In this document: in pieces, positions 1 to 64,000 of the stretch
How positions within the stretch are numbered: the stretch's first letter is position 1
Layout of the letters: every line of letters starts with the position of its first letter
Virus record (IMG/VR): IMGVR_UViG_3300050011_000393
Location: 32,668-96,667 of that record
Origin: a virus
Length of the DNA: 64,000 nucleotides
Reading direction: 5' to 3' (one strand)
Translations under genes and position numbers: made by a program
The notes under the pieces: model-generated
Told to the model about the DNA's origin: nothing
Seen by the model: only the letters and a program-made list of their open reading frames with translations
Databases searched by the model: none

Positions 1-1
1 G

Positions 2-133
2 AACGAAGCCAACCCCGATACGCTTTTGACGTCTTATAGAAATCATTTGCGGACGCATGCCTTGAATTTAGCAAACGCAAATCCGAATGATCGAGAGTTT
101 TTGACCGGATGGCTCTCGCGGATCAATTCATAA
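2..133 (+). CDS. C-terminal end of endolysin (GH108-type, PG_binding_3-like domain), 5'-truncated by window
   Basis: Manual translation NEANPDTLL...NPNDREFLTGWLSRINS*; FLxGWLxR is the typical C-terminus of GH108 lysins. Confidence 0.7.
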   Translation, partial: NEANPDTLLTSYRNHLRTHALNLANANPNDREFLTGWLSRINS

Positions 134-136
134 GGA

Positions 137-155
137 GACTAAACCATCCATAAGT
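137..155 (+). promoter_or_regulatory. Phage late-promoter-like motif GACT-N8-CATAAGT
   Basis: GACTAAACCATCCATAAGT, intergenic, one of 11 perfect copies. Confidence 0.75.
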
Positions 156-261
156 GTAAAAACAATTTGGGCGAGCGACGGCGCTACAAGGCTCTTCAGA
201 AATTGGGGCCAGTCAAAGAAATACCGTCGCCCTTTTTTCGCATAGGACAGGTGGTGGGGCC

Positions 262-447
262 ATGGGAGCAACACGAAGACTTCTGACGTATAAATGCGAA
301 AAAGGGCACGTAATGCAAAAAACATATCCTCTCGGGGTTCGGTTTGACGACGTAGACGAAACAACTTGTTCGGAGTGCTTGGCTGTGAGCGAAGTTAAAA
401 AAGCCTTCCTGATGTTCGCGGAGGCCGTCTCAGCAGTCCGCAAATAA
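262..447 (+). CDS. small Zn-ribbon protein
   Basis: CxxGH...CxxC pattern. Confidence 0.55.
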   Translation: MGATRRLLTYKCEKGHVMQKTYPLGVRFDDVDETTCSECLAVSEVKKAFLMFAEAVSAVRK

Positions 448-450
448 AAA

Positions 451-750
451 ATGACATCTGACTCACATCGGTACTATTGCCAGAGATGCGACCGTTTCCT
501 CTACGGAGCATTGTTGGCGGACCTTATTTCAGCGGTGAATATCCACGCGAGTTGTTTTCATCCGTCGGATTTTTCGGCCTGGACCGAAAAAGGAATTATC
601 TTGTCCGCTCAATACACTTATTTGGAGGGGGCGGTGCCGCCTTATTTACTATCGCAGGGAATTGTCGCCCCTCCTGCCGTTATCACTCTTCCGGAAATCA
701 CCGAGAACGACAGAAAAATGCTGGCCAAGGGGCATGTGAAATGGGACTAA
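451..750 (+). CDS. hypothetical Zn-finger protein with C-terminal ITENDRKML motif
   Basis: CxxC...HxxxxH; ORF packing. Confidence 0.6.
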   Translation: MTSDSHRYYCQRCDRFLYGALLADLISAVNIHASCFHPSDFSAWTEKGIILSAQYTYLEGAVPPYLLSQGIVAPPAVITLPEITENDRKMLAKGHVKWD

Positions 751-829
751 AACTCTTTTTGGTTTTTGTTTTTGTGTCGCTTCTTGGCGGGCTCTGCGAC
801 CGCTGGTACGCTGTTTGGAGGCATCGCAA

Positions 830-1015
830 ATGACGGCTACCGAAGAAAAACTTCTTGAACTCGGAAATGCCTTGGCGCGCGCAACAGGCCATCATATTGC
901 CCGAGGATGTCCGAAGATTTCTCCTGCGGTTCCGTGTACGTGTGGAGCAGGTCTAGAGCAAGCGAAGGCCCTAGACGCCTGGCAAAGATTTCTTGACCAA
1001 GTAAAGGAGCAGTGA
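830..1015 (+). CDS. hypothetical protein
   Basis: GGAGG RBS, overlaps next ORF. Confidence 0.55.
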   Translation: MTATEEKLLELGNALARATGHHIARGCPKISPAVPCTCGAGLEQAKALDAWQRFLDQVKEQ

Positions 1016-1605
1016 TGCCGCTCGACTTATGGAGCCAGGACTACTATAATCAAAAATCGTGGAAACGTGTGCATGACGCGCGTCCTGATGATTTTTTGCC
1101 ATATGACGAAGCAAAAGAAAAGTATATTGCAGAAAGTATTGAACCGACTCTCCAAAAGTATCGCCAGTCTGACCACGCCTGGTTCGCGGATTTTTCCCGC
1201 CGCAAAGGCGAAGTAATTCACTCCAGCGATTTAATTTATCGTCTTCAGCAACTGAATCCACACATCTTCGTGCAGCAACAGTATAACTTTCCGTCGGACT
1301 GGGGGCTGTACACCTCGGCTCTTGGCCGCATTCAGTTTTTGACCGGGTTGCCTAAGGGGTGGTTGACAGAATTTTCTTACGCGATCACAGATGACCGAGA
1401 TTTGCCGACAGAAGAGCGGCGGGGTTGGCGGACAGTTTTGGTCTACGCTTTGATGAAAGGTGCGATTACCTGGGAGCAGGTGATTGCTGAATTCGGCGAG
1501 CCGCAGGACGGGTTTAACGAGCAACGGTGGTGTGAGGCCACCGCCGCATTTCGCCATGGCGGAGACCAGATATCGCAGCGAAATATCGCGAACGTCCTCG
1601 ACTAA
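1012..1605 (+). CDS. hypothetical protein
   Basis: 197 aa ORF with AAGGAG RBS. Confidence 0.75.
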   Translation: MMPLDLWSQDYYNQKSWKRVHDARPDDFLPYDEAKEKYIAESIEPTLQKYRQSDHAWFADFSRRKGEVIHSSDLIYRLQQLNPHIFVQQQYNFPSDWGLYTSALGRIQFLTGLPKGWLTEFSYAITDDRDLPTEERRGWRTVLVYALMKGAITWEQVIAEFGEPQDGFNEQRWCEATAAFRHGGDQISQRNIANVLD

Positions 1606-1611
1606 CTTCTT

Positions 1612-1649
1612 ACAACTTATTACAGAAACTGACTAATCAAACCATAAGT
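1612..1649 (+). promoter_or_regulatory. Extended late motif ACAACTTATTACAGAAACT-GACT-N8-CATAAGT
   Basis: 23-nt upstream part identical to copy at 63018. Confidence 0.75.
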
Positions 1650-1688
1650 GAAGAGCAATCCAGTTGAGCAATTTCAAAGGCTATTTCA

Positions 1689-1859
1689 ATGGGCACGGAC
1701 AATCAAAACAATCGGTCTACGGCCATCACTCCCGAAATCGCAGGAAAAATCAACACAGACCTGCTCGCCGCCGTCAAGGAAGCATTCGAGGCAGGCGTAA
1801 TCGCAGGACAGCAACAAATCTTGACCGCCATACAAGAACGCATCGCCCGAGGAGAATAG
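1689..1859 (+). CDS. small hypothetical protein (56 aa)
   Basis: Manual translation MGTDNQNNRSTAITPEIAGK...ERIARGE*; fills gap after late motif. Confidence 0.55.
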   Translation: MGTDNQNNRSTAITPEIAGKINTDLLAAVKEAFEAGVIAGQQQILTAIQERIARGE

Positions 1860-1860
1860 C

Positions 1861-2388
1861 ATGTCGAACGAACAGAACAAACCGAACCCCGCAGTACCGC
1901 CCGAATTGATGACTCCCGCCGCGCAGGCGTATATGAACTCGCAGTTGAAGGAAACCGTCGCCGCGATGTTTCGTGAATTTGCCCCTATGCTTCAGAGTAT
2001 CGCTCTGACGCCCGATAAAATTCAGGCCATGGAAGAGGCTCGTCGTGCGCCCTCCGAGGAAGTGGTGAAACGCAAAGCCCGCGAGCTCCGAGAAAGAAAG
2101 ATGCAGCAAGCGGACCTCGAAGAAGCCCGCCAGCGCCAGCAAGCACTGCAAGATTCTTGCCCGCATAAATATTCTAACGGCCAGTTGTCTCTGGCTGTGA
2201 TCTCGAACCGTCCAGACCGCCAGCGCCTGCTGATTTGTTTGAAAAATCATTGCATGATTGTGCCAGGCATGTGGGTTGTCGGACCCCCGACCGAAGACCA
2301 TCCGCGCGGCCGGGTTTATTTCGAAAAACCGCACCCCGACTATCGCCGTCTGATTCAGGAATACGATACGGTCCATCAAGAAGGATAA
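1861..2388 (+). CDS. hypothetical coiled-coil/Zn-binding protein
   Basis: GAGGAG RBS, 175 aa. Confidence 0.7.
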   Translation: MSNEQNKPNPAVPPELMTPAAQAYMNSQLKETVAAMFREFAPMLQSIALTPDKIQAMEEARRAPSEEVVKRKARELRERKMQQADLEEARQRQQALQDSCPHKYSNGQLSLAVISNRPDRQRLLICLKNHCMIVPGMWVVGPPTEDHPRGRVYFEKPHPDYRRLIQEYDTVHQEG

Positions 2389-2394
2389 AATCTC

Positions 2395-2429
2395 TTGACA
2401 TTTAGAGAAGTCAATAGTACTTTAGTACT
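2395..2429 (+). promoter_or_regulatory. sigma70 promoter with overlapping GTAC-N4-GTAC operator
   Basis: TTGACA-N17-TACTTT; AGTACTTTAGTACT over the -10. Confidence 0.6.
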
Positions 2430-2446
2430 GCGGAGGGTTTAGGTTC

Positions 2447-3223
2447 ATGAGCGCACCAAAACCGAACGGTATCGTGCTGTTGATTCCGTCCAATGGGCGG
2501 AATACTTGTATTGAATGGGCGGCGGCCTTAGCGTCGTTCAGCTATCCAGTGGGAATGAACCACTTTCTGTACATGAGCAAGGCCGACCCGGACGGCGGCC
2601 ACACGCGCGCAGAACAGCGTGAAATGCTGGCCGATATGGCGGTCAAGATCAATTCCGAATACATGATGTGGATTGATGACGACACAGTCTGCCCCGCCAC
2701 CACGATTCAAGAACTGTTCTACATCCTGGCACAAAACCCCAAGGCCGCTATCGCAGGCGGTATCTACTGCACGAAATCACACCCCTCCGAACCGATTGTG
2801 TTTTTGGAACTCGGCGGCGGTCCTCACTGGCTATGGACCATGGGTGACGTATTTCCATGCAAGGGCCTCGGCACTGGGTGCATGATGGTTCGCACCAGCG
2901 TTTTGAAGGACCTCCCCAAACCGTGGTTTCAAGACACGTCGAAATCGATTGCGGGGGAGACCGAAGTGCGCGGCGGAGAAACGATTAACGTCGCCGCCCG
3001 AACCGGAACCGATGACTTGTACTTCTGCAAGAAAGTTTCTGAAGCGGGATATGACATCATCGCGCACGGGGGCATTTTACCTGTTCACGTTGATTATTCA
3101 GTGAATCCCAACGTCCCCTATAAACTCCCGAAGAACAGCCATCCAGTGACCTCATATCAAGAGCGCCTAGACGCCTTGAACGCCACGCTGCCACCTGACC
3201 AGCAGAAAGTGTTGCTGCCATGA
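2447..3223 (+). CDS. GT-A fold glycosyltransferase
   Basis: YMMWIDDD (DxD), GLGTGCMMV, PKPWF, TDDLYFCKK motifs. Confidence 0.85.
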   Translation: MSAPKPNGIVLLIPSNGRNTCIEWAAALASFSYPVGMNHFLYMSKADPDGGHTRAEQREMLADMAVKINSEYMMWIDDDTVCPATTIQELFYILAQNPKAAIAGGIYCTKSHPSEPIVFLELGGGPHWLWTMGDVFPCKGLGTGCMMVRTSVLKDLPKPWFQDTSKSIAGETEVRGGETINVAARTGTDDLYFCKKVSEAGYDIIAHGGILPVHVDYSVNPNVPYKLPKNSHPVTSYQERLDALNATLPPDQQKVLLP

Positions 3224-4104
3224 CGGACCTGGTGATCGGCTTCGCCGCAAATTTCACCTGGAAAGACCTCGAACCCTTCGCTGTTTCTCTTGCCCGATCA
3301 GGGTATACAGGAAAAAAAGTTTTGTTCGCGCAACGGTTGACTCAAGAGGCATGCGACTTTTTGACGTCTTTCGGCTTTGAATTACTTCCTCTTCCCGTGC
3401 TTGAGTACTCCGACCCTGAAATTACGAAGGGCGGGTACTTCGCTTACGTGGCGCGCTTCCTCTTGATTCATCGCTACCTGTACGACAACCCCGATTATAG
3501 ATTTGTGGTGTGCGCCGATACGCGTGACGTCATATTCCAGCACGACCCGATGGCATGGATCGAGAAAAATATCGGCGACAAAGGTATCGTCGCGGCGTCC
3601 GAACATATTTATCACTGGGCCCAAAAAGGAAACACTGACTGGGTCATGAAGAATTTCAAGGAAGTCGACTCTTGGATGATGTCTCAGCCCGTGTATTGTT
3701 CTGGTCTGATCTCGGGGCGCGCAGACTACATCCGAGACTTGGCCATGAGCATTTATTTGATGGGCCGCGCACTAAGCGGAAATACCTGGGGAGCAGACCA
3801 GCCATCATATAACTCAATCATACACCAGAAAGCGTACGCGGACGCAACTCTGGTTCCATCCATGTCCGATGCGTACTGCCTACACTTGGTAGTGGTGGCT
3901 TTTGAAGAATATCGCAAAATGATGACCGATGCTCCCCCTCCAGTTCAGTTTGGGACCTGCTCGTCTGATGGCATCAACCCGCCTAATATGTGGGACTACG
4001 ACCTTCGGGACCTGTCTAATTTCTCGGTCATTCACCAATACGACAGAATGCCGAAGCTGGCCGAACAGATTCGCGCGAAATATAAGATGGGTTCGGAAAA
4101 GTGA
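3220..4104 (+). CDS. glycosyltransferase-like (nucleotide-diphospho-sugar transferase)
   Basis: CADTRDVIFQHDP, CSG...G, ADQ..YN, VIHQYDR motifs. Confidence 0.8.
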   Translation: MTDLVIGFAANFTWKDLEPFAVSLARSGYTGKKVLFAQRLTQEACDFLTSFGFELLPLPVLEYSDPEITKGGYFAYVARFLLIHRYLYDNPDYRFVVCADTRDVIFQHDPMAWIEKNIGDKGIVAASEHIYHWAQKGNTDWVMKNFKEVDSWMMSQPVYCSGLISGRADYIRDLAMSIYLMGRALSGNTWGADQPSYNSIIHQKAYADATLVPSMSDAYCLHLVVVAFEEYRKMMTDAPPPVQFGTCSSDGINPPNMWDYDLRDLSNFSVIHQYDRMPKLAEQIRAKYKMGSEK

Positions 4105-4121
4105 CTTGTTCCTCCATAAGT
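4103..4121 (+). promoter_or_regulatory. late motif GACT-N8-CATAAGT
   Basis: GACTTGTTCCTCCATAAGT overlapping upstream stop codon. Confidence 0.75.
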
Positions 4122-4173
4122 AGAGAGCCACTAAGGTCTCCTGCAGGTTCCCTGTAGACAAGAGGAAAAGACA

Positions 4174-5145
4174 ATGGCAAATATCGTTAGCTCGCGCGGG
4201 CATAATTCATCCTTTCGAGGCGCATCTGCCCCGAGCGCATTTTATCAAATTTTGACGTCCGATTTCGGTGAACCAGTCCCAGCCGCTCCTGCGCTGACTG
4301 TTCGCACTGCTTCGGGCACGATTACCTCCACCACTTCCAACATTCAGTTGACTTGGATCACAGCAGAAGGCGTTTCGCTTCCATCAACGAGCACAGGCGT
4401 CCTAGTGAACTCGGCCGACGGCGGTGTTTCTATCGTACAGCCGACGGTGCCAACAAACGGCCAGACCGTCATCGGGTGGCAGATTTATTCGCAGGGTTCG
4501 ACGGGCGCTCCGCTGTTGAATACGGCGGGCATTGTTCCTGCTCCTCAGAATTTTACGACTACGCAAGGCGTTGTGGTCGGGTTCCCTGTGAACACGACAA
4601 CGGTTTTCCAGAACAGCCTTGGTACAGGCGCAGTGGTTCCTGCAATCGACCGCTCAGGTATTCAGCCCGCTCTGCCTTCGGTTGTAGCTGCGACTGGCAG
4701 CACGCAAGGCAATGTCGCAACTGCTACTTTCATCGTGCCGAACAACGGCTCGCAATGGAAGACTTACAAATCTGTCGGTGTGATGCGCCCTGACTCGACT
4801 CCCGAAAACTTTGGGATCAGTTCCAATTATCCTTGGGATTGTCAAGCCCCTCTTTATCCTGGCGCAACACCCGGAGCCACCACTTACACGCAAGTGGCGG
4901 TGACCCCAGGAACTTATATGACGATGAACGGCACGCTGTTTGTCTCCACTCTGGCAACCAACAGCACAGCCGCAACATTCGTCGGTGCAGCCGCATTTAA
5001 CGTCGCCAAGGGGTCAACTGTAACAGATGGTTCCGTGACGTGGCTCTGCCTCGGAAAAGCGACGGTGATTAAGGCCGTCTTTGAGAACGCAGGCACAACC
5101 ACTACCCAACCCGTGGCGCAGGAGTACGATTTGTACCAGAACTAA
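4174..5145 (+). CDS. virion structural protein (beta-rich)
   Basis: T/G/S-rich, TDGSVTW motif, follows late motif. Confidence 0.65.
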   Translation: MANIVSSRGHNSSFRGASAPSAFYQILTSDFGEPVPAAPALTVRTASGTITSTTSNIQLTWITAEGVSLPSTSTGVLVNSADGGVSIVQPTVPTNGQTVIGWQIYSQGSTGAPLLNTAGIVPAPQNFTTTQGVVVGFPVNTTTVFQNSLGTGAVVPAIDRSGIQPALPSVVAATGSTQGNVATATFIVPNNGSQWKTYKSVGVMRPDSTPENFGISSNYPWDCQAPLYPGATPGATTYTQVAVTPGTYMTMNGTLFVSTLATNSTAATFVGAAAFNVAKGSTVTDGSVTWLCLGKATVIKAVFENAGTTTTQPVAQEYDLYQN

Positions 5146-5240
5146 AATTTCGGCACGGGCTCGCAGACGTTATCTGAGACTCTGTGGGCCCCTCGCCTTA
5201 AAATGCAGTAGAACTAAAAATTAAAACGGAGGCACCATCA

Positions 5241-5591
5241 ATGAGCGAAACACAAGCCGTACCTGTTGCGGGGACACCCGCTCCAGTAGCAACACCGAAG
5301 CCGAACGCGATTCAACTTATCGAAGCCGAACTCGCAAATTTCATCAAGCAGGCAGAAGTAGCGGCCAAGAATACGGAACAGGCTGTCGCCAATGTTCACG
5401 CTATTCAGGGCGCGATTCAAGGCACCAAGCACCTGTTGGCCAAGCTGCAAGGTGCAGCCATTGCCGCCGAAGCTGAAGTGAAGAAGGTCCTCGGCGAAGC
5501 GAAGCCTGAAGCCGTGAAGATTGTGACGGAAGTCGAGACCGAAGAGAAAACGGTCGTCGCGGATATCGAAGCCGAAGCGAAGAAACTGTAG
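5241..5591 (+). CDS. hypothetical Ala/Glu-rich helical protein
   Basis: GGAGG RBS, 116 aa. Confidence 0.7.
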   Translation: MSETQAVPVAGTPAPVATPKPNAIQLIEAELANFIKQAEVAAKNTEQAVANVHAIQGAIQGTKHLLAKLQGAAIAAEAEVKKVLGEAKPEAVKIVTEVETEEKTVVADIEAEAKKL

Positions 5592-5641
5592 TTATACCGA
5601 TCTTCCAGAGACCTGCTGCTCACAGGACTGGATTGCTCCGA

Positions 5642-5682
5642 ACGCCCTGCTTCGCTAAAAACGGAGCAGGGCGTCTTTATTT
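5642..5682 (+). terminator. probable intrinsic terminator
   Basis: ACGCCCTGCTTCG...CGGAGCAGGGCGT hairpin followed by T-rich tract. Confidence 0.5.
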
Positions 5683-5695
5683 CAGGAGAAAAAGA

Positions 5696-7093
5696 ATGAA
5701 TTCGAACGGTGTACCAAACGTCAATCAGACCACCACTCTCCAGGCGATGGCGGATCAATTACGCATCCATACAAAGCTCCAGAACTACTTTAATGTGGGC
5801 GGGGTCGACAGCCAACCGATGCTACGTTTGGCCGACAACGTGATGCAGATGTTGCTCACCAAGCGAATGCCGTGGAAATTTAACCGCGTTCAGATGGGGT
5901 CCAATAACCCTGCCGTCAATCCTGATTTTTTCGTCACGCAAATGGGTTTCCAAGATTTTAAACATGCGGGAGCTTCTTGTTTCGCTCTGATCAACAGCGT
6001 AACTCCTGGCGGCCAGCTTCCTGCAGGCGGCGCGGGCGTGGATTTAGCGCCAGGCGTGTACCAGAACGGCAACGCACGCATTACGTATGGGCCGTTCAAC
6101 GGGGGTAATTCCTATGGGCCGACGGGAAATTGGCAAACCGCCGGAATAATATTCAACCCTACAACTGGTAATTTTACAGTTCAGTTTCTTGATCCCCACC
6201 CGTTTCAAGCCGGAAATATAGGGACGTCTCAAATTCTTATATCGGGCGTCGTTAATCCGGCGTTCAACAGCACATTCACGTACAACCAATTAGCCCAGAC
6301 CAGCCAATGGATCGGCAGCTATACCCTGGTCTCGATTCCCGACAATTTTCATATCGTACTGCAGGGCAACTCCAATCACAGCGGCGCAATCTCGAATATA
6401 TCCGCTTCGGGCAGTATCACAACGGTCTCGGTCGCTCAGACCATGACGCCTGGCGACATCATGACGTTCACTGGCGTCACGACCAACAGCGCACTGAATG
6501 GGCTGACAGTCACGCTCCTGACCGCTACAGGCAACGCAGTGACGTTTCTGACCCCATCAGGCGTAACGATCACGAACGGAGTTGATACGGGCACCATGTA
6601 CGCGGCCCCGTCTGGCGCGCCCGGCATCTGGAATCTGGGATGGGTCGAGTCGGCTGCAGTAATCGATATCAACAATCCAAGTTTTCCTCTACCTATATCT
6701 CCGATTGATGCGGTGCATCGTCTTGCTCCCGAGTATTCCAGTCGCGGAGAAGACATGAACCTGTCGTGCGAAATCGATTTCGGTAATGGAGTCGTGAAAT
6801 TTAGATTGTCCGAGCCTGTCAGCACGTATCCATTCGCTTTCAGCGTCAACTACCAAGCGAAGGCTCCGAAATTTACATCTGGCCAATCAATTTTTCAATG
6901 GCCTGATGATTTATCCTACGTGTTGTTTGAGATGCTGCTTTGGCAGGGCATGCGCTTCGCGTACGGGATTACTTCGGCTGAGACCCAAGCACAGGCGCAG
7001 TCAGCGCAGATGGCGCTTATGGCGGCTCTGGCTTCCGAAGACCGCGAAGATAATGTTCAGGCGATTACGCCGAATCGTTCGCTGATGATGTAA
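5696..7093 (+). CDS. head-tail adaptor-like virion protein with inserted beta domains
   Basis: N-terminal helices with PWKFN, C-terminal WPDDL helical part; position in tail module. Confidence 0.55.
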   Translation: MNSNGVPNVNQTTTLQAMADQLRIHTKLQNYFNVGGVDSQPMLRLADNVMQMLLTKRMPWKFNRVQMGSNNPAVNPDFFVTQMGFQDFKHAGASCFALINSVTPGGQLPAGGAGVDLAPGVYQNGNARITYGPFNGGNSYGPTGNWQTAGIIFNPTTGNFTVQFLDPHPFQAGNIGTSQILISGVVNPAFNSTFTYNQLAQTSQWIGSYTLVSIPDNFHIVLQGNSNHSGAISNISASGSITTVSVAQTMTPGDIMTFTGVTTNSALNGLTVTLLTATGNAVTFLTPSGVTITNGVDTGTMYAAPSGAPGIWNLGWVESAAVIDINNPSFPLPISPIDAVHRLAPEYSSRGEDMNLSCEIDFGNGVVKFRLSEPVSTYPFAFSVNYQAKAPKFTSGQSIFQWPDDLSYVLFEMLLWQGMRFAYGITSAETQAQAQSAQMALMAALASEDREDNVQAITPNRSLMM

Positions 7094-7103
7094 TCGAGGA
7101 TTT

Positions 7104-7448
7104 GTGATCACACTTACGGGCGGAAATATTGGAGTGCCGAACGGGTCCATCCGATTTCAGTTGAACCAGGATGCGCGGGTTGTCGCTGCACCATACGGCC
7201 AGGTTCCCGCAACTCTTGTGGTCACGTACCAGTTCGACGCCACGGGCAATCTGATTCAACCTTGTCCGCTATGGTCGAACGCAGAACTGACGCCACAGCT
7301 TTCGAATGTCTTGCTAGGGACTTTTTATCTTGTTGCAGTTTATTCGCAAAGCGGGGCGCTAGTATCGGGTCCGATGCGCTGGATTTTTCCGAACCCGAGC
7401 GGTTCAACTGTTGACATCGGAACGATGGTTGCGCTGGAAGTTGAATAG
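7104..7448 (+). CDS. tail-fibre N-terminal attachment domain as a separate ORF
   Basis: Clear paralog of first ~125 aa of 9524..11500 (PNGSIRFQLN.DA..AAPYG...WSN.EL.PQ). Confidence 0.75.
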   Translation: MITLTGGNIGVPNGSIRFQLNQDARVVAAPYGQVPATLVVTYQFDATGNLIQPCPLWSNAELTPQLSNVLLGTFYLVAVYSQSGALVSGPMRWIFPNPSGSTVDIGTMVALEVE

Positions 7449-7457
7449 GAGTTTTAT

Positions 7458-9524
7458 ATGGGTCAAATTTATTATCCATCGCCGTTCACCTTCATACCTG
7501 AGCCGCCTAATGTTGTTCTGGCGGGTCCTGCTTCTGGGAGCTCGGCTTTGCCGACATTTCGCGCGCTCGTGGCGGCGGACTTACCCGCAGTCGCATCGGC
7601 GTCCGTTCAGTCGCTTGATGTGTCGACTTTCGCTGGCGCAGACTTGGGTGCGAAGTTACTTGCAGCCCAGGCAGTCGCTCCCGCTGCGGGATGTGTTCTC
7701 GACTGTCGCAACCTCACATCACCCCAGACTCTGTCCACTGCGGTCAACATTACTGGCCCTCACCGAATCTTGGCGACGGGCTTAGTTGTCACCCAGACGG
7801 CAACGATCACGTTGACAGGGAATAACTCGGGCGTCCTCGGCACGCCTGGCCGCGCGTTCATTTTCAACAAAGGCGCGAACCTTGCCCAGCAGATTATCAT
7901 CACTGGTAATGACGTGGTTGTGGATAACGTAACGCTGAACGGTGCAATAGGGTCTGGGTATACAGGCAACGGCATTCAGGTCACGCTAGGCGCGCTCCGT
8001 CCTATCATTTCTAACTCGACAATCACAGGTCAGTTCACCGACGCGATTCATGACTTGGGCTCAACGGACTTGGATCTTAGTTTTTGTGATCTCACCGCCT
8101 TCGGCGTGAATGGTTTCAACGCGACCTCGGCAAATACCTTGTATGCACGCATCGTCGGCACCACAATTGTGGACTCTGCCACCTCGACAGGGAACGCGGT
8201 CGTGGTGCGCGGCGGTATATTCCTCACCGATTGTCGCATCCTCACCAGCAGCAATAATGTCTGCGTGAACAATATTGGGTCTGTCACAATCGTAAGCTGC
8301 TTCATCAGTAACACAGGCGGCAACAGTTGTTATACTGCTTCGGCGCACGTAGGAAACATCTCATCTTCTACCCTTAGCGGCGGTGGAACTGTATCGGCAG
8401 TTGTTCAACCTTGCGTCTATGCAACACAAGGGACCCTGACCCTGACGGGGAACACGATCCAAGGTGCAGGTGTTGGCTACGCAGTCCATGCCGACAGTTT
8501 ACAAAATGGAAACCTGATCATCGCCCATAACCAGCTCGGTCAGTCTTTTACTTCGCAGGGGTATGCCATCATTTGGTTATCCGGCGACTCGATTGGTATG
8601 GTCGTTCACCACAACTCCATTATATTTGCTGATAACTCGCCTACGGGTGTTAACTACGGTATCTGGCTGCAAACACCTAACGGCGCTCACTGCATTCAAC
8701 ACCGTATTGAAGACAACATTTTCCGTGCTGGTGGCGGCGGTAGCCTCGACGATATCGGAATCTTGCTAGACAATACGACTAGCAACGGGGTAAGCAGCGG
8801 ACACATCATCAGCAGAAACTCTTTTGTGGATATGACGGTAGGCATTGCGCGGAACGATCCGCCGTCGTATATGACATGCCTTTTCGAGGAAAATACTACC
8901 AACACCGGACCTATTTTCCAGACTCCAGTCGCAGGTGGCACCCTAGACGTCATTATCTCGCACTATGTGCCTTTCACTGTCGCGACTCTTCCGGTTTGCG
9001 GTGCTGGCTCGGAAATCCTTGTATCTGACGGGTTGCCAACAAGTCCGGTTAGAGCAGGTGCGGGATACTATCCACAGACTACGATTGCGACCCCGACATC
9101 TGCCGGATGGGCTGCAATGACTTCGCCTGTTGTGGCTCAGGTCAACCTAACTGCGCAAACAGCTACGTTGGCTAACCAGTATATTCCGGCCTCCGCACCG
9201 TTTTATGCGTCCGGACAGTACTTACTGACGTGGAATGCCAAACTAACGACGGTCGGGTCGGTCTCATCCACGCTCGGTCAAATGTACATCATGTACACCG
9301 ATCCAGATGGCACCGCTATAACTTTGAGCGCCACGGCTATGATTCCCGCCGGGACCTTTGCTCTGACAAGCGCGGCCAACACGGTTGCAGGGGCGGTTCT
9401 AATCGGCATGCCGCTGCTGTTGAATGTTAAACAGGGCGCGCGAATTTTATACAGCTTTGTTTTCGCACAAAGCGGCTCTCCGGCCGCTCAGTATAATCTC
9501 AACATTTGTTTGGAGATTCGATAA
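7458..9524 (+). CDS. tailspike / right-handed beta-helix receptor-binding protein
   Basis: Repeating beta-helix pattern (IxxNxI, GIxL); ADLGAKL...LDCR head motif. Confidence 0.75.
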   Translation: MGQIYYPSPFTFIPEPPNVVLAGPASGSSALPTFRALVAADLPAVASASVQSLDVSTFAGADLGAKLLAAQAVAPAAGCVLDCRNLTSPQTLSTAVNITGPHRILATGLVVTQTATITLTGNNSGVLGTPGRAFIFNKGANLAQQIIITGNDVVVDNVTLNGAIGSGYTGNGIQVTLGALRPIISNSTITGQFTDAIHDLGSTDLDLSFCDLTAFGVNGFNATSANTLYARIVGTTIVDSATSTGNAVVVRGGIFLTDCRILTSSNNVCVNNIGSVTIVSCFISNTGGNSCYTASAHVGNISSSTLSGGGTVSAVVQPCVYATQGTLTLTGNTIQGAGVGYAVHADSLQNGNLIIAHNQLGQSFTSQGYAIIWLSGDSIGMVVHHNSIIFADNSPTGVNYGIWLQTPNGAHCIQHRIEDNIFRAGGGGSLDDIGILLDNTTSNGVSSGHIISRNSFVDMTVGIARNDPPSYMTCLFEENTTNTGPIFQTPVAGGTLDVIISHYVPFTVATLPVCGAGSEILVSDGLPTSPVRAGAGYYPQTTIATPTSAGWAAMTSPVVAQVNLTAQTATLANQYIPASAPFYASGQYLLTWNAKLTTVGSVSSTLGQMYIMYTDPDGTAITLSATAMIPAGTFALTSAANTVAGAVLIGMPLLLNVKQGARILYSFVFAQSGSPAAQYNLNICLEIR

Positions 9525-11500
9525 TGATAATCTTACAGAACGGATTTCCGCAATCACCAAACGGGCTGATTGTCCCGAACGGGTCGATCAGGTTCCAGCT
9601 CAATACCGACGCGACGATTATCGCCGCGCCGTACGGATTTGTGTTCGCAGCGAATCCAGTCACTTTTCAATTCAACTCTGCAGGGCAGATCCAGCCGAAC
9701 ACTGGCGCATTCGCACAGATATGGTCCAATCAGGAGTTGAATCCTCAAAACACCTTCGGCCTCGGCACATATTACTTGGTGACGTTCTATGACCAGAATG
9801 GCGCTTTGCTGAACACGACTCCGCTCTGGTGGCAGTTTCCTGAAACAATCGGAACCACTGTTGACATCAGCAACATGACGGCCATCGCCACAATCGGCGG
9901 GAACATTATTTTTTACCCTACGAATTTTCTCGGCGGGACAGGAACCGTAACCAGCGTCGCGTTTGTCGGGGACGGCACAATCTTGTCCGCGACCCCATCG
10001 ACGGCCGTGACTACTGCAGGAAATATTTCTGCGACGCTGTTGACGCAGAGCGCCAATTTAGTGCTTGCGGGGCCTACGACAGGTATCGCGGCCTTACCAA
10101 CATTCCGCGCGATTACTCTCGCGGATCTTCCCGCAGGCATAAATATTTGGAATGATCTGGGCGCACCAACCGGAAACCTAGTCCTAGCGACCACGACTTT
10201 TAACACGACATTCACGTCGACGACTCCGACGATTTGGGCGTGGGCGAATATTACGGCCGCAACCAGCGGCGCGAATCAAAATTCTCCGGTTATTTCTTTT
10301 GCCGGAACGTATTGGACAGGCGCTACTAGTGCAAGCGATGCTTATTCCTTTCAAAATATAATTCCGCCGGGAATTAATCCAGCTACAATTTTTATTCTTG
10401 CCCATACAGGTTCAGGTGTTGGAAATTTCACCTTTAATGGGCAAGTAAATTTTGGATCCATCAATTCCGCGGCTAATATCACAGCCTCTACGAACATACG
10501 TGTTTCACCTACTACAGGCATAGCTACTAATATAGCTAATGTTAATTCCAGTGTGCTTTCCATAAGCGGGGCCTATTGGACAGGTTCTGTATCTGCTGCA
10601 GATACATGGACGTTTAATGATATATTGGGGACCGGAACGAATCCAACTTCGACTCTCACAATAACCCAAACCGGGTCTTCAGGCGTTGCCTTGGTTCAAG
10701 TAAATAGCAGTATTAACATTCCTACAGGAAGCACCTATCAAATTAACGGCGTACCTCTGAGTACTTCTAGTGCATTCAGTAGTTTAACGGGGGGTACGAA
10801 TTCCGCAGCATCTATGATTGTGGGAACAGGGGCCAGTTTAGGGATATCTGGGTCAGGAACAATCACAGCTACAGGATTGACGGGAACTCCCGCTATTACC
10901 GTTGGCGCGATCACTAACACCGCGATTACAGCGAGCGGTCTCATCACTGGGAAAGCAAACATCCAATTAGGTGTTTCAGGAACTACTTCGGGAGTGATTA
11001 CTCTAGAAGGATCTACTTCGGGGGCTTCTACTATCACGGGACCTGCGGTTGCGGGAACGATAACAAATCCCATTGCTTTTAGTAATGCTATTTCTATAGC
11101 TGAAACCCTGATGTTTAATAACACCTCTGGTACGCTAGGTCAAATTGTATTTGTGCCGAGTGGCGGCACTTACTTCGACTATTTGAACACTCTAAGTTTT
11201 CGATCTATTACAGATGGCCTAGCTTCACTTCTTGTTCTTGGAACGACAGCCGCAGCCGCTGTGACTGTCGCCGGAACAACAACGTCTTCGACTGTTGTGT
11301 TAACGGCAGCGACTCCAACTTCAACTACAGGGCAAGTCGGGCTAGGCACCACCGCGGGATTTGGAAACGGCACGCCAGCAACGCCGATGACAACTACAAC
11401 AAAGAGTACGGGGACGGGCCCAACTACACCGCAGACCATTGTGAACTATCTTGAAATTGATATCGCGGGCACGAAATATTGGATTCCGCTTGTTCAATAA
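9524..11500 (+). CDS. tail fibre protein
   Basis: GTVTSV, VLAGPT...PTFRA..ADLP, internal repeats, C-terminal YWIPL motif. Confidence 0.75.
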   Translation: MIILQNGFPQSPNGLIVPNGSIRFQLNTDATIIAAPYGFVFAANPVTFQFNSAGQIQPNTGAFAQIWSNQELNPQNTFGLGTYYLVTFYDQNGALLNTTPLWWQFPETIGTTVDISNMTAIATIGGNIIFYPTNFLGGTGTVTSVAFVGDGTILSATPSTAVTTAGNISATLLTQSANLVLAGPTTGIAALPTFRAITLADLPAGINIWNDLGAPTGNLVLATTTFNTTFTSTTPTIWAWANITAATSGANQNSPVISFAGTYWTGATSASDAYSFQNIIPPGINPATIFILAHTGSGVGNFTFNGQVNFGSINSAANITASTNIRVSPTTGIATNIANVNSSVLSISGAYWTGSVSAADTWTFNDILGTGTNPTSTLTITQTGSSGVALVQVNSSINIPTGSTYQINGVPLSTSSAFSSLTGGTNSAASMIVGTGASLGISGSGTITATGLTGTPAITVGAITNTAITASGLITGKANIQLGVSGTTSGVITLEGSTSGASTITGPAVAGTITNPIAFSNAISIAETLMFNNTSGTLGQIVFVPSGGTYFDYLNTLSFRSITDGLASLLVLGTTAAAAVTVAGTTTSSTVVLTAATPTSTTGQVGLGTTAGFGNGTPATPMTTTTKSTGTGPTTPQTIVNYLEIDIAGTKYWIPLVQ

Positions 11501-11504
11501 TTAA

Positions 11505-11523
11505 GACTTCTTTCCCCATAAGT
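11505..11523 (+). promoter_or_regulatory. late motif GACT-N8-CATAAGT
   Basis: GACTTCTTTCCCCATAAGT. Confidence 0.75.
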
Positions 11524-11551
11524 AGAGGGGTCATTCCCTCATCCAAAATTT

Positions 11552-12223
11552 ATGGCAACTGCTCCCATTTTCGGAGAAATCTACGTTCATATGAATGTAT
11601 CGAATGGGAAGAGCTACGTCGGTCAGACAACTGTCGGCATGGCGAAGCGGTGGGCTGGCCACATAAAAGAGCGGCGAAATCGAGTTTTTTCACATGCTAT
11701 TAGAAAGTATGGGGTTGAGTTTTTTGCCCATCAAGTTTTGTCTGTGGCGTCTTCCCAAGAGCAATTAGATAATTTGGAAAAACTCTGGATTATTCTTCTT
11801 CAAACCAAAACTCCAAACGGATATAACCTAACAAACGGAGGAGAGGCAGGAACTTTAGGGTATCGACATACTCCGGAATCTTTGGCTCTTATTACGGCAG
11901 CGTCAGCGGGGAGAAAAGCGTCTCCGGTCACTCGGGAAAAACTTTCCAAAATTCATATAGGTAAGAAAATGCCTCGCAGCGGGGTTGAAAAAATGGCGGC
12001 CAGCAAGCGCGGAAAAAAGCAGTCTTCCGAGACTATTGCTAAACGTTCAGCCGCGATGTCTAAAGTGATGCTAGGAAAAAAGAAATCCGATTCTCATCGT
12101 CGAAATATCGGATTAGCCCAAAAAGGTAAAAAGCAAACCGCAGAGCGTAAAGCAAATACATCAAAGGTTATGCAGGCGTGGTGGGATGCGAGAAAGAAGG
12201 TATCGCCATGGCCCGCCGCATAA
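11552..12223 (+). CDS. GIY-YIG homing endonuclease with NUMOD3 repeats
   Basis: GEIYVHMN..NGKSYVGQT, RW..H, NGYNLTNGGE, HTPES repeats. Confidence 0.9.
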   Translation: MATAPIFGEIYVHMNVSNGKSYVGQTTVGMAKRWAGHIKERRNRVFSHAIRKYGVEFFAHQVLSVASSQEQLDNLEKLWIILLQTKTPNGYNLTNGGEAGTLGYRHTPESLALITAASAGRKASPVTREKLSKIHIGKKMPRSGVEKMAASKRGKKQSSETIAKRSAAMSKVMLGKKKSDSHRRNIGLAQKGKKQTAERKANTSKVMQAWWDARKKVSPWPAA

Positions 12224-15200
12224 GCCAATCTGATCCGGCGCTAGAAATTCCGTTCTTTTTATCGGGATTTTACACGTTTAGATCTCAATTGTTCGCCCCG
12301 TACAAAGCAATTGGGGTGTCAATTGTGTCATATCACGACCCCGTGCTAGACGGCGCAAATTTTGAGAATACGGATCTTTTTGAATGGCAGCGCCGCCCCG
12401 GGTTCTCTCGATACTGTCCGACATTGTTGCCCTCCAATGAAGTGATCAACCAGTTTATGTTCTTTCGAAATTTGAAAGGACAGGTCGTAGATTATTTCGA
12501 TTCGACTGCCCGCTTGGCCACGTTCACATCAACTGGCGTGAACACCATTGTTGCGAAAACCACCACCGCACAGGGGTATATTTCCACGCTGGGAAACATG
12601 ACGTACTTTGCGGATGGAGCGGCCGCCGATTATTCCAAATCGGACGGCACTAATACTTCTGCGTGGGGCATCGCCGCGCCAACAATTGTCCCTACATCCA
12701 CAGGCATGGGGTTCTGGCAGCCAGAGGCTAAGTTCGTTCTTGGCGAGCCGATTCAAGATCCGAACGGTAATATCGAAGCAGTCTCCGCGATTCTGATTCC
12801 AAACGGCAGCGTGGAATCTCCTACTGCGTATACTGAACTGGCACTTGCTGGCGGCATCGGGGCCTGGGGGTCGGGTTCGATTACGGCAGGCAGCAACATC
12901 TCCCAAACCATTGTGACGGTAGGTCACACCAAATATTTGTTTTTATACGACTTCAATCTTTCCATTCCGGCAGGCGCAACCATTATAGGGATTTCGGCTA
13001 GCGTGCCTAAACAGATAATCGGCGGGACAGCGGTGGACCAATCCGTGAAATTGGTGGTTGGCGGTTCGGTGGTCGGGGCGGATCTCGCATCGGGCGCGCC
13101 ATGGAGCACCTCGGCTTTCGTAACTTCGATATACGGCGGCCCTACCAACACCTGGTCTTCATCCTTGACCGCAACGCAAGCGAGTACACAAGGCCCGAGT
13201 GGATTTGGTTTGGCGATTGCGGCCAATGTGACCAGCACGACGAACTATAATTTGGTGCAGAGCGGCACAAGCAATTCCTTCGTGTCCGCCAGCACGGTCT
13301 ATACCTTCCCGAATCCTGTGACGGTCGGAAACACCATTGTGATTGGTCTTTTGATGTTTCATGAGGGATTCGTTTCAATTTCCGATAACCATGGAAACGT
13401 GTATACTCAAGCCGTTTCAACGGTCAACGGTGAAGAGTATGTGGCAGTTTTTGTGGCCCCGGTTCTTACGACAGGCGCAACGACAATCACGGTTGTGACT
13501 AGCGGGCTGAATTTTAATACCATTACTGGTATTAACGCTCATGAATTTCATGGGGTTCTATCTGCTTCCGCGATAGCGACGACTGGAGCTAACAACACTC
13601 CCGCGTCACCATTTAATTCTGGGACGGTTACGGTTTCAAACGCGGACGATCTAATTTTCTCGTTTCTGTGGCAAAGCCCAGGAGCCACCATCCCAGTCGG
13701 ATATACCCGTGCGACAGTTCAAGATATCTACGATTCCCCGGGGGGCGCTCCTTTTACCGCGCAAGCCGCCGCAGCCTTCTACGCGCCTGGATCCACAGGG
13801 TCTTTTTCGCCAACTTGGAGTCAAGGTAGTATTGGCGTGACGGCGGTCCTCAAATCTGCGGAGAGCGCGACGGTTTCAGTCGGCGGCGGCGCTCCGAATT
13901 CCCCCATTATTACTATATATTACCAACTCCCGACGGGTGTCGGCCCCGGGTTCTCTGGCCCTACTGAACCGATTTGGTCTACTACGACTGGCGGCACGGT
14001 TAATGACGCAGGATTGGCCTGGACGAACTATGGTCCAGTCGAAATCTGGTTTCCGCTGACGAACTATCCTGTGCCTGTAGTCGTGCTCGATTCGAACGGG
14101 AATTTGCAATTAGCGACGACAACCACTAATCCTGTCGCGCCATGGGATTCCGGCACAGGGTATGCCGTGAATGCCGTGGTGTCTTATGGTGGCGGGTATT
14201 GGATCAACGTTCTGGGGGCAACGAATACAGGAAATCCCCCGAATAGTTTGGCCAGCACTGCAACTACGAGCGGCAGCACAACGATCACCACGGCATACTG
14301 GGCCGTGGCGTCTAATCCTGTTGTGACAGGCTTGATAGCTCCTGTCTGGCAAACAACTCTGGGTGCGCTTACCGTCGACGGAAATTATACATGGAAAAAT
14401 CTGGGACCAGGCTCTCCGCTGGCCAGTTTCGGGCATGCCTACGTCTATGGATATCGAACAGTATACGGGCATCTCTCGACCTGCAGTCCGTTCAGCAATA
14501 ATACGGGAGCCATTCTCGGGCCACTGAATGGCAGCATTTCATCCTACGCGATTTCATCGAACGTGGTCACATTCCAAGGAAGCAACAACTTTCAGATCGG
14601 TGATATTTTTACGGTCACTGGGCTGACCGTCGGCACGTATTTAAACGAGCAAGTTTTCACCGTAACGTCCGCTGTGCCGTCCGCGATCTTTCCGCTCACC
14701 TCAGTCGCGGTCAGCGGCAGCAACGTTCTGACGATTTTAGCGATAAACAATCTGGTTGTCGGTCAAACGGTCACGTTCAGCAACGTCGCGAACGCCACAT
14801 TTTTAAACGGGGTTACGGTCACCGTTCTCGCGAGCGGATTGAGCGCCACCCAATTCGAAGCTAACTTCACTCACGCATCCTACGGCGCAACGGCAGATAC
14901 AGGCAGCGTTTTGATTAACGGAAGCTGGACGGCTAATTTTGTTTTCGCGGACACAAGTTCCACGTCGGACTCAGGGACGGCCGCCCCACTTCTCTCGACT
15001 ATAGCCGGAGTCGGAACAGGCTCACCCCTCTGCAATTCTATCGCGGCCATCACCGCGTTCTCGGTCACGGCGAATATCATTACCCTGACCGCGAGTAATA
15101 ATTTTCAGCCCGGTCTGTGGGTCACGCTTACTGGACTGTCGGTTGCAACCTTCTTAAACGGGCAACAAGTGCAGGTTATAGCCGTCGATCAGCCTGTAGG

Positions 15201-16572
15201 AATTCAGAATACGTGGTTCCAGGTTTATTTCCAGACGCCGAATTCAGTACAAACGCCGGATGCAGGCACTGCGACATTTAACGCGGTGGAGATCTACCGC
15301 ACGTCCGACGGCGGCGGCACTTATTTGTTCGACGGCGCGGTCACAAACCCGGGCTTGAATTTGCCGTGGGTATTCGATGATTTTGTGATTGATGCTAACT
15401 TGGATATTTTGTTGATTGCTCCGCTGTACCACCAGAATGACCCGCCGCCGGGCGCACCAGGATCCTCGATCAATACGGTCGGGGCTCTGTCGGTTTATTG
15501 GCAAGGTCGGATTTGGTTGGTCGTCGGCAACTATGTATACTACACTTCAGGACCTGATTGCACGAACGGCATTCCGGAAGAGGCGTGGGCACCTGGAAAT
15601 CGGTTCCAGTTTTCAGGTCCTGTGATGAATTTGCAGCCGACCGCAGACGGTGTCGCCCTGCTTGTTTTCTTGGCCGACAGTGTTAACGCGATTCTGGGCG
15701 GTCCTGAGACGATTAGCTTCTATGCTTCGGATTTCCTGAGTAACTTTGGGATCTCCAGCTCTAACGCAATTTTCCGTGATGGGTCCACCATCGGTTTGTT
15801 CACGACACAGAAGCAATATTTTGAACTTCTCGGCGCGCAAAAAGACGATGTTGGCAAAAACATTTCGAATTACTTGGCGGCGAATTTCGCGGCGGCAAAA
15901 TCTTATGTTACTATGCATCGCAACGGTACGGATGTAGGGCTGTTCATTAGCAATGGAGTAGACCGCATCCTGCGTTTTGGGCCAGATGTTCCGTCCTGGA
16001 GCGTTCCTGCATTTCCTTCCTTCGGCGCAGGTGCGATCCGCTCGGTCGAGACTTCGGTCGGAGAGTACAGCCTGCTGTTGGCGACACCGAACGGCGGCCC
16101 GAATAATTATATTTATGCGCGCGATTTGAATTCATGGGGCGACAATAATACGACCCTTGGCGCAAATGACGGCGCGTCTTACCCCTCCTGCTATATCACG
16201 GTCGGCAGCATCACGTTGTCGCCTCTGGGAGGACGCGGATTCCCTCTGCAGCATGTATCAGGGTATTTCGACGCGGTCGGAACTCTCGCGAATGGCGGCC
16301 CATCGCAGCCCAACATTTGGATTCTGCCGAACGAAGTCAGCGGCACTTCAGGCATCGGATTTATTCAACTGCCCGAGGTTGTTCAAGAACCGCCACAAGG
16401 GCAAAATTATCCGTCGACTACGCTCTTGGCTTTACGGTGGAACGTTAATATGATGAACAGTAGTCTGGCATCGCAGTTCATGCATCATATCCAGGTGAAG
16501 ATCCAATTTGAGAGCGAAAACGCCCCTAACACTATCAAGGCGATTTCGTTCGGAGAGGATCAGTCCACATAA
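12208..16572 (+). CDS. large tail nozzle/stabilisation-like virion protein with multiple inserted beta domains
   Basis: N-term WQRRPG, WGIAAP, IYRTSDGG, C-terminal propeller-like part; precedes GNAT and internal virion genes. Confidence 0.65.
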   Translation: MARRISQSDPALEIPFFLSGFYTFRSQLFAPYKAIGVSIVSYHDPVLDGANFENTDLFEWQRRPGFSRYCPTLLPSNEVINQFMFFRNLKGQVVDYFDSTARLATFTSTGVNTIVAKTTTAQGYISTLGNMTYFADGAAADYSKSDGTNTSAWGIAAPTIVPTSTGMGFWQPEAKFVLGEPIQDPNGNIEAVSAILIPNGSVESPTAYTELALAGGIGAWGSGSITAGSNISQTIVTVGHTKYLFLYDFNLSIPAGATIIGISASVPKQIIGGTAVDQSVKLVVGGSVVGADLASGAPWSTSAFVTSIYGGPTNTWSSSLTATQASTQGPSGFGLAIAANVTSTTNYNLVQSGTSNSFVSASTVYTFPNPVTVGNTIVIGLLMFHEGFVSISDNHGNVYTQAVSTVNGEEYVAVFVAPVLTTGATTITVVTSGLNFNTITGINAHEFHGVLSASAIATTGANNTPASPFNSGTVTVSNADDLIFSFLWQSPGATIPVGYTRATVQDIYDSPGGAPFTAQAAAAFYAPGSTGSFSPTWSQGSIGVTAVLKSAESATVSVGGGAPNSPIITIYYQLPTGVGPGFSGPTEPIWSTTTGGTVNDAGLAWTNYGPVEIWFPLTNYPVPVVVLDSNGNLQLATTTTNPVAPWDSGTGYAVNAVVSYGGGYWINVLGATNTGNPPNSLASTATTSGSTTITTAYWAVASNPVVTGLIAPVWQTTLGALTVDGNYTWKNLGPGSPLASFGHAYVYGYRTVYGHLSTCSPFSNNTGAILGPLNGSISSYAISSNVVTFQGSNNFQIGDIFTVTGLTVGTYLNEQVFTVTSAVPSAIFPLTSVAVSGSNVLTILAINNLVVGQTVTFSNVANATFLNGVTVTVLASGLSATQFEANFTHASYGATADTGSVLINGSWTANFVFADTSSTSDSGTAAPLLSTIAGVGTGSPLCNSIAAITAFSVTANIITLTASNNFQPGLWVTLTGLSVATFLNGQQVQVIAVDQPVGIQNTWFQVYFQTPNSVQTPDAGTATFNAVEIYRTSDGGGTYLFDGAVTNPGLNLPWVFDDFVIDANLDILLIAPLYHQNDPPPGAPGSSINTVGALSVYWQGRIWLVVGNYVYYTSGPDCTNGIPEEAWAPGNRFQFSGPVMNLQPTADGVALLVFLADSVNAILGGPETISFYASDFLSNFGISSSNAIFRDGSTIGLFTTQKQYFELLGAQKDDVGKNISNYLAANFAAAKSYVTMHRNGTDVGLFISNGVDRILRFGPDVPSWSVPAFPSFGAGAIRSVETSVGEYSLLLATPNGGPNNYIYARDLNSWGDNNTTLGANDGASYPSCYITVGSITLSPLGGRGFPLQHVSGYFDAVGTLANGGPSQPNIWILPNEVSGTSGIGFIQLPEVVQEPPQGQNYPSTTLLALRWNVNMMNSSLASQFMHHIQVKIQFESENAPNTIKAISFGEDQST

Positions 16573-17051
16573 TGAAAACTACAGCAGATGACGCGCGGAC
16601 CTCTCAGCCAGGAGCAGTTCCTACAACTCCACTTGTATGGCCTGCGGACAGACAAAAATCTAATCAAATCCAACAAATTAAAGGGTCAGCCAAGCCGCAG
16701 GCCACTTTTGTGCTGCCGTCTACGCAACCGAATACGTCATATGTGCCCCCGCGCACCACGCCGCAGCATGTTTCGAATGTGCGGGTGATTTCCTCGAAGG
16801 CCGTTGCGGGAAATAAAACCGTAACGGTGCAATTCAACCACCCATCAAATGACCCTTATTTTTCAGGGGCGAACGTGTATCTCAGGCGCGCGGGACAGCA
16901 GCCGACTTTAGTTGCTTCGGGCGCGAAATCTCCCCTGACGTTCACCGTTCCGGTTCACTCCGCTGCGCACGTCATTCATGTCAGCTCGGTCGGGAATTGG
17001 GGAGAGACCAGTGTGGCGACCAGCCCTGCCCATCCAGTTCGTCTCGTTTAA
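16572..17051 (+). CDS. virion protein with FN3-like C-terminus
   Basis: PQHVSNV...FSGANVY...SVGNWGE pattern. Confidence 0.6.
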   Translation: MKTTADDARTSQPGAVPTTPLVWPADRQKSNQIQQIKGSAKPQATFVLPSTQPNTSYVPPRTTPQHVSNVRVISSKAVAGNKTVTVQFNHPSNDPYFSGANVYLRRAGQQPTLVASGAKSPLTFTVPVHSAAHVIHVSSVGNWGETSVATSPAHPVRLV

Positions 17052-17070
17052 GACTTATTCAACCATAAGT
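17052..17070 (+). promoter_or_regulatory. late motif GACT-N8-CATAAGT
   Basis: GACTTATTCAACCATAAGT. Confidence 0.75.
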
Positions 17071-17082
17071 AAGGGGCATCTT

Positions 17083-17559
17083 ATGAGCGCAACAGATGGT
17101 TGGAAGTTTCGGTTGGCGGGCCCAGAGGACGCTGAAGCGTTCACTCAGTGGACTTTAGCCAATCCGCAGATCGACCCGAAAGATATTGAAGCGGCTAAAA
17201 AAGACAACAACCCGACGGTGTTGTTTTTTGCTATTGAAAACGCGGATGGAAAAGTTATATCTTTTGCGCCCGTATATATTCAATCAGTTCTCGCACATTT
17301 AGTTTTTAACCCTGAAGCCAGCGGGAAAGAGCGGCTGAACGCTTTGCAGATGACGCTGAATGGTGTCGCATCTTTTTCGGTCGGGCTCGGGATTCGGGAA
17401 ATCACGACCCTGAGCAAACCAGAATACGGTGTTGCAAAGTGGGCAATGAAACACGGCTTTGAATTAGAGCCCAGGCAAGTTTTCAAGTTTGATATCAATA
17501 AGGTGCTCGCCGTAGCAAAGGAAGAAAAAGATGGCGTCGGTTTATCTACATACGAATAA
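17083..17559 (+). CDS. GNAT-fold acetyltransferase-like virion assembly protein
   Basis: FRLA..ED, G+ReI, WA.KHGF; syntenic position between nozzle and internal virion genes as in podoviruses. Confidence 0.6.
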   Translation: MSATDGWKFRLAGPEDAEAFTQWTLANPQIDPKDIEAAKKDNNPTVLFFAIENADGKVISFAPVYIQSVLAHLVFNPEASGKERLNALQMTLNGVASFSVGLGIREITTLSKPEYGVAKWAMKHGFELEPRQVFKFDINKVLAVAKEEKDGVGLSTYE

Positions 17560-17775
17560 AGATAACGGCGCAGTCTATATAACGCGGGACGCTTTCGAGC
17601 GGGGGTTCCGCCCTTGGTGCACTACTTGAAGGGGCATAAACCCTGGAATGCGGGATTGTCGATGAGGCATGGCGGGTCTTTTGGGGTAGGTCACACTCCA
17701 TATTGTAATCATCTAGGCGGATTTAATACTGGGACGGTTTGCAGTCGATGCGGAAAAGAAAAACCATGCGAATAA
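17531..17775 (+). pseudogene. internally deleted, frameshifted GIY-YIG/NUMOD3 endonuclease remnant
   Basis: MASVYLHTNKDNGAVYI in one frame, NAGRFRAG...KGHKPWNAG in another. Confidence 0.6.
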
Positions 17776-18491
17776 CGATTAATCCTGTGCTGGACATGGA
17801 GACTCTCTGCTGGGTATCTAATGGGGGGGTCTACGATTACGACGGCCCTTTAATGTTGGCTTGTTCTTCCGGCGGAAAAGTAGCGGCGAATGACCAAGCC
17901 CTGCAAGACGCAAATCTTGCAGCGAATACGAATTTCTTGAATGACGCGAAGACCTCTTTCGCGGAGCAGCAACAGATTCAAGCGAAGCAGACGGCTTTTG
18001 CGAATAACCTAATCGCGAATCCATTGGGATATACCGCGCCACAATTGGCGAACGCGAATACCGCTATCAACGAGAATTTTGCGAACGCGGCCAAGGGCGC
18101 GCTCGGGTCTGCGGCAGCTTTCGCGGCTGCGCATGGCAGTTCCGATATCGGCGGCGGCGCAACTGGACAAATAGCAGGACAAATTGGCGGACAAGCGGCA
18201 ACGGGGGCGGCCGCAGCACGCGCCTCACTCTCGCAACAGAATGAAGCCTTGAAGCGAGAAAGCATGTTGACAGGTTTACAGGAATTGAACACCGCAGGTA
18301 CAGGCGCGCAAGGCGCAGTCGGCGGATCAGTTAGTGGTGCGGGAACGACAGGCGAGACGACCACGAACGCAGGCACAGGTGTCACCGCCGCGCAACAAGC
18401 AGGATGGGGAGATGTTACAGGAGTTTTGAGCGGGATTAGTGGACTTGCAACCGCCGGGCTTTCGCCATTCAAAGCCAGCAAAACGATATAA
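17766..18491 (+). CDS. internal virion / DNA ejection protein
   Basis: A/G/Q-rich helical, YDGPL..C N-terminal motif, position. Confidence 0.6.
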   Translation: MRITINPVLDMETLCWVSNGGVYDYDGPLMLACSSGGKVAANDQALQDANLAANTNFLNDAKTSFAEQQQIQAKQTAFANNLIANPLGYTAPQLANANTAINENFANAAKGALGSAAAFAAAHGSSDIGGGATGQIAGQIGGQAATGAAAARASLSQQNEALKRESMLTGLQELNTAGTGAQGAVGGSVSGAGTTGETTTNAGTGVTAAQQAGWGDVTGVLSGISGLATAGLSPFKASKTI

Positions 18492-18504
18492 AAGGATTTT
18501 TATC

Positions 18505-19182
18505 ATGGCCGAAACAGTAAATCTTAAAAAATCATATTCTGCTCTAAACGAGAGCCTTGCGAAATTGTTTGATGAAAGCGGCGTTCGCCGAAGTTTTACG
18601 GTGCCCTATGTTTTGGGGCAGGAAATGAAGGACCACATCAACGCAGTTGGCACTGCTGCTTCGCAAAGCGGAGGACTGGCTACGAATTTTATCACGTCCG
18701 CGCATCATGCCGCAGGCAAAGGACACGGATCTGGTGACGGTCATACTCTCGGGCACCCTTCCGAGAAATTGCGCCAGACCATTATTCCGAAGGACGACGA
18801 GCGCGCCAAAGCCACCATCGAGGCGGCGCAAAAGTGCGTTAGCAATTTCAAATTTTTGCTCGGGGATGACGACCCGACAGTGAAGGAAGCACAAAGTCAA
18901 TTGGACTTGGTTAAGCCAACGTTTGGGGCAGGTATGAGCCTTTTTGACTTTGGTGTTTTGGTAATTAATATTTTGCATAAACCCACTCAAGCGGCGGCTC
19001 GAGCGCATAACGGCACCAAAGAAGGCGGCCACCAGCCGAGCCTTCGCGCGCCAGCCCAGCAGGAATCGCAACCAGAGGCGCAAGGCGAGGAGCAAGGGGA
19101 CGGTGGGGCATCAACAGACCAATCAGAGGCTCCCGCGTCTCAGGGGGCTTCGGACGCCGCGCCACAACAGGCGCAAGGATAG
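18505..19182 (+). CDS. hypothetical virion-associated protein
   Basis: ORF in injection module with AAGGA RBS. Confidence 0.6.
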   Translation: MAETVNLKKSYSALNESLAKLFDESGVRRSFTVPYVLGQEMKDHINAVGTAASQSGGLATNFITSAHHAAGKGHGSGDGHTLGHPSEKLRQTIIPKDDERAKATIEAAQKCVSNFKFLLGDDDPTVKEAQSQLDLVKPTFGAGMSLFDFGVLVINILHKPTQAAARAHNGTKEGGHQPSLRAPAQQESQPEAQGEEQGDGGASTDQSEAPASQGASDAAPQQAQG

Positions 19183-19185
19183 ATC

Positions 19186-21003
19186 ATGGCTGAAAATACA
19201 CCGCAGACCGCACCTGTCATCGACGGAATGAATGCACCTGCCCCTTCTGTTATGGAATCGGTATCGCCTCCGAACCTGACGCAAGGCAACTTGCCCGCTT
19301 ATGGTGAGCCTGGAGCCGCGTCTGAACCTTCAACTGTTGTGTCTCCGAACACGCCAGCAGCCCAGCCAGCGGCCGCCCCTCCGAAGCACGCACATCTGCT
19401 CGCCATGGTTCAGGGTCTCGCTGATGGGCTTTCTGGTTTTTCTGCAGGTCTGGCCAGCAAAGGGAAAGTCTCGGGCGCTGAAGTTGTTCAAAACCTCGAA
19501 GCGCAGCGTCAGCAAGCAGCGCAGTCTAAGCAAGCCGCAGCAACGGCCCAGACAGCGGCGGACACAGAAAATCGACTGAAACAAGCTACGACGAACCAGA
19601 TCAATTCCAGCACGATTCATAGCAACCAGACTTTTAAAAACGAAATGGCTCTGAGCGACATGAGCGTGCAAGAAAAAGCTACAAAAATAGCGTCTGACCA
19701 GTTCAATTTATTTGCAGGTACTGGAATGAATCCCGATCAAATCAACCAGCTAGTGAAGGGCGGCGCGGTCGACGCTAAAACTTCGAACATGCTGCAAGTG
19801 AATGCTCAGCAACAATACCGCATCGCTTCTCAATTACTGCCCGAGGATAATCCGACGGTAGTGGCAATGAAGGGCGCACTAGCTGATCCAACCACGTCCC
19901 CTGCCACTCTGGTCCAACTGAACAATCGATTGCAAGCGGAACTGAAGGGTCAAGAAGGCGTAAACGACGCGAAGATCAAAGCCGCAACTGTTGCCGCGAC
20001 CGCTCCGTTTGGCGATAAGGCCGCTGACTTAAATAAAGCGCTGCTCGACCGCTACAAAATATCAAATCCAGGCGCAACTGAATTGCCGCAAGGATATGCG
20101 CTCGACGAGAAATCCACGCCGAAAGATTTTGACCGCGTTGATAAAATAATGCAGCAGACTGAGTCCGCATTGGCGACAAAAGCCAATCGCGATATCGTCA
20201 ATGGCATGCGCGAACAAATGCTGGACCTAGCCAAGGGAGTGAAGATTCCAGGCGACGAAACAAAAAGCGGAGCGGAATATCTTGCGTCTTTGCCTGTAGG
20301 ATTACAGGGACCAGTGAAAGAAATCGGAGAAGGGCGCGCCGCGCCACCGCCGTCCGGTTCGCGCAGTCCTGCCGCTCAGACTCTTAATGCCGCGTTGAAC
20401 CGCGCATACCCTGATTATGACGCGACAAAGTATCCTGCCTATCTCGACGCGCGAAAGAAATTTACTTCGGGTCCTGAATCGAAGGGCATCAACTCTCTCA
20501 ATACGGTTGAGACGCATTTGGGCCGCATGCTCGACCACTTAAATGCACCGAACACATCGGGCGGTATTACTGGCCGCGTGACGGGGTTCTTCGGTGATAA
20601 GGACGTTCAGGCTCTGGATATTGATCGCACTGCGGTCTCTACCGAACTTTCGAAGGCGTATGCTGCAGGCCAGATTTCCGAAGGCGAAGTTCGAGACTGG
20701 GAAGCGAAACTTGATATTAGGCAGCCGGGTATGACGACAGGCAAGATGGCGACTAACATCAAAGAAATTGATGGCCTGCTCGAAGGAAAACAGAAAGCAT
20801 ACCAGACGCAGTGGGCGACTGCAGCTCCCTCTGCCAGTATTGTGTCCCCTGTACCGATTATTAGTTCCGACGCCTCCGCCGCGCGCGCAAACATTCGTGG
20901 CGAAAAAGCCTCCGCGCACAACGTTGGTGATTCGGTCACATTAAAGAATGGCCAGACAGTCACTATCAAGACCATGAACCCAGACGGCACCTTCACTTAC
21001 TAA
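19186..21003 (+). CDS. internal virion / DNA ejection protein
   Basis: 605 aa A/Q-rich helical protein in podovirus core module. Confidence 0.6.
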   Translation: MAENTPQTAPVIDGMNAPAPSVMESVSPPNLTQGNLPAYGEPGAASEPSTVVSPNTPAAQPAAAPPKHAHLLAMVQGLADGLSGFSAGLASKGKVSGAEVVQNLEAQRQQAAQSKQAAATAQTAADTENRLKQATTNQINSSTIHSNQTFKNEMALSDMSVQEKATKIASDQFNLFAGTGMNPDQINQLVKGGAVDAKTSNMLQVNAQQQYRIASQLLPEDNPTVVAMKGALADPTTSPATLVQLNNRLQAELKGQEGVNDAKIKAATVAATAPFGDKAADLNKALLDRYKISNPGATELPQGYALDEKSTPKDFDRVDKIMQQTESALATKANRDIVNGMREQMLDLAKGVKIPGDETKSGAEYLASLPVGLQGPVKEIGEGRAAPPPSGSRSPAAQTLNAALNRAYPDYDATKYPAYLDARKKFTSGPESKGINSLNTVETHLGRMLDHLNAPNTSGGITGRVTGFFGDKDVQALDIDRTAVSTELSKAYAAGQISEGEVRDWEAKLDIRQPGMTTGKMATNIKEIDGLLEGKQKAYQTQWATAAPSASIVSPVPIISSDASAARANIRGEKASAHNVGDSVTLKNGQTVTIKTMNPDGTFTY

Positions 21004-21013
21004 AGAAAAAATT

Positions 21014-22312
21014 ATGGGACAAGCCAGTATCGACGACATCGTTTCGAATCAGGGCCCGGCTGTTGCGCCTCCAACAGCGGCTGCTGCCGCCGCGCCCGTG
21101 AGCGGGACTGCGCATGTCGATGACATTGTTTCGAATCAAGGTCCTGCGCCCGGGTCTATTACCGAAGCGAATCAGAAATATAATCAACCCTTTCAGCCCG
21201 TGCCAAAAGATCCCGTCGCTCCTCCGCAGGACCACAAGGAAGAATTGGTTAAAAGCGTCGGCGGGGATCATGGGTTAGCTGCTTATCGTGCTGCCCGAAA
21301 AGCCGTAGATGGCGTGGAGTTAATGATTAAGGCTCCTGCTGCATCATATGACGCAGCTAAAGAATTAGTTCGAAATCTCGGTACGGACATGTTGTCTAAC
21401 GTCAAAGCGAATCTGACGGAAACAGACCCAAATCACGGACAGATGTACGCAGCGCCGATTTTTCCTGCGCCGGGAGTAGGCACGGCTACACAAGCCTTTG
21501 CCGATACAGCTCCTGCGGTAAGTACGACAGCTCCTATCGCCGCTGCTACCACCGCACCCGCAGGCGATAGTCTTATGACTCGACTGACAAATCCGTTTAA
21601 GAAATGGTTGGCAACGCCGAAAGACGCAGGTGCTGCAGCAACTCAGGAGCCTACTGCCGCAGCCGTGCGAGACGTGACTGGATCTCCCGCAAGCGCGCCG
21701 ATTGTTTCTCGCGAAGCAGGTACAACCGCCGCTGACGATATGTTGAACAACCTCGGAGTTCAAAAAGACGCCGCATATAAAAAGATTGATGATATTGCGG
21801 AATTTGATTTGAAGGCGGAGAAACAAAAACTCTCCGATACGAAGTACGCCATCAAGCAGCCAGGCGCAGACGTCAAGGGGCTACAGGAAGAAATGGATCT
21901 AAGCAATCAAAAAATCGCCGATGCCAATAAAAAATTGGTCAAGGCAGGAATCAATCCCAAAGACGCCGACGAACTCAACAAGGCGTGGGAAGCGACGAAA
22001 TTATTTAAGCAGGATCTCGTCAGGGCTACAAAGGCTGACGGGACTCTGGACGTGAATGTCTTGTTGAAGCGCGCAAATAGCCGCTTCAATCCTCGGTATG
22101 GCGACCGCCTCGCCCAGGCGTTTGGTAAAGGTGACGCGCAAGCGGGCAAAGCAATCGCCTCGAAATACATTCAAGGACTCGAAGCGGCCCAGGCCGCAGG
22201 TCAGCACGCGCTCAGCACCCAGCGATTCAAACTGTGGCTGACGGGGCTTGGCGCGACTGCTGGAATCGGGAGCGCAGGATATAAAACGCTCGAGACTTTA
22301 CTTGCTCCCTAA
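21014..22312 (+). CDS. internal virion / DNA ejection protein
   Basis: 432 aa, duplicated N-terminal DDIVSNQGPA, C-terminal hydrophobic segment. Confidence 0.55.
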   Translation: MGQASIDDIVSNQGPAVAPPTAAAAAAPVSGTAHVDDIVSNQGPAPGSITEANQKYNQPFQPVPKDPVAPPQDHKEELVKSVGGDHGLAAYRAARKAVDGVELMIKAPAASYDAAKELVRNLGTDMLSNVKANLTETDPNHGQMYAAPIFPAPGVGTATQAFADTAPAVSTTAPIAAATTAPAGDSLMTRLTNPFKKWLATPKDAGAAATQEPTAAAVRDVTGSPASAPIVSREAGTTAADDMLNNLGVQKDAAYKKIDDIAEFDLKAEKQKLSDTKYAIKQPGADVKGLQEEMDLSNQKIADANKKLVKAGINPKDADELNKAWEATKLFKQDLVRATKADGTLDVNVLLKRANSRFNPRYGDRLAQAFGKGDAQAGKAIASKYIQGLEAAQAAGQHALSTQRFKLWLTGLGATAGIGSAGYKTLETLLAP

Positions 22313-22370
22313 TCGCCGAAGCAATATAAAGTCCAGAACCCGCCAAGAATCGCACAGATAAATAGTAAAA

Positions 22371-22529
22371 TCATGATTGCCTCTCTGCGTTGAGAATGGC
22401 GACTTCGGGTCCGTCGTTTGCAGGGTCTTGTTGCTCGATTTGATCCACCAAATCATTATAGCCCCCGAACCGCAGCGTCCGCTTGATTAAGATGTAATCA
22501 TCTGAACTCACTTCTATTTTGAATTTCAC
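22371..22529 (-). CDS. small early hypothetical protein
   Basis: GGAGG RBS before GTG, own sigma70 promoter. Confidence 0.5.
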   Translation of the reverse strand: MKFKIEVSSDDYILIKRTLRFGGYNDLVDQIEQQDPANDGPEVAILNAERQS

Positions 22530-22549
22530 AGTGTTGCCTCCAATTCCTA

Positions 22550-22594
22550 CAGTGTACAGATGTTTCAAATCCTTGGCAATAGTACTTTAGTACC
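22550..22594 (-). promoter_or_regulatory. sigma70 promoter with GTAC-N4-GTAC operator
   Basis: minus strand TTGCCA-N17-TACACT preceded by GGTACTAAAGTACT. Confidence 0.6.
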
Positions 22595-22647
22595 AAGAGT
22601 TTGGCGCTTTAAGACTTTTCATTACATAGTTAGTATAGGAGCGTGAC

Positions 22648-22845
22648 ATGGAGCGGTCACCAATCTGCCCGAACTGTCTCTCGAAGTTTAATGATATTCG
22701 AGGGTGCATTTACGTCGACGGCAAAGTGACAGGCCGCCGATGCGAAGATGATTGGCATCGAGGAATAGGGTACGATCCCAACAAATGGGACCTAAGCGAG
22801 TTCGATACTGAATTTTTATCTGAGCAGAAAGTTTCTTCAAGGTGA
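22648..22845 (+). CDS. small Cys/His protein with LSEFDTEFL motif
   Basis: AGGAG RBS; CPxC...C...H. Confidence 0.55.
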   Translation: MERSPICPNCLSKFNDIRGCIYVDGKVTGRRCEDDWHRGIGYDPNKWDLSEFDTEFLSEQKVSSR

Positions 22846-22848
22846 CTT

Positions 22849-23121
22849 GTGACAGATTTCGAGACGCTGGTAATAAAAGAACTTGGCGACATTCGGGCAA
22901 TCGGCACGGCCACCGCGCAAAGAGTCGAGTCACTGGAGAATCGGCTATTCGATGGAAATTCCAGCGTAGTGAGCACTCTGCAGGCCGACATTCAAGAAAT
23001 TAAAGACGACCGCAAGTCCGATGCACGCTGGAGTCGAATACACAACGTGGCACATTACAGCTTGACGCCTATCGTAGTTGCTCTCCACGCCATTGCTCGT
23101 CATTTTGGAATCGAAATTTAA
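22849..23121 (+). CDS. coiled-coil plus C-terminal membrane segment protein (holin/XhlA-like)
   Basis: Coiled coil followed by hydrophobic C-terminus. Confidence 0.45.
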   Translation: MTDFETLVIKELGDIRAIGTATAQRVESLENRLFDGNSSVVSTLQADIQEIKDDRKSDARWSRIHNVAHYSLTPIVVALHAIARHFGIEI

Positions 23122-24479
23122 TTCAAAATTCCCCAGAATTTGCGCTCGGCGGCAGGCGTTTTAGGCAAACGCTTAACGCTGGTTATATCCGCGCGCACCA
23201 AGAAATATCGGCCAGTAGGAAAATTCACCCGGACGATTACGCCTTGTCGATCAATCTTCGTCACTGTGCCACAATATTTCGCCGCGTCTCCCGCTAGGAT
23301 TTCGACAAAATCTCCGCCATGAACCCCCAATAAAGTTGGGGGATTGTGCCCACCCATCATTTGGAGCACGTCTGCATGTGGAACCTCGACGGCATGCATG
23401 AATGTGCCCTCGTCGTCGCAGACTGTAGCCATTTCTGCAATTCCTCGAATCCGAGTCAATTTGCGCGTCAGAGCGGCCGAGGAACTCCGCGCGAAGATAT
23501 ATCCAAATGCCAGTTCGCCATCGGCGTTCAGCGGCGCGAAAATTTGCGCGGGCTTCTTGCCGAAAATGCGTTTTCCTTGTTCGCGGAGCGTCGGCATAAT
23601 TTGCGCCATGCGGTGCTCCGACGAGATCTCCAACATGCACCACGGCGTGTCCTCGAGGCTATCGATGCGGCCGAACGACACGAGCGGAGAAGTCTCCAGC
23701 GGCGGCGCGGCAAAGCGCATAAATTTGACGCGCCGGTTTCGTGCCTGGCACCGTTTGCTGAGTCCTGCGCCAGTCAGAGAAGCCTGGTGAGTCAAACTGC
23801 GGAGATATGCGCCGACGGCAACGGCCTGTACATTCTTGTCCGCAAGAAGTTTCTCGATCACGGGTCGAAAGATTTTACGGACGGCAGGGGTCGGCATAAG
23901 GAAATATCGGGCCACGTCCGAATAGTTCTGGGTCTCGGCATAGGCGACGATCATGTCCGTCAAGGACCCATGTTCCGTGGATTCTACGCCAGCTTTGCGG
24001 AGAATAGGTCGCAGAATCTCCGCATCCGGTTTCACGCCCAACAAGATCAAGGACCCAATGGACTGTTCGATGATGCGCAAATTTTGCCATACCCTTGTTT
24101 GTATAAAGCCGTGAACCTGGCCGATGAAACTCTGCGATTTGCCCAAGAGCCAATATTCGGCGAACAGCTCCTGAAACTCAGGCCGCAGGCGTTCGAGCAA
24201 CGGAATTAATTTGTCAGGATAATCACGCGCGAACGATTTGAAGTCGATGATGCTGCTACTCTCAGGGAGAGTCTCGGCGGACAGCAGAGGATTCTCTTCA
24301 TTGCGATTAAAGGCTTCGTAACTCGCAGCGTCAGAGACGTGGTCCATGTAGGATTGCACGCCCTGGGTACCATCCCCCTTCATGCGCGCTTTGCCGCGTA
24401 ACCACTTGCCGCCCCAAGCGCCGTAACTTCTCCGGCCTAACCCCCGAGGTGCCCGCCACCCGCACGAATATGTCTTCAT
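23118..24479 (-). CDS. tandem sigma70-region-4-like HTH fused to NusG/RfaH-like NGN + KOW domains (transcription regulator)
   Basis: LERLRPEFQELF..YWLLGKSQSFIGQVHG...V; second HTH YAETQNYSDVARYF..PTPAVRK; NGN-like PWCML...FAP...FGYIFAR...LTRIRGI; KOW GDFVEILAGDAAKYCGTVTKID. Confidence 0.75.
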   Translation of the reverse strand: MKTYSCGWRAPRGLGRRSYGAWGGKWLRGKARMKGDGTQGVQSYMDHVSDAASYEAFNRNEENPLLSAETLPESSSIIDFKSFARDYPDKLIPLLERLRPEFQELFAEYWLLGKSQSFIGQVHGFIQTRVWQNLRIIEQSIGSLILLGVKPDAEILRPILRKAGVESTEHGSLTDMIVAYAETQNYSDVARYFLMPTPAVRKIFRPVIEKLLADKNVQAVAVGAYLRSLTHQASLTGAGLSKRCQARNRRVKFMRFAAPPLETSPLVSFGRIDSLEDTPWCMLEISSEHRMAQIMPTLREQGKRIFGKKPAQIFAPLNADGELAFGYIFARSSSAALTRKLTRIRGIAEMATVCDDEGTFMHAVEVPHADVLQMMGGHNPPTLLGVHGGDFVEILAGDAAKYCGTVTKIDRQGVIVRVNFPTGRYFLVRADITSVKRLPKTPAAERKFWGILN

Positions 24480-24784
24480 AGATTTCTCAGCCCCTTGATT
24501 TTCTTCTGTGCGATTTTCCAGTATCGATTTACCATTGTTTCAAAAACCGCGCCGTGTTCCAGCAGAGGCTCGGCCACATGTAACATCTCGTGGACCATGG
24601 TCTTTCCCCAGCGTTTGTGGCCCGCGTTTATAAAAATCACGGGGAGCATGAAGTCGTTGTCGAACAAGGTGACACCATTGCAGCGGGGAATCCAGGGGTC
24701 GTCAATGACGATGACGACCGCTGACGGGAGATTATTCTTCCAAATGATTTTATTGAGTTGCTTGTATGCGGTTTCTGGCCTCAT
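24476..24784 (-). CDS. SprT-like HExxH zinc metallopeptidase
   Basis: YKQLN...W...LP, TMVHEMLH, EHGAVF. Confidence 0.8.
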   Translation of the reverse strand: MRPETAYKQLNKIIWKNNLPSAVVIVIDDPWIPRCNGVTLFDNDFMLPVIFINAGHKRWGKTMVHEMLHVAEPLLEHGAVFETMVNRYWKIAQKKIKGLRNL

Positions 24785-24791
24785 GAAAACA

Positions 24792-24820
24792 AGGGTACTA
24801 AAGCACTAGTACCCTGTCAA
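24792..24820 (-). promoter_or_regulatory. sigma70 promoter (probably leaderless) with GTAC boxes in the spacer/-10
   Basis: minus TTGACA-N17-TACCCT, ATG 7 nt downstream. Confidence 0.55.
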
Positions 24821-24988
24821 GTCTTTTTCTTCTTCGGTAAAATACCGCTCGATGCCGTCGCGATAGCGGCGTTTTACATTGCCCGCCCAGCCTTGTTCTG
24901 GGTGCTCGACCACAGCACGCTCTTCCCAGTCGCGCACTTTACCAGGAAGAGCGGGCGGGAATAGCCAAGATAGGATACGTGCAATCAT
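24806..24988 (-). CDS. small hypothetical protein
   Basis: TAATG-coupled to upstream ORF. Confidence 0.45.
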   Translation of the reverse strand: MIARILSWLFPPALPGKVRDWEERAVVEHPEQGWAGNVKRRYRDGIERYFTEEEKDLTGY

Positions 24989-25386
24989 TATCGCTTCACA
25001 ATCGGCTCACGCAGAGAGCCATCTTGCGCGTTATCGAAGCGGCCATAACGGAAGCGGTCGCGGACCAGAACTGCGCCGTCGAAGCTCGGGTCGTAAATGT
25101 TGCCGCTGACTTTTTTCTTGTCGACCTTGCCGTAACCCATGATGCCATAGATGATACCAGTGGCGATGTCGACCATGAACGCGCCCGAGCTGCCGATGTC
25201 TAGGCGCGCATATTTCTTGCCGAAAAACCCATGGACCTGGTCGTTGGCGTGGGTGAACCCATGACGGTTGTAGTGATCACAGTTCGCGGCTATCTGCCAC
25301 GCGGCTAGAATTTCGTTAAACCTATCGCGCTTCGCTGCAGGAATCCCTGTTGTGATGTTGCTGCTCATTGTGCCCGCTTCGGTCAT
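24988..25386 (-). CDS. early hypothetical phage protein
   Basis: GGAGG RBS, promoter upstream, KKY.RLD...FMVD..TG.IY pattern. Confidence 0.65.
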   Translation of the reverse strand: MTEAGTMSSNITTGIPAAKRDRFNEILAAWQIAANCDHYNRHGFTHANDQVHGFFGKKYARLDIGSSGAFMVDIATGIIYGIMGYGKVDKKKVSGNIYDPSFDGAVLVRDRFRYGRFDNAQDGSLREPIVKR

Positions 25387-25408
25387 TGTGATTGCCTCCG
25401 TGCGTACA

Positions 25409-25469
25409 ACAATACGAAATTGTACAAAAACATGCAATAGTACGAAAGTACTAGTTGACAGATGGTACT
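25409..25469. promoter_or_regulatory. divergent promoters with GTAC-N4-GTAC operator
   Basis: minus TTGCAT-N17-TATTGT; AGTACGAAAGTACT at 25439-25452; plus-strand TTGACA follows. Confidence 0.6.
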
Positions 25470-25501
25470 CGATGTGGCACCCTGATTGCAGGGGATACCT
25501 C

Positions 25502-25846
25502 ATGCGTCTGTTTTGGATTTTATTGTTGGCTCTTTGTTTGATTGGCTGTGCCCAGTCCAGTCCATCACCGATACCGACTACCCTGACGGTCACCCCGGCT
25601 AGTTTGCCCGTGGCGCGCGCTGGGGAGGTCTATGCCGTGCAATTAACCGCCATAGGGGGTTCCGCACCATATTCTTGGTCCGTCGCCTCTGGCGGGCTCC
25701 CAGTAGGGGTTACGTTAAGTCCTGCAGGGGTCTTGGCAGGGGTTCCCCAGCAGTCAGGCTCGTTCAATTTCGTCATTCAAGTAACAGATTCGGCTACATC
25801 CGTGGCTAAAATTCAAATCAGGGGGAAGAAAGATGCAAATTCGTAG
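25502..25846 (+). CDS. lipoprotein with one putative Ig (He_PIG) domain
   Basis: Lipobox LIGC; GG.APYSWSVASG.LP.GVTL..AG.L.G.P. Confidence 0.8.
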   Translation: MRLFWILLLALCLIGCAQSSPSPIPTTLTVTPASLPVARAGEVYAVQLTAIGGSAPYSWSVASGGLPVGVTLSPAGVLAGVPQQSGSFNFVIQVTDSATSVAKIQIRGKKDANS

Positions 25847-26507
25847 ATGGTTATTCGCGTTTTTTATGCTGGTGTCGTTCGCACTGCCATGGCAGGCGAA
25901 GGCCCAGGACAAAGCAACTAAATCGCTGACGCTGACCGTCAATTCCGGCACAGTGGCAATTTCGACGGCCACGATTCCCGGGGGCATGGTCGGGTTGGCG
26001 TATTCCACAACGATTGCCGCGACTGGTGGCCTTTCGCCATATAATTTCACAGTGACTGCGGGAGCTCTTCCGGCAGGATTGACTCTCGCATCCACCACGG
26101 GAATTTTATCCGGAACGCCGACAACCGCAGGGTCCAGTACATTCACGGTTCAGGTGGTCGACGCCGAAACACCGACCGTCACTGCTACCCAGGCATACAC
26201 TCTCGTCATTGTGCCTACACTCACGATCACGACTTCAACCTTGCCCGCGGCTAACATCGGCGTCAATTACTCGACGACCATCGTGGCCACAGGCGGAGTG
26301 AGTCCGTACACATTCGCAGTCACGACAGGCGCGCTGCCTTCTGGCTTGACACTCTCATCGACGGGTGTAATTTCAGGGACGCCTACTTCTGCGGGATCCT
26401 TCTCGTTTACCATCACGGTCACCGACAGCGGGTCTAACATTGTCCGCTTGGAGATCAAAACAAACATCGAAATCGCGGCGGTCATTACGAAGGGCGACCG
26501 CTCGTGA
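25833..26507 (+). CDS. secreted protein with two putative Ig (He_PIG) domains
   Basis: Signal peptide AKA-QD; two GG.SPY.F..T.GALP.GLTL repeats. Confidence 0.85.
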   Translation: MQIRRWLFAFFMLVSFALPWQAKAQDKATKSLTLTVNSGTVAISTATIPGGMVGLAYSTTIAATGGLSPYNFTVTAGALPAGLTLASTTGILSGTPTTAGSSTFTVQVVDAETPTVTATQAYTLVIVPTLTITTSTLPAANIGVNYSTTIVATGGVSPYTFAVTTGALPSGLTLSSTGVISGTPTSAGSFSFTITVTDSGSNIVRLEIKTNIEIAAVITKGDRS

Positions 26508-26845
26508 AATTGATTCGCACAGGGGTTTTGGCTCTCGCGTTGCTGGCTTCGGCCAGCGGCGCGGGGGCGCAGGACAAAACAACGCACTCGTATGCAGTCA
26601 CTGTCGGGCATGTGGTGACCTTATCCTGGACTGCGTCAACGACCACGGACGTGACCGCCTATAATATTTATGTCAGCGGGACTTCAGGTGGGCCATACAC
26701 TCGTATTGGGACCACGCCATTGCCGCAGTTTATGGATTTAGGTGGAATCGCAGGCACAAAATACTTTTATGTTGTGACGGCGGTTGACGGCAACGGGGAG
26801 AGCGCATTTTCGAGCGAAGTCTCGGTCACACTTCCCACGCCATAA
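26504..26845 (+). CDS. secreted fibronectin type III protein
   Basis: Signal peptide AGA-QD; LSWTAS...YNIY...YFYVVTAVD...ES..S. Confidence 0.85.
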   Translation: MKLIRTGVLALALLASASGAGAQDKTTHSYAVTVGHVVTLSWTASTTTDVTAYNIYVSGTSGGPYTRIGTTPLPQFMDLGGIAGTKYFYVVTAVDGNGESAFSSEVSVTLPTP

Positions 26846-26851
26846 TAGTTC

Positions 26852-26879
26852 TTGACATTGTCCGAGAGTTTGATACCAT
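26852..26879 (+). promoter_or_regulatory. sigma70 promoter of tmRNA gene
   Basis: TTGACA-N16-TACCAT with extended TG. Confidence 0.65.
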
Positions 26880-26885
26880 CAGATT

Positions 26886-27360
26886 TGCCGTTTAAGCGGC
26901 TGGTGGAAGGAAATGGTTCCACAAAGAGACTCGGATTGATGGGACGGTCCTAAAACCATAGGGACGAACAAAGGGATTGATGGTAGGCATCACTCCTAAA
27001 TCCAACATCACCAGAGTCTCTTTGTGGGGCCGTTTCGCCCCAAAAGTATAATCGTAGAAAGGCTATTGCTTATCATTCGGACGGGGCTTCGATGCCCCCG
27101 GGTCCACCCGAACGCTAGGAAACCGCAAGGAAGGTCGCCGCAGTGCGGTGGACTCTGAGCACCGTGCCTAGCGTTTCGGTGGGCCCGAATCGGTTTCGAC
27201 GGATGCATGAGAGGTAGTGCTTATTCGGTTCGTCACGGACACGACGTTAAACTGTACCAAACAAACAACAGTCAAGCCCACAAAGCTGGCTAAGGTCCTG
27301 ATGTTTGCGCGTCCTGCGGCATTCGTGCCACAGGCACTCGCAGCCTAAAGGGCTGGGCGG
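26886..27360 (+). ncRNA. ssrA: circularly permuted (two-piece) tmRNA
   Basis: T-arm and 3' acceptor strand CGGGTCC-A-CC (27083-27108) precede 5' strand GGGCCCG...TTCGAC (27181); G3:U70 pair; PK1; tag frame 27271-27348 VKPTKLAKVLMFARPAAFVPQALAA*. Ends approximate. Confidence 0.88.
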
Positions 27361-27388
27361 GAGAGCCCGAAAGGTTCTCCCGTTTTTT
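27357..27388 (+). terminator. intrinsic terminator after tmRNA
   Basis: GCGGGAGAGCC-CGAAA-GGTTCTCCCGT followed by T run. Confidence 0.8.
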
Positions 27389-27405
27389 AATTTACGGAGG
27401 GCTAA

Positions 27406-27636
27406 ATGAGTTCACACAGATTCGACGGATTCACCAAAATTAATTCCGGCCATATCGATGGGGCGCAGTACAACGCTATCGACCATAAGATGCGCGTTCG
27501 CTATCAAAACGGGTATGTCTACGAGGTTCACGGAATTTCTTCGGAAGCCTATCAGGATTTTATGGGCGCGCCATCGCAAGGGGAACACTGGCATGCCCAC
27601 ATCAAGGACAATTACCATGTCGTGCGCGTGAGGTAG
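27406..27636 (+). CDS. KTSC domain protein
   Basis: S.HI....Y....M.V.Y.NG.VYE..GIS...Y..FM.APS.G.....HIK..Y. Confidence 0.85.
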   Translation: MSSHRFDGFTKINSGHIDGAQYNAIDHKMRVRYQNGYVYEVHGISSEAYQDFMGAPSQGEHWHAHIKDNYHVVRVR

Positions 27637-27789
27637 CGGATTTTTTAGTTATCATCGAGCATTGCGAGTCGCAGAAATGTGCTTCGTTGTCGCAGTTGCA
27701 GTGCCACGCCCAGCCGTAGATGCCATCCCACCAAAAAGGCTGACAACCATCCGCAATCGCCAGTTGGAAAATTTCGTCGTGTATCGTCA

Positions 27790-28062
27790 TCAATCGTTCT
27801 CCGGCCGCGCAAGTTCCCCATAAACCGCAGCGGGCTGTTCTTCCCGCAAATCTGAAATCACCGCCCGCGCGTGCCGGGTCGTCGGGGAGTCCGGAATTTT
27901 GAAGACTCTCGCGGGACGATACTCCGCTATCTCTACCCGAAAATCGAAAGAGACTTCGGCTCCGCCATCAAGATGCGATATTGCTTTTGCCAATCGAATC
28001 CGCATTTCGCTGACGGTGGTCGGGACGCCTCGACTGCCTATATTTATGTGCAATTTACTCAT
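27790..28062 (-). CDS. hypothetical protein
   Basis: ATGA-coupled ORF with GGAGG RBS. Confidence 0.6.
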   Translation of the reverse strand: MSKLHINIGSRGVPTTVSEMRIRLAKAISHLDGGAEVSFDFRVEIAEYRPARVFKIPDSPTTRHARAVISDLREEQPAAVYGELARPEND

Positions 28063-28616
28063 ACGGCCTCCTCGGCGTCACGTTGCGCAGATTCTTTTCG
28101 GTTCTTCGGGGCCACGGCTAGGCGAGCTTCGCACCGCGCGATGGCCTCTTTTGCGCGGCGAATCTCTCCGCGCCAGTATGAGACGTTCCACGCCCAAGTT
28201 CTGTGCTGCTTTTCTTTATACCCAAGGCGTCGCTTCTCTTCTGCTTCGTGTTCGGCCACGAGGGCTTCCGCCCGGCTAGCTGCCTCATCCGGAAACTGGA
28301 ACAACTCCGCTTCTTTGGTGTAGCAACTCCCGCTGCCGATGGCGTAGGTTACTTCGGGGATATATTCAGGCCCTCGCACTTGCACCCCCGTAATGAGGTA
28401 TGGAACAGCCTCCCCGACGTATTGATACGTCTGGATACGCCCTGGAGAGCCTTCGTAGCCTCTCTCGCAGCATACGCAGGCGATTGAGACTTCGGAGTCA
28501 TCCCCGAGGATAACGCGCAGCCTGCCGCTTCCTAGGCACTCTGGACAGGTAATCCAGACCTGCTTCGAACCTACTCGGGCACAGTAAACCACATCACCGA
28601 TCTGAAATTTAGTCAT
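28059..28616 (-). CDS. hypothetical protein with CxxCxGxG Zn motif
   Basis: KFQIGDVVY, CPECLGSG...CVCC. Confidence 0.7.
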   Translation of the reverse strand: MTKFQIGDVVYCARVGSKQVWITCPECLGSGRLRVILGDDSEVSIACVCCERGYEGSPGRIQTYQYVGEAVPYLITGVQVRGPEYIPEVTYAIGSGSCYTKEAELFQFPDEAASRAEALVAEHEAEEKRRLGYKEKQHRTWAWNVSYWRGEIRRAKEAIARCEARLAVAPKNRKESAQRDAEEAV

Positions 28617-28624
28617 TTTCGCTC

Positions 28625-29182
28625 CTATGCGAGTACGAGATTGTCCATGGCATCTTGGGCCATAACACCATCATTTTCTTGTAGATAGACGAAAGCCGAA
28701 CTCGGAGACTTGTGTCCCAAGAATTCACTGACCGCGCCGATGCGCTTCGTCACGGCATATACTGCCATGGCGGCACTGTGGCGGAAGACGTGCGAGTGAG
28801 CATAGCTGCTGTGAACGCCAGCAACGGCAAAATACCGAACCAGCGTTTCGTTGTAGTACTGGCGGCTGAGTCCGCCGAAGATCTTGGACAGACCCTTGGT
28901 CGCCGCCAGGGCGATCAGGGGAGTCATGTCGACCGTCGGGTCCTCCGAGATGTGAAGGTTGCGCACGACAACTTTACCGCGCTTGGCTGCGCCGACCCGA
29001 ACGACCCACTTGCCGTCGCGCTGGAAGATATCTTCCCCGCGCAGGTCCAGCATCTGGGAGACGCGCGTGCCAGTGTAGAACATCACCAGCATGGCCATGT
29101 GGTGCAGGTGGCTCTTCTCGGTCTTGGCTTCTTGCGCCGCTCGGAAGACTTTTGCCAGGTCGCTCTCGGGTAAGTAATTCAT
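28625..29182 (-). CDS. short tyrosine recombinase (catalytic domain only, 185 aa)
   Basis: YTGTRVSQ, AKRG, HVFRH, FLGH...Y catalytic residues; AGGAGG RBS. Confidence 0.88.
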   Translation of the reverse strand: MNYLPESDLAKVFRAAQEAKTEKSHLHHMAMLVMFYTGTRVSQMLDLRGEDIFQRDGKWVVRVGAAKRGKVVVRNLHISEDPTVDMTPLIALAATKGLSKIFGGLSRQYYNETLVRYFAVAGVHSSYAHSHVFRHSAAMAVYAVTKRIGAVSEFLGHKSPSSAFVYLQENDGVMAQDAMDNLVLA

Positions 29183-29230
29183 GTCAGTTGCCTCCTGAAC
29201 TGAACCCATTATGGGGGAATGACCTGGCCT

Positions 29231-29270
29231 AGCGCAATAGTACGAAAGTACTGTTTTTCGACTAGTACTA
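29231..29270. repeat. 40-bp direct repeat carrying -35 and GTAC operator (copy 1)
   Basis: AGCGCAATAGTACGAAAGTACTGTTTTTCGACTAGTACTA identical at 35730-35769; minus TTGCGC-N17-CATAAT drives recombinase. Confidence 0.85.
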
Positions 29271-29277
29271 GGGGTGG

Positions 29278-29694
29278 TTACTCTGCCCCTTTTGTCTTGA
29301 TGAAGTGCTCGATTCTGTTTACGCCTGCGCGCGCCCTGCCTGCTTGGGATCTGGCTCGAACATACGCCGTTGCGTATTTGGCGGGCCACTCCGAACGAAA
29401 GAATAACCGAAGTCTTTGGTTTGCGGTTAGCCCAAGCGCGCGTGTTGCGAAGATCTCCACGGAATGGCCTGAAGGGAGATCGTCAAAGCTGCTGGGTTTC
29501 TTCAAATCGAGTTTGTGCTCGAGGACGTAAGCCGCTCCAGCCAGACAGCAGGCGGTTCCGCAGAGGGCTTTTTCATCCCCGAGAACAGAAGAGGACTTGG
29601 TTGGCTGCAGCCAGTCGGACATGTCAAATCGACCTTTTTCTTGCAGGATGAATTTCTGAATCTTTCTCAGCAGCTTTGTATTAATTCCGCTCAT
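29278..29694 (-). CDS. hypothetical phage protein (CGTACCLAG family)
   Basis: FDM..W, CGT.CC.AG, LF motif; AAGGAG RBS. Confidence 0.7.
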   Translation of the reverse strand: MSGINTKLLRKIQKFILQEKGRFDMSDWLQPTKSSSVLGDEKALCGTACCLAGAAYVLEHKLDLKKPSSFDDLPSGHSVEIFATRALGLTANQRLRLFFRSEWPAKYATAYVRARSQAGRARAGVNRIEHFIKTKGAE

Positions 29695-29776
29695 CGTCGT
29701 TTCTCCTTTGGTGTGCAAATGACAGCAGTCAACAATAACACATGAAAAAAGCAAAGACCATACATTATCAGCATGA

Positions 29777-30190
29777 TTACCGTCTCCCGGCCAACGCTAG
29801 AATGCGTGTCGCGTTTTCTCGCTCGATGTAATCAATAACGATTTTAAGTTCAGCGAGCGTGGCATCACCCTTCACTTCATTGCAGCGGTAACAGATGACG
29901 CGGGTGTTTTCCAATGTATATCCTTCTGTGTTTTCCAGACGGTCGAGCGAGGGAGAACTTCTGCGTCCCTCGATACCTCGCCTCGTTGTGTACACCAGAG
30001 GGCGGTGACAACAGGCGCAGTCGAGCAGAGGAGACTCTTTAAGGCGATATATTCTATCGTCGAATGGTATATTTTTTGCCCGCGCCCGCATTCTGGCCTG
30101 CCCAATCATATTTTGAAGGCGACCTGCGGGCGTAGCGTGATACCTGTCGCATCGGATGGCGGCTTTCGCCTTGTCTCTCGGGGACCTCAT
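29777..30190 (-). CDS. HNH-type homing endonuclease
   Basis: CxCC...PSLDRLEN..GY...N..VICxRCN.VKG. Confidence 0.85.
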   Translation of the reverse strand: MRSPRDKAKAAIRCDRYHATPAGRLQNMIGQARMRARAKNIPFDDRIYRLKESPLLDCACCHRPLVYTTRRGIEGRRSSPSLDRLENTEGYTLENTRVICYRCNEVKGDATLAELKIVIDYIERENATRILALAGRR

Positions 30191-30780
30191 GGTTTGTGCG
30201 CCAAAGAGAGAATTCGTGAAGCATAACCACCATCACATGAATCGCAGCCCACCCCAACGCCGTTGTACCTCTGAATGCCTGCCTGGGTGCCATAACGGTT
30301 GATAGAATCAGCCAAAATAGTTGCCCCCGTGCGCAGGCTGTCATATTTATTGAACAAGTTTACATCATGTCCGAAATCGAACTTCGAGGACCAAATTCGA
30401 AGCATGATCTGGGTGAGCCCGACTGCGCCACGACTCGACACTGCGTATGGATTGCAGGCGGATTCTGTCGCTACAGTGGCAGCCAGGATTGACGGGTCCA
30501 GATTTGTGTCAATTGCGGCTTTCGCAGTCGCCTCGATCAAATCACTGTCCGCATCTGCGCAGCCCGGGGAACGGCCGAACACTTTTGCGACATCCAGCGG
30601 CGCGCTGCGCCAAATGGAATAGGTCAGCAAGGATTCCTTCGGGTGCGGCATGTTTCGTAGCAAGATTGGCCGAATGTCTGCAGGCGATGGAAGCAGGTAG
30701 TGCCCAGCCACCGCTGGAATGGTGAAAGCCAGCAAGGGGGCCAACAGAACCAAGATGAGCATCATTTGTTTTGTGCGCAT
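30187..30780 (-). CDS. lytic transglycosylase (SLT domain) with N-terminal signal/TM
   Basis: ATES..NP.AVS.RGAVGLTQI, RYNG. Confidence 0.9.
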   Translation of the reverse strand: MRTKQMMLILVLLAPLLAFTIPAVAGHYLLPSPADIRPILLRNMPHPKESLLTYSIWRSAPLDVAKVFGRSPGCADADSDLIEATAKAAIDTNLDPSILAATVATESACNPYAVSSRGAVGLTQIMLRIWSSKFDFGHDVNLFNKYDSLRTGATILADSINRYGTQAGIQRYNGVGVGCDSCDGGYASRILSLAHKP

Positions 30781-30854
30781 AGAATTATTCTCCTATGAGG
30801 TGAGTGTCCCTCTTTGAAGGCCCGATTGCTCGGGCCCTCTTAGAGAAGCACTAA

Positions 30855-31553
30855 CTAAAATACGTCATTCTCCTTTCCGCGATGGCGCGGGAATTCGAGT
30901 AAGACGGATACGTTGACGCCACCGCCAAGCGCAGGCCCGCGCTGGCACGTTACGGGTCCGCCGTTCGCGCCGTCGCAGAGAGGGTTGCCCTGGGTTAGCA
31001 CTCGCCCGAAGACGAAGTCTTCCGAGTTGCGAATACAGACCGCGCCAATACAGCCGAAGCGCACGGTGAATCCGAAGTCACCTCCCTGAAGTTGTGGAGT
31101 CTCCAGCCCTGTCGGGGACACGCCGTTGTTGAATTCGCGGATATACGAAAGCGCAAATCGAGCAGGGAGCCCGCCCACAATGCCTCGATAGATGATGCCA
31201 CCGAAAGCGTAGTCACCATCTTTTGAAATTTTGGTCACGTTGTATGACGAATCCTCGACGCGGCCAGTAAGACCCAAGGACGGAGTAAACCAGATATTTC
31301 CGCCCACGGATGCCAGGTTCGCGCGCCCGCCACCTAATGCAACGTGCGATTCGAAAGGCGAGAACGTATCTTTTAAATCCAGTTCATAATGCTTGGCGAA
31401 CGGAATCTCGACGCCAACAAGAACCCCGACGCTGGAGTTATCAAACTCCTGCGCGCCAGCGACACCGACCAGGACACGCGTCTGTGCATGCGAGAAGGTC
31501 GGAATAAACAAAGCTAGAATCAATGCCAGGACAAGTACAATTCGATTTTTCAT
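30855..31553 (-). CDS. secreted, probable outer-membrane beta-barrel protein
   Basis: Signal peptide SHA-Q; alternating beta-strand pattern. Confidence 0.55.
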   Translation of the reverse strand: MKNRIVLVLALILALFIPTFSHAQTRVLVGVAGAQEFDNSSVGVLVGVEIPFAKHYELDLKDTFSPFESHVALGGGRANLASVGGNIWFTPSLGLTGRVEDSSYNVTKISKDGDYAFGGIIYRGIVGGLPARFALSYIREFNNGVSPTGLETPQLQGGDFGFTVRFGCIGAVCIRNSEDFVFGRVLTQGNPLCDGANGGPVTCQRGPALGGGVNVSVLLEFPRHRGKENDVF

Positions 31554-31625
31554 CAATGCCTCCAAAGCCCGCTTCGCGGCGCGGGGTGCCGAACGGTCAA
31601 GAGTATATCACGCTTCCTTGTAATT

Positions 31626-31700
31626 TGGTAGTCGGGCGTGGGATTGAACCACGGACCTGGCACTTATAAGGTGCCTGCTCTACCACTGAGCTACCCGACT
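31626..31700 (-). tRNA. tRNA-Ile with UAU anticodon, CCA encoded
   Basis: AGTCGGG/CCCGACT acceptor, GCTC/GAGC D-arm, GGCAC-CTTATAA-GTGCC anticodon arm, GTTCAAT T-loop, ACCA end. Confidence 0.92.
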
Positions 31701-31705
31701 GAAAT

Positions 31706-31915
31706 CTATGACCGCAATACGACAATCTTGAAAAGTTTTTCTTCGGATGATTCGGGAAAATATTCAATGTGGTAGTGGTCAGTATAGACCGCGCCGTCGG
31801 CGATTTCCGACTGGTTAATTTTGCGCGGAAAATCATCCGCGACGAAAGTTACAGGCGCGTCCTGTAACTCGATTCCTAGTGATTGCAGGTGTCGAACCAA
31901 CTGGGCGACGGTCAT
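31706..31915 (-). CDS. hypothetical protein
   Basis: MTV.QL...L start typical of small phage proteins; coupled ORFs. Confidence 0.6.
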   Translation of the reverse strand: MTVAQLVRHLQSLGIELQDAPVTFVADDFPRKINQSEIADGAVYTDHYHIEYFPESSEEKLFKIVVLRS

Positions 31916-32178
31916 CGTTTTTGCTCCTGAATGGACTGGATGATGGTTTCGAGCTCTTCGCGGATTTGTCGAACGCTCATGTAGCGCGCTTCCGATTCTT
32001 TTCGGGCCTGCTCGAAGGCGTCTGGTTCAGGGCGGACATAATAGTCGCGGGCGTTCAGATCAATGGCGCAGAGTTTGGCGAGCAACTCGCCAGCCGCCAC
32101 ATATGCGTCGAGATATTCCTCTTTCAAGGACTCGGCGTTCGACCCATTTCGGTGAATTTTTGGTGTCATGATGTTCAT
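31912..32178 (-). CDS. hypothetical protein
   Basis: P.IH.NG...L...Y...NARDYY pattern; AGGAG RBS. Confidence 0.65.
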   Translation of the reverse strand: MNIMTPKIHRNGSNAESLKEEYLDAYVAAGELLAKLCAIDLNARDYYVRPEPDAFEQARKESEARYMSVRQIREELETIIQSIQEQKR

Positions 32179-32550
32179 GATTTTTTCTCCTGGTCGACGA
32201 ACAGATTGAGAGTGGTCAGGGCTGTCTGGAGCCCGCTAATTTCGCCGTCGAGTATCAACTGCTCTTCCCGCTTGGCGGCTAGAGTAGATTCCAGGTACGC
32301 CTTGAGACGTTCGGTTGTTGCGATCATTGTGCCTCCACATTTCGTTCGAATGTTTTGAAACTGAATTCTGCTTTCACGGCCGCCGGAAGACGGTCGTAGG
32401 TCGCTTCGATGACACCCGAAACTGCCGCCTGGGATACCGCCTCGCGAAATTGTTCATGAGCCGCGCGCACGCGCTCGGGGAAATCCGGCGCAGTACAGAT
32501 GGCGTGGTGTTGACGCTGAATAGCCCCTGTGTTGCGTTTGATCTTGATTT

Positions 32551-32868
32551 TCACAGCGACACCTCCAGCCCAGTCTCAGACGTAAACAGCGAGCGCAGTT
32601 GGTCGGCATAAATGCCGTGGTGCTGGGCGACATCGTGAACCTTGGTTCCCCGCACGCACAGGAAGGTGACCGTGTAGGTATCGGAAGGGTCCAGCGTGAC
32701 GGTCACGCGATTAATGCCATTCTTGCAGAAGCCGCCCGCGCCAGGCAGCGTAAAGGCCAGGCTGCCCGTACCGAAAGCGGTGAGGTTCTTCGCGCCAGTC
32801 ATGGCGGTGAACTTGTGGCCGCCCAGTTGCTGCAAGATTGTTTCGGCGATTTGTTGGGTCTCGGTCAT
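32551..32868 (-). CDS. conserved early phage protein
   Basis: IA.TILQQLGG..F..MTGAKN...DTY.V.F...IY.DQL..LF...TGL. Confidence 0.75.
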   Translation of the reverse strand: MTETQQIAETILQQLGGHKFTAMTGAKNLTAFGTGSLAFTLPGAGGFCKNGINRVTVTLDPSDTYTVTFLCVRGTKVHDVAQHHGIYADQLRSLFTSETGLEVSL

Positions 32869-32890
32869 TTGTGTAATCTCCATGTCCATC

Positions 32891-32951
32891 ATTCTACGGG
32901 ATGCCCTTCGGGAGCGCAATGGTACGAAAGTACTAATTTCCCTTAGTACTT
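32891..32951 (-). promoter_or_regulatory. sigma70 promoter with GTAC operators
   Basis: minus TTGCGC-N17-TAGAAT; GGTACGAAAGTACT and inverted repeat AAGTACTAA-N6-TTAGTACTT. Confidence 0.7.
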
Positions 32952-33394
32952 CTTTTCGCTTGACACTGGTACGCTAGGTCAGGTAACATCTTTTTGCAGT
33001 TAGGGGGTGCGAGATGACTTACGCACACAAGATTCAGGCAGTGTTGCTCGGCTTGTCGGTCTGGTGTTTGCTTTCAGTTTATTTGGGGCTGCGCTTGGGA
33101 GTTTTCATGCGACCCGTCCACTATCTATTTGGATTTCCTGTCTCGAAGAGGTATCGATGACGTGCCAGTTCAGTGAGCTGATGGAAACAATCCAAAACGC
33201 CACTGTTCCGAAGTGGTTGCGCGAGTACGTGCAGGTGCATAGGCTCGAAATGATTGACAGTCTTACTCGCTTCGATGAGTACACCATTATCATCCCAGAC
33301 GGCGGGCAGATAATCATTAAGCGGAATGCCAGAGCGACGGGGCATGAACCACGCCCATCACGACGACCGAATTGCTTTTAACGAGGAGAATATC

Positions 33395-33847
33395 ATGTCA
33401 GCTCAATGCAACAATTGCGGGTCATTTGAATACGTGCGCCTGTGTCCGCATTGTACGCAGGCGGCTATTTGCACTCGATGTGAGGGAAACCACGCCCCGT
33501 TCTGCGAGGAACTGCAAAAGCGCAAGAAGCGCGGCCAGGGCCCGACAGTCGGTAATGTTCCCATGCCCGCTCATCGCGCAGGCCATGAAACGCCTCCTAC
33601 CACAGAGCCTGACCGACTGTATTCCATGCCTGGTGTCCTAGGCGCACCGTATTTGCCGGAAAACGCAATCACTATGGAGCAGGCGTTCGAACATCTCGCC
33701 AATGCTGGATTACATCCGTTCGAACATCTCGCCAATGCTGGATTACATCCGATTCTTCGATCTGCCATAGCAGGCGGCAGTGCCGCCGAAGAGCAGGCCA
33801 AGATTGATGAAGGCCTCGAAGGCGTTAAGGACCTGCTGGCAGAGTAA
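33395..33847 (+). CDS. Cys-rich Zn-binding hypothetical protein
   Basis: Three CxxC; GAGGAG RBS. Confidence 0.65.
   Translation: MSAQCNNCGSFEYVRLCPHCTQAAICTRCEGNHAPFCEELQKRKKRGQGPTVGNVPMPAHRAGHETPPTTEPDRLYSMPGVLGAPYLPENAITMEQAFEHLANAGLHPFEHLANAGLHPILRSAIAGGSAAEEQAKIDEGLEGVKDLLAE
33684..33751 (+). repeat. perfect 33-bp tandem duplication (FEHLANAGLHP x2)
   Basis: CGTTCGAACATCTCGCCAATGCTGGATTACATC twice. Confidence 0.95.
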
Positions 33848-33879
33848 GACTATTTGTTCACAGGTAGAGGGTAATCGAC

Positions 33880-34245
33880 ATGGGAACACCGACGCCATTT
33901 TCACTTCGATTGACTACTTCTATTTGTGTGTTCAATTGTTTGTTTATAGCCTCACCCCAAGGCGCGCAGACATTCGTGTTTGGCAATGCGGCCATCATCA
34001 GCGCGCTTCAATTGGAGTATGCGCAGTTGGTGACTCTCTACATGGAACTGCGGCAGCAAGATATCCCTAGCCAGGAAGTAGTACTGGATGGGTTGATCGC
34101 CTCGGCGCTCACGACAGTCACGGCATTATTGGCTACGCTCAACACCATTGTCGAGACGGGTGATGCGGGAATTTTATTGCGTGCCATGCAATCAGTAGTG
34201 ACCAGTGCGGTCGCAAACTTAAAGAATGTGCAGAGCGATGAATAG
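33880..34245 (+). CDS. hypothetical protein
   Basis: Follows degenerate late motif at 33848; GAGGG RBS. Confidence 0.55.
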   Translation: MGTPTPFSLRLTTSICVFNCLFIASPQGAQTFVFGNAAIISALQLEYAQLVTLYMELRQQDIPSQEVVLDGLIASALTTVTALLATLNTIVETGDAGILLRAMQSVVTSAVANLKNVQSDE

Positions 34246-35200
34246 CGAGCTGGAGAAGCGGTACGCAATTCTACGCGGACAGTATCCGATTCAACAAGGA
34301 GACCCTGATATGGTTATCGAATTGACAGATGCACAAATAGTAAGAGTGTTGGAGCTGTGCGAAGCCATCGCGCGGACAAAGCAAGAGCTGCCTACTCCGC
34401 CGAAGGGATTTGATGTTCGGCTGGAACTGGCGCGGCATCTGCGTTCGAGCCTAGAAGATAAGAACGATTTACTGCTCGAGCTTGGCGCTTTGCTTAGATG
34501 ATTCGAATGGCAATCATGATGCCTGTCGCGGATACCCAGTAGAGTACACGCTTCCAGTCGCCCTGCAGGCCGTATCCAACCACGGCCATAACATCCACGC
34601 CAATACCGAGGTTAACTGCGATGTTGCCCCAGTTCCAATGCGTCATCGCGCCACCTCGGAGGCCGTGATTATCCTCACGGCTTCGTTAAACAGCGCAGTC
34701 TTGTGTCGCGCGAGAGCTAGCTCACGAACCTCATCGAATTCGTCGCGCGCTGCATCGGCGTCTTGGGCCAGACTCTGGGACACCCACGCCGAAACGGGCG
34801 CGCCATCGTTCGAGTGTCTTACCGCTGACCGCGTCCAGAATTCTCCTTCTCGTATTGGAGCCTTCATTGTTTTGCCTCCTGTTCTAAAATCCATGCGATA
34901 GCCTCGCGCTTCAGGCTAAAAAATTTAATGATTCTGGGGCCTTTGTACACATACCAGACCGTGTCTCCTATACATCGGGTGCGCCTGATTTGATATGGAT
35001 AATTCATTGTCGCCACCCGCCGCTGTTCGGCTGACCGATATCATTGCAGTCACAGAAAACTTCTGGTCGGTCGACTTGGGCTTGCCACCGAGCAAGCCTA
35101 TCCCACGCATCGCGGTACTCATAGTAGGTCGCGTATTTGGCGATAACGCGGCCCTTGTTTAGAATGAGGAAGCAAGAATCGTTGTACTCACCTGTGACTT

Positions 35201-35440
35201 TCATCCGCGCACCGTGTACCCTTCTGCGATTAAGCCGTTGATGATGTCCTGCACATACCGATGCTCAATCACGACACCAGACACCCACCGCTGGGCGTCG
35301 TCGGGGATGTTCTCGTCAATCCAAAGTTGCGCCGCCTTCGTCATCGGCACCAAGATGCAGATGCTGCCCTCGTTTTGGAGGACGAAATCGACGTTCGGCC
35401 CTTCCATATCCTTTGCAGTTCCTGCCAGACTAGGTGACAT
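35201..35440 (-). CDS. hypothetical phage protein
   Basis: NEGSI..L.P.T.AA..WI.EN...Q.W...V.IEHRY. Confidence 0.65.
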   Translation of the reverse strand: MSPSLAGTAKDMEGPNVDFVLQNEGSICILVPMTKAAQLWIDENIPDDAQRWVSGVVIEHRYVQDIINGLIAEGYTVRG

Positions 35441-35685
35441 TATTGCACCACCTTGATCTGCAGAGTCAGCGCGCGCATGCGATTCTCGCGCTGCAGGGCA
35501 ATGCGGGTCCGCAGTTTCATGAATGCCAGCGCAGACTCATTATAGGCCACGGCGTACAGGTTCTGTACCGAGAATACCACGAACGGAGAACCAGGAGAGA
35601 TACCCTCATACTTGCAGGCTAGGTCCCAGAAATGTTTGCTCTGGGCTTTCGCGGCATTCAGTTTGCTGGCTTCTTTGTTCGTCAT
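35440..35685 (-). CDS. early hypothetical protein
   Basis: GGAGG RBS downstream of promoter. Confidence 0.6.
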   Translation of the reverse strand: MTNKEASKLNAAKAQSKHFWDLACKYEGISPGSPFVVFSVQNLYAVAYNESALAFMKLRTRIALQRENRMRALTLQIKVVQ

Positions 35686-35729
35686 GTGTGTTGCCTCCAT
35701 GTCCGTCATAATAGGCTCTGGGCTTTGGG

Positions 35730-35769
35730 AGCGCAATAGTACGAAAGTACTGTTTTTCGACTAGTACTA
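35730..35769. repeat. 40-bp direct repeat carrying -35 and GTAC operator (copy 2)
   Basis: Identical to 29231-29270; minus TTGCGC-N17-TATTAT; divergent TTGACA...TATAAT at about 35787-35814. Confidence 0.85.
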
Positions 35770-35982
35770 AAAAGATGAAAAAACGCTTGACAGCGGCATG
35801 CCAAATGCTATAATCGAGGCCATGAAACAGCCTAAAGACTTGATGCGAGGGAGCGCTTGGGACTTCGAAGGGTGCGCCATTGAATTCGGGACAGAACCTG
35901 AGCACTTTTTCAGAACCATATTATATGAGCACCTGCCGCCTGCGAAACAGTGCGGCGCGGCTACATCAAGGGAGAAAAAAGC

Positions 35983-36273
35983 ATGACATTTTCTGACTGG
36001 GTAAACAAATGGATTAATCAGCTTGCACACGTCGGCTGGGGCGCGTTCCTGGCCCTTCTCTTGTCCGAAGCATTGCCAGCAGGACATCACCATATCCCTG
36101 TGTACGCGCTGCTATTGGTCACCGCGTTTGCGACTATCAAGGAGGCCGTATTCGACCCGCTCACCGAGACGTTGGTCGAGCAGGGGTCTGGCCTAGAAGA
36201 CTGGGTCTTCTGGATGCTGGGAAATCTAAGCGGCGTCGTCAGCTTTCTGTTGCTGGCGCATTGGAGGCGATGA
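35983..36273 (+). CDS. small membrane protein
   Basis: Three hydrophobic segments, H...KE...D pattern. Confidence 0.6.
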   Translation: MTFSDWVNKWINQLAHVGWGAFLALLLSEALPAGHHHIPVYALLLVTAFATIKEAVFDPLTETLVEQGSGLEDWVFWMLGNLSGVVSFLLLAHWRR

Positions 36274-36823
36274 TGTTGAAACTCGACCAAGACACTTTCA
36301 TCACAAACTATGTGACCACGTTTCTGGCCACCCATGCTGCGGAGTATCACGCACAGAAGGTAAAGCGGCCTCCGCTCGGGCAGTACACGCCGCCTATTTC
36401 AGAAGCAATACTGTATGCGCGAACGGCTTGGTATGAACTGATACGACATTTCGACGCTCAGCATTGGAGGGATATCAGATGAATCAGGACATTCGCACAG
36501 ACGATATGGGAAAGTGGAGTGCCACATCACGTAACTGTTCGAGTTTTGACCTTGCTGCGGCCGCCGCGCTTAGCATCTTGCACCGCACGCCGCACGTTCG
36601 TCTTTGGCTGCAGCCCAATAATCGTTGGCTGGTGATTGCTTTTACGCCTGGATTTGGCACCAACTAAGGAGGAAACATGTTGAAACCTGAAGAAGTGAAA
36701 GATATTAATACATTGCACGTCGCTATACGGGAACAGGATTCGCGCGTCCGGGCCGCCCAAGCAGGTTTAGCGCGGGACGAGAAAGCTTTGGCCGATTATT
36801 TGTGGAAACTGACGGAGAAGAAA

Positions 36824-37194
36824 TGACCCCTTACCAAAAATATACGGATACCTGCACGCGCCTGGCTAAACAAGAAGGCGTGATCCAGCGGGCTAGACGG
36901 GAAGCATTGGAAAACCTTTGCCGCGCGCAAGACCTCTGCCCACATACCGAACTGGACGATGTCGTGACCGATTTTGGTATGCATACGCGCTGCCGGGCCT
37001 GCGGTGCATGTTCACCGCCAAGACCTCCTGTGCTGACGGTCGAGACCATTCGCGAATGCCATAAGCAATTGATCGCGCAGGAGATAAAAGAGAAACGCGC
37101 ACGCTGTCCGCATGCCGAGGTGACGCAGATTTTTGGATGTTTCGGGAATAAGCGCACCTGCAACGCATGTGGGCATGATGTTTTAGGCGCATAG
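36824..37194 (+). CDS. hypothetical protein with two CPH...CxxC repeats
   Basis: Duplicated Zn motif; start approximate. Confidence 0.55.
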
Positions 37195-37930
37195 CGGTCG
37201 TTTAGATCGTAGATCGCCGCCATATGGGTACGGAAGACTAGCCAGGAGGAGAAATGGGCACCTTGGTCTTGGGAATCGCAACAATCGGATATGTGGTGGG
37301 TTTGCTGATGGGTACTTGGCTGGGGTTCCGGCTCTTGTGCTGGGTGCTGAAGACTCGGGTCGAGCAGAATGGCATGCAATTGGAACTGGCGCGCTTGCTC
37401 ATGAAGCCCGTCAAACGAGTTAATGGCATGACGCGCGACGGCCATGTGACGTGGATCAATTCAGGTCTGGAGAACGCAGCGGTCTGCGGACAAACGAAAG
37501 AACAGAACAGGCGGAGCAATTATTTTTGCACGCGAGACGGAGGCCATACAGGTCCCTGCGCGGTCCACATCCTATGAACTGGTTCCTGCAATTATCGGAC
37601 GGGCAGAGATTGGTCATTGTGATGGTGCTCCTGGTTGGTTTAATCATGACCGCTATATCTATGGTCGATTCTGAATTATAAGGAGGAAAAATGGACAACC
37701 GCGCCGAAGTGAGCCACTTAGCTTGGACACTGCTGGGTATAGGTATATTCAGTTTATTACTCTCAATTATTATAGTGTGGTACATCGAACTAAACGCGAA
37801 AGGCGGGAGGGGATGATTAGCTGCGATAAGTGTGGTTTTGGTCACCGTACATTTGAGGAACACGATGCCTGTAAAAGTTGGAAAGAAATAGTCGCATTAT
37901 CTCGGCAACGGCGGATTTTTTAATCCCGAA

Positions 37931-38392
37931 ATGATGGAGCACGACAAGGTGAGGCAACTGTTGATTGATTGCCGGGCTGACATTGACGAGGTAGACACCC
38001 TCCTCCAAGCTGCGAATGAGGCGGCGTTAGAGAATGCAGCCGACATAGTGAGAAACAACTGGGCAGATACACGAAATCTTCAAAGAGAGTTTATACCTGC
38101 GCTTATTCGCGCCCTTATCCCCCAACCCTCCGCACTCGACAGGCGGCTGGCTGAGGCGCGGTTGGAGGAAGCGGAATGGTGGAGTCCGCGAGACAAGAGA
38201 AAGTGGTCAGAGAATCAGACCTATCGAATTGCCGAACTCCGCCGCGCTCTACCCTTCGACTCCCCGACGCCGGAAAAGGTGTGCCCGAGATGTGAGGGAA
38301 AGACTTTTGAGGACTTAGGGGGAGATTGGCGTATGTGCCCCGACTGCCGGGGAACCGGACTCCGGGCGCAGGGGAAGGGAGAACAGAAATGA
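37931..38392 (+). CDS. hypothetical protein with C-terminal CxxCxG Zn motif
   Basis: CPRCEG...CPDCRGTG. Confidence 0.6.
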   Translation: MMEHDKVRQLLIDCRADIDEVDTLLQAANEAALENAADIVRNNWADTRNLQREFIPALIRALIPQPSALDRRLAEARLEEAEWWSPRDKRKWSENQTYRIAELRRALPFDSPTPEKVCPRCEGKTFEDLGGDWRMCPDCRGTGLRAQGKGEQK

Positions 38393-38830
38393 TTTACGGA
38401 CATAAGAAAACAATTCATGCGGCACAGAAGTTGAACGTAGAGATCGATAAGAAAGGCAATGTGGTCGCTGTATGGTTTCGCTGCTGTGCCCTTCCATTTG
38501 ACGTGACGGTTGTGGATAAAGAGCGGGCCGATGAAATGACAAAGACGAGCAATGAAGCTAATAGGTATACCAGGCTGAATGCGGTCGACGTCGAGCAAGG
38601 CTAAGCGGAGGATTGCGATGAAGTTTTTTGTGGGTAAGCTCGATAAGAATATGCATGGCACTGAGGGACCAGGCGAGCCGTGGAATAAAGAGCCTGTGCT
38701 CGGACCTAAGTTTGTCATTGTTCGCTTGGGCTATGCGCCTGTTTTCACAGGCTGGCGTTTGATCTATTATTTCCCGAGTGGTGCGTGGTGGCATTTTGAT
38801 GTGAGTACTTATCGAGAGAAATAGCGCAAA

Positions 38831-38957
38831 GTGCGGTCGGCTTTCCAGATGGGCAGCGGGGTCATATTCGTTGCGTCATCATTCCAAAATGCCGCGCGCG
38901 CTAAGCCGAGTCCTTTCAACTGTCTGAGTGGTCAAGACAGATAGAGCTGAGTAGAGG
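38831..38957 (+). repeat. diverged ~125-nt non-coding element, copy 1
   Basis: Shares GGGTCATATTCGTTGCGTC..TCATTCCAAA core and flanks with 39808-39934. Confidence 0.7.
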
Positions 38958-39588
38958 AGAAAGAGATGCTGAACGCGGCTAGGTTTATAGAGGCAGTAGG
39001 CGTCCTGATTCTGGGCGCAGGTGTTCTGGCATATGCGGCCTGTTGGTTGCTTGAACAGTATGCGAACTGGAGGCAGTGATGCTCGATTGTTGCACAGTTG
39101 GCCGAGAGGTATGGGAGAAAGAACTGGCCGAGGCAGGCTGGACACACGCAGGATGTTTTATATATCGGTCACCCTCAGGTTTGCTCTATCGTGGCCCGCA
39201 CAAGGCATGGCATGTGATGAAAGATGGAATCGAAGCATGGGAACGAATCGAGGAGCAGAGGGAGATGCGGTGACCGTAGCCGAATTGTACGAAAAGCTGC
39301 AGGCTTTACCAGAGAACGAGCGGGGCCAGGCGTTAATGGAGGCGATGTTAACCGCACCATTGGACCTGACTGTCACGCCTGCACCCGCGCGGTCCCCATA
39401 CAAGCGGTATGTGGATATTCCCGAGCGGGAACAATCGCGACAATAATCGCGACAAACTGTCGGGATATTCCCGTACAGGAACATTATATTCTCACCAGGC
39501 GACATATATGTACGTTTTGGTAGATAAGACGGGCCGCGCCGCATGCGGCTCGTTTACACCTCAGAAGTGCAGACATATTTAGGAGGCT

Positions 39589-39801
39589 ATGATGACCGAC
39601 AAAAGTCAGCAACTGCAGGGCTATCTTGACGCGATGACGACATTCTTGAACAGTCCTGCGGCGGTTCACGCATTGCAACATGCGCCCGTCACCGTGGATA
39701 TCGGCCGCTTACTGGACGAATTATATGAGCTGTGCTGCGTGCCTGGGCTCACAGTGAAAGACGAGGAATGGTTGCGCAGCATCGGGATCTCAGTGGAGTA
39801 A
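39589..39801 (+). CDS. small protein with LTVKDEEWL motif
   Basis: AGGAGG RBS. Confidence 0.65.
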   Translation: MMTDKSQQLQGYLDAMTTFLNSPAAVHALQHAPVTVDIGRLLDELYELCCVPGLTVKDEEWLRSIGISVE

Positions 39802-39807
39802 TGCGAC

Positions 39808-39934
39808 GTGCGGTTCGGCGTTCACAGACTGGCCTCGGGTCATATTCGTTGCGTCTCATTCCAAACAAACGGCGCACGCTATAATGGGCTCGTTCAAGCT
39901 TACTACTGACCGTCAGACTGGTAGAGAGTAGAGG
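39808..39934 (+). repeat. diverged ~125-nt non-coding element, copy 2
   Basis: See copy 1. Confidence 0.7.
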
Positions 39935-40025
39935 TAGAGCAGATGGATATATGGGTTGAGACAGGACTGGCGATGTGCTGCGCAGTCTGGTTGCTCTGGA
40001 TGGCATACGATATTGATAGGAGGCT

Positions 40026-40382
40026 GTGATGAGCCAGGCTAAGTGTTTGCATGAACCGCGTGTGATGGTGCCTAATGGCGGTAAACGGAAAGATGGAACG
40101 CCTATCTTGCAGTGTCGCCAGTGCGTTCGGGCGTCACACAATAGGTCTAGTCGCAGGAAGCAAGGGTATGATGAGAAGTTTGCACAGCAGGAAGGTCAAT
40201 GCGCGTTTTGTGATGAACCTTTGGCGGACGATAACACGACGCATCGGGAGCACAACCATGCGACAGGGAAAGAGCGTGGCCTGGTTCATGCGCGATGCAA
40301 CCAAATGATTAGCGGCATCGAGGATGCTATGGACCTAATCGGCCTGGAGCGCGTGGTGCGGTGGATGACCGAAGACAGGTAA
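40026..40382 (+). CDS. endonuclease VII-like HNH protein
   Basis: Q.G.CAFC....H.EHNHATG..RGLVH..CN. Confidence 0.8.
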   Translation: MMSQAKCLHEPRVMVPNGGKRKDGTPILQCRQCVRASHNRSSRRKQGYDEKFAQQEGQCAFCDEPLADDNTTHREHNHATGKERGLVHARCNQMISGIEDAMDLIGLERVVRWMTEDR

Positions 40383-41050
40383 ATATTACATAGCGTGTGA
40401 TGGAGTGTAGTGCCGCATTTTGTGCGCCGTTTGCGATTCCATTTATCATATTCGTATCCGTAAAACCATATTGTGTATGGATTTCCATATTTGTGGTCAA
40501 AATGCCACACTCCGAGTCGGCGAATGGCGACATTTGGGAATGTCAGGGAGCGGCGACAACAGGCATCCAGCAGCGTCTGATAATATATGAATGCTAAATA
40601 CCTTTGTTATGTAGATGTTTGTTCGGAATCACTATTTTGTCATACCCTGCGTGTGTGGGCTAAGTGCCGTGTTATCATGAGCGACGCCCTGGTCAGCCCA
40701 TGCTTCTGAAGTTCGCTCTATAGGAAACCCCATAAGCCTAATCGAATCAACGATTGGCCATGCACGTGTTGTGGACCTGAGCGTGCAAGGGTAGCACGTT
40801 GATGGCCAAAGAGTGGCCAGGAAATTGCAGGGGACCCTTTGGATTCTCATTTTGAGATTCAAAAACCCCAGCCCGCCCGCCCGCCCAGCTGAGCTTGACT
40901 ACACACCACACAAGTGTTCGCTTAATGTTTGTTACAACCTCCTCATTATTTCCTTGACAAGTTCCGCACGCATCTGGTAATCTGCTGTTGCGTTTCAAAA
41001 CCCCAGACGGGGACCTTATAAGGCCGTAAAGGCCTCAGGAGCGTAACAAC

Positions 41051-41716
41051 ATGGCCAGACTCAAAGTTGGACAGGTCTGGCAAGATGGATATCGGCCTGG
41101 TCTGCGGCCGCGCCTGTTTCAGATTACGGCTATGCCCGCCGTCTTGCTTGCGCGCCAAGTAACGTGCCGTATCCTGAAGGAAGGAGAATCTCGGAGTGCC
41201 GAGGTTCATAAGGCAGGCCGCACGGTGTTCTTATCGCAAGAGTATTTCAATGGCCCGAAACAGCGGTATGAACTCGTGGCAGAGTCGGATTATTATGTGA
41301 CTGACTGGACGTCCTGGCGTTACATGACATATACGTCGAAGCCGCCCTCCGCCACCGTCAACCTTTCGATCTACGATGAATTCTTTCTGTGGATCGACCG
41401 CGCGGATTTGAACTGGCGCGGATACTCTACCGCAAGGATTTCCAAGATGCTGAAAGCCTTTGAGGCTGGACGGAACTCTACGCCCTCCGTGAAGACCGCC
41501 GCACCCGCACCTGTAGAGACGCCGCTGCCGCGAGTCGGGGACCATTATCGCGGCAAATACTCCCACCGACAGGTACAAGTTGCGGCGGTCTCGAACTTCG
41601 ACGTAGGCACCGTACAGGTTCGGTCGCTGGCCGACTGGGATCGTCTAACCTCTTACTCTCTCGCGGAATTCAGGACGTTGTATGAGCCCCTAGCCTCCGG
41701 ACAGGAGAAGGCCTAA
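41051..41716 (+). CDS. hypothetical protein (tandem SH3-like repeats)
   Basis: VGQVW and VGDHY repeats; AGGAG RBS; TTGACA..GGTAAT promoter upstream. Confidence 0.65.
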   Translation: MARLKVGQVWQDGYRPGLRPRLFQITAMPAVLLARQVTCRILKEGESRSAEVHKAGRTVFLSQEYFNGPKQRYELVAESDYYVTDWTSWRYMTYTSKPPSATVNLSIYDEFFLWIDRADLNWRGYSTARISKMLKAFEAGRNSTPSVKTAAPAPVETPLPRVGDHYRGKYSHRQVQVAAVSNFDVGTVQVRSLADWDRLTSYSLAEFRTLYEPLASGQEKA

Positions 41717-43023
41717 TGTATATTTTTCCTGGTCGGATTATCCAACTGGCGCGATGGACTGTAACTCCACACGGGCATTTGCTGCGTGACGGCAAGCCTG
41801 TTGCGGACATCAGGTACAAGGCGGCCAAGGAGCAGATTCAATTCGTGCTGGAGGCCCTGAACGCCGCCGAGGAGAAGCGATGAGCACACAGACATGCACG
41901 GAGCACCCGACAGAGGATTCACTACGTCGCCGCCACGCGCGCTGCATCCGGAGAATCATTCTCAAGCATCTCGGCGGCTTTACTTTCACCGAACCGGACG
42001 GGTTGCCGTTTGATACCGACCACGCCCAGACCAGCACCCGCTCCGAACGTCGCCGGAAGAAACTAGGGCGTGCGTAATGTACGAGCGCATTCTTCTTTCG
42101 GTCGACCTAGTAGGCGCTATTGCTGTGATGGTCGAGGCGGCTTATTACCGTAATCAATTTGTCTCCGGTTGCGGATGCATTTTGGCCTTGACAGCCTTGT
42201 GGTTGTTTAGTAGGATTCTCAAAGATTAAGGAGGCACCATGAGCAAGGAAAGTAATCTCAGCGCATCAGTGGCGGAACTCGAAACGGCGTTCAATCGCAC
42301 TGCCGAAGCGCGCGGCAAACTGCAGATCTCGATTGTCGCGGCCATGGATCAAGCGGCCGTTCTCGACAAGGCCATGGCAGGCTATCGCCGCGCCGTAGAT
42401 ATCCTGACCGCAGAAGTTCACGCGGAGGCCGTATGATCTTAGAGCGCGCGGTCTACCGGGATGAAACCGCACGATGGTACAAGAACGGGGAAGAATTCAA
42501 AACCCCGGGCGTCACCGCCACCAGTTATCCGGAAGCCTTCGAATTGTTGTACGGACATTCCCCCTTCATGCCGCCGTCCGTACGCGCCCCGCACAGAGAT
42601 ACGGTGCTGGCGTGAGCGAGACCTTCTGGACCTTACTGCGCGACCAGGCGCACTGGGAGTTTGAAATTTTTCTGATGCTGCTGTTCGACGGCATCATCGC
42701 GGGAGTGTGCTGGCCTTTTCTTCGCAAGCACTGGGGTCATCATATTGCCCGAGATCACGCCGCCGCCGCGGTGTATGATTGGTCGATGTCTCCTGCAGCC
42801 ATAGCGGCAAGTCATTTGAAGAATCCTCCCGACCCATGCTTTAGTTGCGCTGGTTCGACCGTGCTGCTAGACAATTCGGTAGTAATCTGCAAGGAGTGTG
42901 GGCACGTTACAGTGCCGTCGAAATAGACTTTCAGTAAATGGCGTGTTTTCAACATTTGTTGAAATAGGGTGAAAACCCGCAAAAAACATGTGACAACCCC
43001 AGAGACTTTGAACTGACATCTCA

Positions 43024-43053
43024 TTACAGAAACTGACTTATCAAATCATAAGT
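43024..43053 (+). promoter_or_regulatory. extended late motif TTACAGAAACT-GACT-N8-CATAAGT
   Basis: GACTTATCAAATCATAAGT. Confidence 0.75.
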
Positions 43054-43090
43054 AGAGCGGACTTCTGACGAGGTCTTCTGGAGCAAGCAA

Positions 43091-43570
43091 GTGAGCGCAT
43101 TTACTTTTGAAATCCGAGATATGCTGTCGTCATTAGGCGCGTATTTGTTTGGCTCCGAACAGCCGACGAGAGCCGAGGCTCGACTCCAAGAGCTCTCGAA
43201 AGAGTATGATGTTAAACTGCGCGGATGTGGAGACCATGCTTTTAGTTCTCTCTCTCCTGTTTCGGACGCCCTAGCTGCCGCGCACGCCGAAATCAAGCAA
43301 CTCAAATTTCTCCTGGCTTCCGCGCCGATGATTGACGCCCCGACCCTACTGGATGCGCGGGACCGATTCAAAACCTTGCAATCGAGGTTTGCTTATATCC
43401 ACCCTAAAACGATGGCTCGATACGATTTCCTTTGGAACAAGCCCGTGAACGGCGTGGTGATGTGCCCAGGCTCGCCAACCAAATGGGTTGTGCTTTCCGC
43501 CATGCCGCAAGGCCGCGTGATTTATTCTCCGCTGCCGATTCCGGGGATTGAAAAGATTTTAGCGTCATGA
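43091..43570 (+). CDS. hypothetical protein
   Basis: GGAG RBS, first gene after late motif. Confidence 0.6.
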   Translation: MSAFTFEIRDMLSSLGAYLFGSEQPTRAEARLQELSKEYDVKLRGCGDHAFSSLSPVSDALAAAHAEIKQLKFLLASAPMIDAPTLLDARDRFKTLQSRFAYIHPKTMARYDFLWNKPVNGVVMCPGSPTKWVVLSAMPQGRVIYSPLPIPGIEKILAS

Positions 43571-44121
43571 GATGGTTCGGAAATCTGAGTGTCACGTCTT
43601 GCGGCGTTGAAGTGCCGACACTCGAAACATTTGAATTGGACGGGCGGTATCTGTATCCCGAGAAACAGCTTTTTATTGAATCAATGGATTTGTGGTTGCG
43701 ATATTTGGAGGCAGACCCGTGCGGAAACAAAAAATGCTCGTGCCAGTGAACGGTAAGTTGTATGAAATCACAGAGCATGCAGGATATTTGAAGGCGCAAT
43801 TGAACGGATACTTCGGTTGGACGTCGGTCTGGGCGGATACCTTGAAGATTTTGACGCGGCGCATTCAGCAAGTACGGAGTGGCGGACAATGAAAATTAAT
43901 CAGTACGGAGCCGTAATCCTGACGCAGCGCGACATTAAAGTTGAAGGTTGGCTCGTCGAGCGTGAACTCACGGACCCGCCCGAGTCTGAGGCAACCCACG
44001 AACAGCTCTTGCTTGAAGTGGTGATCCCTTGGGCGCAGAAGAAATTGAACGCGGCCATTCTGCAGAACCTGCAACGTATCTCGAAAGAAATTAAAGAAGC
44101 AAAAAACCCGACGGCGAATTA

Positions 44122-44406
44122 ATGCGATATCAAATTCGACTAAACCCTAAAGCGTTTAACCCACTCACGCTGCAAGTGATTGCTAAGCGGCTTTGGGAAG
44201 TTGAGCAGGTCGGGAACCGCGACAGTGAGCCTGTGATCTGGCATTGCGCGGATGTGCGCATCGACGACCAGCACGTCCGAGAATTATTTCAGATGCCGAA
44301 ACCAGGCGAGCCGCCTTGGCAGATAGAACGCTACGGGACTTGCGCTCGCGGGCAAGATGACGCAATAGTGATTGTGACAGGGCCAGCAGATGCTTCAGGA
44401 AATTGA
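44122..44406 (+). CDS. hypothetical protein
   Basis: TAATG-coupled ORF. Confidence 0.6.
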   Translation: MRYQIRLNPKAFNPLTLQVIAKRLWEVEQVGNRDSEPVIWHCADVRIDDQHVRELFQMPKPGEPPWQIERYGTCARGQDDAIVIVTGPADASGN

Positions 44407-44418
44407 GGACTAAGATTA

Positions 44419-44634
44419 ATGAGTGTGAAATCAGTTCTTGACAAATTCATGAACGACATGCATGTGCCGATTGCGCTGGTGGTGTTCACAGCCACGAGCG
44501 TTTTTCATTTTTATTCTGGTAAGGATTTGGGCTCGCAATACGTCTCTAGCTTGTACGCGTTCTACGGATTCCTGGCAGGTCACTTTGGCCTGTCGCAGAA
44601 GTGGCCTGATAAACCCCAAGGAGATCAGTCATGA
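44419..44634 (+). CDS. small two-TM membrane protein (holin-like)
   Basis: Two hydrophobic segments, 71 aa. Confidence 0.45.
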   Translation: MSVKSVLDKFMNDMHVPIALVVFTATSVFHFYSGKDLGSQYVSSLYAFYGFLAGHFGLSQKWPDKPQGDQS

Positions 44635-45338
44635 AAAAGTTTCTCGCCCTGCTAGTGATGTTCGTTTTGATTACCCTCCCGCTTGCCGCGATGCAGCCCC
44701 CGCGCGGATTTGCTGGAAAGCTATGGGCGAGCACTTTGGCGTTGTACGGCAGCAGCAAAACCCAAACTCATTTTCTTTGCACGGCGGAACCCATCGCCAA
44801 AATCGACGGCGGGTACATACTACTCACTGCAGGCCATTGCGTCCAGCTTACCCCTGCAGGATTGCAGTTCTCGGTCGCTGAAGAAATTGGCGGAGCGCGC
44901 AGCCCTGTCACGCTAGTGAAAGCTGTGCTGAGCGACAAACTGGATTTTGCGATTTTCGATTTGAAGACTACGAAGACATATTCGGTTTTTGAAATCGGAG
45001 ACGCGAAAGACCTATACGTCGGAGAGGAAACCATCAATCCGAATTTTGCGCTTGGGCTCGGGAAGCAGTTAAGCCTCGGCACTGTGTCGTCTCTGCCGCT
45101 GACTTCTTCCGAAGACTGCACGGACGATTGTATCGGAAACTTCTTGGTCCAACAATATGCTGGACCTGGCGCGTCAGGGTCTGCTATCTTGTCCGCGAAG
45201 ACTCATAAGGTGCTCGGTATTCTGGTTTATGAGTTCGGCCAAGGCCAGGTAGGCTTTGCAGTAGAGCCCATCTCTTTGCTGGCTGTCTTTGGCGTCACTC
45301 CGAACCAGCCGCATCCTGTCGACGAAGAGGAAAAGTAA
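44631..45338 (+). CDS. secreted trypsin-like serine protease
   Basis: Signal peptide; LTAGHC, DFAI, GASGSA catalytic triad motifs. Confidence 0.9.
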   Translation: MKKFLALLVMFVLITLPLAAMQPPRGFAGKLWASTLALYGSSKTQTHFLCTAEPIAKIDGGYILLTAGHCVQLTPAGLQFSVAEEIGGARSPVTLVKAVLSDKLDFAIFDLKTTKTYSVFEIGDAKDLYVGEETINPNFALGLGKQLSLGTVSSLPLTSSEDCTDDCIGNFLVQQYAGPGASGSAILSAKTHKVLGILVYEFGQGQVGFAVEPISLLAVFGVTPNQPHPVDEEEK

Positions 45339-45625
45339 ATGACCTTCTTGGATAAGAACCAAACCATGGATGCTCCGAAAGGTTTCACCTTTAAGGACGT
45401 CCGCGCAGAAGGTTCATACCTGCGAGTAGAGTACTGGCGCAGGTTTGTCGATGGCGATGATATCGCAGTCATCTACCTGAACGACATGGGTAGAGAAGTC
45501 GGCCGAGTGATCAATACGATTTATTTAGAGCCAGCACCACCTGAGCCTCCCGAACCAGTCAGTCGCAGATTTCGGTTTTACAACGGATTTTTAATTGCCC
45601 TTCAGGGCTTACAGGAGATGTTAAA

Positions 45626-45922
45626 ATGTCTGAGATAATCTTGAGCCAGAAAATGTTGCGGACCTGCGAAGCCTGCGGGGCCTCGAAGGAATGGGAATTG
45701 GTTGCTGCGAAAGAGGCCGACATTCTCGAAATGCAAGAATGGTATTTGGTCACACGCGCTGTGGTGATCGACCGTCAGTTTACGAAGATCTCTGCGAATG
45801 CATGCTCGCTGGCCTGCGTCCCTGCAGCGGCCGTGAAACTTGCTCTTCCGATGGCAGCAGAAGAACCTGCAGACGACATCGATATGGAGTCGCTGCGCGC
45901 TGCTAATATTCAACCGAATTAA
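45626..45922 (+). CDS. Zn-binding hypothetical protein
   Basis: CEAC...CSLAC; AGGAG RBS. Confidence 0.6.
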   Translation: MSEIILSQKMLRTCEACGASKEWELVAAKEADILEMQEWYLVTRAVVIDRQFTKISANACSLACVPAAAVKLALPMAAEEPADDIDMESLRAANIQPN

Positions 45923-45959
45923 AATTAGCATTTTATGTTTATGGGTGATATAATTTCTT

Positions 45960-46535
45960 ATGCGTTTTTACTCTTATTTGTGGCTTCGAGAAGACGGGTC
46001 CCCATACTATGCGGGAAAAGGCTCAGGTAATAGGGCGTACAAAAGTCATAGACATCGCGGGCTTTGTCCACCAAAAAATCGAGATTTGATTCTTGTGTTT
46101 TTTCATGAATCGGAAGATGAGGCTTTTGGCTCTGAGAGAGCGTTCATTCGCTGGTTCGGCCGCAAAGACTTGGGTATGGGGTGTCTTATAAATCACACGG
46201 ACGGCGGAGATCAACCGCCGAGCGCGAAAGGCCGAAAACGGTCTGCAGCGTTTATTCAAAAAATGAGAGATCGAACTCCAACCATCCCCACGCCCGCAAG
46301 TAGAGAGAAGAATCGGATTGCGCATTTAGGACGAAAGCACACCCAAGAATCAAAAAAGAAACAGTCAGAGAAAATGATGGGGCGGTTGAAATCGGAGGAG
46401 ACCAAAGCAAAAATGTCTTTGGCCCAGATAGGAAATTCTAAATTTAAGGGGCGACATCATACCGCCGAGACCAAGGCTAAAATGTCAGCCATTCGATTTG
46501 AGCGTTACGGAAAAGGAGCGATATGTCGAAATTAG
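45960..46535 (+). CDS. GIY-YIG-like homing endonuclease with NUMOD3 repeats
   Basis: FYSYLWLREDGSPYYAGKG..R, E..FI..FGRKD, N.TDGG, HTAETKAKMS. Confidence 0.88.
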   Translation: MRFYSYLWLREDGSPYYAGKGSGNRAYKSHRHRGLCPPKNRDLILVFFHESEDEAFGSERAFIRWFGRKDLGMGCLINHTDGGDQPPSAKGRKRSAAFIQKMRDRTPTIPTPASREKNRIAHLGRKHTQESKKKQSEKMMGRLKSEETKAKMSLAQIGNSKFKGRHHTAETKAKMSAIRFERYGKGAICRN

Positions 46536-48130
46536 TAAAACATGGAGCAGAGGCCCGCGAGGCTATTTTAAAGGGGGTCGATTTTATAGCCGACGTAGTT
46601 GCTCTGACTGAAGGACCTCGCGGAAGAAATATTATTATGGGACAACGCGCTTTAGGCCAATCACCTCGCATAACTAAAGATGGAGTAAGCGTTGCGAATT
46701 ATGTTGACCCCTCAGATTCCACGGAGCAGATGGGCGCGGATTTAATTCGAGAAGCGTGTCAGAAAACGGATAACTCTGTTGGGGATGGGACTACCTGCAC
46801 CGCCGTTCTTGCTCGCGCTATGGTACACGCAGGGTTTGATCTGATTGATAAGGGCGCTAACCCTATGGCGATAGAGCGCGGGATTCATAAGGCGACCGAT
46901 GTCGTCATTTCTCGTATTCAAAAAATGGCTGTTGAAATCACACCAGAGAAAGTTTTTCATGTCGCAACAGTCTCGGCTCATGGCGACACCGAAATTGGTC
47001 GCTTAGTCGCAGACGCAGTTCAGAAGGCAGGGAAAGACGGAGTAGTGACGGCGGAACCCTCCTCAACCTCCGCAACTTATGTGGAGACCGTTGCAGGACT
47101 GGAGCTCGAAAAATCTAATTTGGTCTCCCCCGCCTTTATCACACACCCTGAAACTATGTCTGCGGAGCTTTCGAATTGCCATATTCTTCTCTGGGAAGGC
47201 GTGATTGCCACTGCGAAGTCCGTCGTGCCGATATTGAAACAACTCAAGGATTTGCAAGACTCTGGCGCTGGCGGCGCGCTGCTAATTATTGCGGGCGGGT
47301 ATGAGGCCGAAGCCTTGTCTTGTATCATCAACAACAAGATCAGCCTCAAGCTGCCTTTGATAGCGGTCAGGATGGAAGCCTACGGAGACCGCCGCAAGGA
47401 GGTCATGCGGGACATCGCGGCATTGACTGGCGGCAAGGCGTTTACAGAAGACCTAGGGCTGAAAATCGATAACGTGAAGTTCGCGGAACTCGGCCAGGCG
47501 CGCAAGGTCGTCACCACCATGGCGAAGACCCAGATCCTCGGCGGCAAGGGCAAGCAGGATGAGGTTGCGGGGCGCGTGGCGCACATTCAAACCCTGATTG
47601 AGTCTGTCTCACCAGCCGAACGCAGTCCGTTGCGTCAGAGGCTCGCTGCGCTGCTGGGTGGCATCACTGTGATCAAGGTCGGGGGCGTAACCGTCACCGA
47701 AATGGAAGAGAAGAAAGACCGCGTCGTGGACGCGCTCTCGGCCGCCAAGGCTGCAGTGGAGTCTGGCATCGTTCCTGGCGGCGGCACTGCGCTCCTGCAT
47801 GCAGCGAAAGTTCTTGATGAGCTGGCGGTTCCTGAAGCCGAAGTTGCGGGTGTGCAGGTAGTGCATACCGCGTGCCATGCAGTTACCAAACAAATTGCAG
47901 CCAATGCAGGTCTCGACGGCGAACTGATTATTGCTCAATTATTTTTATCGCCCGGGGAGCAAGGCTATAACGCCTTCACGGACAAGTTTGAAGACCTCGT
48001 CGAGTCAGGCATCATCGACCCCCTGAAGGTCGTGGTCGAGTCCTTGAAAAACGCTTCGGCGGTCTCATGCTCGATTCTTACCATGGGTGCGACGATCAGC
48101 GAAATCAGACAGGAGAAATCGAATGGCTAA
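46523..48130 (+). CDS. groEL: chaperonin GroEL
   Basis: GPRGRN, ITKDGVSVA, GDGTT, IKVGG.T..EM.EKKDR, GIVPGGG, GIIDP. Confidence 0.97.
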   Translation: MSKLVKHGAEAREAILKGVDFIADVVALTEGPRGRNIIMGQRALGQSPRITKDGVSVANYVDPSDSTEQMGADLIREACQKTDNSVGDGTTCTAVLARAMVHAGFDLIDKGANPMAIERGIHKATDVVISRIQKMAVEITPEKVFHVATVSAHGDTEIGRLVADAVQKAGKDGVVTAEPSSTSATYVETVAGLELEKSNLVSPAFITHPETMSAELSNCHILLWEGVIATAKSVVPILKQLKDLQDSGAGGALLIIAGGYEAEALSCIINNKISLKLPLIAVRMEAYGDRRKEVMRDIAALTGGKAFTEDLGLKIDNVKFAELGQARKVVTTMAKTQILGGKGKQDEVAGRVAHIQTLIESVSPAERSPLRQRLAALLGGITVIKVGGVTVTEMEEKKDRVVDALSAAKAAVESGIVPGGGTALLHAAKVLDELAVPEAEVAGVQVVHTACHAVTKQIAANAGLDGELIIAQLFLSPGEQGYNAFTDKFEDLVESGIIDPLKVVVESLKNASAVSCSILTMGATISEIRQEKSNG

Positions 48131-48530
48131 GCTGCCAAAATTCCCAAAAATCAAATATGCGGATCAGGGGACCTCAAAGAAGTTCTCTTCAAAAGAGAAC
48201 GTCATGGCTCTGGTCGGAAACATGATTGACCGCCCGATCGCCCACGTCGAGGAGATGACCGAGGTGGTAAACGGCGTGCAGTGGTGTAGGTCAATTCGAA
48301 TATATTTCGAAATTCCGACAGGAGAAAAATCATGAATAGGCTGGGCACCCTGAGCAATCCGATTGCGGGCGTATCTGACGGCACGCCCGTCTATTTTTGG
48401 TCCGTCGCCTTACCAAACGGGGAGGAATTACAAATCATGACACGGAAACCCATCCCGATGGCGGTGCTGGACGATGTCTGGTCGCGCGGAATTCTAGCAG
48501 CACAAATTTACCCACGGAGACTTGACGCCA

Positions 48531-48809
48531 ATGTCTAACACTTATTTCGACCCCGCGACAGACCATGTGCTTGTCGCAGAACTCCCGCGCGAAACGGTTA
48601 TCGACGGCATTATCATGCCCGACAACGAGAAGCAGCAGGAGATGGTTTACGGGACTGTTGTCTTCTCGGGGCCGAAAGCCTTGGATACGCACCCAGAGGA
48701 TCTTATTGCCTATGGGCCGTATGCAGGCAAGAACATCGTGGTGAATGGGATGCAGTTCCGCCTTCTTCGTGAAGGCCAGATCGAAGGGTATCTCAGAAAG
48801 AGCAACTGA
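48531..48809 (+). CDS. groES: co-chaperonin GroES
   Basis: P..DHVLV, GIIMPD, GTVV.SG, YAG, LLRE.QI.G. Confidence 0.88.
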   Translation: MSNTYFDPATDHVLVAELPRETVIDGIIMPDNEKQQEMVYGTVVFSGPKALDTHPEDLIAYGPYAGKNIVVNGMQFRLLREGQIEGYLRKSN

Positions 48810-49327
48810 TGAGCGACACCAAACGTCTATCGCTGGAGGAAGTCCAGGCCACGCAGGAGTACAGTATCCTGACAGGTAAACAGCAGTTCTTTGTGCAGGC
48901 ATATTGCAGTAGCGGGATCGACACTGGGACCTATGATCCCGTTGAGGCCACGTTCATCGCGTATAAATGCAAGTCTCGGGAAGTGGCACGCATCATGTCC
49001 TACTCGCTGATGCAGAATATTCGTATCGTCGAGGTGCTAAATCGGCATTTTAATCGCGAGCCCCTTGCTGAGTTTTTGGTGCAGCTTAATCGCGCAATCC
49101 AGAATAAAAAACTAACCGTCGCTCAGCTTCAAGCCTTAAAGTTGAAAGCTGATATTCAAGGGTTTACTGCACGTCTGCCTGGGGTTGACCGCCAAGCCAC
49201 TGACCGGATTCCGACGGACATAGAGGCGGCTACTGAAGCTGCGCGGAAGGCCAAGCGCAAGAAACCCGAGCGCGAGCTGAAGCCAGAACCCAAATCCGAG
49301 TACGATGACCACTACCATATCGGATGA
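48809..49327 (+). CDS. terminase small subunit-like protein
   Basis: LT.KQQ.FV.AY....EAT..AY...A......L....I HTH pattern. Confidence 0.6.
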   Translation: MSDTKRLSLEEVQATQEYSILTGKQQFFVQAYCSSGIDTGTYDPVEATFIAYKCKSREVARIMSYSLMQNIRIVEVLNRHFNREPLAEFLVQLNRAIQNKKLTVAQLQALKLKADIQGFTARLPGVDRQATDRIPTDIEAATEAARKAKRKKPERELKPEPKSEYDDHYHIG

Positions 49328-49492
49328 TAAAAAACTGTGCAATATCGCATACTTCGTAAATATATTTTTGGGCCTATAAGGTAAAAACCGTAGGTAAACA
49401 TCCTGAATTCATCAATCTTTGTCACGATTCATGTCAGGGCAGTTGTGAGACCTTGACAATAATGGAGATAGGTGATAGAGGTCACAAAAAGA

Positions 49493-49511
49493 GACTAACG
49501 CTTTCATAAGT
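49493..49511 (+). promoter_or_regulatory. late motif GACT-N8-CATAAGT
   Basis: GACTAACGCTTTCATAAGT. Confidence 0.75.
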
Positions 49512-49633
49512 AGAGAGTGGTTTTTAGACCCGAACGTCAAACCTTCCATCCTCTGCCGTCACTCGGCAAATCGCAGACTGCGCTTCGATTTAAAGGTCAT
49601 CATTAGTTCTAGGTGTCTTTAAGGAGAATCGAC

Positions 49634-50653
49634 ATGTCTCACCAGATTACAATTAACTGGGGCTCTGTCCCTGGCGCAACAAGCTACAACATCTATCGCG
49701 GCACCGCACTCGGCAATGAATCCAATGTCCCATACGCTTCTGTTATAGCTCCGACCACGACCTTTACGGACACTAACGTGTTCCAAGGCAAAGTCTACAG
49801 CTATGAAATTACGGCGGTAGTTTCGGGAGTGGAGTCGGCCGACTCGAACCAAGTGCTCAGCCCCGCAGTTCCATTTCCTCCGACTCCTGCAACGCTGAAC
49901 ATCGACGGCGCGGCTTCGTTTGAAGTGCTCGCGGCAAGCACGGTCACCAACACAGGAGCCACGACCGTGGCTGGAGATGTTGGCGTATTCCCTGGAACTT
50001 CAATCACAGGTTTCCCTCCAGGCGTGATTTCAGGCGTGTTTCATTCGGCGGATTTCGTCGCGCAAGCGGCACAAGCTGCGTTGGCGTCCGCATTCACCCA
50101 GGCTGCGGCTTTGCCTGCGGGAGTTGCAATTCCTGCGGAACTCGGCGGCATGACACTGAAGACAGGTGTCTATGACGCAGCCAGTTCTGTGGCAGTCACC
50201 GGGACGTTGAACCTTGATGCCGAAGGAAATCCAAACGCGGTTTTCATTATCCGCATCCCTACGACGCTCACCACTGCTTCGGGTAACTCCACCATCGCCT
50301 TGCTGAACGGCGCGCAGTCTTCTAACGTCTTCTGGGTAGTGGGAACTTCCGCCACACTCGGCACAAACACTTCCTTCTCCGGTATTGTGATGGCACAAGC
50401 CTCGGTTACGGTAGTGAGCGGTGCCAGCGTGGTTGGTAAGCTCTTCGCAAAAACAGGAGCTGTTACACTCGACACCAACATCATCGACGCATTCGTAATC
50501 CTCGGGTTCGTTACCCCAGGTGCGGCATGCATCCACCCAGTTCAGTTAGTGGGTGACCTGATTGTGTTGGGGCCGTTGCCTCCTTCTCCTCCGAACGTAC
50601 CACCGCCACCTCCTGCTGCACCTACAGGGTTGGTGATCACGTCCGAGAACTAA
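49634..50653 (+). CDS. FN3 + ice-binding-like (DUF3494) domain protein
   Basis: F.VLAASTVTNTG.T.V.GDVGV.PGTSITGFPPG, LGG.TL..GVY, LDA.GNPNAVF, NGAQ.SNVFW.VG.SATLG. Confidence 0.9.
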   Translation: MSHQITINWGSVPGATSYNIYRGTALGNESNVPYASVIAPTTTFTDTNVFQGKVYSYEITAVVSGVESADSNQVLSPAVPFPPTPATLNIDGAASFEVLAASTVTNTGATTVAGDVGVFPGTSITGFPPGVISGVFHSADFVAQAAQAALASAFTQAAALPAGVAIPAELGGMTLKTGVYDAASSVAVTGTLNLDAEGNPNAVFIIRIPTTLTTASGNSTIALLNGAQSSNVFWVVGTSATLGTNTSFSGIVMAQASVTVVSGASVVGKLFAKTGAVTLDTNIIDAFVILGFVTPGAACIHPVQLVGDLIVLGPLPPSPPNVPPPPPAAPTGLVITSEN

Positions 50654-50665
50654 GTTGTATTCTGT

Positions 50666-50693
50666 AGGGGGCGAGACCGCAGACTCGCCCTTT
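50666..50693 (+). terminator. probable intrinsic terminator
   Basis: AGGGGGCGAG...CTCGCCCTTT hairpin. Confidence 0.55.
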
Positions 50694-50718
50694 ATAGAAA
50701 TCTGAAAGGCGGTGTGTC

Positions 50719-50964
50719 ATGGCTTTTTATATAACTCCGCCGCTCACAGAGAAGTCAGGCACGACCCAGATCGCTGCAACTGCAGAGGGAAATTTATACT
50801 ACGCTCCTTCTGGTCATGTGCTTATAGCGGATGGTTTTGGGAATGTGTCAGATTCTGGAACTTCGATTTCATCTCTTGGTGGTGGACCTATTTCGTTTGC
50901 GCAAATCGTTGGCAAACTCAATGCAGGGCAACTTCCTGACGCAGTAGATCTTGGGGTTTTTTAA
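50719..50964 (+). CDS. small virion fibre-associated protein
   Basis: DG.GN..DSG, C-terminal QLP...DLGVF shared with 51393..51929. Confidence 0.6.
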   Translation: MAFYITPPLTEKSGTTQIAATAEGNLYYAPSGHVLIADGFGNVSDSGTSISSLGGGPISFAQIVGKLNAGQLPDAVDLGVF

Positions 50965-50986
50965 TTTGTGTGATATACTGGTTGCT

Positions 50987-51424
50987 ATGTTCACACAAGA
51001 AGAACGAAAAATCAGGAACGCAGCAGCGTCTAAGCGATGGCGGGACAGAAACCCCGGCAAAGTGAAGACACGATCTGATAGATGTAACGCACGATATCGC
51101 GTGTCTGGGCAAGCGAAGTGGAATCATCGATTGAAATTTTTCGGGGTTACCGAGGACCGATTCCTAGATTTGGTAAAAAAACAAAACGGAATATGCCCAG
51201 TCTGCGGCCATCCGTTAGTTGATGATTCTTCTCTGGCAGTAGATCACGATCTTGAGTGCTGTGCAGGTCGCCGATCTTGCGGAAAATGTGTAAGAGGGAT
51301 TGTCCATCGTACATGCAATGCTGCTATAGGCATGCTGAACGATGACCCTAATATTTTGAGACAAGCAGCGAACTATTTAGAGGGATATAGGCATGGCACT
51401 CAACGTCAAGATACAGACTTTTAG
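50987..51424 (+). CDS. endonuclease VII-like homing endonuclease
   Basis: QNG.CPVC...LAVDHD..CC....CGKCVRGI...CN..IG.L.DD. Confidence 0.9.
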   Translation: MFTQEERKIRNAAASKRWRDRNPGKVKTRSDRCNARYRVSGQAKWNHRLKFFGVTEDRFLDLVKKQNGICPVCGHPLVDDSSLAVDHDLECCAGRRSCGKCVRGIVHRTCNAAIGMLNDDPNILRQAANYLEGYRHGTQRQDTDF

Positions 51425-51929
51425 GGGAACACTCGCCAGTCTTTCGGCGCTCGCGACAACAGGATTTCCTGGGGTTCTGGCATGGACTACGGACAGCAAT
51501 GAGTTGTTCGTGGATCTTGGCAGCGGCAATCCAGGTATCGGTCCAGGGAACGCCTGGCAGCCTGTCAACAGCCGCCACAATGTATTCAGCGTGGCTAATC
51601 CTGCGGCGCTCACTGCACTCGCGGCATATCTCGGCGATTTTGCTGTGTCCGCGTCGGATGGAAAAACATATGTGCTCACATCTTATCCTGCGACTAACGC
51701 GGCGAATTGGACAGCTATTGCCAGTATGGAGACGGGAACTGGGGTCGATGTAACTCCTCTTGGCGCGGCAGTCGCTCATGAATTTGTCACTTTTATTGAC
51801 GCGAGCGGTGTGCAGCATTTGGCGCAACCCGCGTTTACCGATATCTCAGGCTTGCTCGCCCAAACGCAATTGCCTGCGACTATTGGAGCAGGTAGCTCTT
51901 TGACGGATATCGACTGTGGTACGTTTTAA
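51393..51929 (+). CDS. virion fibre protein (Mtd/hyaluronidase N-terminal-like)
   Basis: IQ..RG...G.LAWTTD..ELFV; GDFAV..D.KTYVL; DCGTF end. Confidence 0.65.
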   Translation: MALNVKIQTFRGTLASLSALATTGFPGVLAWTTDSNELFVDLGSGNPGIGPGNAWQPVNSRHNVFSVANPAALTALAAYLGDFAVSASDGKTYVLTSYPATNAANWTAIASMETGTGVDVTPLGAAVAHEFVTFIDASGVQHLAQPAFTDISGLLAQTQLPATIGAGSSLTDIDCGTF

Positions 51930-51938
51930 AAAGGTCGT

Positions 51939-52331
51939 ATGGCTCGGAATTTTATTTTTCAACTGCTGCGCGGCGTACTTGCAAATCGCCCCACGCTTAG
52001 TTTGGGTGAACTATATGTGGCGACAGATACGGCCGATTTATACGGCGGTGTTACAGCGGGCAATGTTAGACTCACCACGCCGCTCTACAGCGTCGCAGGA
52101 GTGCAGTCCAAAGGGTATCACGTTGTCGCAGGACAGGTGACACTCGCAGGCGGTACGGCCACTGTGACTTTAAGTGGCTCGGCGGTCTTCACAAATGCGA
52201 CGAGTTATTTTGTGACGGGCTCTGAAGGAACTGCAAACCACTCGATGCTGATTACGCGAGTCAGTGGGACGAGTTTTACAATTACCGGAACGGGCACGGA
52301 TGTGATTAGTTTTATCGCCATAGGCACCTAG
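51939..52331 (+). CDS. virion fibre protein (Mtd N-terminal-like)
   Basis: FQLLRG..ANRPTL..GELYVATDT. Confidence 0.65.
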   Translation: MARNFIFQLLRGVLANRPTLSLGELYVATDTADLYGGVTAGNVRLTTPLYSVAGVQSKGYHVVAGQVTLAGGTATVTLSGSAVFTNATSYFVTGSEGTANHSMLITRVSGTSFTITGTGTDVISFIAIGT

Positions 52332-52613
52332 AGGTATGTATGCAATGGATCCCGAATGATACGCGTGTTCCAATTACAGGGCAATTTATGCTGAAGCCTG
52401 ACGCGCTTGTGAAAATCGAGTCCGGCCCAGTTGTCGACCCCGAACCGAAAACATCCGACTTATCTTTTGCGGCCCGCAAGCGCATGCCTATTCTACCTCC
52501 GACTCCTGCAGTTGTTCCTGTGGCGGTTATCGTCCCTGCAGCCGTGACTAAAACTCCCCCGCCGTCCTTTGCAGTGCGGCATGACCTCACCTCGACCAGG
52601 CGTCAGTAATTAA

Positions 52614-52632
52614 GACTTCTTAAACCATAAGT
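52614..52632 (+). promoter_or_regulatory. late motif GACT-N8-CATAAGT
   Basis: GACTTCTTAAACCATAAGT, ATG only 2 nt downstream. Confidence 0.75.
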
Positions 52633-52634
52633 GT

Positions 52635-52943
52635 ATGGACCCATCTTTCCTTCTCGGCATTGCATCGCTCGGGCAACCGCGCCCAGGCTCCGTGTATGAG
52701 GAGTCAGGCACGGCTGATTCTGGCTACGAGGAAAAAGGGCCGTACCATTGTGAGGACTGTATTCACAAGACCGCACAGGACGAGCCATTCTGCGTTCATC
52801 CTGCAGTACTCGCAGATCCTGAGCTGCAAAGTCGAGTCGTACTGCTGGATAATCGCCCTGTGTCCAAAATCAATTTGAAGCATGGCTGCTGCAAATTTGT
52901 AAAACAAATGCAGGTTCCTAAAGAGGAGTCCGACCATGAGTGA
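52635..52943 (+). CDS. Cys-rich protein with HiPIP-like cysteine spacing
   Basis: Y....CEDC..C...I...GCC.F. Confidence 0.5.
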   Translation: MDPSFLLGIASLGQPRPGSVYEESGTADSGYEEKGPYHCEDCIHKTAQDEPFCVHPAVLADPELQSRVVLLDNRPVSKINLKHGCCKFVKQMQVPKEESDHE

Positions 52944-53253
52944 GACGCCTGAAGTTATCGAAGCGGAAATCGCCGCGCTGCAAGAGAAACTGGCCGAAGT
53001 CCAGCACGCAACCGCGCCTGCTGGTATTACTGCAGTGGTCGAATCTGCGGGAAGTCCTGCGGAGGCCGTTATTCATATCCCGACAGCGGCCCCAATTGAG
53101 CCCGTTATTGCAGAGATCATCCCTGAGCCTGTACTGGAAGTGGTCAAACATACTGTCTCGTCCGTCCATGTAGCGCCCGCGCCAGTTCATGTCGCCCCAC
53201 ATGCTGCGCAGACGATTCCCGCGCGCTGGGCATTACAGCCGCTGGAGAGGTAA
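52936..53253 (+). CDS. hypothetical low-complexity protein
   Basis: GAGGAG RBS. Confidence 0.6.
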   Translation: MSETPEVIEAEIAALQEKLAEVQHATAPAGITAVVESAGSPAEAVIHIPTAAPIEPVIAEIIPEPVLEVVKHTVSSVHVAPAPVHVAPHAAQTIPARWALQPLER

Positions 53254-53258
53254 TCGCC

Positions 53259-53420
53259 ATGGCGATGAGCAAAGACCAGGCGTTCAAAGAGGTTTACGCT
53301 AAGACCCCAAAGACTGTTACTGCCACGGGTAAGACAGGTGCCGCCAAGCGGGCAATGATGGTGGCCATCGCACTCTCTAAGTCAGGGCTATCCAAGCCAG
53401 GAAAAAACGCCAAGAAATAA
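53259..53420 (+). CDS. small basic virion-type protein
   Basis: Manual translation MAMSKDQAFKEV...VAIALSKSG..K; AIALS motif common in small phage proteins. Confidence 0.55.
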   Translation: MAMSKDQAFKEVYAKTPKTVTATGKTGAAKRAMMVAIALSKSGLSKPGKNAKK

Positions 53421-53439
53421 CGCGCGTGGGAGATCGCTA

Positions 53440-53883
53440 ATGTTAGCCGCGCTCATCGCGACACGCCATGCTCCTGCTCCGCCAGTGCCCCCAGTTCTTT
53501 TTTATTCTAACCAATTGGTGGCGGCGACGAACACCTTTGTGTGCATATCCATTTGCCGAACCGCTGCGAAGATATGCACGAATCTCCCCATTCAATACCA
53601 GTTAAACCTTTCCCTGCCAGGCCGAGAGTCCATTCTCGATCAGTTGAATCGGTTCTACTATCGTATAATTAATTATTTGTCGTCCGACGCCGATATGACG
53701 CCTCTGCCGCAGAACCTATACTTGAACAACCAGATTGTGGGTGCTATCGCCACTGCAACGGAGCTGACGAACATTCTCTCAACTCTGCCCGTCGCTTCCC
53801 AGGACCTACCGCTCTTGATGAGGCTTCAGATTCAATTAGCCCTAGCGTTGGCTAACCTGCGCGCGCTCGGGAAGCCTCTGTAA
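53440..53883 (+). CDS. hypothetical protein
   Basis: GGGAG RBS, 147 aa. Confidence 0.6.
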   Translation: MLAALIATRHAPAPPVPPVLFYSNQLVAATNTFVCISICRTAAKICTNLPIQYQLNLSLPGRESILDQLNRFYYRIINYLSSDADMTPLPQNLYLNNQIVGAIATATELTNILSTLPVASQDLPLLMRLQIQLALALANLRALGKPL

Positions 53884-53888
53884 AGTAA

Positions 53889-53907
53889 GACTTTCTTCTC
53901 CATGAGT
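53889..53907 (+). promoter_or_regulatory. late motif, one mismatch (GACT-N8-CATGAGT)
   Basis: GACTTTCTTCTCCATGAGT. Confidence 0.65.
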
Positions 53908-53917
53908 AGAGACTCAA

Positions 53918-54394
53918 ATGCCGCACCCTAAACATTTCACGGAAGAGCAGAAACGAAAGCGCAACACCGCCGTGTATCAAAAAGATCCATATAACGGCTG
54001 GTCCGAAGAACGGAAAGCACAGAGCCGAGCCAACGCTCAGAGATGGGCGGTTAAAAATCCAGAGAAAGCGAAAGAAATCGAGCGAAAGTGGCGCGAGCGG
54101 AATCCGCATAAAAGGCCTTGGGCTATGCTCAAGAGTCGCGCAAAACGCCACGGGTTGGCTGTAGACATCACCTATGATTTCTTTTGTGGTCTGCGAGACG
54201 CTAACAGGTGTCACTACTGCGATGGTTCGCTCCCGCTTCAGGGGAGCGGCATAGACCGCAAAAACCCCACATTAGGGTATGTGGCGGGTAATTGTATCCC
54301 TTGTTGCGGCCTTCATAACCGAATGAAATGGATAATGGGCTACGACACTTTTATTGAAGAATGTCGCATGATTGCAGAACGCTTTAGGAGCTAG
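53918..54394 (+). CDS. HNH-type homing endonuclease
   Basis: CHYC...GIDRK.P..GY..GNC.PCC..HN.MK. Confidence 0.85.
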   Translation: MPHPKHFTEEQKRKRNTAVYQKDPYNGWSEERKAQSRANAQRWAVKNPEKAKEIERKWRERNPHKRPWAMLKSRAKRHGLAVDITYDFFCGLRDANRCHYCDGSLPLQGSGIDRKNPTLGYVAGNCIPCCGLHNRMKWIMGYDTFIEECRMIAERFRS

Positions 54395-54397
54395 TAA

Positions 54398-55609
54398 GTG
54401 CCAACGCAAGCCATAATTCCCGTCACCCCTGGAAGCGGTCTCGACCTCGATGCGGTTAGTCTAATCATCGGGGCAAATACGGTTTACCGCGAAGTTTTGT
54501 GTATCGCGGATCCGACAAACGCCACCAATTTGGCGACTGTCAACGGCTCAGGCGCGCTGAATGTTGCGGATGCGGTTATTGGGGCCTGCATTACGGCAAA
54601 TGTGTTGGCCGTCGCGTTACCAACGGCGCAAATTACGGCTTTGACCCCACCTTCGGCTGGATCTATCGGCACGGCCGTCGCTGCTGACTTGCTGATCGGC
54701 ACGCAAGTCGCGGGGTCATCCGTTCCTGTGGCTTTGCCGACTGCTACGATTACGACGCTTACGCCCCCCACCGCAGGAGCTATCGCGGCCGCGATTGTTG
54801 CAAACCCTCCCACAACCTTCGGCGGCGCAGTAACAAACGTAGGGACATTCGCCGTTCAAGCAACTCTCGCTGCTGAGACCACAAAGGTCATTGGAACAGT
54901 CAACCAAGGGACATCACCATGGGTTGTCTCGAATGGCGGAACGTTCGCCGTTCAAGCAACTCTGTCCGCAGAAACAACCAAAGTCATCGGCACTATTCGT
55001 GTCACCGGAAATGTCGGTGGCGTAATGGACACCACACTCGGCGCGACGAAGCCTGCCAACGTTCTGCAGGTCGGCGGAAATGATGGAACGAACGCATATG
55101 CATTGCCGTTAGCTTCAGGCGGCGGAAAACTTCTTGTGACCGCAGATGCGATTACCATCGCCGCCGCGCAAACAATTGCGGTGACGCAAGCGACTGCAGC
55201 CAGTTTAAATGCAACTGTTGTGGGGACAGTCACAGCCAATCAAGGTACGGCGGCAGCGACTCCATGGACTGACCGACCGGGGGCTCCGACTACTGGATTA
55301 TGGACTAGCGCGGTTATAACTTTCAGCAGCAGCGGGGATAATACAATCATCGCGGGTTCTGGAAGCACGACCATTCGTATCATGAGGATATTTTTTGTCA
55401 ACTCGAACGGCACAACCGCCACAAATGTGACGTTTAAAGATAGTACGCCCACCAGCCTGTCGGGGGCTTTTCTGCTTAATTCGGGAGGAAGTTTCAATGG
55501 TAGCCCCTCTGGAGAGCCTTTATTTGTGACAGCATCAGGGAAGGGGTTTGTGATTAATAGCAGCGCAGCGGTTCAAATCTCAGGCACAGTTTGGTATACC
55601 CAGACATAA
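54398..55609 (+). CDS. virion fibre/decoration protein with internal repeats
   Basis: GTFAVQATL.AETTKVIGT x2, VALPTA.IT.LTPP x2. Confidence 0.65.
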   Translation: MPTQAIIPVTPGSGLDLDAVSLIIGANTVYREVLCIADPTNATNLATVNGSGALNVADAVIGACITANVLAVALPTAQITALTPPSAGSIGTAVAADLLIGTQVAGSSVPVALPTATITTLTPPTAGAIAAAIVANPPTTFGGAVTNVGTFAVQATLAAETTKVIGTVNQGTSPWVVSNGGTFAVQATLSAETTKVIGTIRVTGNVGGVMDTTLGATKPANVLQVGGNDGTNAYALPLASGGGKLLVTADAITIAAAQTIAVTQATAASLNATVVGTVTANQGTAAATPWTDRPGAPTTGLWTSAVITFSSSGDNTIIAGSGSTTIRIMRIFFVNSNGTTATNVTFKDSTPTSLSGAFLLNSGGSFNGSPSGEPLFVTASGKGFVINSSAAVQISGTVWYTQT

Positions 55610-55628
55610 AGCGAGAGAGCGAACGATT

Positions 55629-56276
55629 ATGGCACTGCCTAAAATAATTCAGGTGAGTACGGTTAACGGTGGCAGTTCAGTCGCCAGCTTTGCTGTGACT
55701 ATGGCTGGTGGAAATACGGTCGGTAATGTCTTAGTAATGGCATGGAGGCCCACTGGGGGGACGGTTAGCGTAACGGATAGTGCTGGAAATGTGTGGACGA
55801 CGGTTGTTTCTGGAAACATTGGTTTTGCATGGGCTCCTGTAACTGTACCCTCCGGTCCTCCTGGTGCAACTGGACTCGCACAAAATATAGTCACATGGCA
55901 CTCAACACCGAACAGTTTTCCACGGTTTATTTTGGCTGAGATAAGTGCCGGAGTGGCTGGAGTAACTGGCTGGACTCAGCCTTCGAGTAATTCATCATTA
56001 GCCACGACTACGACGCCGAACTCAGGTTCTATCTCTGATTTAACGACGGATATATTAATTGGTGTTTGTGCTAATAACACGGATACCACGGCTTTAACAA
56101 CTTCATGGACTAGTTTTGGTTACTCTGTTTCGCTTAACGACCCCGGAATGTTCTTTCTTGCACCGACGGGTACAGATAGTTTTTCAGGCACTTCAGCTTC
56201 TGCCACCTGGGGCATGGGAATATTTAATCTTAGGCCAGCGTTTGCATCTGGCGGGCAACAGCAGATTTCTTGTTGA
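55629..56276 (+). CDS. virion beta-sandwich protein
   Basis: T.GN.LV...VTDSAGN.W; homologous to an insert in 12208..16572. Confidence 0.6.
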   Translation: MALPKIIQVSTVNGGSSVASFAVTMAGGNTVGNVLVMAWRPTGGTVSVTDSAGNVWTTVVSGNIGFAWAPVTVPSGPPGATGLAQNIVTWHSTPNSFPRFILAEISAGVAGVTGWTQPSSNSSLATTTTPNSGSISDLTTDILIGVCANNTDTTALTTSWTSFGYSVSLNDPGMFFLAPTGTDSFSGTSASATWGMGIFNLRPAFASGGQQQISC

Positions 56277-56314
56277 GCCGATTTGCGGTATCGCGGGACC
56301 TAAAATCAAAACAA

Positions 56315-56333
56315 GACTATTCTTGCCATAAGT
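56315..56333 (+). promoter_or_regulatory. late motif GACT-N8-CATAAGT
   Basis: GACTATTCTTGCCATAAGT. Confidence 0.75.
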
Positions 56334-56342
56334 GAGGGCGCG

Positions 56343-56624
56343 ATGGCGAACAATTTAGGCGATGCTTTGTCTGGATTAAAGAAGCCCGGAAGCGGCGTGG
56401 CCAAAAAGCCCGTGGCTACCAAGCGGGGTACTGCGACCATCACTGTCGAGCCGATGCCTGCAAAACCTAGGACGTTTACGGACAAGAATTTGGAACCGGG
56501 ATTCGGCGCAGGCGGCGCGAATGGCGTTGCAACCCAAGGTGCGAAACCGGGCGGCACGATTCGGCCGGAAATTAACGCAACACCAAAAATGAAACCAACG
56601 CCCTCGGCAATGACAAAGGCGTAG
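56343..56624 (+). CDS. small basic protein
   Basis: K/P/G-rich, follows late motif. Confidence 0.6.
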   Translation: MANNLGDALSGLKKPGSGVAKKPVATKRGTATITVEPMPAKPRTFTDKNLEPGFGAGGANGVATQGAKPGGTIRPEINATPKMKPTPSAMTKA

Positions 56625-56634
56625 AGGATAATCA

Positions 56635-56991
56635 ATGCCGCAGAGCCCAAGTTCAGTCGACACCGCGTTAGCAAATGCCAAAGCCGCATTGGCGCACGCC
56701 GACGCAAAATTTCCCCGCGCCGCCGCTGCAGCTCCAGCCGCGAAACCTGCTGCCCCCGCCGCACCGAGTATTGGCGCTGAATTAAAAGCCAAAAGCGGTA
56801 TGGTCGGTAAAGCCAGACAGGCACTCGATGCCCCCAAAATGCATAAGGGTGGTCCTGTTCCTGCAGATGGTATTTATACCCTGAAAAAGGGCGAACATGT
56901 GCTGACAGAAAAAGAAGTCGGGACCGTGAAGAAACATGCGCTGATGGCGACCGGACTTAAATCGCTGGCCGCTACAGCCAAGAAAAAGTAA
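56635..56991 (+). CDS. small basic protein with HKGG.V...LKKGE.VL motif
   Basis: GAGG RBS; motif seen in phage virion proteins. Confidence 0.6.
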   Translation: MPQSPSSVDTALANAKAALAHADAKFPRAAAAAPAAKPAAPAAPSIGAELKAKSGMVGKARQALDAPKMHKGGPVPADGIYTLKKGEHVLTEKEVGTVKKHALMATGLKSLAATAKKK

Positions 56992-57003
56992 GGGAGAAAT
57001 AAA

Positions 57004-57678
57004 ATGGGAGTACCACGAACACTGCCGATTCTAGCTGCACCGAGTACCACTGCTTGGCGGACGCCCGTCTATGTCGGGCCCGCCGCAAACACTGTTGCGG
57101 CCGTATCTTTCTCCATCACAAATAACATCGCCACTATCATATTAGGTGCAGGCAACCTGCCCACAAAGGGGTATAATGGCCCAAACGGATACATTGCTCC
57201 GCCGACCGCTGTCCCCGCCAGCGCCACTCAGCAGTTCAATATAGCTCCTGTTCCTCCTGTCAATATCCAAGGGAATTTTCCTGCCCCGAACGGACAGAAA
57301 GTTATTCTGTGGGGCTTCACGACCGCGACATATTTCAACGGCAAGACCGTCACAGTTTTAGATAACAATCCTGCAACTGGCGCATTCCGATTTTATTTTA
57401 CAAACGCGAACGTCGCCAGCACGTCCGACGCGGGAAACACTGCGCCGAGCCCGACCGAACGATTCCGCGCTGTCCGGATTGAATGCGACGGAGCGAACAG
57501 CACGAACATTGTGTATGTCGGGGACTTGAACGTGACGGCCACACAATACACGGCAGCGTTGACGTTAGCTGCACAAATGGCGTTCGAAGTCGCCGGGGAG
57601 AATATCGACGCTTCGCAGATCCAAATTTTCGGGAGCTCCGCGTCCAACTGTCAGGTACACGTATCTTTGATTTACTAA
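57004..57678 (+). CDS. virion structural protein
   Basis: N...VYVG head motif with inserted SITNNIA...TYFNG domain. Confidence 0.6.
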   Translation: MGVPRTLPILAAPSTTAWRTPVYVGPAANTVAAVSFSITNNIATIILGAGNLPTKGYNGPNGYIAPPTAVPASATQQFNIAPVPPVNIQGNFPAPNGQKVILWGFTTATYFNGKTVTVLDNNPATGAFRFYFTNANVASTSDAGNTAPSPTERFRAVRIECDGANSTNIVYVGDLNVTATQYTAALTLAAQMAFEVAGENIDASQIQIFGSSASNCQVHVSLIY

Positions 57679-57874
57679 CGCCATGACAACAAACGCCACA
57701 CATACCGCTATTCGAACCACGATCACGGCTTCGCCGACAATCAGCGGAGTCGCAAAACCCATTACCGTCAGCCTTAGCGGCCAGGCCACAGTATCTGGCG
57801 CGGTTATGGTCTCGAACCGAACACCAAATAACGGCGCAAAATAAAATCGCCGTATCGCAGGGAGCAGCCTGGTC

Positions 57875-59782
57875 ATGTCTGAACAATTTCCAGTCGACGA
57901 AATTTTATTGGCAAACTATCGCAAGTCGGTGGACCTGACAAACTTCCCCCGTGGATTTTTGAAATGGTTCGAAGGCGCAACTGCGAATGAACGTACTGAC
58001 TGGTTCAAGGGCCGTTTTCGTTGCCTGAAATACCACCTCTATCTCAGCGGATTCGCTGAAGCTACGAAGCCCGGTGATCCTGACCTGCCCAAAGAATATG
58101 TTCCGATCCTCGGAATGGATTTCCAGCCTGACCCGCACTCCAGACTATTTTCTTGTTTCTTGCAGAAGAAGCCAGGCGAGAATCTTGTTCTGACCGACCT
58201 CGACACCCAGACGAAGAAACGCATGATTCTTTGGCCTCGAGGGCTTTTCAAAACCTCTGCGGTCAGGGTTGATATCGTTCAGCTCATTCTGAACTATCCC
58301 GACGTCCGTATATGCTTTTTGACTGGTTCGGATAAACTCGCGAAGAAACAACTGGGAGCGATCAAACGGTTTTTTGAGAGCCCGACGAAATTGTTTAAAT
58401 GGCTCTTCCCTGAATTTTGTACGCGCAGTGTGCGGAATAAAAAAGTCAAAGACGAGACCGCGCCAGGTGCATGGACGGACGAGATATGCAAGTTGGGCAA
58501 CGCATACCAGTTCACTGTTCCGTGTCGTACAACAGAAATTTTCGCCGAACCCACCTTCGTTATTTCGACTGCACGATCAGTCAAGGCTGGGTCCCACTTC
58601 GATGTCATCTACATTGACGACCTCGTGAACGAAACGAACTACCGCAAGGCAGAAGCCCTAGAAAAATGTTACGACGACTATATCGATATCTGCCCGATTC
58701 TTGAGCCGTTTGGATTCATCGTCGTGACCGGGACGCGGTACTCTTTCGGCGATACTTACGAGCGCATTCAAGACGACGCCAAAAAAGAAATGAAGGAAAT
58801 GGGCAGATCGATCTGGAAGTTTTTCATTCGAGATTGCTGGAGTCATGGGTGCCAGAACTGCGCGCACACGAATGTCTACCACGACTTTGATGTGAATATC
58901 CTCCAACCTCCATGTATTGAGCCCGGGTGTAAATGCATAGGTTACCAGGATCGCGGAAACAAGGACGTACTGTTCCCTGAGACGCGCACGCACTCGGGCC
59001 GCCAGATTGGCCATACCCTGGCTTTGTTGAACCAGAAACTGATTGAGTCCAGTCCTGAGTTTTTTGCCAACCAATACGAGAACAAGCCTATCGCCACGGG
59101 CACGCAAACTTTCGACGACGTGTTGATCGGACGACAGACTCTCCATAGCCTTTCGCTGATTCCTGCTGAGGGCTCGGGAACCACATTTGTTGTGGGAGAC
59201 CTAGCATATGTCGGTCAACCAGGCAGAGACTATTCTGTGATTTTTGTGTGCAGGGTATTTCGCGGGCAGATTTTTATTATTGACTGCCGATTCGGTAACT
59301 GGGACTCAGCTCAAATTGCGGAGCAGACCGTCAAGGTGCTTCTCGACCATCGGCCCAACATAATTTATTATGAAAAATTTAATGGTTGGGAGGCGTATAA
59401 CAACGTCATCGCCGCCCTTGCTGCTGCTCGCGGCCTTTTGAAGGTCCCGATTCAATGGGAGAAGGGGTCTCAGGCGAACAACGCGAAACTGACTCGCATC
59501 GGGTCTGTTAAAGGGCCCCTCTCCGCACGCCGTTTATGGATTTATGGAGGCATTCCGGGGTATGACATTCTCGTTCAACAGTTGGTCAAGTGGCCGAAGC
59601 TGGGCCGCCACGACGATTTTGCTGATTGCGCGGGCATGGTTGTCTCCGTGCCGTCGGGATACCAGTTAGAAAACCCACCTGCGCCGCCTTCGGTGACCAG
59701 TTGGTTGCAGAAATTGCACCAAACGACCCCTACCGAGGACCAGTATTACGATACGGGCTGCGGAACGGGCTTTTGTGGTTGA
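57875..59782 (+). CDS. terL: terminase large subunit
   Basis: PRGLFKTS Walker A variant, G.HFDVIYIDDLV Walker B, GTRY, F..QY.N.P, GDLAY..DYS, HDD..D. Confidence 0.92.
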   Translation: MSEQFPVDEILLANYRKSVDLTNFPRGFLKWFEGATANERTDWFKGRFRCLKYHLYLSGFAEATKPGDPDLPKEYVPILGMDFQPDPHSRLFSCFLQKKPGENLVLTDLDTQTKKRMILWPRGLFKTSAVRVDIVQLILNYPDVRICFLTGSDKLAKKQLGAIKRFFESPTKLFKWLFPEFCTRSVRNKKVKDETAPGAWTDEICKLGNAYQFTVPCRTTEIFAEPTFVISTARSVKAGSHFDVIYIDDLVNETNYRKAEALEKCYDDYIDICPILEPFGFIVVTGTRYSFGDTYERIQDDAKKEMKEMGRSIWKFFIRDCWSHGCQNCAHTNVYHDFDVNILQPPCIEPGCKCIGYQDRGNKDVLFPETRTHSGRQIGHTLALLNQKLIESSPEFFANQYENKPIATGTQTFDDVLIGRQTLHSLSLIPAEGSGTTFVVGDLAYVGQPGRDYSVIFVCRVFRGQIFIIDCRFGNWDSAQIAEQTVKVLLDHRPNIIYYEKFNGWEAYNNVIAALAAARGLLKVPIQWEKGSQANNAKLTRIGSVKGPLSARRLWIYGGIPGYDILVQQLVKWPKLGRHDDFADCAGMVVSVPSGYQLENPPAPPSVTSWLQKLHQTTPTEDQYYDTGCGTGFCG

Positions 59783-59787
59783 AATAA

Positions 59788-59806
59788 GACTTCTCTTTTC
59801 ATAAGT
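59788..59806 (+). promoter_or_regulatory. late motif GACT-N8-CATAAGT
   Basis: GACTTCTCTTTTCATAAGT. Confidence 0.75.
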
Positions 59807-59816
59807 AGAGACCATT

Positions 59817-62042
59817 ATGGCTGATGAGCAAACAAAAGGTATTACTGCGACTAGTCATTTCGAGGATTTAGGGCAGATTCGCGTCCTCGACTTGCCTGGA
59901 GCCGTGCCTTACGGCGAACTCGCGCTTCCAATAGGCCCGACCGAAGTCGCTTTTGACGATCAACTGCGCTCTGATTTATCGATGATGAAGGAGGCTAACC
60001 TCAACAGGGAAGAATCCGAAACATTTATCGCGACCCGGGGGTTAATCGGCCGATGGAATGTCGCAGAATTGATGCTGCGTGCTTGGGTTGAGCCCGTCAA
60101 GTGGAAGGGTAGTGATCAATTTCGCTCCCACCTCGGCGTGCCGCTCGTCGCGGAGCAATTTTACAGCATTCACAGCGTCGTGAACCAGACACTCTTCGGC
60201 GGATACCGGGTTTTTAAAATCGATCCCACATCCGGCACAGAATTGAACTGCGCACTGGCTCAAGAATCGATTCTGACCGCGCAATTAAAGACCTGCGGCT
60301 ACAAAGGCGTCTCGGCCAAGACTGAGATGCGGGAAATTACCTACGACGGACTCTTTTATGGGTTCGGTGTGGCGCATTATGGATGGGAAACCAAGAAAGA
60401 AAACATTCTTAAGAAGGTTCAGAAGTCCCATCCGACAACAACTGTGGTCAACGGCCTGACTGTCACGATTCCTGTCGAAGACGAAGACAATATCGAGGAA
60501 AAAGTCATCGGAGTTCGTGAAGTCAACATGCCAAAGCTGGAGCATGTTCCAATTCGTCGGTTCCGATACGCCCCTGACCTCCGCCGCGGCGATCCGCGTG
60601 TCGCTGAATGGTGCGGTCGCATTATTTATTTGACAGGCTATCAAATCGACTCCATGCGGAACACCGCAGGATGGAATATTCCAACTCGCGCGCAGATTGT
60701 CGCGCTCACGACCCCGCAAATGCAGACGAATGCGGCGACGAATCCCCTAGAGACTCTAGGATCGAATACTGGCAATCCTATTTTCCAGCAAACGACCACG
60801 CCGCAGAAGGCATATCCTGAAAATTACACTGAGCGCACCGCGCATGACCCCTTGATGCGCAAATTTGAATGTTTCGATTACTGGACCGGGTCACGCCATG
60901 CAATTATTCTGGGCAAAGAGTACTGCTTGCTGAACGAACCGCATAATTTCAAGCGGCCTCCGTTCCTAGGCTTCTGTTTCCGCAATGCACCTGACTCAGC
61001 GCATGGATATGGCATCGCGTATTGGTTGACGGACTTCCAACGCGTCTGCCAAGGCGTAATTAACGCATTTTTGGATGACATGAACTTGAATTTGATGGGG
61101 ACGTACACTTCGCCCGCAGGCACAAATAATTCCGCGCAGGCTCAGTGGATTTTTCCTGGGAAAGTCTTCAAATCCGACGCGCAGGGAAAAATCGAGCCTC
61201 TGACGCGCAATGCAGTCAACGCGCAAGAGCCATTGGCCGTCATTCAGCAAATGAAAGCATGGGCTTCCTCGATTTCAGGCGCGGGCATGAGTACTTTGGG
61301 CGGTAACCCGGGCGCAGCAGGGGATGTGCGCACGCCGGGCGGGGTTGCAGCGGCCACAGGCGGGGAATCTGTCAAGCTGCAGGACCTCGTCGACGTAATT
61401 TCCGAGCAGGTGTTCGTTCCCTTCTTGGAATTCTGCATCGAGCAAAATCAGAAGCTCAAGCCGTCGCAATTGCGCATGCTTCTGTCCGACACTCTCGGCA
61501 CCGCATTCGAAGCTACGCCTTTGAACGTCTTGAACGGAACCTACAAGGTTGATATCTCGGCCGGAACAAAACTCGCGGCGCGCGAAGCCTTGAATAAATA
61601 CATGAGCGTCATCGAGACCTTCCTGCAATCGCCAGGCACCGTGGAGATGCTCGCGCAACAAGCTATGAAGGTCGACTTCAATGCGATGTTTACGGCAATG
61701 TTTGATACCTACGGTGTACCGTTCAAGGAGAACGTGATCGTTGATCAGACTGATGAAGATAAGGCCCGCGTGGCCGCAAATACGCAGGCCGCCGCCGCGC
61801 AGGGCAAACTCGGCATCGTCAAGGCGCAAGGGGAGGTGAAGAAAGATGTAGATAATAACGCCGCAGAAAACAGGATGCTCGTGGAAACGGGAAAACATAC
61901 TCTTCGGCAACAAGGAGAGGCGGCAGGACACCAAAATGACCTAGAACTACAGCAAAAACAATTTGCTCAGACCCCCCAAGCACAGGGGTTAGACCGCGCG
62001 GCTAAGGGCGCGTTTGCCGCAGCGGATAAAAATAATTTTTAG
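59817..62042 (+). CDS. portal protein (P22/podovirus-like)
   Basis: Follows TerL; DGL.YG.GV...GW, P...HG.GI...L.D.Q...N..LD, PGKV motifs. Confidence 0.85.
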   Translation: MADEQTKGITATSHFEDLGQIRVLDLPGAVPYGELALPIGPTEVAFDDQLRSDLSMMKEANLNREESETFIATRGLIGRWNVAELMLRAWVEPVKWKGSDQFRSHLGVPLVAEQFYSIHSVVNQTLFGGYRVFKIDPTSGTELNCALAQESILTAQLKTCGYKGVSAKTEMREITYDGLFYGFGVAHYGWETKKENILKKVQKSHPTTTVVNGLTVTIPVEDEDNIEEKVIGVREVNMPKLEHVPIRRFRYAPDLRRGDPRVAEWCGRIIYLTGYQIDSMRNTAGWNIPTRAQIVALTTPQMQTNAATNPLETLGSNTGNPIFQQTTTPQKAYPENYTERTAHDPLMRKFECFDYWTGSRHAIILGKEYCLLNEPHNFKRPPFLGFCFRNAPDSAHGYGIAYWLTDFQRVCQGVINAFLDDMNLNLMGTYTSPAGTNNSAQAQWIFPGKVFKSDAQGKIEPLTRNAVNAQEPLAVIQQMKAWASSISGAGMSTLGGNPGAAGDVRTPGGVAAATGGESVKLQDLVDVISEQVFVPFLEFCIEQNQKLKPSQLRMLLSDTLGTAFEATPLNVLNGTYKVDISAGTKLAAREALNKYMSVIETFLQSPGTVEMLAQQAMKVDFNAMFTAMFDTYGVPFKENVIVDQTDEDKARVAANTQAAAAQGKLGIVKAQGEVKKDVDNNAAENRMLVETGKHTLRQQGEAAGHQNDLELQQKQFAQTPQAQGLDRAAKGAFAAADKNNF

Positions 62043-62080
62043 TTATTGACCTAAACACTTTGTTCTGGTATAGTTAAAGC

Positions 62081-62620
62081 ATGAAATTTTACTCTTATTT
62101 ATGGTTGAGAGATGATGGGTCCCCGTACTACGCCGGGAAAGGTTCGGGCAGGCGAGCGTTTCAAAGTCAAGGTCATTTAACTAAACGCCCAAAAAAGATA
62201 TCGAATATTTTAATATTTTATCATGTGACTGAAGTCGAATCATTTGCTTCAGAGGTAGCCTTTATTAAATGGTTTGGTCGCAAAGACCTAGGCACGGGGA
62301 TTCTGCGAAATTTTACCGATGGTGGAAATGATGGATATCATCGAGGGCCTTGGTCTGCAACACGAAAAGACGCCCAAGCGTCCCGCATCAAAAAGCAAGG
62401 GCTTGGTGGATGGAATAAAGGCATGCGGATGCCGACGACAGCCGAAAAAATGAAAGGGAACACGCATACTAAAGGAAAGCACACTCATTCCGCCGAAGGA
62501 AATCTTCGCATAAGCGAAGCCAAGAAAAATATCCCTTTATCCGCCGCACACAAAAAGGCATTGAAATTATCACATCGAACTTGTTCATGTCCACATCATG
62601 TTGCCGCAAGGAGCAAGTAA
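62081..62620 (+). CDS. GIY-YIG-like homing endonuclease
   Basis: Paralog of 45960..46535 (FYSYLWLR.DGSPYYAGKGSG.RA); own TTGACC..TATAGT promoter. Confidence 0.88.
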   Translation: MKFYSYLWLRDDGSPYYAGKGSGRRAFQSQGHLTKRPKKISNILIFYHVTEVESFASEVAFIKWFGRKDLGTGILRNFTDGGNDGYHRGPWSATRKDAQASRIKKQGLGGWNKGMRMPTTAEKMKGNTHTKGKHTHSAEGNLRISEAKKNIPLSAAHKKALKLSHRTCSCPHHVAARSK

Positions 62621-63015
62621 TGAGCGAACCAAACGTACTACCTTCTTCGGCGGTCATCGACCGAGCAAATCGTCTTATGGGCCTACGGGCCAATCCGGGC
62701 TTTCCTGACGCGTGGCAGATTTCAAAAGCCCTCGCAGACGAAGCAGGACACATCTCCATCACATATCCCGGTTGGGACCCCCAACAAATTATGGTGTTAA
62801 AGGCGCGCGCCCAGGCTGCGCTCGAGCATCATGAATTATTCTTCGCTAAAATCCAAGAAGTGATTCGCGCAGGTATCCAAGAACAAGCGGCCAGTCCTAC
62901 TCTGTCCGACAAAACTCCCGCCGAAGTGTTGGAGACTGGAGACTATGTCCGCCAAGAAGTTTTGGCTCATTTTGCCGAGATGGATAGCGAAGGTCGACTT
63001 CCTGGCACGTACTGA
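62620..63015 (+). CDS. small post-portal head assembly protein
   Basis: L...PG. helical pattern; position between portal and scaffold. Confidence 0.55.
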   Translation: MSEPNVLPSSAVIDRANRLMGLRANPGFPDAWQISKALADEAGHISITYPGWDPQQIMVLKARAQAALEHHELFFAKIQEVIRAGIQEQAASPTLSDKTPAEVLETGDYVRQEVLAHFAEMDSEGRLPGTY

Positions 63016-63017
63016 TG

Positions 63018-63055
63018 ACAACTTATTACAGAAACTGACTTACCATTCCATAAGT
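63018..63055 (+). promoter_or_regulatory. extended late motif
   Basis: ACAACTTATTACAGAAACTGACTTACCATTCCATAAGT. Confidence 0.75.
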
Positions 63056-63081
63056 GTAAACTACTTTCTAGGAGAATTTAA

Positions 63082-64000
63082 ATGAGCACCGAAACCGAAG
63101 CCCGCGTATTGCCTGAAGTTGCGATGAATGAGGCGTTGGCCAAAGCCATTCAAGAAGCCGTCAGTACTGCGGACGTGAAGAGTTTGTTGATCGCGGAAGC
63201 CGAGCGCCAGTTAGCAACCAAGACTGCGCTAGACGAAAGCCAGGCCGCCGCTGAGAAGGTTGCTGCGGACAAGATTATTGCCGACAAAGCTGCGGCCGAC
63301 GCTGCTGCAGTTGCCGCGCAAGTATTCACGCGCACCGAGGTTATCGGCGGGAAAAATCTCACTTTTACGGCGGGCTCGGACGCCGAACTGGACCGCGAAG
63401 TTCTCAACGCGTATAAGGTGGCCTATGCCTTGCGCGATCCTGAAGTTGCGGCTCCTGTCGTAGACACGCAAGCCGCCGCGCGCGCCGCTGAAGCTGAAGT
63501 GCTGGCGAAGACTGAACTCGAACGCAAATTTAAAGCGGGCGAAATTTCCGCCGCCGATTATATTCAAGAGTCGGGCGCAATGAATGCCTATCTCGAAAAG
63601 CAAGGAATCTCGGTTGCCGCCTTGAAAGAGACAGTCGACGCAACACAAAGCGCGAAGGTTACCAACTCATGGGCGCGCGCCGCAGAAACATTCAAGCAGA
63701 CTCCTGCTGGCGCAGACTGGCCAGGAGGAGAAAAGAATCAAGAATTGATTGGTTTGAAAATCGCAGCACTTGGATTAGCGGACGCGGAAGATAAAGTTGC
63801 GGCGTTGCACACGGCCTACGCCGAAATGAAGCGCACGGGTTTGTATTTCCCGCAAGGAGATACAGCGCCAGTAGCGGCTGCGACCGTCGCGGCTCCTGCC
63901 GCAGAGGTAACTGAAGCTGCGGTATTGGCCGCGCGTGTTGCTGCGGCAGCAAAAGTACAGTCCATGTCCTCTTCTGTGTTCGGAGCGAGCTCGGGTACAA
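63082..64000 (+). CDS. probable capsid scaffolding protein, 3'-truncated by window
   Basis: AGGAG RBS; MSTETEARVLPEV... A/E-rich helical frame open to window end; position after portal. Confidence 0.55.
   Translation, partial: MSTETEARVLPEVAMNEALAKAIQEAVSTADVKSLLIAEAERQLATKTALDESQAAAEKVAADKIIADKAAADAAAVAAQVFTRTEVIGGKNLTFTAGSDAELDREVLNAYKVAYALRDPEVAAPVVDTQAAARAAEAEVLAKTELERKFKAGEISAADYIQESGAMNAYLEKQGISVAALKETVDATQSAKVTNSWARAAETFKQTPAGADWPGGEKNQELIGLKIAALGLADAEDKVAALHTAYAEMKRTGLYFPQGDTAPVAAATVAAPAAEVTEAAVLAARVAAAAKVQSMSSSVFGASSGT

Follow-up and report, generated by a model that had tools for sequence, protein, structure and literature searches.

A probable promoter class with rigidly spaced GACT and YATA boxes in a clade of 97-kb phages

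Introduction

Phage-specific promoter classes are already known, and the geometry of the motif described here is unusual among them: its boxes lie rigidly 8 nt apart, no -35 element accompanies them, and the RNA start is probably at the box edge. At the late promoters of T4 (TATAAATA), which depend on gp55, gp33 and the sliding clamp, the host RNA polymerase is redirected by the phage, as is proposed here; the beta-prime clamp helices are bound by gp55, and the beta flap by gp33 (PMC7892883). The T4 late sequence TATAAATA and the YATARKTR box found here have A2, T3, A4 and T7 in common, and neither has a -35. The T4 late promoter has no upstream element, whereas here an invariant GACT stands exactly 8 nt upstream and is itself preceded by a W-tract; in addition, the putative start may be nearer the box here. 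The middle promoters of T4 are bipartite phage promoters, as proposed here, and in the MotA/AsiA system a phage DNA-binding protein reads the upstream box, replacing the -35 contact (PMC6755090). The MotA box, however, is centred at -30 and is used with a normal sigma70 -10, whereas the boxes here are 8 nt apart and the downstream one does not have the A-to-T spacing of sigma70.

RfaH with its ops site, and the NusG paralogues LoaP, UpxY, TaA and ActX, resemble the present case in their NGN-KOW fold, one-strand site and long operons. The known NusG paralogues are not known to carry domains that bind dsDNA, and their target is the elongating polymerase, whereas the candidate protein here has two HTH domains. 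The ops site is 12 nt long (GGCGGTAGnnTG), occurs once per operon leader and lies within the transcribed leader behind a promoter; the site here is 31 nt long and occurs as about 14 start-point-like copies, mostly behind coding sequence. For lambda Q, 21 Q and AlpA, a DNA-binding protein docks at a specific element adjoining a -10-like sequence, and the polymerase then carries it along (PMC9371919, PMC9388147). Their element belongs to one sigma70 promoter per late operon, whereas most copies here are without a sigma70 promoter, and their folds are unrelated to that of the candidate factor. The T7-group promoters have a long contiguous box, AT-rich sequence before the start, a purine-rich start and many one-strand copies, like the arrangement proposed here. 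The T7 promoter consensus also contains GACT, as the motif does; here, however, GACT is 8 nt farther from the putative start, and no T7-type polymerase gene was found.

Results

The window analysed is a stretch of 64,000 nt (bases 32668-96667 of a 96,667-bp IMG/VR virus record). A first-pass annotation had reported 11 perfect copies of GACT-N8-CATAAGT, all on the + strand, where far fewer than one per 64 kb would be expected by chance. Every one of the 11 was found (listed below), 11/11 on + and none on the minus strand of the window, and shuffles gave a chance expectation of 0.02 exact copies. The entire 96.7-kb genome contains 13, each on +; the two beyond the window, both +, precede the major head protein gene (genome 938) and a primase-helicase cluster (genome 23316). 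The copy at 53889 indeed has the single mismatch noted before (CATGAGT). Two degenerate copies had also been proposed, and only one was retained: that at 22613 has 2 mismatches (CATAGTT), yet matches the wider consensus and has a counterpart at the orthologous place in relatives, whereas that at 33848 is not supported, since the invariant A14-T15 is missing from it and its score does not reach the PWM threshold. A one-mismatch match at 40897 (CACAAGT) departs from the consensus at an invariant position and is probably fortuitous, and two-mismatch matches taken together occur at chance level.

137..155, + strand: exact copy, starting 3 nt past the upstream stop codon
1631..1649, + strand: exact copy, of the subclass with an upstream CTTATTACAG element
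4103..4121, + strand: exact copy at the head of a unit of two genes (323 aa, 116 aa) closed by a strong terminator
5642..5674, + strand: strong intrinsic-terminator-like hairpin (13-bp stem and T run) ending the 4103 unit
11505..11523, + strand: exact copy followed by genes for a GIY-YIG homing endonuclease and a 1454-aa protein, with a stem-loop from motif position 21
17052..17070, + strand: exact copy directly behind a stop codon, the next start codon 12 nt on
22613..22631, + strand: variant CATAGTT after a GTAC-N4-GTAC palindrome and before a small zinc-ribbon ORF, orthologous in relatives
43035..43053, + strand: exact copy, the first past the motif-free early region, of the upstream-element subclass, ahead of a chaperonin-containing cluster
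49493..49511, + strand: exact copy
52614..52632, + strand: exact copy adjoining a start codon without a Shine-Dalgarno sequence
52635..52943, + strand: ORF with its ATG at motif position 22 and no Shine-Dalgarno sequence, its N-terminus kept in relatives G003 and G004
53889..53907, + strand: one-mismatch copy (CATGAGT), the next gene being endonuclease VII/HNH-like
56315..56333, + strand: exact copy heading the cluster with the large terminase
59788..59806, + strand: exact copy with the portal gene 10 nt downstream
63037..63055, + strand: exact copy of the upstream-element subclass

Nearly all copies are intergenic, and their direction is that of the downstream genes; about 14 gene-cluster starts in the genome carry the motif. 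Classified against our own gene calls, 14/15 GACT-N8-YATA sites lie between genes, and 7/13 exact copies begin no more than 5 nt from the stop codon upstream, in keeping with the earlier description of copies between genes and often at a stop. Directly upstream of most copies there is coding sequence and no promoter. The first-pass annotation had placed the copies mostly before virion or packaging genes, which applies to some of them; others head units with homing endonucleases (downstream of copies 11505 and 53889), chaperonin, primase-helicase, or small ORFs of no assigned function. The motif also heads isolated + units within minus-strand blocks (G003 65063, G004 62463/66242, G005 28768, and 22613 in the window), and a sigma70-like promoter was absent from 3/5 of the gaps before these units. 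The architecture of motif, two genes and strong terminator occurs twice, the terminator lying behind the head protein gene in one case (genome 3118-3145) and at 5642-5674 of the window in the other.

The wider element covers about 31 nt, RRWWtaA-GACT-TwyCnTTC-YATARKT-RkRRgg, that is, a W-rich tract, the invariant GACT, a semi-conserved T/C-rich 8-nt spacer, the YATARKT box and a purine-rich RkRRgg, and its information content spans position -6 to +25. Within the phage clade the box varies among CATAAGT, CATAGAT, TATAGGT and TATAATT; position 18 is G, T or A in 36, 16 and 11 of 63 sites, and TATAAT or TATAAG is present in two sites. The earlier statement that the motif matches neither sigma70 nor sigma54 was borne out. 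When -35 hexamers were sought at spacings 16-19, the best match was at most 3/6 at most of 54 sites, the ATTACA subclass alone reaching 4/6; the invariant A14 is 5 positions from the conserved T19, whereas a sigma70 -10 needs 4. A sigma70-type -35/-10 promoter was rejected on these grounds (no -35 hexamer at 16-18 nt, wrong A-to-T spacing), and a sigma54 promoter (TGGCAC-N5-TTGC, with GG at -24 and GC at -12) because no GG or GC pair occurs at that spacing in the consensus over 63 sites. The motif consensus has no resemblance to that of ops (GGCGGTAGnnTG). Conserved secondary structure across the motif was not detected, spacer-downstream pairing being equal to that of re-paired controls (p = 0.50), and Rfam gave no family match for the motif.

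When the search was extended to relatives, as the first-pass annotation had proposed alongside the full genome, spacing and strand bias were both kept. In five genomes GACT-N8-YATA occurs on the coding versus the other strand 15/1, 15/0, 9/1, 10/0 and 11/0 times, with 0-4 GACT/YATA pairs at any spacing other than 8 nt, and two further partial relatives gave 15/2 and 11/0; each of the seven relatives analysed thus keeps the strict 8-nt spacing and the one-strand bias. Of 60 such sites in the five complete genomes, 56 are intergenic, and by synteny the copies in relatives stand ahead of, among others, the major head protein gene and the one that follows the portal gene. The clade is one of uncultured 97-kb phages, most likely infecting Acidobacteriota; in Tunturi_3 and Tunturi_5, Tunturiibacter phages outside the clade, the motif was found only at chance level.

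Several features directly after the box bear on where RNA may begin. The ATG noted before 2 nt past the 52614 copy does start a protein whose conservation in two relatives extends to its very first residues, and the ATG has no Shine-Dalgarno sequence. Conserved start codons of this kind lie at motif positions 19, 22 and 22 in one protein family (MD) and at 25 and 25 in the GIY-YIG family. A strong stem-loop with its first paired base at position 20-23 occurs at 12/63 sites compared with 6% of shuffles. With such start codons and stem-loops immediately behind the box, an RNA 5' end is implied at this place, and judged from the sequence the start probably falls 0-6 nt past the box. The clues are some 5 nt apart: a start at position 20 is indicated by the stem-loops and by the ATGs of the MD family, and both GIY-YIG ATGs are 6 nt past TATAAT or TATAAG, so that a sigma70-like or T4-late-like start at position 25 also fits. 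In co-directional arrays, read-through transcripts could also serve the motif-adjacent start codons.

Canonical sigma70 promoters were found elsewhere in the genome, and the motif is thus set apart as a separate class. The gene of the candidate factor is the last of a four-gene minus-strand operon behind one of them.

35787..35814, + strand: perfect sigma70 consensus, TTGACA-16-TATAAT with TG (12/12), in the divergent early region
25409..25451, - strand: sigma70-like TTGCAT-17-TATTGT with a GTAC-N4-GTAC palindrome, before the factor's operon (read by eye)
23118..24479, - strand: candidate specificity factor of 421-453 aa, with a sigma-region-4 HTH, a second HTH, NGN and KOW

The HTH-HTH-NusG architecture ascribed to the 23118-24479 protein was recovered at the level of fold. 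In the structure model, residues 53-116 adopt a sigma region 4 fold (Z 5.2-6.2, rmsd 1.0-2.7 A) and superpose on region 4 of SigB, SigL, SigW, SigH, sigma32 and sigmaE, and residues 130-186 form the second HTH. The NGN comprises residues 244-350 (VIA Z 7.5-8.6) and a KOW-type barrel residues 353-410; NGN-KOW compares with RfaH in the ops-paused complex at Z 7.7, and Foldseek gave probability 1.0 to NusG, RfaH and Spt5. At the sequence level the NusG-family signal is weak, and Pfam Sigma70_r4_2 did not detect region 4 of the factor. Sigma region 2 was found neither as a PF04542 match in six frames nor as a region-2-like domain in the factor model.

Searches of about 115 proteins and six-frame family searches yielded no further transcription-related protein, and neither a sigma factor nor an RNA polymerase encoded by the phage was detected in the genome. 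Pfam and PHROGs scans of the about 115 proteins gave no gp55 or gp33 homologue among the 25 of 34 PHROG families listed, although distant ones could escape such scans. PF00940 (T7-family RNA polymerase) had no match in six frames, the controls likewise being without signal; the T7-type A/B/C motif set was present in the DNA polymerase only, and a DxDGD-type two-barrel motif in no called protein. Five large late-region proteins (432-1454 aa) are without an assignable family, and these we count against the explanation favoured below.

Discussion

The first-pass annotation had proposed a phage-specific late promoter. Of this, promoter function is the best supported by position, by comparison with relatives and by the translation signals, and from such sequence features we think it probable that the motif is a promoter; "late-only" is too narrow, since replication, chaperonin and homing-endonuclease genes have the motif ahead of them too, and we read the class as middle/late. 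That this class is read by a phage-directed host polymerase is the reading we favour, with modest confidence. We propose more tentatively, at a little short of an even chance, that the 23118-24479 protein reads the motif, on the basis of co-occurrence within one clade and geometric plausibility; as factor and motif are found together in a single clade, their association is not phylogenetically independent.

In the proposed scheme, early genes, among them the operon in which the 23118-24479 gene comes last, would be transcribed from ordinary sigma70-type promoters, whereupon the product of that gene would redirect the host RNA polymerase to the motif and the middle and late genes would be expressed. 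The two HTH domains would read the duplex at GACT and near the start of YATA, about one helical turn apart. The NGN would lie on the beta-prime clamp helices (the site of sigma region 2 and of T4 gp55), beside the melted YATARKT strand, and RNA would begin 0-6 nt beyond the box. The sites that gp55 and gp33 occupy in T4 are those expected for an NGN domain and a sigma-region-4 domain, respectively. NGN-KOW may remain on the polymerase as an antiterminator. It is a more speculative and, in our judgement, rather doubtful step to regard the factor as a sigma-like initiation factor with a NusG-fold domain in place of region 2. It would then itself read the melted YATARKT strand from the clamp helices, as well as the GACT duplex 8 nt upstream through its HTH domains, and become a built-in antiterminator; no other NusG-family protein would be known to confer promoter specificity.

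The main rival to the promoter reading is a loading site of the ops/QBE type, at which the NusG-like protein would board polymerases started upstream and make them resist termination and Rho over an 83-kb co-directional array. Recruitment of RfaH-type factors takes place where transcribed DNA carries a strand-specific site; the motif, too, is confined to one strand and is intergenic, and the sole recognisable transcription protein has an NGN-KOW like that of RfaH, LoaP and NusG. Moreover, strong terminators (window 5642, genome 3118) lie inside motif-headed arrays, so that downstream genes without their own motif need read-through. A processive factor, however, has no need of about 14 reloading sites; most copies are preceded by coding sequence and not by a promoter; copies head isolated + units in minus blocks, three of them without a sigma70-like promoter; the motif sequence is unlike the ops consensus; and the stem-loops and start codons without Shine-Dalgarno sequences imply an RNA 5' end at the box. 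We regard a loading site as improbable. The motif could also be cleaved or bound as RNA, producing mature mRNA 5' ends like T7 RNase III or T4 RegB sites. Its intergenic, strand-specific placement and the putative 5' ends directly after the box would suit this, but the motif has neither a conserved structure nor an Rfam match, a W-tract with boxes at a rigid distance is the usual pattern where proteins recognise DNA, and the candidate partner carries dsDNA-type HTH domains; we give this very little weight.

Two other readings retain a promoter but change the polymerase or its factor. An unrecognised phage RNA polymerase, for which a design resembling the single-subunit type (long box ending at the start, purine start) might speak, would account for about 25 nt conserved up to the putative start at position 20 followed by purine-rich transcribed sequence, and the five large proteins without a family leave room for it. 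The unassigned proteins, however, sit in the tail/structural region, the one with a Tunturi_3 homologue matches its "head decoration protein", and the negative polymerase searches given above also count against such an enzyme, which we consider quite unlikely. An alternative host sigma factor acting without a phage specificity factor would be compatible with the absence of a phage sigma factor from the genome and with the AT-rich, -10-like YATARKT box. The 8-nt spacing, as opposed to the 16-18 nt of two-element sigma70-family promoters, the lack of a sigma54 fit, and a drift of the box within the clade faster than expected of a host-imposed signal make this the least likely of the readings considered.

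If a phage-directed host polymerase does use the motif as a promoter, it provides a ready operon map and a set of orthogonal promoter parts for phages whose hosts belong to a soil phylum that has received little study, in a clade where neither a sigma factor nor a polymerase encoded by the phage was detected. To our knowledge, every characterised NusG paralogue acts in elongation and none in promoter recognition. If the fusion protein reads the motif, initiation factors would be less sharply separated from NusG, the elongation factor conserved universally, and a function could be given to a widespread undescribed phage module (twin-sigma4 with a NusG paralogue, either fused or split). In many other phages the same module is divided between two genes, e.g., in the cultivable Tunturiibacter jumbo phage Tunturi_5.

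Copies and extent of the motif

The bipartite element GACT-N8-CATAAGT, numbered here from the G of GACT, is probably a promoter, and this is the best-supported reading of it. The first-pass annotation had called it a late promoter; the promoter part of that reading is retained as probable, and "late" proved too narrow and should read "middle and late". Phage-specific promoter classes are a known kind.

The record, of which the window covers bases 32668-96667, is a single virus of 96,667 bp (estimated 97% complete, 52% G+C; "genome" coordinates refer to the whole record), in which the + strand codes about 83 kb and mostly minus-strand genes form a block at window 22.4-35.7 kb. Eleven exact copies had been reported in the window, and all were found at their reported positions on the + strand, with none on the minus strand and 0.02 expected from shuffled sequence. 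Beyond the window there were two more (genome 938 and 23316), the former placed 68 nt upstream of the gene for the major head protein. The copy at 53889 carried the single mismatch ascribed to it; of the two copies described as degenerate, that at 22613 (two mismatches) fit the wider consensus, and that at 33848 was unsupported. An upstream stop codon lay within 5 nt of the motif start in 7 of the 13 exact copies, and the distance to the next start codon was in most cases 9-122 nt. Genes assigned with coordinates include:

window 46523-48130, GroEL
window 57875-59782, large terminase
window 59817-62042, SU10-type portal
genome 1025-2020, major head protein

Alignment of 63 intergenic sites, taken from five complete genomes (this one and four relatives), gave the consensus RRWWtaA-GACT-TwyCnTTC-YATARKT-RkRRgg, in which A14 and T15 were invariant, A16 and T19 nearly so, and C was almost excluded from positions 16-23. 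Information content spanned from 6 nt before GACT through 6 nt past the box T; the whole element is therefore about 31 nt long, and the "N8" spacer is not free sequence. A subclass of copies (window 1616-1630, 43020-43034 and 63022-63036, and also in relatives; 2-3 per genome, at syntenic places) had a second conserved element, TGcTGAAAwCTTrTTACAg, placed 6-7 nt upstream of GACT, which may be the site of another regulator or mark a separate temporal class.

Seven relatives were found in IMG/VR. Exact motif counts in five of them were 6, 7, 2, 0 and 0, always on one strand. The relaxed form GACT-N8-YATA occurred on the coding/other strand 15/1, 15/0, 9/1, 10/0 and 11/0 times in the five complete genomes and 15/2 and 11/0 times in two further partial relatives; other spacings (4 to 13 nt tried) gave only 0-4 matches each. 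GACT and the 8-nt spacing were unchanged among the relatives while the downstream box drifted with distance through CATAAGT, CATAGAT, CATAGGT, TATAGGT and TATAATT. Syntenic sites lay before the major head protein gene, before the gene next after the portal gene, and elsewhere. In the Tunturiibacter phages Tunturi_3 and Tunturi_5, outside this clade, GACT-N8-YATA was at chance level only.

Evidence for a promoter and its rivals

Several observations speak for a promoter. Isolated + strand units within minus-strand blocks began at the motif in three relatives (G003 65063; G004 62463 and 66242; G005 28768) and at window 22613, and a sigma70-like promoter was absent from three of the five gaps ahead of such units. 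In conserved genes, ATGs without a Shine-Dalgarno site abutted the box. In one family, whose protein is conserved from the very N-terminus, the ATG was at motif position 22 (window 52635), 22 (G004) and 19 (G003), and a GIY-YIG endonuclease family had it at position 25 in the relatives G002 and G004. Start codons of this kind need a nearby RNA 5' end. A strong stem-loop had its first paired base at position 20-23 in 12 of the 63 sites, vs 6% of shuffled sequences. Two motif-headed units closed after two genes at strong terminator-like hairpins, one at genome 3118-3145 behind the head protein gene and its neighbour and the other at window 5642-5674; strong late promoters whose output is attenuated by a terminator are laid out in this way.

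Ordinary sigma70 promoters were present elsewhere in the genome, and the motif is therefore a separate class:

window 35787-35814, TG-extended sigma70 promoter of the divergent early region, with a 12/12 match to the consensus
window 45925 and 62046, further intergenic sigma70 candidates
genome 407 and 18901, further intergenic sigma70 candidates

In the motif-bearing regions, sigma70-like matches were overall at chance level. A -35 element 16-19 nt upstream was missing from most sites, GACT could be read as belonging to a TTGACT -35 element that is followed by a -10 in one case only (genome 23316), and positions 22-27 were generally not -10-like.

The RNA start would fall 0-6 nt after T19, as judged from sequence clues that partly disagree. 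ATGs at positions 19-22 and the stem-loops indicate a start at about position 20, right behind the box, a geometry similar to that of single-subunit polymerase promoters and dissimilar to that of sigma70 promoters. Two GIY-YIG sites read TATAAT or TATAAG, 6 nt, ATG, exactly as in a promoter of sigma70-like or T4-late-like geometry that starts at position 25; alternatively, a 5-nt leader from position 20 is possible there. The T4 late promoter TATAAATA has A2, T3, A4 and T7 in common with the phage box.

The main alternative, a loading site for a NusG-like module resembling ops or QBE, would account for the strand specificity and for the internal terminators; however, it leaves the isolated units, the starts without a Shine-Dalgarno site and the need for 14 copies unexplained, and we consider it unlikely. 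A hidden phage polymerase, with which the position-20 start geometry would agree, is improbable: the six-frame search gave no match to T7-type polymerase (nor to Sigma70_r2, Sigma70_r4_2 or Pfam NusG), though the controls of the polymerase search gave no signal either, and neither two-barrel nor T7-type catalytic motifs turned up. PDB sequence searches with five large unassigned proteins returned no match, and the ESM Atlas look-up of a 1917-aa protein yielded DUF7178 only. An RNA processing site is very improbable, and no known RNA family was found at the motif sites. Least probable, with a very small likelihood, is a host alternative sigma factor. The motif might also be a DNA signal unrelated to transcription, for instance a strand-specific nick site, but that would not explain the steady placement just ahead of ribosome-binding sites.

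Two structural readings were rejected. One was a hairpin in which the pyrimidine-rich spacer pairs with purine-rich sequence downstream; it was plausible by eye, but its duplex energies equalled those of re-paired controls (p = 0.50). The other was a symmetric dimer site: the partial dyad ACTT...AAGT had its perfect form in 3 of the 13 copies only and was lost in relatives, and the strict strand bias also argues against such a site.

Candidate specificity factor

For the protein encoded at 23118-24479 on the minus strand, over 150 close homologues were found, carried by metagenomic contigs 93-107 kb long. Its structure was modelled with 30 homologues (mean pLDDT 79; residues are those of the 421-aa form, which starts at M33 of the 453-aa ORF), and the domain folds of the model bore out the "HTH-HTH-NusG" architecture proposed for it. 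Four domains were recognised in the model. The first, residues 53-116, could be overlaid on region 4 from many sigma factors with Z 5.2-6.2 and rmsd 1.0-2.7 A; the second, residues 130-186, is another HTH, of LuxR/DesR type (Z 5.7). The third, residues 244-350, is an NGN domain, with Z 7.5-8.6 against NusG, RfaH and Spt5, and a KOW-type barrel follows at residues 353-410.

That this factor reads the motif is a tentative assignment, nearly as plausible as not. The link is circumstantial, being drawn because the two co-occurred in 7/7 clade members, there were no other candidates (about 115 proteins were scanned, and no further family of transcription factors emerged), and the geometry is plausible. 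The centres of GACT and the YATA box start lie about one helical turn apart, as would be expected of sites for two adjacent HTH domains. NGN domains of NusG and RfaH bind the clamp helices at the upstream edge of the bubble, and the factor's NGN on the clamp helices would sit there likewise. The factor gene is last of four in a minus-strand operon, ahead of which lie a GTAC-N4-GTAC palindrome and TTGCAT-17-TATTGT, a sigma70-like promoter; this promoter would fit a cascade from host-type promoters to the factor and thence to the motif. Neither a sigma4-NusG fusion nor these promoters were described in the literature searched, and transcription goes unmentioned in the Tunturi phage paper. There is a real chance that this promoter class reveals a new type of specificity factor.

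GTAC-N4-GTAC palindromes numbered six against 0.21 expected (window 2417, 22582, 25440, 29240, 32922 and 35739), all in regulatory gaps. They adjoin the consensus early promoter, precede the factor's operon and lie some 10 nt ahead of the variant motif copy at 22613, whose orthologous copies in relatives also have GGTAC-N4-GTAC; together they look like a set of operators for a repressor.

Other gene content

The virus also encodes Cpn10 (GroES), RecA, SSB, ERF, MazG and endolysin families, a DNA polymerase, a primase-helicase, several homing endonucleases and an intein-containing UvrD-type helicase (genome 21023-23293), which a Hint/intein-like segment interrupts at about residues 129-392. The host is probably an acidobacterium, to judge by the closest named phage, the podovirus Tunturi_3, whose terminase is only about 25% identical in amino acids. 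Further features observed were:

window 25833-26845, + strand, two proteins with Ig-like/FN3 domains (He_PIG, fn3), lying within the block of mostly minus-strand genes
window 27050-27348, + strand, permuted tmRNA (Rfam RF04321, 70.3 bits), with a sigma70-like promoter in front (26852-26879) and a terminator with a 13-bp stem behind (27355-27385)
window 28625-29182, minus strand, short Phage_integrase-family protein of 185 aa; in other respects the genome looks lytic
window 31626-31700, minus strand, tRNA-Ile with anticodon TAT (ARAGORN and Rfam)
genome 529-900, endonuclease VII/HNH-like ORF absent from the gene caller's output; the preceding gene (genome 43-399) ends before it, the head protein gene's motif lies after it, and a near-consensus sigma70 promoter of its own, TTGACT-16-TATAAT, is at genome 407-434

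Split forms of the factor

A profile search of 1.8 billion representative proteins found about ten clusters of the fused form, many standalone proteins of about 250 aa matching the twin-HTH half only, and many matching the NGN-KOW half only. Since the halves are fused in one protein, the arrangement suggests that they act together. The context of the split form was examined in one phage, the jumbo phage Tunturi_5 (PP885688), cultivable with Tunturiibacter psychrotolerans, where both halves are separate genes: the twin-sigma4 half stands alone at 301753-302484, and the NGN-KOW half, likewise standalone, is gp25. Tunturi_5 was unhelpful as a guide to the factor's role, as it also has a normal sigma70-family gene (at about 152.0-152.5 kb) and its own two-box promoter. 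This rigid promoter, aaAGTCATCTTTGG-N12-TTGTAGGTTGA, occurs in about 30 copies, 11 of which have an ATG exactly 7 nt past GTAGGT, which implies leaderless mRNAs. Tunturi_5 also holds 55 copies of GGTATTA (consensus tGGGTATTAgc), 43 of them upstream of genes, and several form the loop of terminator-like hairpins.

Follow-up and report, generated by a model that had tools for sequence, protein, structure and literature searches.

To our knowledge, among transcription factors NusG/Spt5 alone is found in all domains of life, and its specialised paralogs use single-stranded DNA or RNA signals for recruitment, never a built-in domain that reads duplex DNA. The NusG paralogs described so far are recruited by an element in the non-template DNA strand (ops) or by RNA and contain no extra DNA-binding domain (PMC7819879, PMC7593976). 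Phage antiterminators of the Q type (Q21, Q82, and Q-lambda) have neither NGN nor KOW and act via an RNA-exit-channel nozzle (PMC9388147). In phage T4, gp55 and gp33 hold the clamp-helix and flap sites of the host core RNA polymerase (RNAP), thereby enabling it to read a minimal late promoter (PMC7824862). Here we analyzed a gene of a soil phage in which a sigma-4-type helix-turn-helix (HTH) module precedes a NusG-type NGN+KOW core (Table 1).

The window, i.e. the whole stretch of DNA analyzed, comprises 64 kb (bases 32668 to 96667) of a single viral contig of 96,667 bp, which was obtained from a virus of soil and is rated 97% complete. Recognized genes of the genome encode a DNA polymerase, a primase-helicase, a UvrD helicase with intein, RecA, ERF, a terminase, an SU10-type portal, and a GroEL-like chaperonin. 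Several large ORFs (486–1464 aa) were left unannotated; they are located in the tail and ejection region. The gene under study sits in a minus-strand block together with an integrase-family gene and a lytic transglycosylase gene. The 453-aa ORF reported in the first-pass annotation was found as described, on the minus strand and with every quoted peptide inside. The order orf60, HEMLH-motif protein, 453-aa protein is kept in six of seven related viral loci, and in one homolog (P0037) the HEMLH-motif gene is fused to the counterpart of the 453-aa gene.

Table 1. Features of the gene, its upstream neighbor, and copies of the motif GACT-N8-CATAAGT in the 64-kb window
Feature	Positions	Strand
Gene P0001, sigma-4-type HTH module + NusG-type NGN+KOW, 453 aa	23118..24479	-
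Residues 1-44, basic Arg/Gly/Trp-rich tail, predicted disordered (pLDDT <50)	24348..24479	-
Residues 85-148, HTH-1, sigma-70 region-4 fold	24036..24227	-
Residues 173-212, HTH-2, probable second sigma-4-like helix-turn-helix (sub-threshold/indirect signals)	23844..23963	-
Residues 217-250, most conserved helix/linker, AVG.YL..LTHQASL.G.GLSKR...R	23730..23831	-
Residues 277-380, NGN domain (NusG N-terminal fold)	23340..23651	-
Residues 388-440, KOW beta-barrel, GDFVEIL.G.A..YCGTV	23160..23318	-
Residues 441-453, C-terminal tail, (R/K)xFWG	23121..23159	-
Upstream 102-aa gene, HEMLH metalloprotease-like motif; stop overlaps start of P0001 (ATGA)	24476..24784	-
Motif, exact copy	137..155	+
Motif, exact copy	1631..1649	+
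Motif, exact copy	4103..4121	+
Motif, exact copy	11505..11523	+
Motif, exact copy	17052..17070	+
Motif, degenerate copy (CATAGTT) facing 3' end of P0001	22613..22631	+
Motif, exact copy	43035..43053	+
Motif, exact copy	49493..49511	+
Motif, exact copy	52614..52632	+
Motif, one mismatch (CATGAGT)	53889..53907	+
Motif, exact copy	56315..56333	+
Motif, exact copy, 10 nt before portal gene ATG	59788..59806	+
Motif, exact copy	63037..63055	+

A word-indexed search of 5.8 billion proteins yielded 152 metagenomic homologs of the 453-aa protein at E ≤ 0.001. The best 120 of these share 50–75% identity across 84–100% of the protein; many of them are on contigs of 96–99 kb, and a few carry the automatic JGI label 'NusG'. 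An alignment of 42 sequences of the family contains 51 invariant columns. Judged by this conservation, the ORF is a real, conserved gene. Because the upstream stop codon overlaps the first ATG and many homologs retain the first ~44 residues, including the block MK(S/T)xSCGWR...LGRRS at the N-terminus, this ATG is probably the true start. No prophage copies were found among 185,579 species genomes. Tunturi_3, a phage of 97.6 kb and similar GC content, was considered as a close relative and rejected, as its gene order differs and a tblastn search of its phage collection found no copy of the protein.

Pfam, PHROGs, and NCBIfam gave no match above threshold for the 453-aa protein, only a faint KOW signal, and a PDB sequence search with the single protein returned only noise. 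An AlphaFold2 model was therefore compared at the level of fold; it was calculated from the 42-sequence alignment (pLDDT 78, pTM 0.63). When it was searched against the PDB with Foldseek, the top matches were exclusively NusG, Spt5, and RfaH (E 4e-6 to 1e-4, prob 1.00), with the whole targets covered. VIA-align placed NGN+KOW at residues 273–438, and all 50 rows listed belong to the NusG/Spt5/RfaH family. The predicted NGN domain has the alpha/beta order β1-α1-β2-β3-α2-β4-α3 and carries the signature IFAP...FGYIFAR at the place where NusG has V.VP...FPGYV.V. Also by sequence, a profile built from the C-terminal module and its stand-alone relatives matches NusG of A. aeolicus (E 7.5e-5) and E. 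coli (E ~1e-3), and the NusG KOW is matched within the same range (E 7.5e-5 to 1e-3). Pfam KOW gives weak matches in several family members. The Pfam NusG model PF02357 scores 22.5 bits with the stand-alone relative P0197 (cut-off 22.2) and 17.3 bits with P0185, and has no match in the soil phage protein itself. The KOW domain is predicted as a beta-barrel and not as an RfaH-type alpha-hairpin. By predicted fold and profile, the protein thus belongs to the NusG/Spt5 family, in line with the NGN-like domain and KOW motif proposed before.

For the N-terminal half, two sigma-4-like HTHs had been proposed, of which the first was borne out by fold search and the second is probable only. HTH-1 matched sigma-70 region 4 exclusively; among predicted viral structures, phage sigma factors come closest, the ESM Atlas neighbors are Sigma70_r4 clusters, and its recognition helix HG.IQTR.WQ.LR is nearly invariant. 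HTH-2 is modeled as a confident three-helix unit with invariant R201, R205, and P206. The two HTHs can be aligned in register (hhalign P 0.004), the equivalent of HTH-2 in the stand-alone relative L016 matches Sigma70_r4_2 at E 4e-4, and other members show weaker HTH matches at this position; HTH-2 is therefore probably a second sigma-4-like HTH. Among members down to 50% identity, the recognition-helix residues Q127, T128, R129, Q132, and R135 as well as R201, K202, and R205 are nearly invariant. Given the sigma-4 fold and these helices, the two HTHs would bind a specific duplex sequence. No sigma region 2 was detected in the 453-aa protein (the fold search gave sigma-4 only and Pfam no sigma match), so that by membership it is not a sigma factor.

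Like RfaH, LoaP, UpxY, ActX, and TaA, the protein has the two-domain core of NGN and KOW, and like RfaH and other specialised NusG paralogs it is encoded by or for horizontally acquired DNA. As a member of this group it would be expected to ride on RNAP, to exclude NusG, and to load at specific sites near operon starts. Unlike the known paralogs, it has an N-terminal module of ~200 residues with tandem sigma-4-type HTHs. The protein shares the sigma region-4 fold of HTH-1 with ECF and 'minimal' phage sigma factors; unlike in these, the sigma-4 element is N-terminal and duplicated, the C-terminus is a NusG, and region 2 is missing. With the phage antiterminator Q family (PF06530) it reaches 11.6 bits, which is below the cut-off, and the likeness is confined to the HTH; on this basis, it is not a Q protein. 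Its closest functional analogs would be RfaH or Q, which are loaded at specific sites near operon starts, or the T4 pair gp33/gp55.

When 1.84 billion representatives were searched exhaustively with HMMER, the protein proved to be modular. Residues ~43–250 match a family of stand-alone proteins of ~245 aa, which share the conserved helix/linker with the fused proteins, and residues ~266–450 match proteins of 190–480 aa, beginning at residue 2 of the latter, which bear unrelated C-terminal extensions. In the C-terminal tail of the fused form, F448 and G450 are invariant and W449 is nearly so; split forms carry R.(F/Y)YY instead. In IMG/VR, the stand-alone N-module was found in 61 loci and the stand-alone NGN-KOW gene in 24, often on the same contigs. 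All five N-module records that are at least 90% complete, which are jumbo phages of 300–463 kb, contain the NGN-KOW gene in a single copy each. The reciprocal search added one 99%-complete record, one 76%-complete record, and the cultured Tunturiibacter phage Tunturi_5, and taken together both halves co-occur as separate genes in seven of seven complete or near-complete jumbo-phage genomes tested. In Tunturi_5, gp346, labelled 'exonuclease', matches the N-module along its entire length with 57% identity, and the NGN-KOW protein is gp25, which bears the label 'transcription antiterminator'.

Closer spacings of the two genes were also detected. In two loci (L022, L089) the N-module and NGN-KOW genes are 1.7 kb apart on one strand. 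L094 has the two as neighbors in the order of the fusion: the first gene encodes 178 aa with the sigma-4-like HTH alone, and its end overlaps via ATGA with the start of the NGN-KOW gene (186 aa). These three arrangements of two modules, split, adjacent, and fused, provide strong comparative evidence that the N-module and NGN-KOW halves work together. The first-pass annotation did not include the split counterparts, which we count as the strongest evidence for this cooperation. Both genes serve as intein targets in some phages, as is often the case for conserved, important genes.

As two separate phage genes, the split form resembles T4 gp55 and gp33 (with the gp45 clamp), with the difference that gp55 is sigma-2-like and not an NGN protein and that gp33 does not bind DNA. 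Of the 24 NGN-KOW loci in split-system phages, some of them near-identical, 21 have this gene behind that of the clamp loader. This neighborhood may echo the replication-coupled late transcription of T4; unlike T4, the genome with the fused form has no clamp-loader homolog that could be found. A conventional sigma factor is also present in three of the five complete split-system jumbo phages, which speaks against a simple replacement of sigma by the pair in these phages.

In the 97%-complete genome of the soil phage, searches detected neither Sigma70 region 2 nor region 4_2, no match to T7-type RNAP (PF00940) was obtained among its large ORFs, and the beta'-type DFDGD motif is missing from all its ORFs above 200 aa. 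The earlier observation that no other sigma factor or RNAP was recognized in the window could thereby be extended to the whole 96.7-kb genome.

The motif GACT-N8-CATAAGT, also cited in the earlier note, proved to be real, strand-specific, and conserved in relatives bearing the gene. Allowing up to one mismatch, 13 copies were observed in the window compared to 0.63 expected. Across the genome, GACT-N8-CAT(A/G)AGT occurs 14 times on the plus strand, opposite to the strand of the gene, and not once on the minus strand. The extended consensus aaAa..aGACTt.tc...cCATAAGTagag comprises ~27 contiguous bp, is A-rich upstream, has a conserved AGAG downstream, and is followed by a start codon after 9–12 nt. 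Copies usually start 0–5 nt past the previous stop codon and end 2–30 nt ahead of the next start codon, so that the motif fills the intergenic gap. It heads the virion and late gene blocks on the plus strand. The minus-strand block of the gene itself is motif-free, which together with its opposite orientation corresponds to the expectation for an early regulator.

With start codons this close downstream, the motif is in appearance closer to a compact phage promoter than to a leader element. Its geometry does not fit sigma-70 -10/-35 elements, and the half-sites are spaced by 13–14 bp from centre to centre, not by the canonical one helical turn. Scans for sigma-70 promoters and intrinsic terminators in three regions stayed at the level of shuffled sequence and showed no systematic relation to the motif. 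As intrinsic terminators are neither enriched nor systematically placed near the motif, a need for antitermination is not visible. Since the genome has no other conserved intergenic signal, GACT-N8-CATAAGT is the most likely target of the HTH module, a link that we infer.

In the relatives L002–L006 the motif is kept, always on the strand opposite to the homolog, and the site equivalent to the degenerate copy facing the 3' end of the gene is an exact or near-exact motif. L007 has the variants CATAAAT and CATAGAT, and L008, the furthest removed of the relatives, gave no clear copy. As the motif was seen together with the gene in a single clade of related phages only, the association could reflect shared ancestry. 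In the split-system loci the exact motif is at chance level (three matches in 1.44 Mb), and a quick look at upstream-word enrichment there gave only GTATTATA- and GGTATAAT-type words and no bipartite motif; the recognition helices of these phages differ from those of the fused clade.

The folds point to one end that would dock on the host polymerase, at the place taken by NusG and by sigma region 2, and another that would read duplex DNA, and the simplest mechanism joining the two is a specialised NusG paralog recruited by double-stranded DNA. We favor, with moderate confidence, such a late-gene activator or antiterminator acting on host RNAP, and the architecture probably directs the host polymerase to phage late genes. 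As in NusG, RfaH, and Spt5, the NGN domain would dock on the beta' clamp helices of the host multisubunit RNAP, and the two N-terminal HTHs would read the late motif as duplex. Motif binding would bring or capture RNAP at the late gene blocks, and the factor would then ride with the enzyme via its NGN, thereby excluding host NusG and so Rho-assisted termination. The KOW domain may contact a downstream partner such as the ribosome. The main action could take place at initiation, in a sigma-like manner, or just after it, by Q- or RfaH-like loading. Each binding step of this scheme we infer; it takes up the earlier proposal of a sigma substitute or DNA-loaded antiterminator that would read the motif.

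A sub-case of this explanation places the action at initiation, and we regard it as possible, on the unlikely side. According to it, the tandem sigma-4-like HTHs read the promoter and perhaps also dock on the beta flap, the NGN takes the sigma-2 site, and core RNAP initiates at the motif, after which the protein stays as elongation and antitermination factor; promoter-specific transcription without sigma would then be achieved by one polypeptide or by the jumbo-phage pair. The absence of any sigma gene from the whole genome agrees with this, as do the promoter-like properties of the motif (14 copies in one orientation at gene boundaries, A-rich upstream and AGAG downstream) and the short gaps, which offer neither room nor signal for a separate sigma-70 promoter. 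The split arrangement likewise recalls T4 with its flap binder gp33 and clamp-helix binder gp55 (PMC7824862). However, no known NGN melts promoters, a sigma-2-like element is missing from the fold search, the domain order is reversed relative to sigma, and complete split-system phages often carry a sigma factor of their own.

The sigma-4-like module might also bind the beta flap instead of DNA and, together with the NGN, occupy both docking sites of sigma and so displace host sigma as a shut-off factor or competitor, the motif being read by another factor. The sigma-4 folds of all sigma factors bind the flap tip, where gp33-type proteins act without DNA binding (PMC7824862), and both modules match parts that contact RNAP. 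We nevertheless consider this doubtful, since the predicted recognition helices carry polar and basic residues that hardly vary, as is typical of DNA readers, and no other candidate reader of the motif was found in the genome. Quite improbable is a generic NusG replacement, whose NGN-KOW part would render RNAP Rho-resistant on all phage DNA, with the fused HTH as an unrelated regulator, e.g. a repressor of early genes. NusG paralogs are commonly anti-Rho factors (PMC7819879) and the link to the motif is correlative, but the co-occurrence of the modules in 7/7 complete genomes and their adjacency or fusion, in three independent arrangements, are hard to explain if they are functionally unrelated. 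Finally, an accessory role for an unrecognised phage RNAP with T7-promoter-like sites, suggested by the large unannotated ORFs and by the resemblance of the ~27-bp motif with its AGAG and nearby start codon to single-subunit polymerase promoters, is very improbable, as these ORFs match neither PF00940 nor DFDGD and lie among tail and ejection genes, and polymerase binding by NGN domains is known only for multisubunit enzymes.

Full-text literature searches found no NusG fused to or partnered with a sigma-4 DNA-binding domain, and neither a DNA-binding domain on NusG nor a sigma-4 partner is mentioned in reviews of its paralogs and of transcription in jumbo phages. The architecture thus appears to be undescribed, as had been supposed for phage regulators in the first-pass annotation. 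A large and widespread family, fused in soil phages and split in jumbo phages, appears to couple NusG to sigma-4-type HTHs, and this coupling points to an undescribed route for reprogramming host RNAP. A DNA-recruited NusG paralog of this kind could explain late-gene expression from a non-canonical motif in phages that have neither a sigma factor nor a polymerase. If the motif is indeed read without sigma, the protein would merge the roles of initiation and elongation factors, which in cells fall to successive proteins (sigma then NusG; TFE then Spt5). With Tunturi_5 on Tunturiibacter psychrotolerans X4BP1, a cultured phage-host pair carries the split version, which makes the idea directly testable.

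At its two ends, the fused HTH-NGN-KOW protein carries conserved tails. The basic, Arg/Gly/Trp-rich N-terminus, predicted to be disordered, recalls arginine-rich RNA-binding motifs, and the split forms show R.(F/Y)YY where the fused form ends with (R/K)xFWG. Both split partners resemble the fusion junction LVSFGRIDSL, namely the C-terminal tail ..LGEFRIDV.. of stand-alone N-modules (e.g. locus L016, protein P0147) and the N-terminus MILEYGD.. of stand-alone NGN-KOW proteins (e.g. locus L072, protein P0202). These junction-like strands may allow the two proteins to pair. The stretch where HTH-1 ends and HTH-2 begins (residues ~142-194) has eight matches each in the proteins P0208 (716 aa) and P0249 (1077 aa) and may resemble a repeat unit used in other proteins.

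Coordinates of the features in the window and at related loci
Feature	Location	Strand	Remark
HEMLH-motif (SprT/zincin-like) protein, 102 aa	window 24476-24784	-	ATGA overlap with fused gene
Basic Arg/Gly/Trp-rich N-terminus, fused protein	window 24348-24479	-	conserved, predicted disordered
Extreme C-terminus (R/K)xFWG, fused protein	window 23121-23159	-	conserved
Degenerate motif copy	window 22613-22631	+	5' of two small + strand genes
Two small genes headed by this copy	window 22648-23121	+	
Motif copies with identical extended upstream stretch	window 1615-1649, 43019-43053, 63021-63055		
Full-length GroEL/Cpn60-type chaperonin	window 46523-48130	+	Pfam E 3e-55
Bacterial-type RecA, same phage	L009 14423-15418	+	E 8e-131
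Hint/intein insert, UvrD-type helicase of the window genome	L010:4927-7293		
LAGLIDADG-type intein, stand-alone N-module	P0238		interrupts HTH-1
Intein-like insert, long NGN-KOW gene	L022:3847-6114		3' of KOW
Tunturi_5 gp346	PP885688.1 301753-302487 (L095 3995-4729)		database label 'exonuclease'

The intein in the N-module P0238 is inserted exactly within the conserved LLxK|TQ motif of HTH-1. Among the split systems, gp346 of Tunturi_5 is a full-length stand-alone N-module with 57% identity to P0147, and its database label is probably wrong. The stand-alone NGN-KOW gene lies just 3' of a clamp-loader homolog in 21 of the 24 split-system loci (L072-L093; L001 5054-7203), the gene order in the jumbo phages being primase, exonuclease, clamp loader, NGN-KOW; in Tunturi_5, the genes overlap. 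This synteny hints at a link between replication and transcription, similar to that known from T4 late transcription.

The fused gene is translationally coupled to the gene of the HEMLH-motif protein, which is kept upstream of the homolog in six of seven relatives; in protein P0037, both apparently form a single fused protein. A possible role would be, for example, that of a protease directed against a host transcription protein.

In the three extended copies of the candidate target motif, GACT is preceded identically by TTACAGAAACT, with ACTTA directly 5' of this stretch in two of them. Each motif core is itself a short inverted repeat, ACT(T)...(A)AGT, lengthened to 6 bp in some copies, and could therefore conceivably fold into a hairpin when single-stranded, as DNA or RNA.

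At the site equivalent to the degenerate copy facing the fused gene, the relatives L002-L006 have an exact or near-exact motif. The stop of the second small gene overlaps that of the fused gene and no terminator lies between them; therefore, motif-driven transcription would cross the regulator gene in antisense direction, which could yield negative feedback.

Follow-up and report, generated by a model that had tools for sequence, protein, structure and literature searches.

Stalled ribosomes are freed by tmRNA, which also marks their incomplete products for degradation. The experimentally validated paradigm for the two-piece form is the tmRNA of Caulobacter crescentus (Keiler, Shapiro and Williams 2000, as cited in PMC9004378), and the betaproteobacterial-type two-piece lineage is credited in the same paper to Sharkady and Williams 2004. 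Buchholz et al. 2022 described the two-piece ssrA gene of the OM43 phage Melnitz, and their ARAGORN census found tmRNA genes in 402 phage genomes, with 133 unique structures; two-piece tmRNAs numbered 53 and came mostly from marine or aquatic phages (PMC9004378). The role proposed for the Melnitz and pelagimyophage tmRNAs is to sustain translation or to tag proteins (PMC9004378). Hudson et al. 2014 list mycobacteriophage tmRNAs along with the TLD-only RNA of DS6A (PMC4131195), a 2025 tmRNA database paper includes 79 phage sequences and introduces the Rfam model RF04321 (PMC11915505), and tmRNA genes of Bradyrhizobium elkanii phages are described in a further 2025 paper (PMC12656738). The two-piece tmRNA of phages is an already known, published kind of gene.

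The locus studied here resembles the Melnitz and pelagimyophage genes (PMC9004378) in being a complete permuted ssrA gene with an early-type promoter, an adjacent terminator and no smpB. Whereas the Melnitz gene is alpha-type and reported to be controlled by a glutamine riboswitch (PMC9004378), the gene described here is beta-like, gives no Rfam riboswitch match, belongs to soil and peat phages and has a different leader and a different tag. The proposed mechanism is that of C. crescentus, in which one precursor yields an acceptor piece and a coding piece that act together in tagging; the Caulobacter tmRNA, in contrast, is cellular and alpha-type with an ANDN-type tag, and its processing and function have been demonstrated, whereas we infer them here. 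Like the mycobacteriophage tmRNAs (Bxz1 group, DS6A; PMC4131195), this is a phage-borne ssrA gene without a phage smpB, but those RNAs are one-piece or tagless, whereas here the gene is permuted and its tag frame conserved. With the beta-type two-piece tmRNA (RF01850) it shares the order of acceptor piece, spacer and coding piece, a P2 in three parts and a hairpin close to where the tag ends, and a single PK1 is predicted ahead of the tag. Unlike RF01850, its family encodes tags of 24–30 codons with a K-L-A-Q-V-V-x-F core in place of ANDExFALAA and, unlike other viral beta-type copies, it has a structured leader of 66–227 nt with an invariant GGUGGA[AG]G. Its distinctive points are the long non-ANDE tag, the invariant leader motif, a 6-nt T-loop and the shuffling of modules. 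In the literature we found no description of this tag family or of the GGUGGA leader motif, nor of a permuted tmRNA in a soil/peat phage clade with so many members in metagenomes.

A permuted tmRNA gene in a near-complete phage genome

The window, that is, the whole stretch of DNA that was analysed, is 64,000 nucleotides long and corresponds to bases 32668–96667 of a 96,667-bp IMG/VR virus record; positions below are those of the window. CheckV puts the completeness of the phage record at 97% (96.7 kb, near-complete). The ends of the record (G000:C1:1-235 and 96451-96667) form an imperfect repeat, 92% over 235 nt, which would fit terminal redundancy or circular assembly of the genome; the IMG/VR label is linear.

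Using Infernal and Rfam 15, we found a match to the model tmRNA_permuted (RF04321) at 27050–27348 on the + strand with 70.3 bits, against a gathering score of 47 bits (E = 1.7e-11 for the 64-kb window searched). The match is full-length (model positions 1–213), and relatives of the gene score 57–81 bits. The gene order is permuted: the T-arm and the 3' acceptor strand come first, and the 5' acceptor strand follows after a 72-nt spacer. An earlier note on this DNA had read the region as a phage-encoded two-piece tmRNA and had listed its elements with coordinates; the sequence and the alignment to the Rfam model place all of them at those positions. The features of the locus are as follows.

26852–26879 (+): sigma70-type promoter, TTGACA-16-TG-TACCAT, 10/12 consensus positions
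26887–26900 (+): 5'-terminal hairpin of the primary transcript (predicted fold), with a hairpin of different sequence at the same place in relatives
26900–26910 (+): leader motif CUGGUGGAAGG, invariant in 10/10 family members
26911–27037 (+): long stable leader stem-loop of variable size, an expansion domain (predicted fold)
27050–27079 (+): P2 strands of the acceptor piece (Rfam alignment, RNAalifold; compensatory changes)
27083–27098 (+): T-arm GGGGC/UUCGAU/GCCCC, 5-bp stem and 6-nt loop UUCGAU (Rfam alignment)
27099–27108 (+): acceptor 3' strand CGGGUCC (27099–27105) and A73-C-C (27106–27108)
27109–27180 (+): intervening spacer of 72 nt, predicted to be excised, closed by CCGAACGCUAGG/CCUAGCGUUUCGG
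27181–27199 (+): acceptor 5' strand GGGCCCG (27181–27187) and D-loop-like AAUCGGUUUCGA; G1 is 27181, the predicted RNase P site
27200–27230 (+): P2 strands of the coding piece (Rfam alignment; pair counts)
27231–27255 (+): pseudoknot PK1, stem 1 27231–34/27243–46, stem 2 (tentative) 27235–38/27252–55
27271–27348 (+): tag frame of 25 codons, resume codon GUC 27271, UAA 27346–48, reading VKPTKLAKVLMFARPAAFVPQALAA followed by the stop
27355–27391 (+): intrinsic terminator ending the coding piece, hairpin 27355–27385 and T run
27406–27636 (+): KTSC-domain gene (Pfam PF13619, E = 8.5e-14; 76 aa), context only
28625–29389 (−): tyrosine integrase gene, 1.3 kb downstream of the tmRNA gene and near the tmRNA in relatives too

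ARAGORN gave a divided result. It makes no tmRNA call in the window, where its only prediction is a tRNA-Ile(UAU) at 31626–31700, but recognizes permuted tmRNAs in six of the relatives; altogether it misses three of nine close members (the window copy, L223 and L319) as well as the distant member L084. The tRNA-Ile gene, on the − strand, is the sole tRNA gene of the phage and has its CCA encoded, unlike the tmRNA gene (ACCC).

Elsewhere in the 96.7-kb genome no part of the tmRNA gene occurs a second time, and the phage genome contains no SmpB gene. A blastn search of window positions 26000–28500 against INPHARED phages returned zero matches, and a cultured relative was not found that way. A host ssrA gene beside a prophage was considered and ruled out, given a near-complete phage genome with end repeats, phage genes on both sides and no att-like duplicate. 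Since the tmRNA region is not repeated elsewhere in the genome, it is not an attL/attR remnant, and the gene is the phage's own.

Covariation in the two pieces

Seven members were aligned from P2 to PK1. RNAalifold, unaided, recovered P2, the T-arm, the acceptor stem, the spacer-closing stem and PK1 stem 1, with compensatory changes at 29 of 47 pairs. With PK1 stem 2 added, 92% of cells fall in standard pairs, compared with 35–42% in slid controls, where the partners were moved by 1–3 columns. Both sides change at 32 of 51 pairs, so that the fold set out in the earlier note has the compensatory changes in homologs that were looked for. None of 500 shuffles reaches any observed measure; with 7–10 related sequences the shuffle significance is somewhat overstated, a weakness of which the slid-partner control is free.

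The two acceptor strands form the 7-bp stem that had been described, with 7/7 pairs, G3(27183):U70(27103) and discriminator A. Five acceptor stems occur in the ten family members (GGGCCCG, GGGCCUG, GGGCUCG, GGGGCCA and GGGUCGG), each 7/7 complementary to its partner, and G3:U70 and A73 are invariant in all ten. CCA is indeed not fully encoded: the base that follows ACC is C27109, and the terminal A must therefore be added. The intervening segment, estimated beforehand at about 72 nt, is exactly 72 nt long and has a closing stem that covaries in relatives; across the family the length of the spacer is 58–91 nt.

The 5-bp stem of the T-arm also covaries among the seven aligned members. Its 6-nt loop, correctly read in the window copy, occurs in G003 and L084 as well, the seven other members having the canonical 7 nt. 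The same 6-nt T-arm is found in L044 and L047, beta-type viral genes that pass the beta cut-off. T-loops that lack the UUC motif (e.g. GGCAGUA, GGCGGUA) were observed in L113, L124, L126, L137, L147, L157, L162, L172 and others; with so many viral permuted tmRNAs of this kind, non-canonical T-loops are frequent in phage tmRNAs.

Helix 2 contains both of the segments that had been proposed, CAUUCG/CGGAUG and CUUAU/AUGAG, plus an outer segment, AAUCG/CGGUU. Changes on both sides are seen at 15 of the 22 P2 pairs, and the window P2 has one mismatch or bulge. The two predicted stems of PK1 (CGUC/GACG and ACGG/CUGU) are those of the earlier reading. Stem 1 is in both Rfam models and is conserved but nearly invariant. 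The 4-bp stem 2 is assigned only tentatively, with both-side changes at 3/4 pairs but only 75% of cells paired.

Evolution of the tag reading frame

We find the tag frame as previously read, from GUC 27271 to the UAA at 27346–48 with an LAA end. Every member has a homologous open frame (24–30 codons), all resume codons are G-initial (GUC or GCN) and all tags end in ALAA or AMAA. They share a core, K-L-A-Q/K-V-[VIL]-x-F, and have no ANDE motif. The tags that ARAGORN called in six relatives are VKQTLAKVIEFVVPVRSRELAMAA, AKTKLAQVVMFASRTNVASARRLAMAA, AKRKLAQVIAFPGVFAVASARPQALAA, AMPKKLAQVVMFAQRPAAFVPQALAA, AKNKLAQVVMFAKRAVVVPARQYAMAA and AKTKMAKVLAFPAMRTVAPARQFALAA. The core may resemble tags of cyanobacteria and plastids (ANNIVxFxRK...); no such tag strings turned up in a literature search. 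A second viral permuted-tmRNA group (loci L098, L118, L128, L144, L156, L165 and L169) has long tags of the form ...STGEVTVSGKxVKFSARTVKAESFAV, which end in FAV or LAV, not LAA.

In a codon alignment, pairwise nucleotide differences at codon positions 1, 2 and 3 number 136, 122 and 211, respectively, and 107 of 289 pairwise codon differences in the tag are synonymous. The G003 and G002 tags differ by 12 synonymous and 11 non-synonymous codon changes, and the Leu, Ala, Val and Phe codons of the core vary at the third base. The third-position excess and the synonymous changes are the pattern of a translated sequence and count against a pure decoy RNA, in which the tRNA-like domain would titrate host SmpB or AlaRS and shut down host trans-translation, tagging being irrelevant. 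A phage without SmpB must compete for that of its host, and the window copy has a deviant T-loop and no encoded CCA, as a decoy might; the TLD-only RNA of mycobacteriophage DS6A offers a precedent (Hudson et al. 2014, PMC4131195), with inhibition by this type of RNA attributed there to Mao et al. 2009. However, a decoy has no need of a tag frame, and this one is uninterrupted in every member, begins with a G-initial resume codon, ends in ALAA/AMAA and shows third-position bias; P2 is also kept, as is the predicted PK1. We consider a decoy very unlikely. Conservation across the clade, helix covariation, the alanine identity elements and the evolution of the tag instead support the earlier reading of a genuine phage two-piece tmRNA with a long tag ending in LAA.

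Promoter, leader and terminator

The gene is preceded, as the earlier note had it, by a sigma70 promoter (TTGACA-16-TACCAT with TG), and the distance from TTGACA to the leader motif is equal in the window, G003, G002, G001 and L223. The terminator reported after the tag frame was likewise found, and a hairpin with a T run is present in nearly all relatives. GTAC-N4-GTAC boxes lie just 5' of the tmRNA in L223 (reverse strand) and L053/L229. The box in L223, GTACTTTGGTAC, overlaps the -10 region of the tmRNA promoter, and another, GTACTTTAGTAC, lies ∼9 nt upstream of the -35 in G002; there is none at the tmRNA promoter of the window.

The 165-nt leader between promoter and P2 has a predicted folding energy of -75 kcal/mol (z = -7.15). 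Throughout the family the leader has the same layout: the 5' hairpin is followed by the invariant motif, and this by a stem-loop whose size varies greatly. The distance from the motif to the T-arm is 66–72 nt in G002, L223 and L319, and 154–227 nt in the window, G003, G004, L322 and L326. No Rfam family, riboswitches included, matches the leader stem-loop. The consensus of the motif is (C)UGGUGGA[AG]G, with the core GGUGGA at 26902–26907, and L084 is the only one to have it out of 89 other viral permuted tmRNAs whose upstream sequence is long enough. The motif was also considered as the Shine-Dalgarno sequence of a leader ORF, an idea that we dropped because no conserved start codon or ORF follows it.

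The GGUGGA core is complementary to the acceptor 3' end, UCCACC (27103–27108). For the precursors of the window copy, G004 and L084, the MFE folds contain this pairing. The complementarity reaches 7–8 bp in three members (G002, G004 and L084), and in L319 it comes to 12 bp with one bulge. The 3' end of L223 is CUCCACAG, where the pairing register shifts to GUGGAG/CUCCAC. Both GGUGGA and its 3'-end partner are invariant, and covariation therefore cannot test their pairing; a 6-nt complement within 500 nt is, moreover, not rare by chance. We regard the predicted pairing as a plausible folding or maturation helix, not as a finding, and put its chances somewhat short of even.

Relatives and genomic neighborhood

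A portal protein search retrieved 35 related viral loci. All four of the related records that are long enough to include the region have the gene (67–81 bits), as do two more near-complete relatives that came from alignment of the KTSC protein, so that a homolog is present in 6/6 related phage records spanning the region. Pattern scans added three further sources, namely a metagenome copy (L179/L223), the MAG contig L319 and the distant member L084. The family as used here comprises ten sequences, the window copy included.

The scans differed in yield. Family-specific DNA patterns in viral contigs returned only four relatives that had already been found. The metagenome scan was too loose, with at least 120 matches that were nearly all due to chance, and yielded L179/L223, L229 and L293. 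Of 27 matches in genome contigs, 26 were chance matches without a T-arm, and L319 alone was real. A generic acceptor pattern (GGGC.../...GUCC) occurs in at least 119 IMG/VR contigs (loci L061–L173). Nearly all of the 98 distinct pattern loci examined have a T-arm, and most have ANDExFALAA-type tags. The same pattern gave one real gene among 185,579 species-representative genomes, on a terminase-bearing contig, and this acceptor type appears to be strongly virus-enriched.

L319:3700-8000 (contig LFW28_41) comes from a MAG labeled 'uncultured archaeon' and holds a family tmRNA with the leader motif and the tag AKLASKVVEFVKRTASIYTVNATMPHALAA. Genes for the small and large terminase subunits lie ∼2 kb from this tmRNA, with a tRNA-Met between, and mark the contig as phage-type; the 'archaeal' tmRNA gene is probably that of a binned phage contig.

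In the window, tail-like Fn3 genes lie just 5' of the tmRNA gene. Downstream are the KTSC-domain gene, the tyrosine integrase, an SLT lysozyme, a GroEL gene, an ice-binding-like gene and an SU10-type portal gene. The KTSC gene is 3' of the tmRNA terminator in all clade members, immediately so in most and ∼0.7 kb away in G004, and this neighbor is kept while the upstream flank varies. Around other viral tmRNA loci (122 scanned, 106 with at least 700 nt downstream) no adjacent KTSC gene was found. The KTSC protein as a partner of the tmRNA was set aside: the adjacency is missing at other viral permuted-tmRNA loci and reflects clade synteny only. The GroEL-type chaperonin (46523–48130, +) has more than 120 metagenomic relatives at 66–77% identity, often on contigs of 92–100 kb, many of them of ∼97 kb. 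The number of these relatives on contigs of such length indicates that the phage clade is abundant and mostly undescribed.

The integrase gene raises the question of whether the tmRNA sequence is chiefly an attachment site or host remnant, the phage integrating into host ssrA by means of the nearby integrase and keeping the tmRNA sequence only to restore the host gene. tmRNA genes are classic integration sites (PMC4383910), and the integrase gene, 1.3 kb away, stays near the tmRNA in relatives. The locus, however, comprises the entire gene and not a 3' fragment, has a promoter, a leader and a terminator of its own, and has no att-like duplicate in the genome. Related phages diverge strongly in its sequence, yet pairing and peptide frame are preserved, and the acceptor pattern has the single occurrence among species-representative genomes given above. 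We judge an attachment site or host remnant as the chief role to be very improbable and treat the locus as a tmRNA gene of the phage, which may nonetheless have a dual role.

Relationship to the beta-type lineage

Of the lineage models, beta_tmRNA (RF01850) fits every member best and aligns end to end (model positions 1–331), whereas its gathering score of 84 bits is above all of the scores, 48.8 bits for the window and 29–71 for the others. Within the clan, beta outcompeted alpha_tmRNA (RF01849) and cyano_tmRNA (RF01851) in every search. The gene is beta-like but below the RF01850 membership score. Over 31 nt, the window module of T-arm and 3' acceptor strand is 97% identical to that of four canonical beta-type viral genes, 6-nt T-loop included. 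A stricter pattern gave thirteen viral genes, which mostly pass the beta cut-off. By contrast, no nucleotide similarity to viral permuted tmRNAs outside the family was detectable in P2, PK1 or the tag. Compared with L223, the window copy is 99% identical in the tag segment (one synonymous change) and 62% identical in the tRNA-like domain and 61% in the spacer. Such unequal identities indicate that modules have been exchanged within the tmRNA gene by recombination between related phages.

The earlier note had raised the possibility of an independent permutation, and the gene could in principle be the product of a fourth one, made in phages and lying outside the alpha, beta and cyanobacterial two-piece lineages. 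All lineage models do fall under their cut-offs (beta at 29–71 bits vs 84, alpha and cyano lower), an ANDE motif is missing from the tag, no other family has the leader, and the dissimilarity of P2, PK1 and tag to other viral permuted tmRNAs points the same way. Against this, the beta model aligns over positions 1–331 and is always best in its clan, the family has the beta architecture (acceptor piece first, a single PK1, a tag-region hairpin, no PK2–4), the T-arm and acceptor 3' module is nearly identical to that of genes passing the beta cut-off, and module exchange within the gene connects the family to the common viral pool. A fourth permutation is quite unlikely, and this part of the earlier note was not borne out. 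From the best-fitting model, the shared T-arm/acceptor module and the module exchange, a divergent, recombining branch of the beta-type viral pool seems the more likely origin, as judged from sequence comparison.

Discussion

The best account of the locus is a phage-owned permuted ssrA gene that belongs to a divergent branch of the beta-type permuted tmRNAs of uncultivated phages and has a clade-specific tag and leader. On the sequence evidence we consider this account very likely.

By analogy with the Caulobacter two-piece tmRNA, host RNA polymerase would make a single precursor of ∼500 nt from the sigma70-type promoter. RNase P would then cut 5' of G27181, the 72-nt spacer would be removed after C27108 and the CCA-adding enzyme would complete the 3' end. 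The two pieces, whose pairing shows covariation, would be held together by the 7-bp acceptor stem and helix P2. The identity elements G3:U70 and A73 would allow charging by host AlaRS. Host SmpB and EF-Tu would deliver the tmRNA to stalled ribosomes; the phage encodes no SmpB, and use of the host protein is therefore probable. Translation would resume at GUC 27271, in a frame that bears the mark of selection, and would add Ala and the 25-residue tag, whose ALAA end would serve as a ClpXP-type degron. The invariant leader GGUGGA may pair with the acceptor 3' end during folding or maturation. For the phage, the gene might back up host ssrA or redirect tagged proteins, as the earlier note proposed.

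Several consequences follow for the study of these genes. Because the tag is non-ANDE, mass spectrometry could distinguish proteins tagged through the phage RNA from those tagged by the host, and the conserved leader motif provides a specific mutational target. Censuses based on ARAGORN miss some permuted tmRNAs, as they would three of the nine close family members and L084 here. The L319 case bears on tmRNA genes reported from archaeal assemblies (PMC11915505).

Permuted tmRNA genes are common in uncultivated phages, to judge from the 119 or more IMG/VR contigs found with one narrow pattern. It is conceivable, although we think it rather unlikely, that this clade of ∼97-kb soil/peat phages has evolved a specialized two-part tmRNA system, in which GGUGGA, paired with the acceptor 3' end (UCCACC), would control how the acceptor piece folds, is matured at its 3' end or is charged, and the non-ANDE tag would be read by an adaptor or protease other than that of the host tag. 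If the tag is indeed read separately, the products rescued by the phage would receive a phage-chosen fate and would be distinguishable from host-tagged ones.
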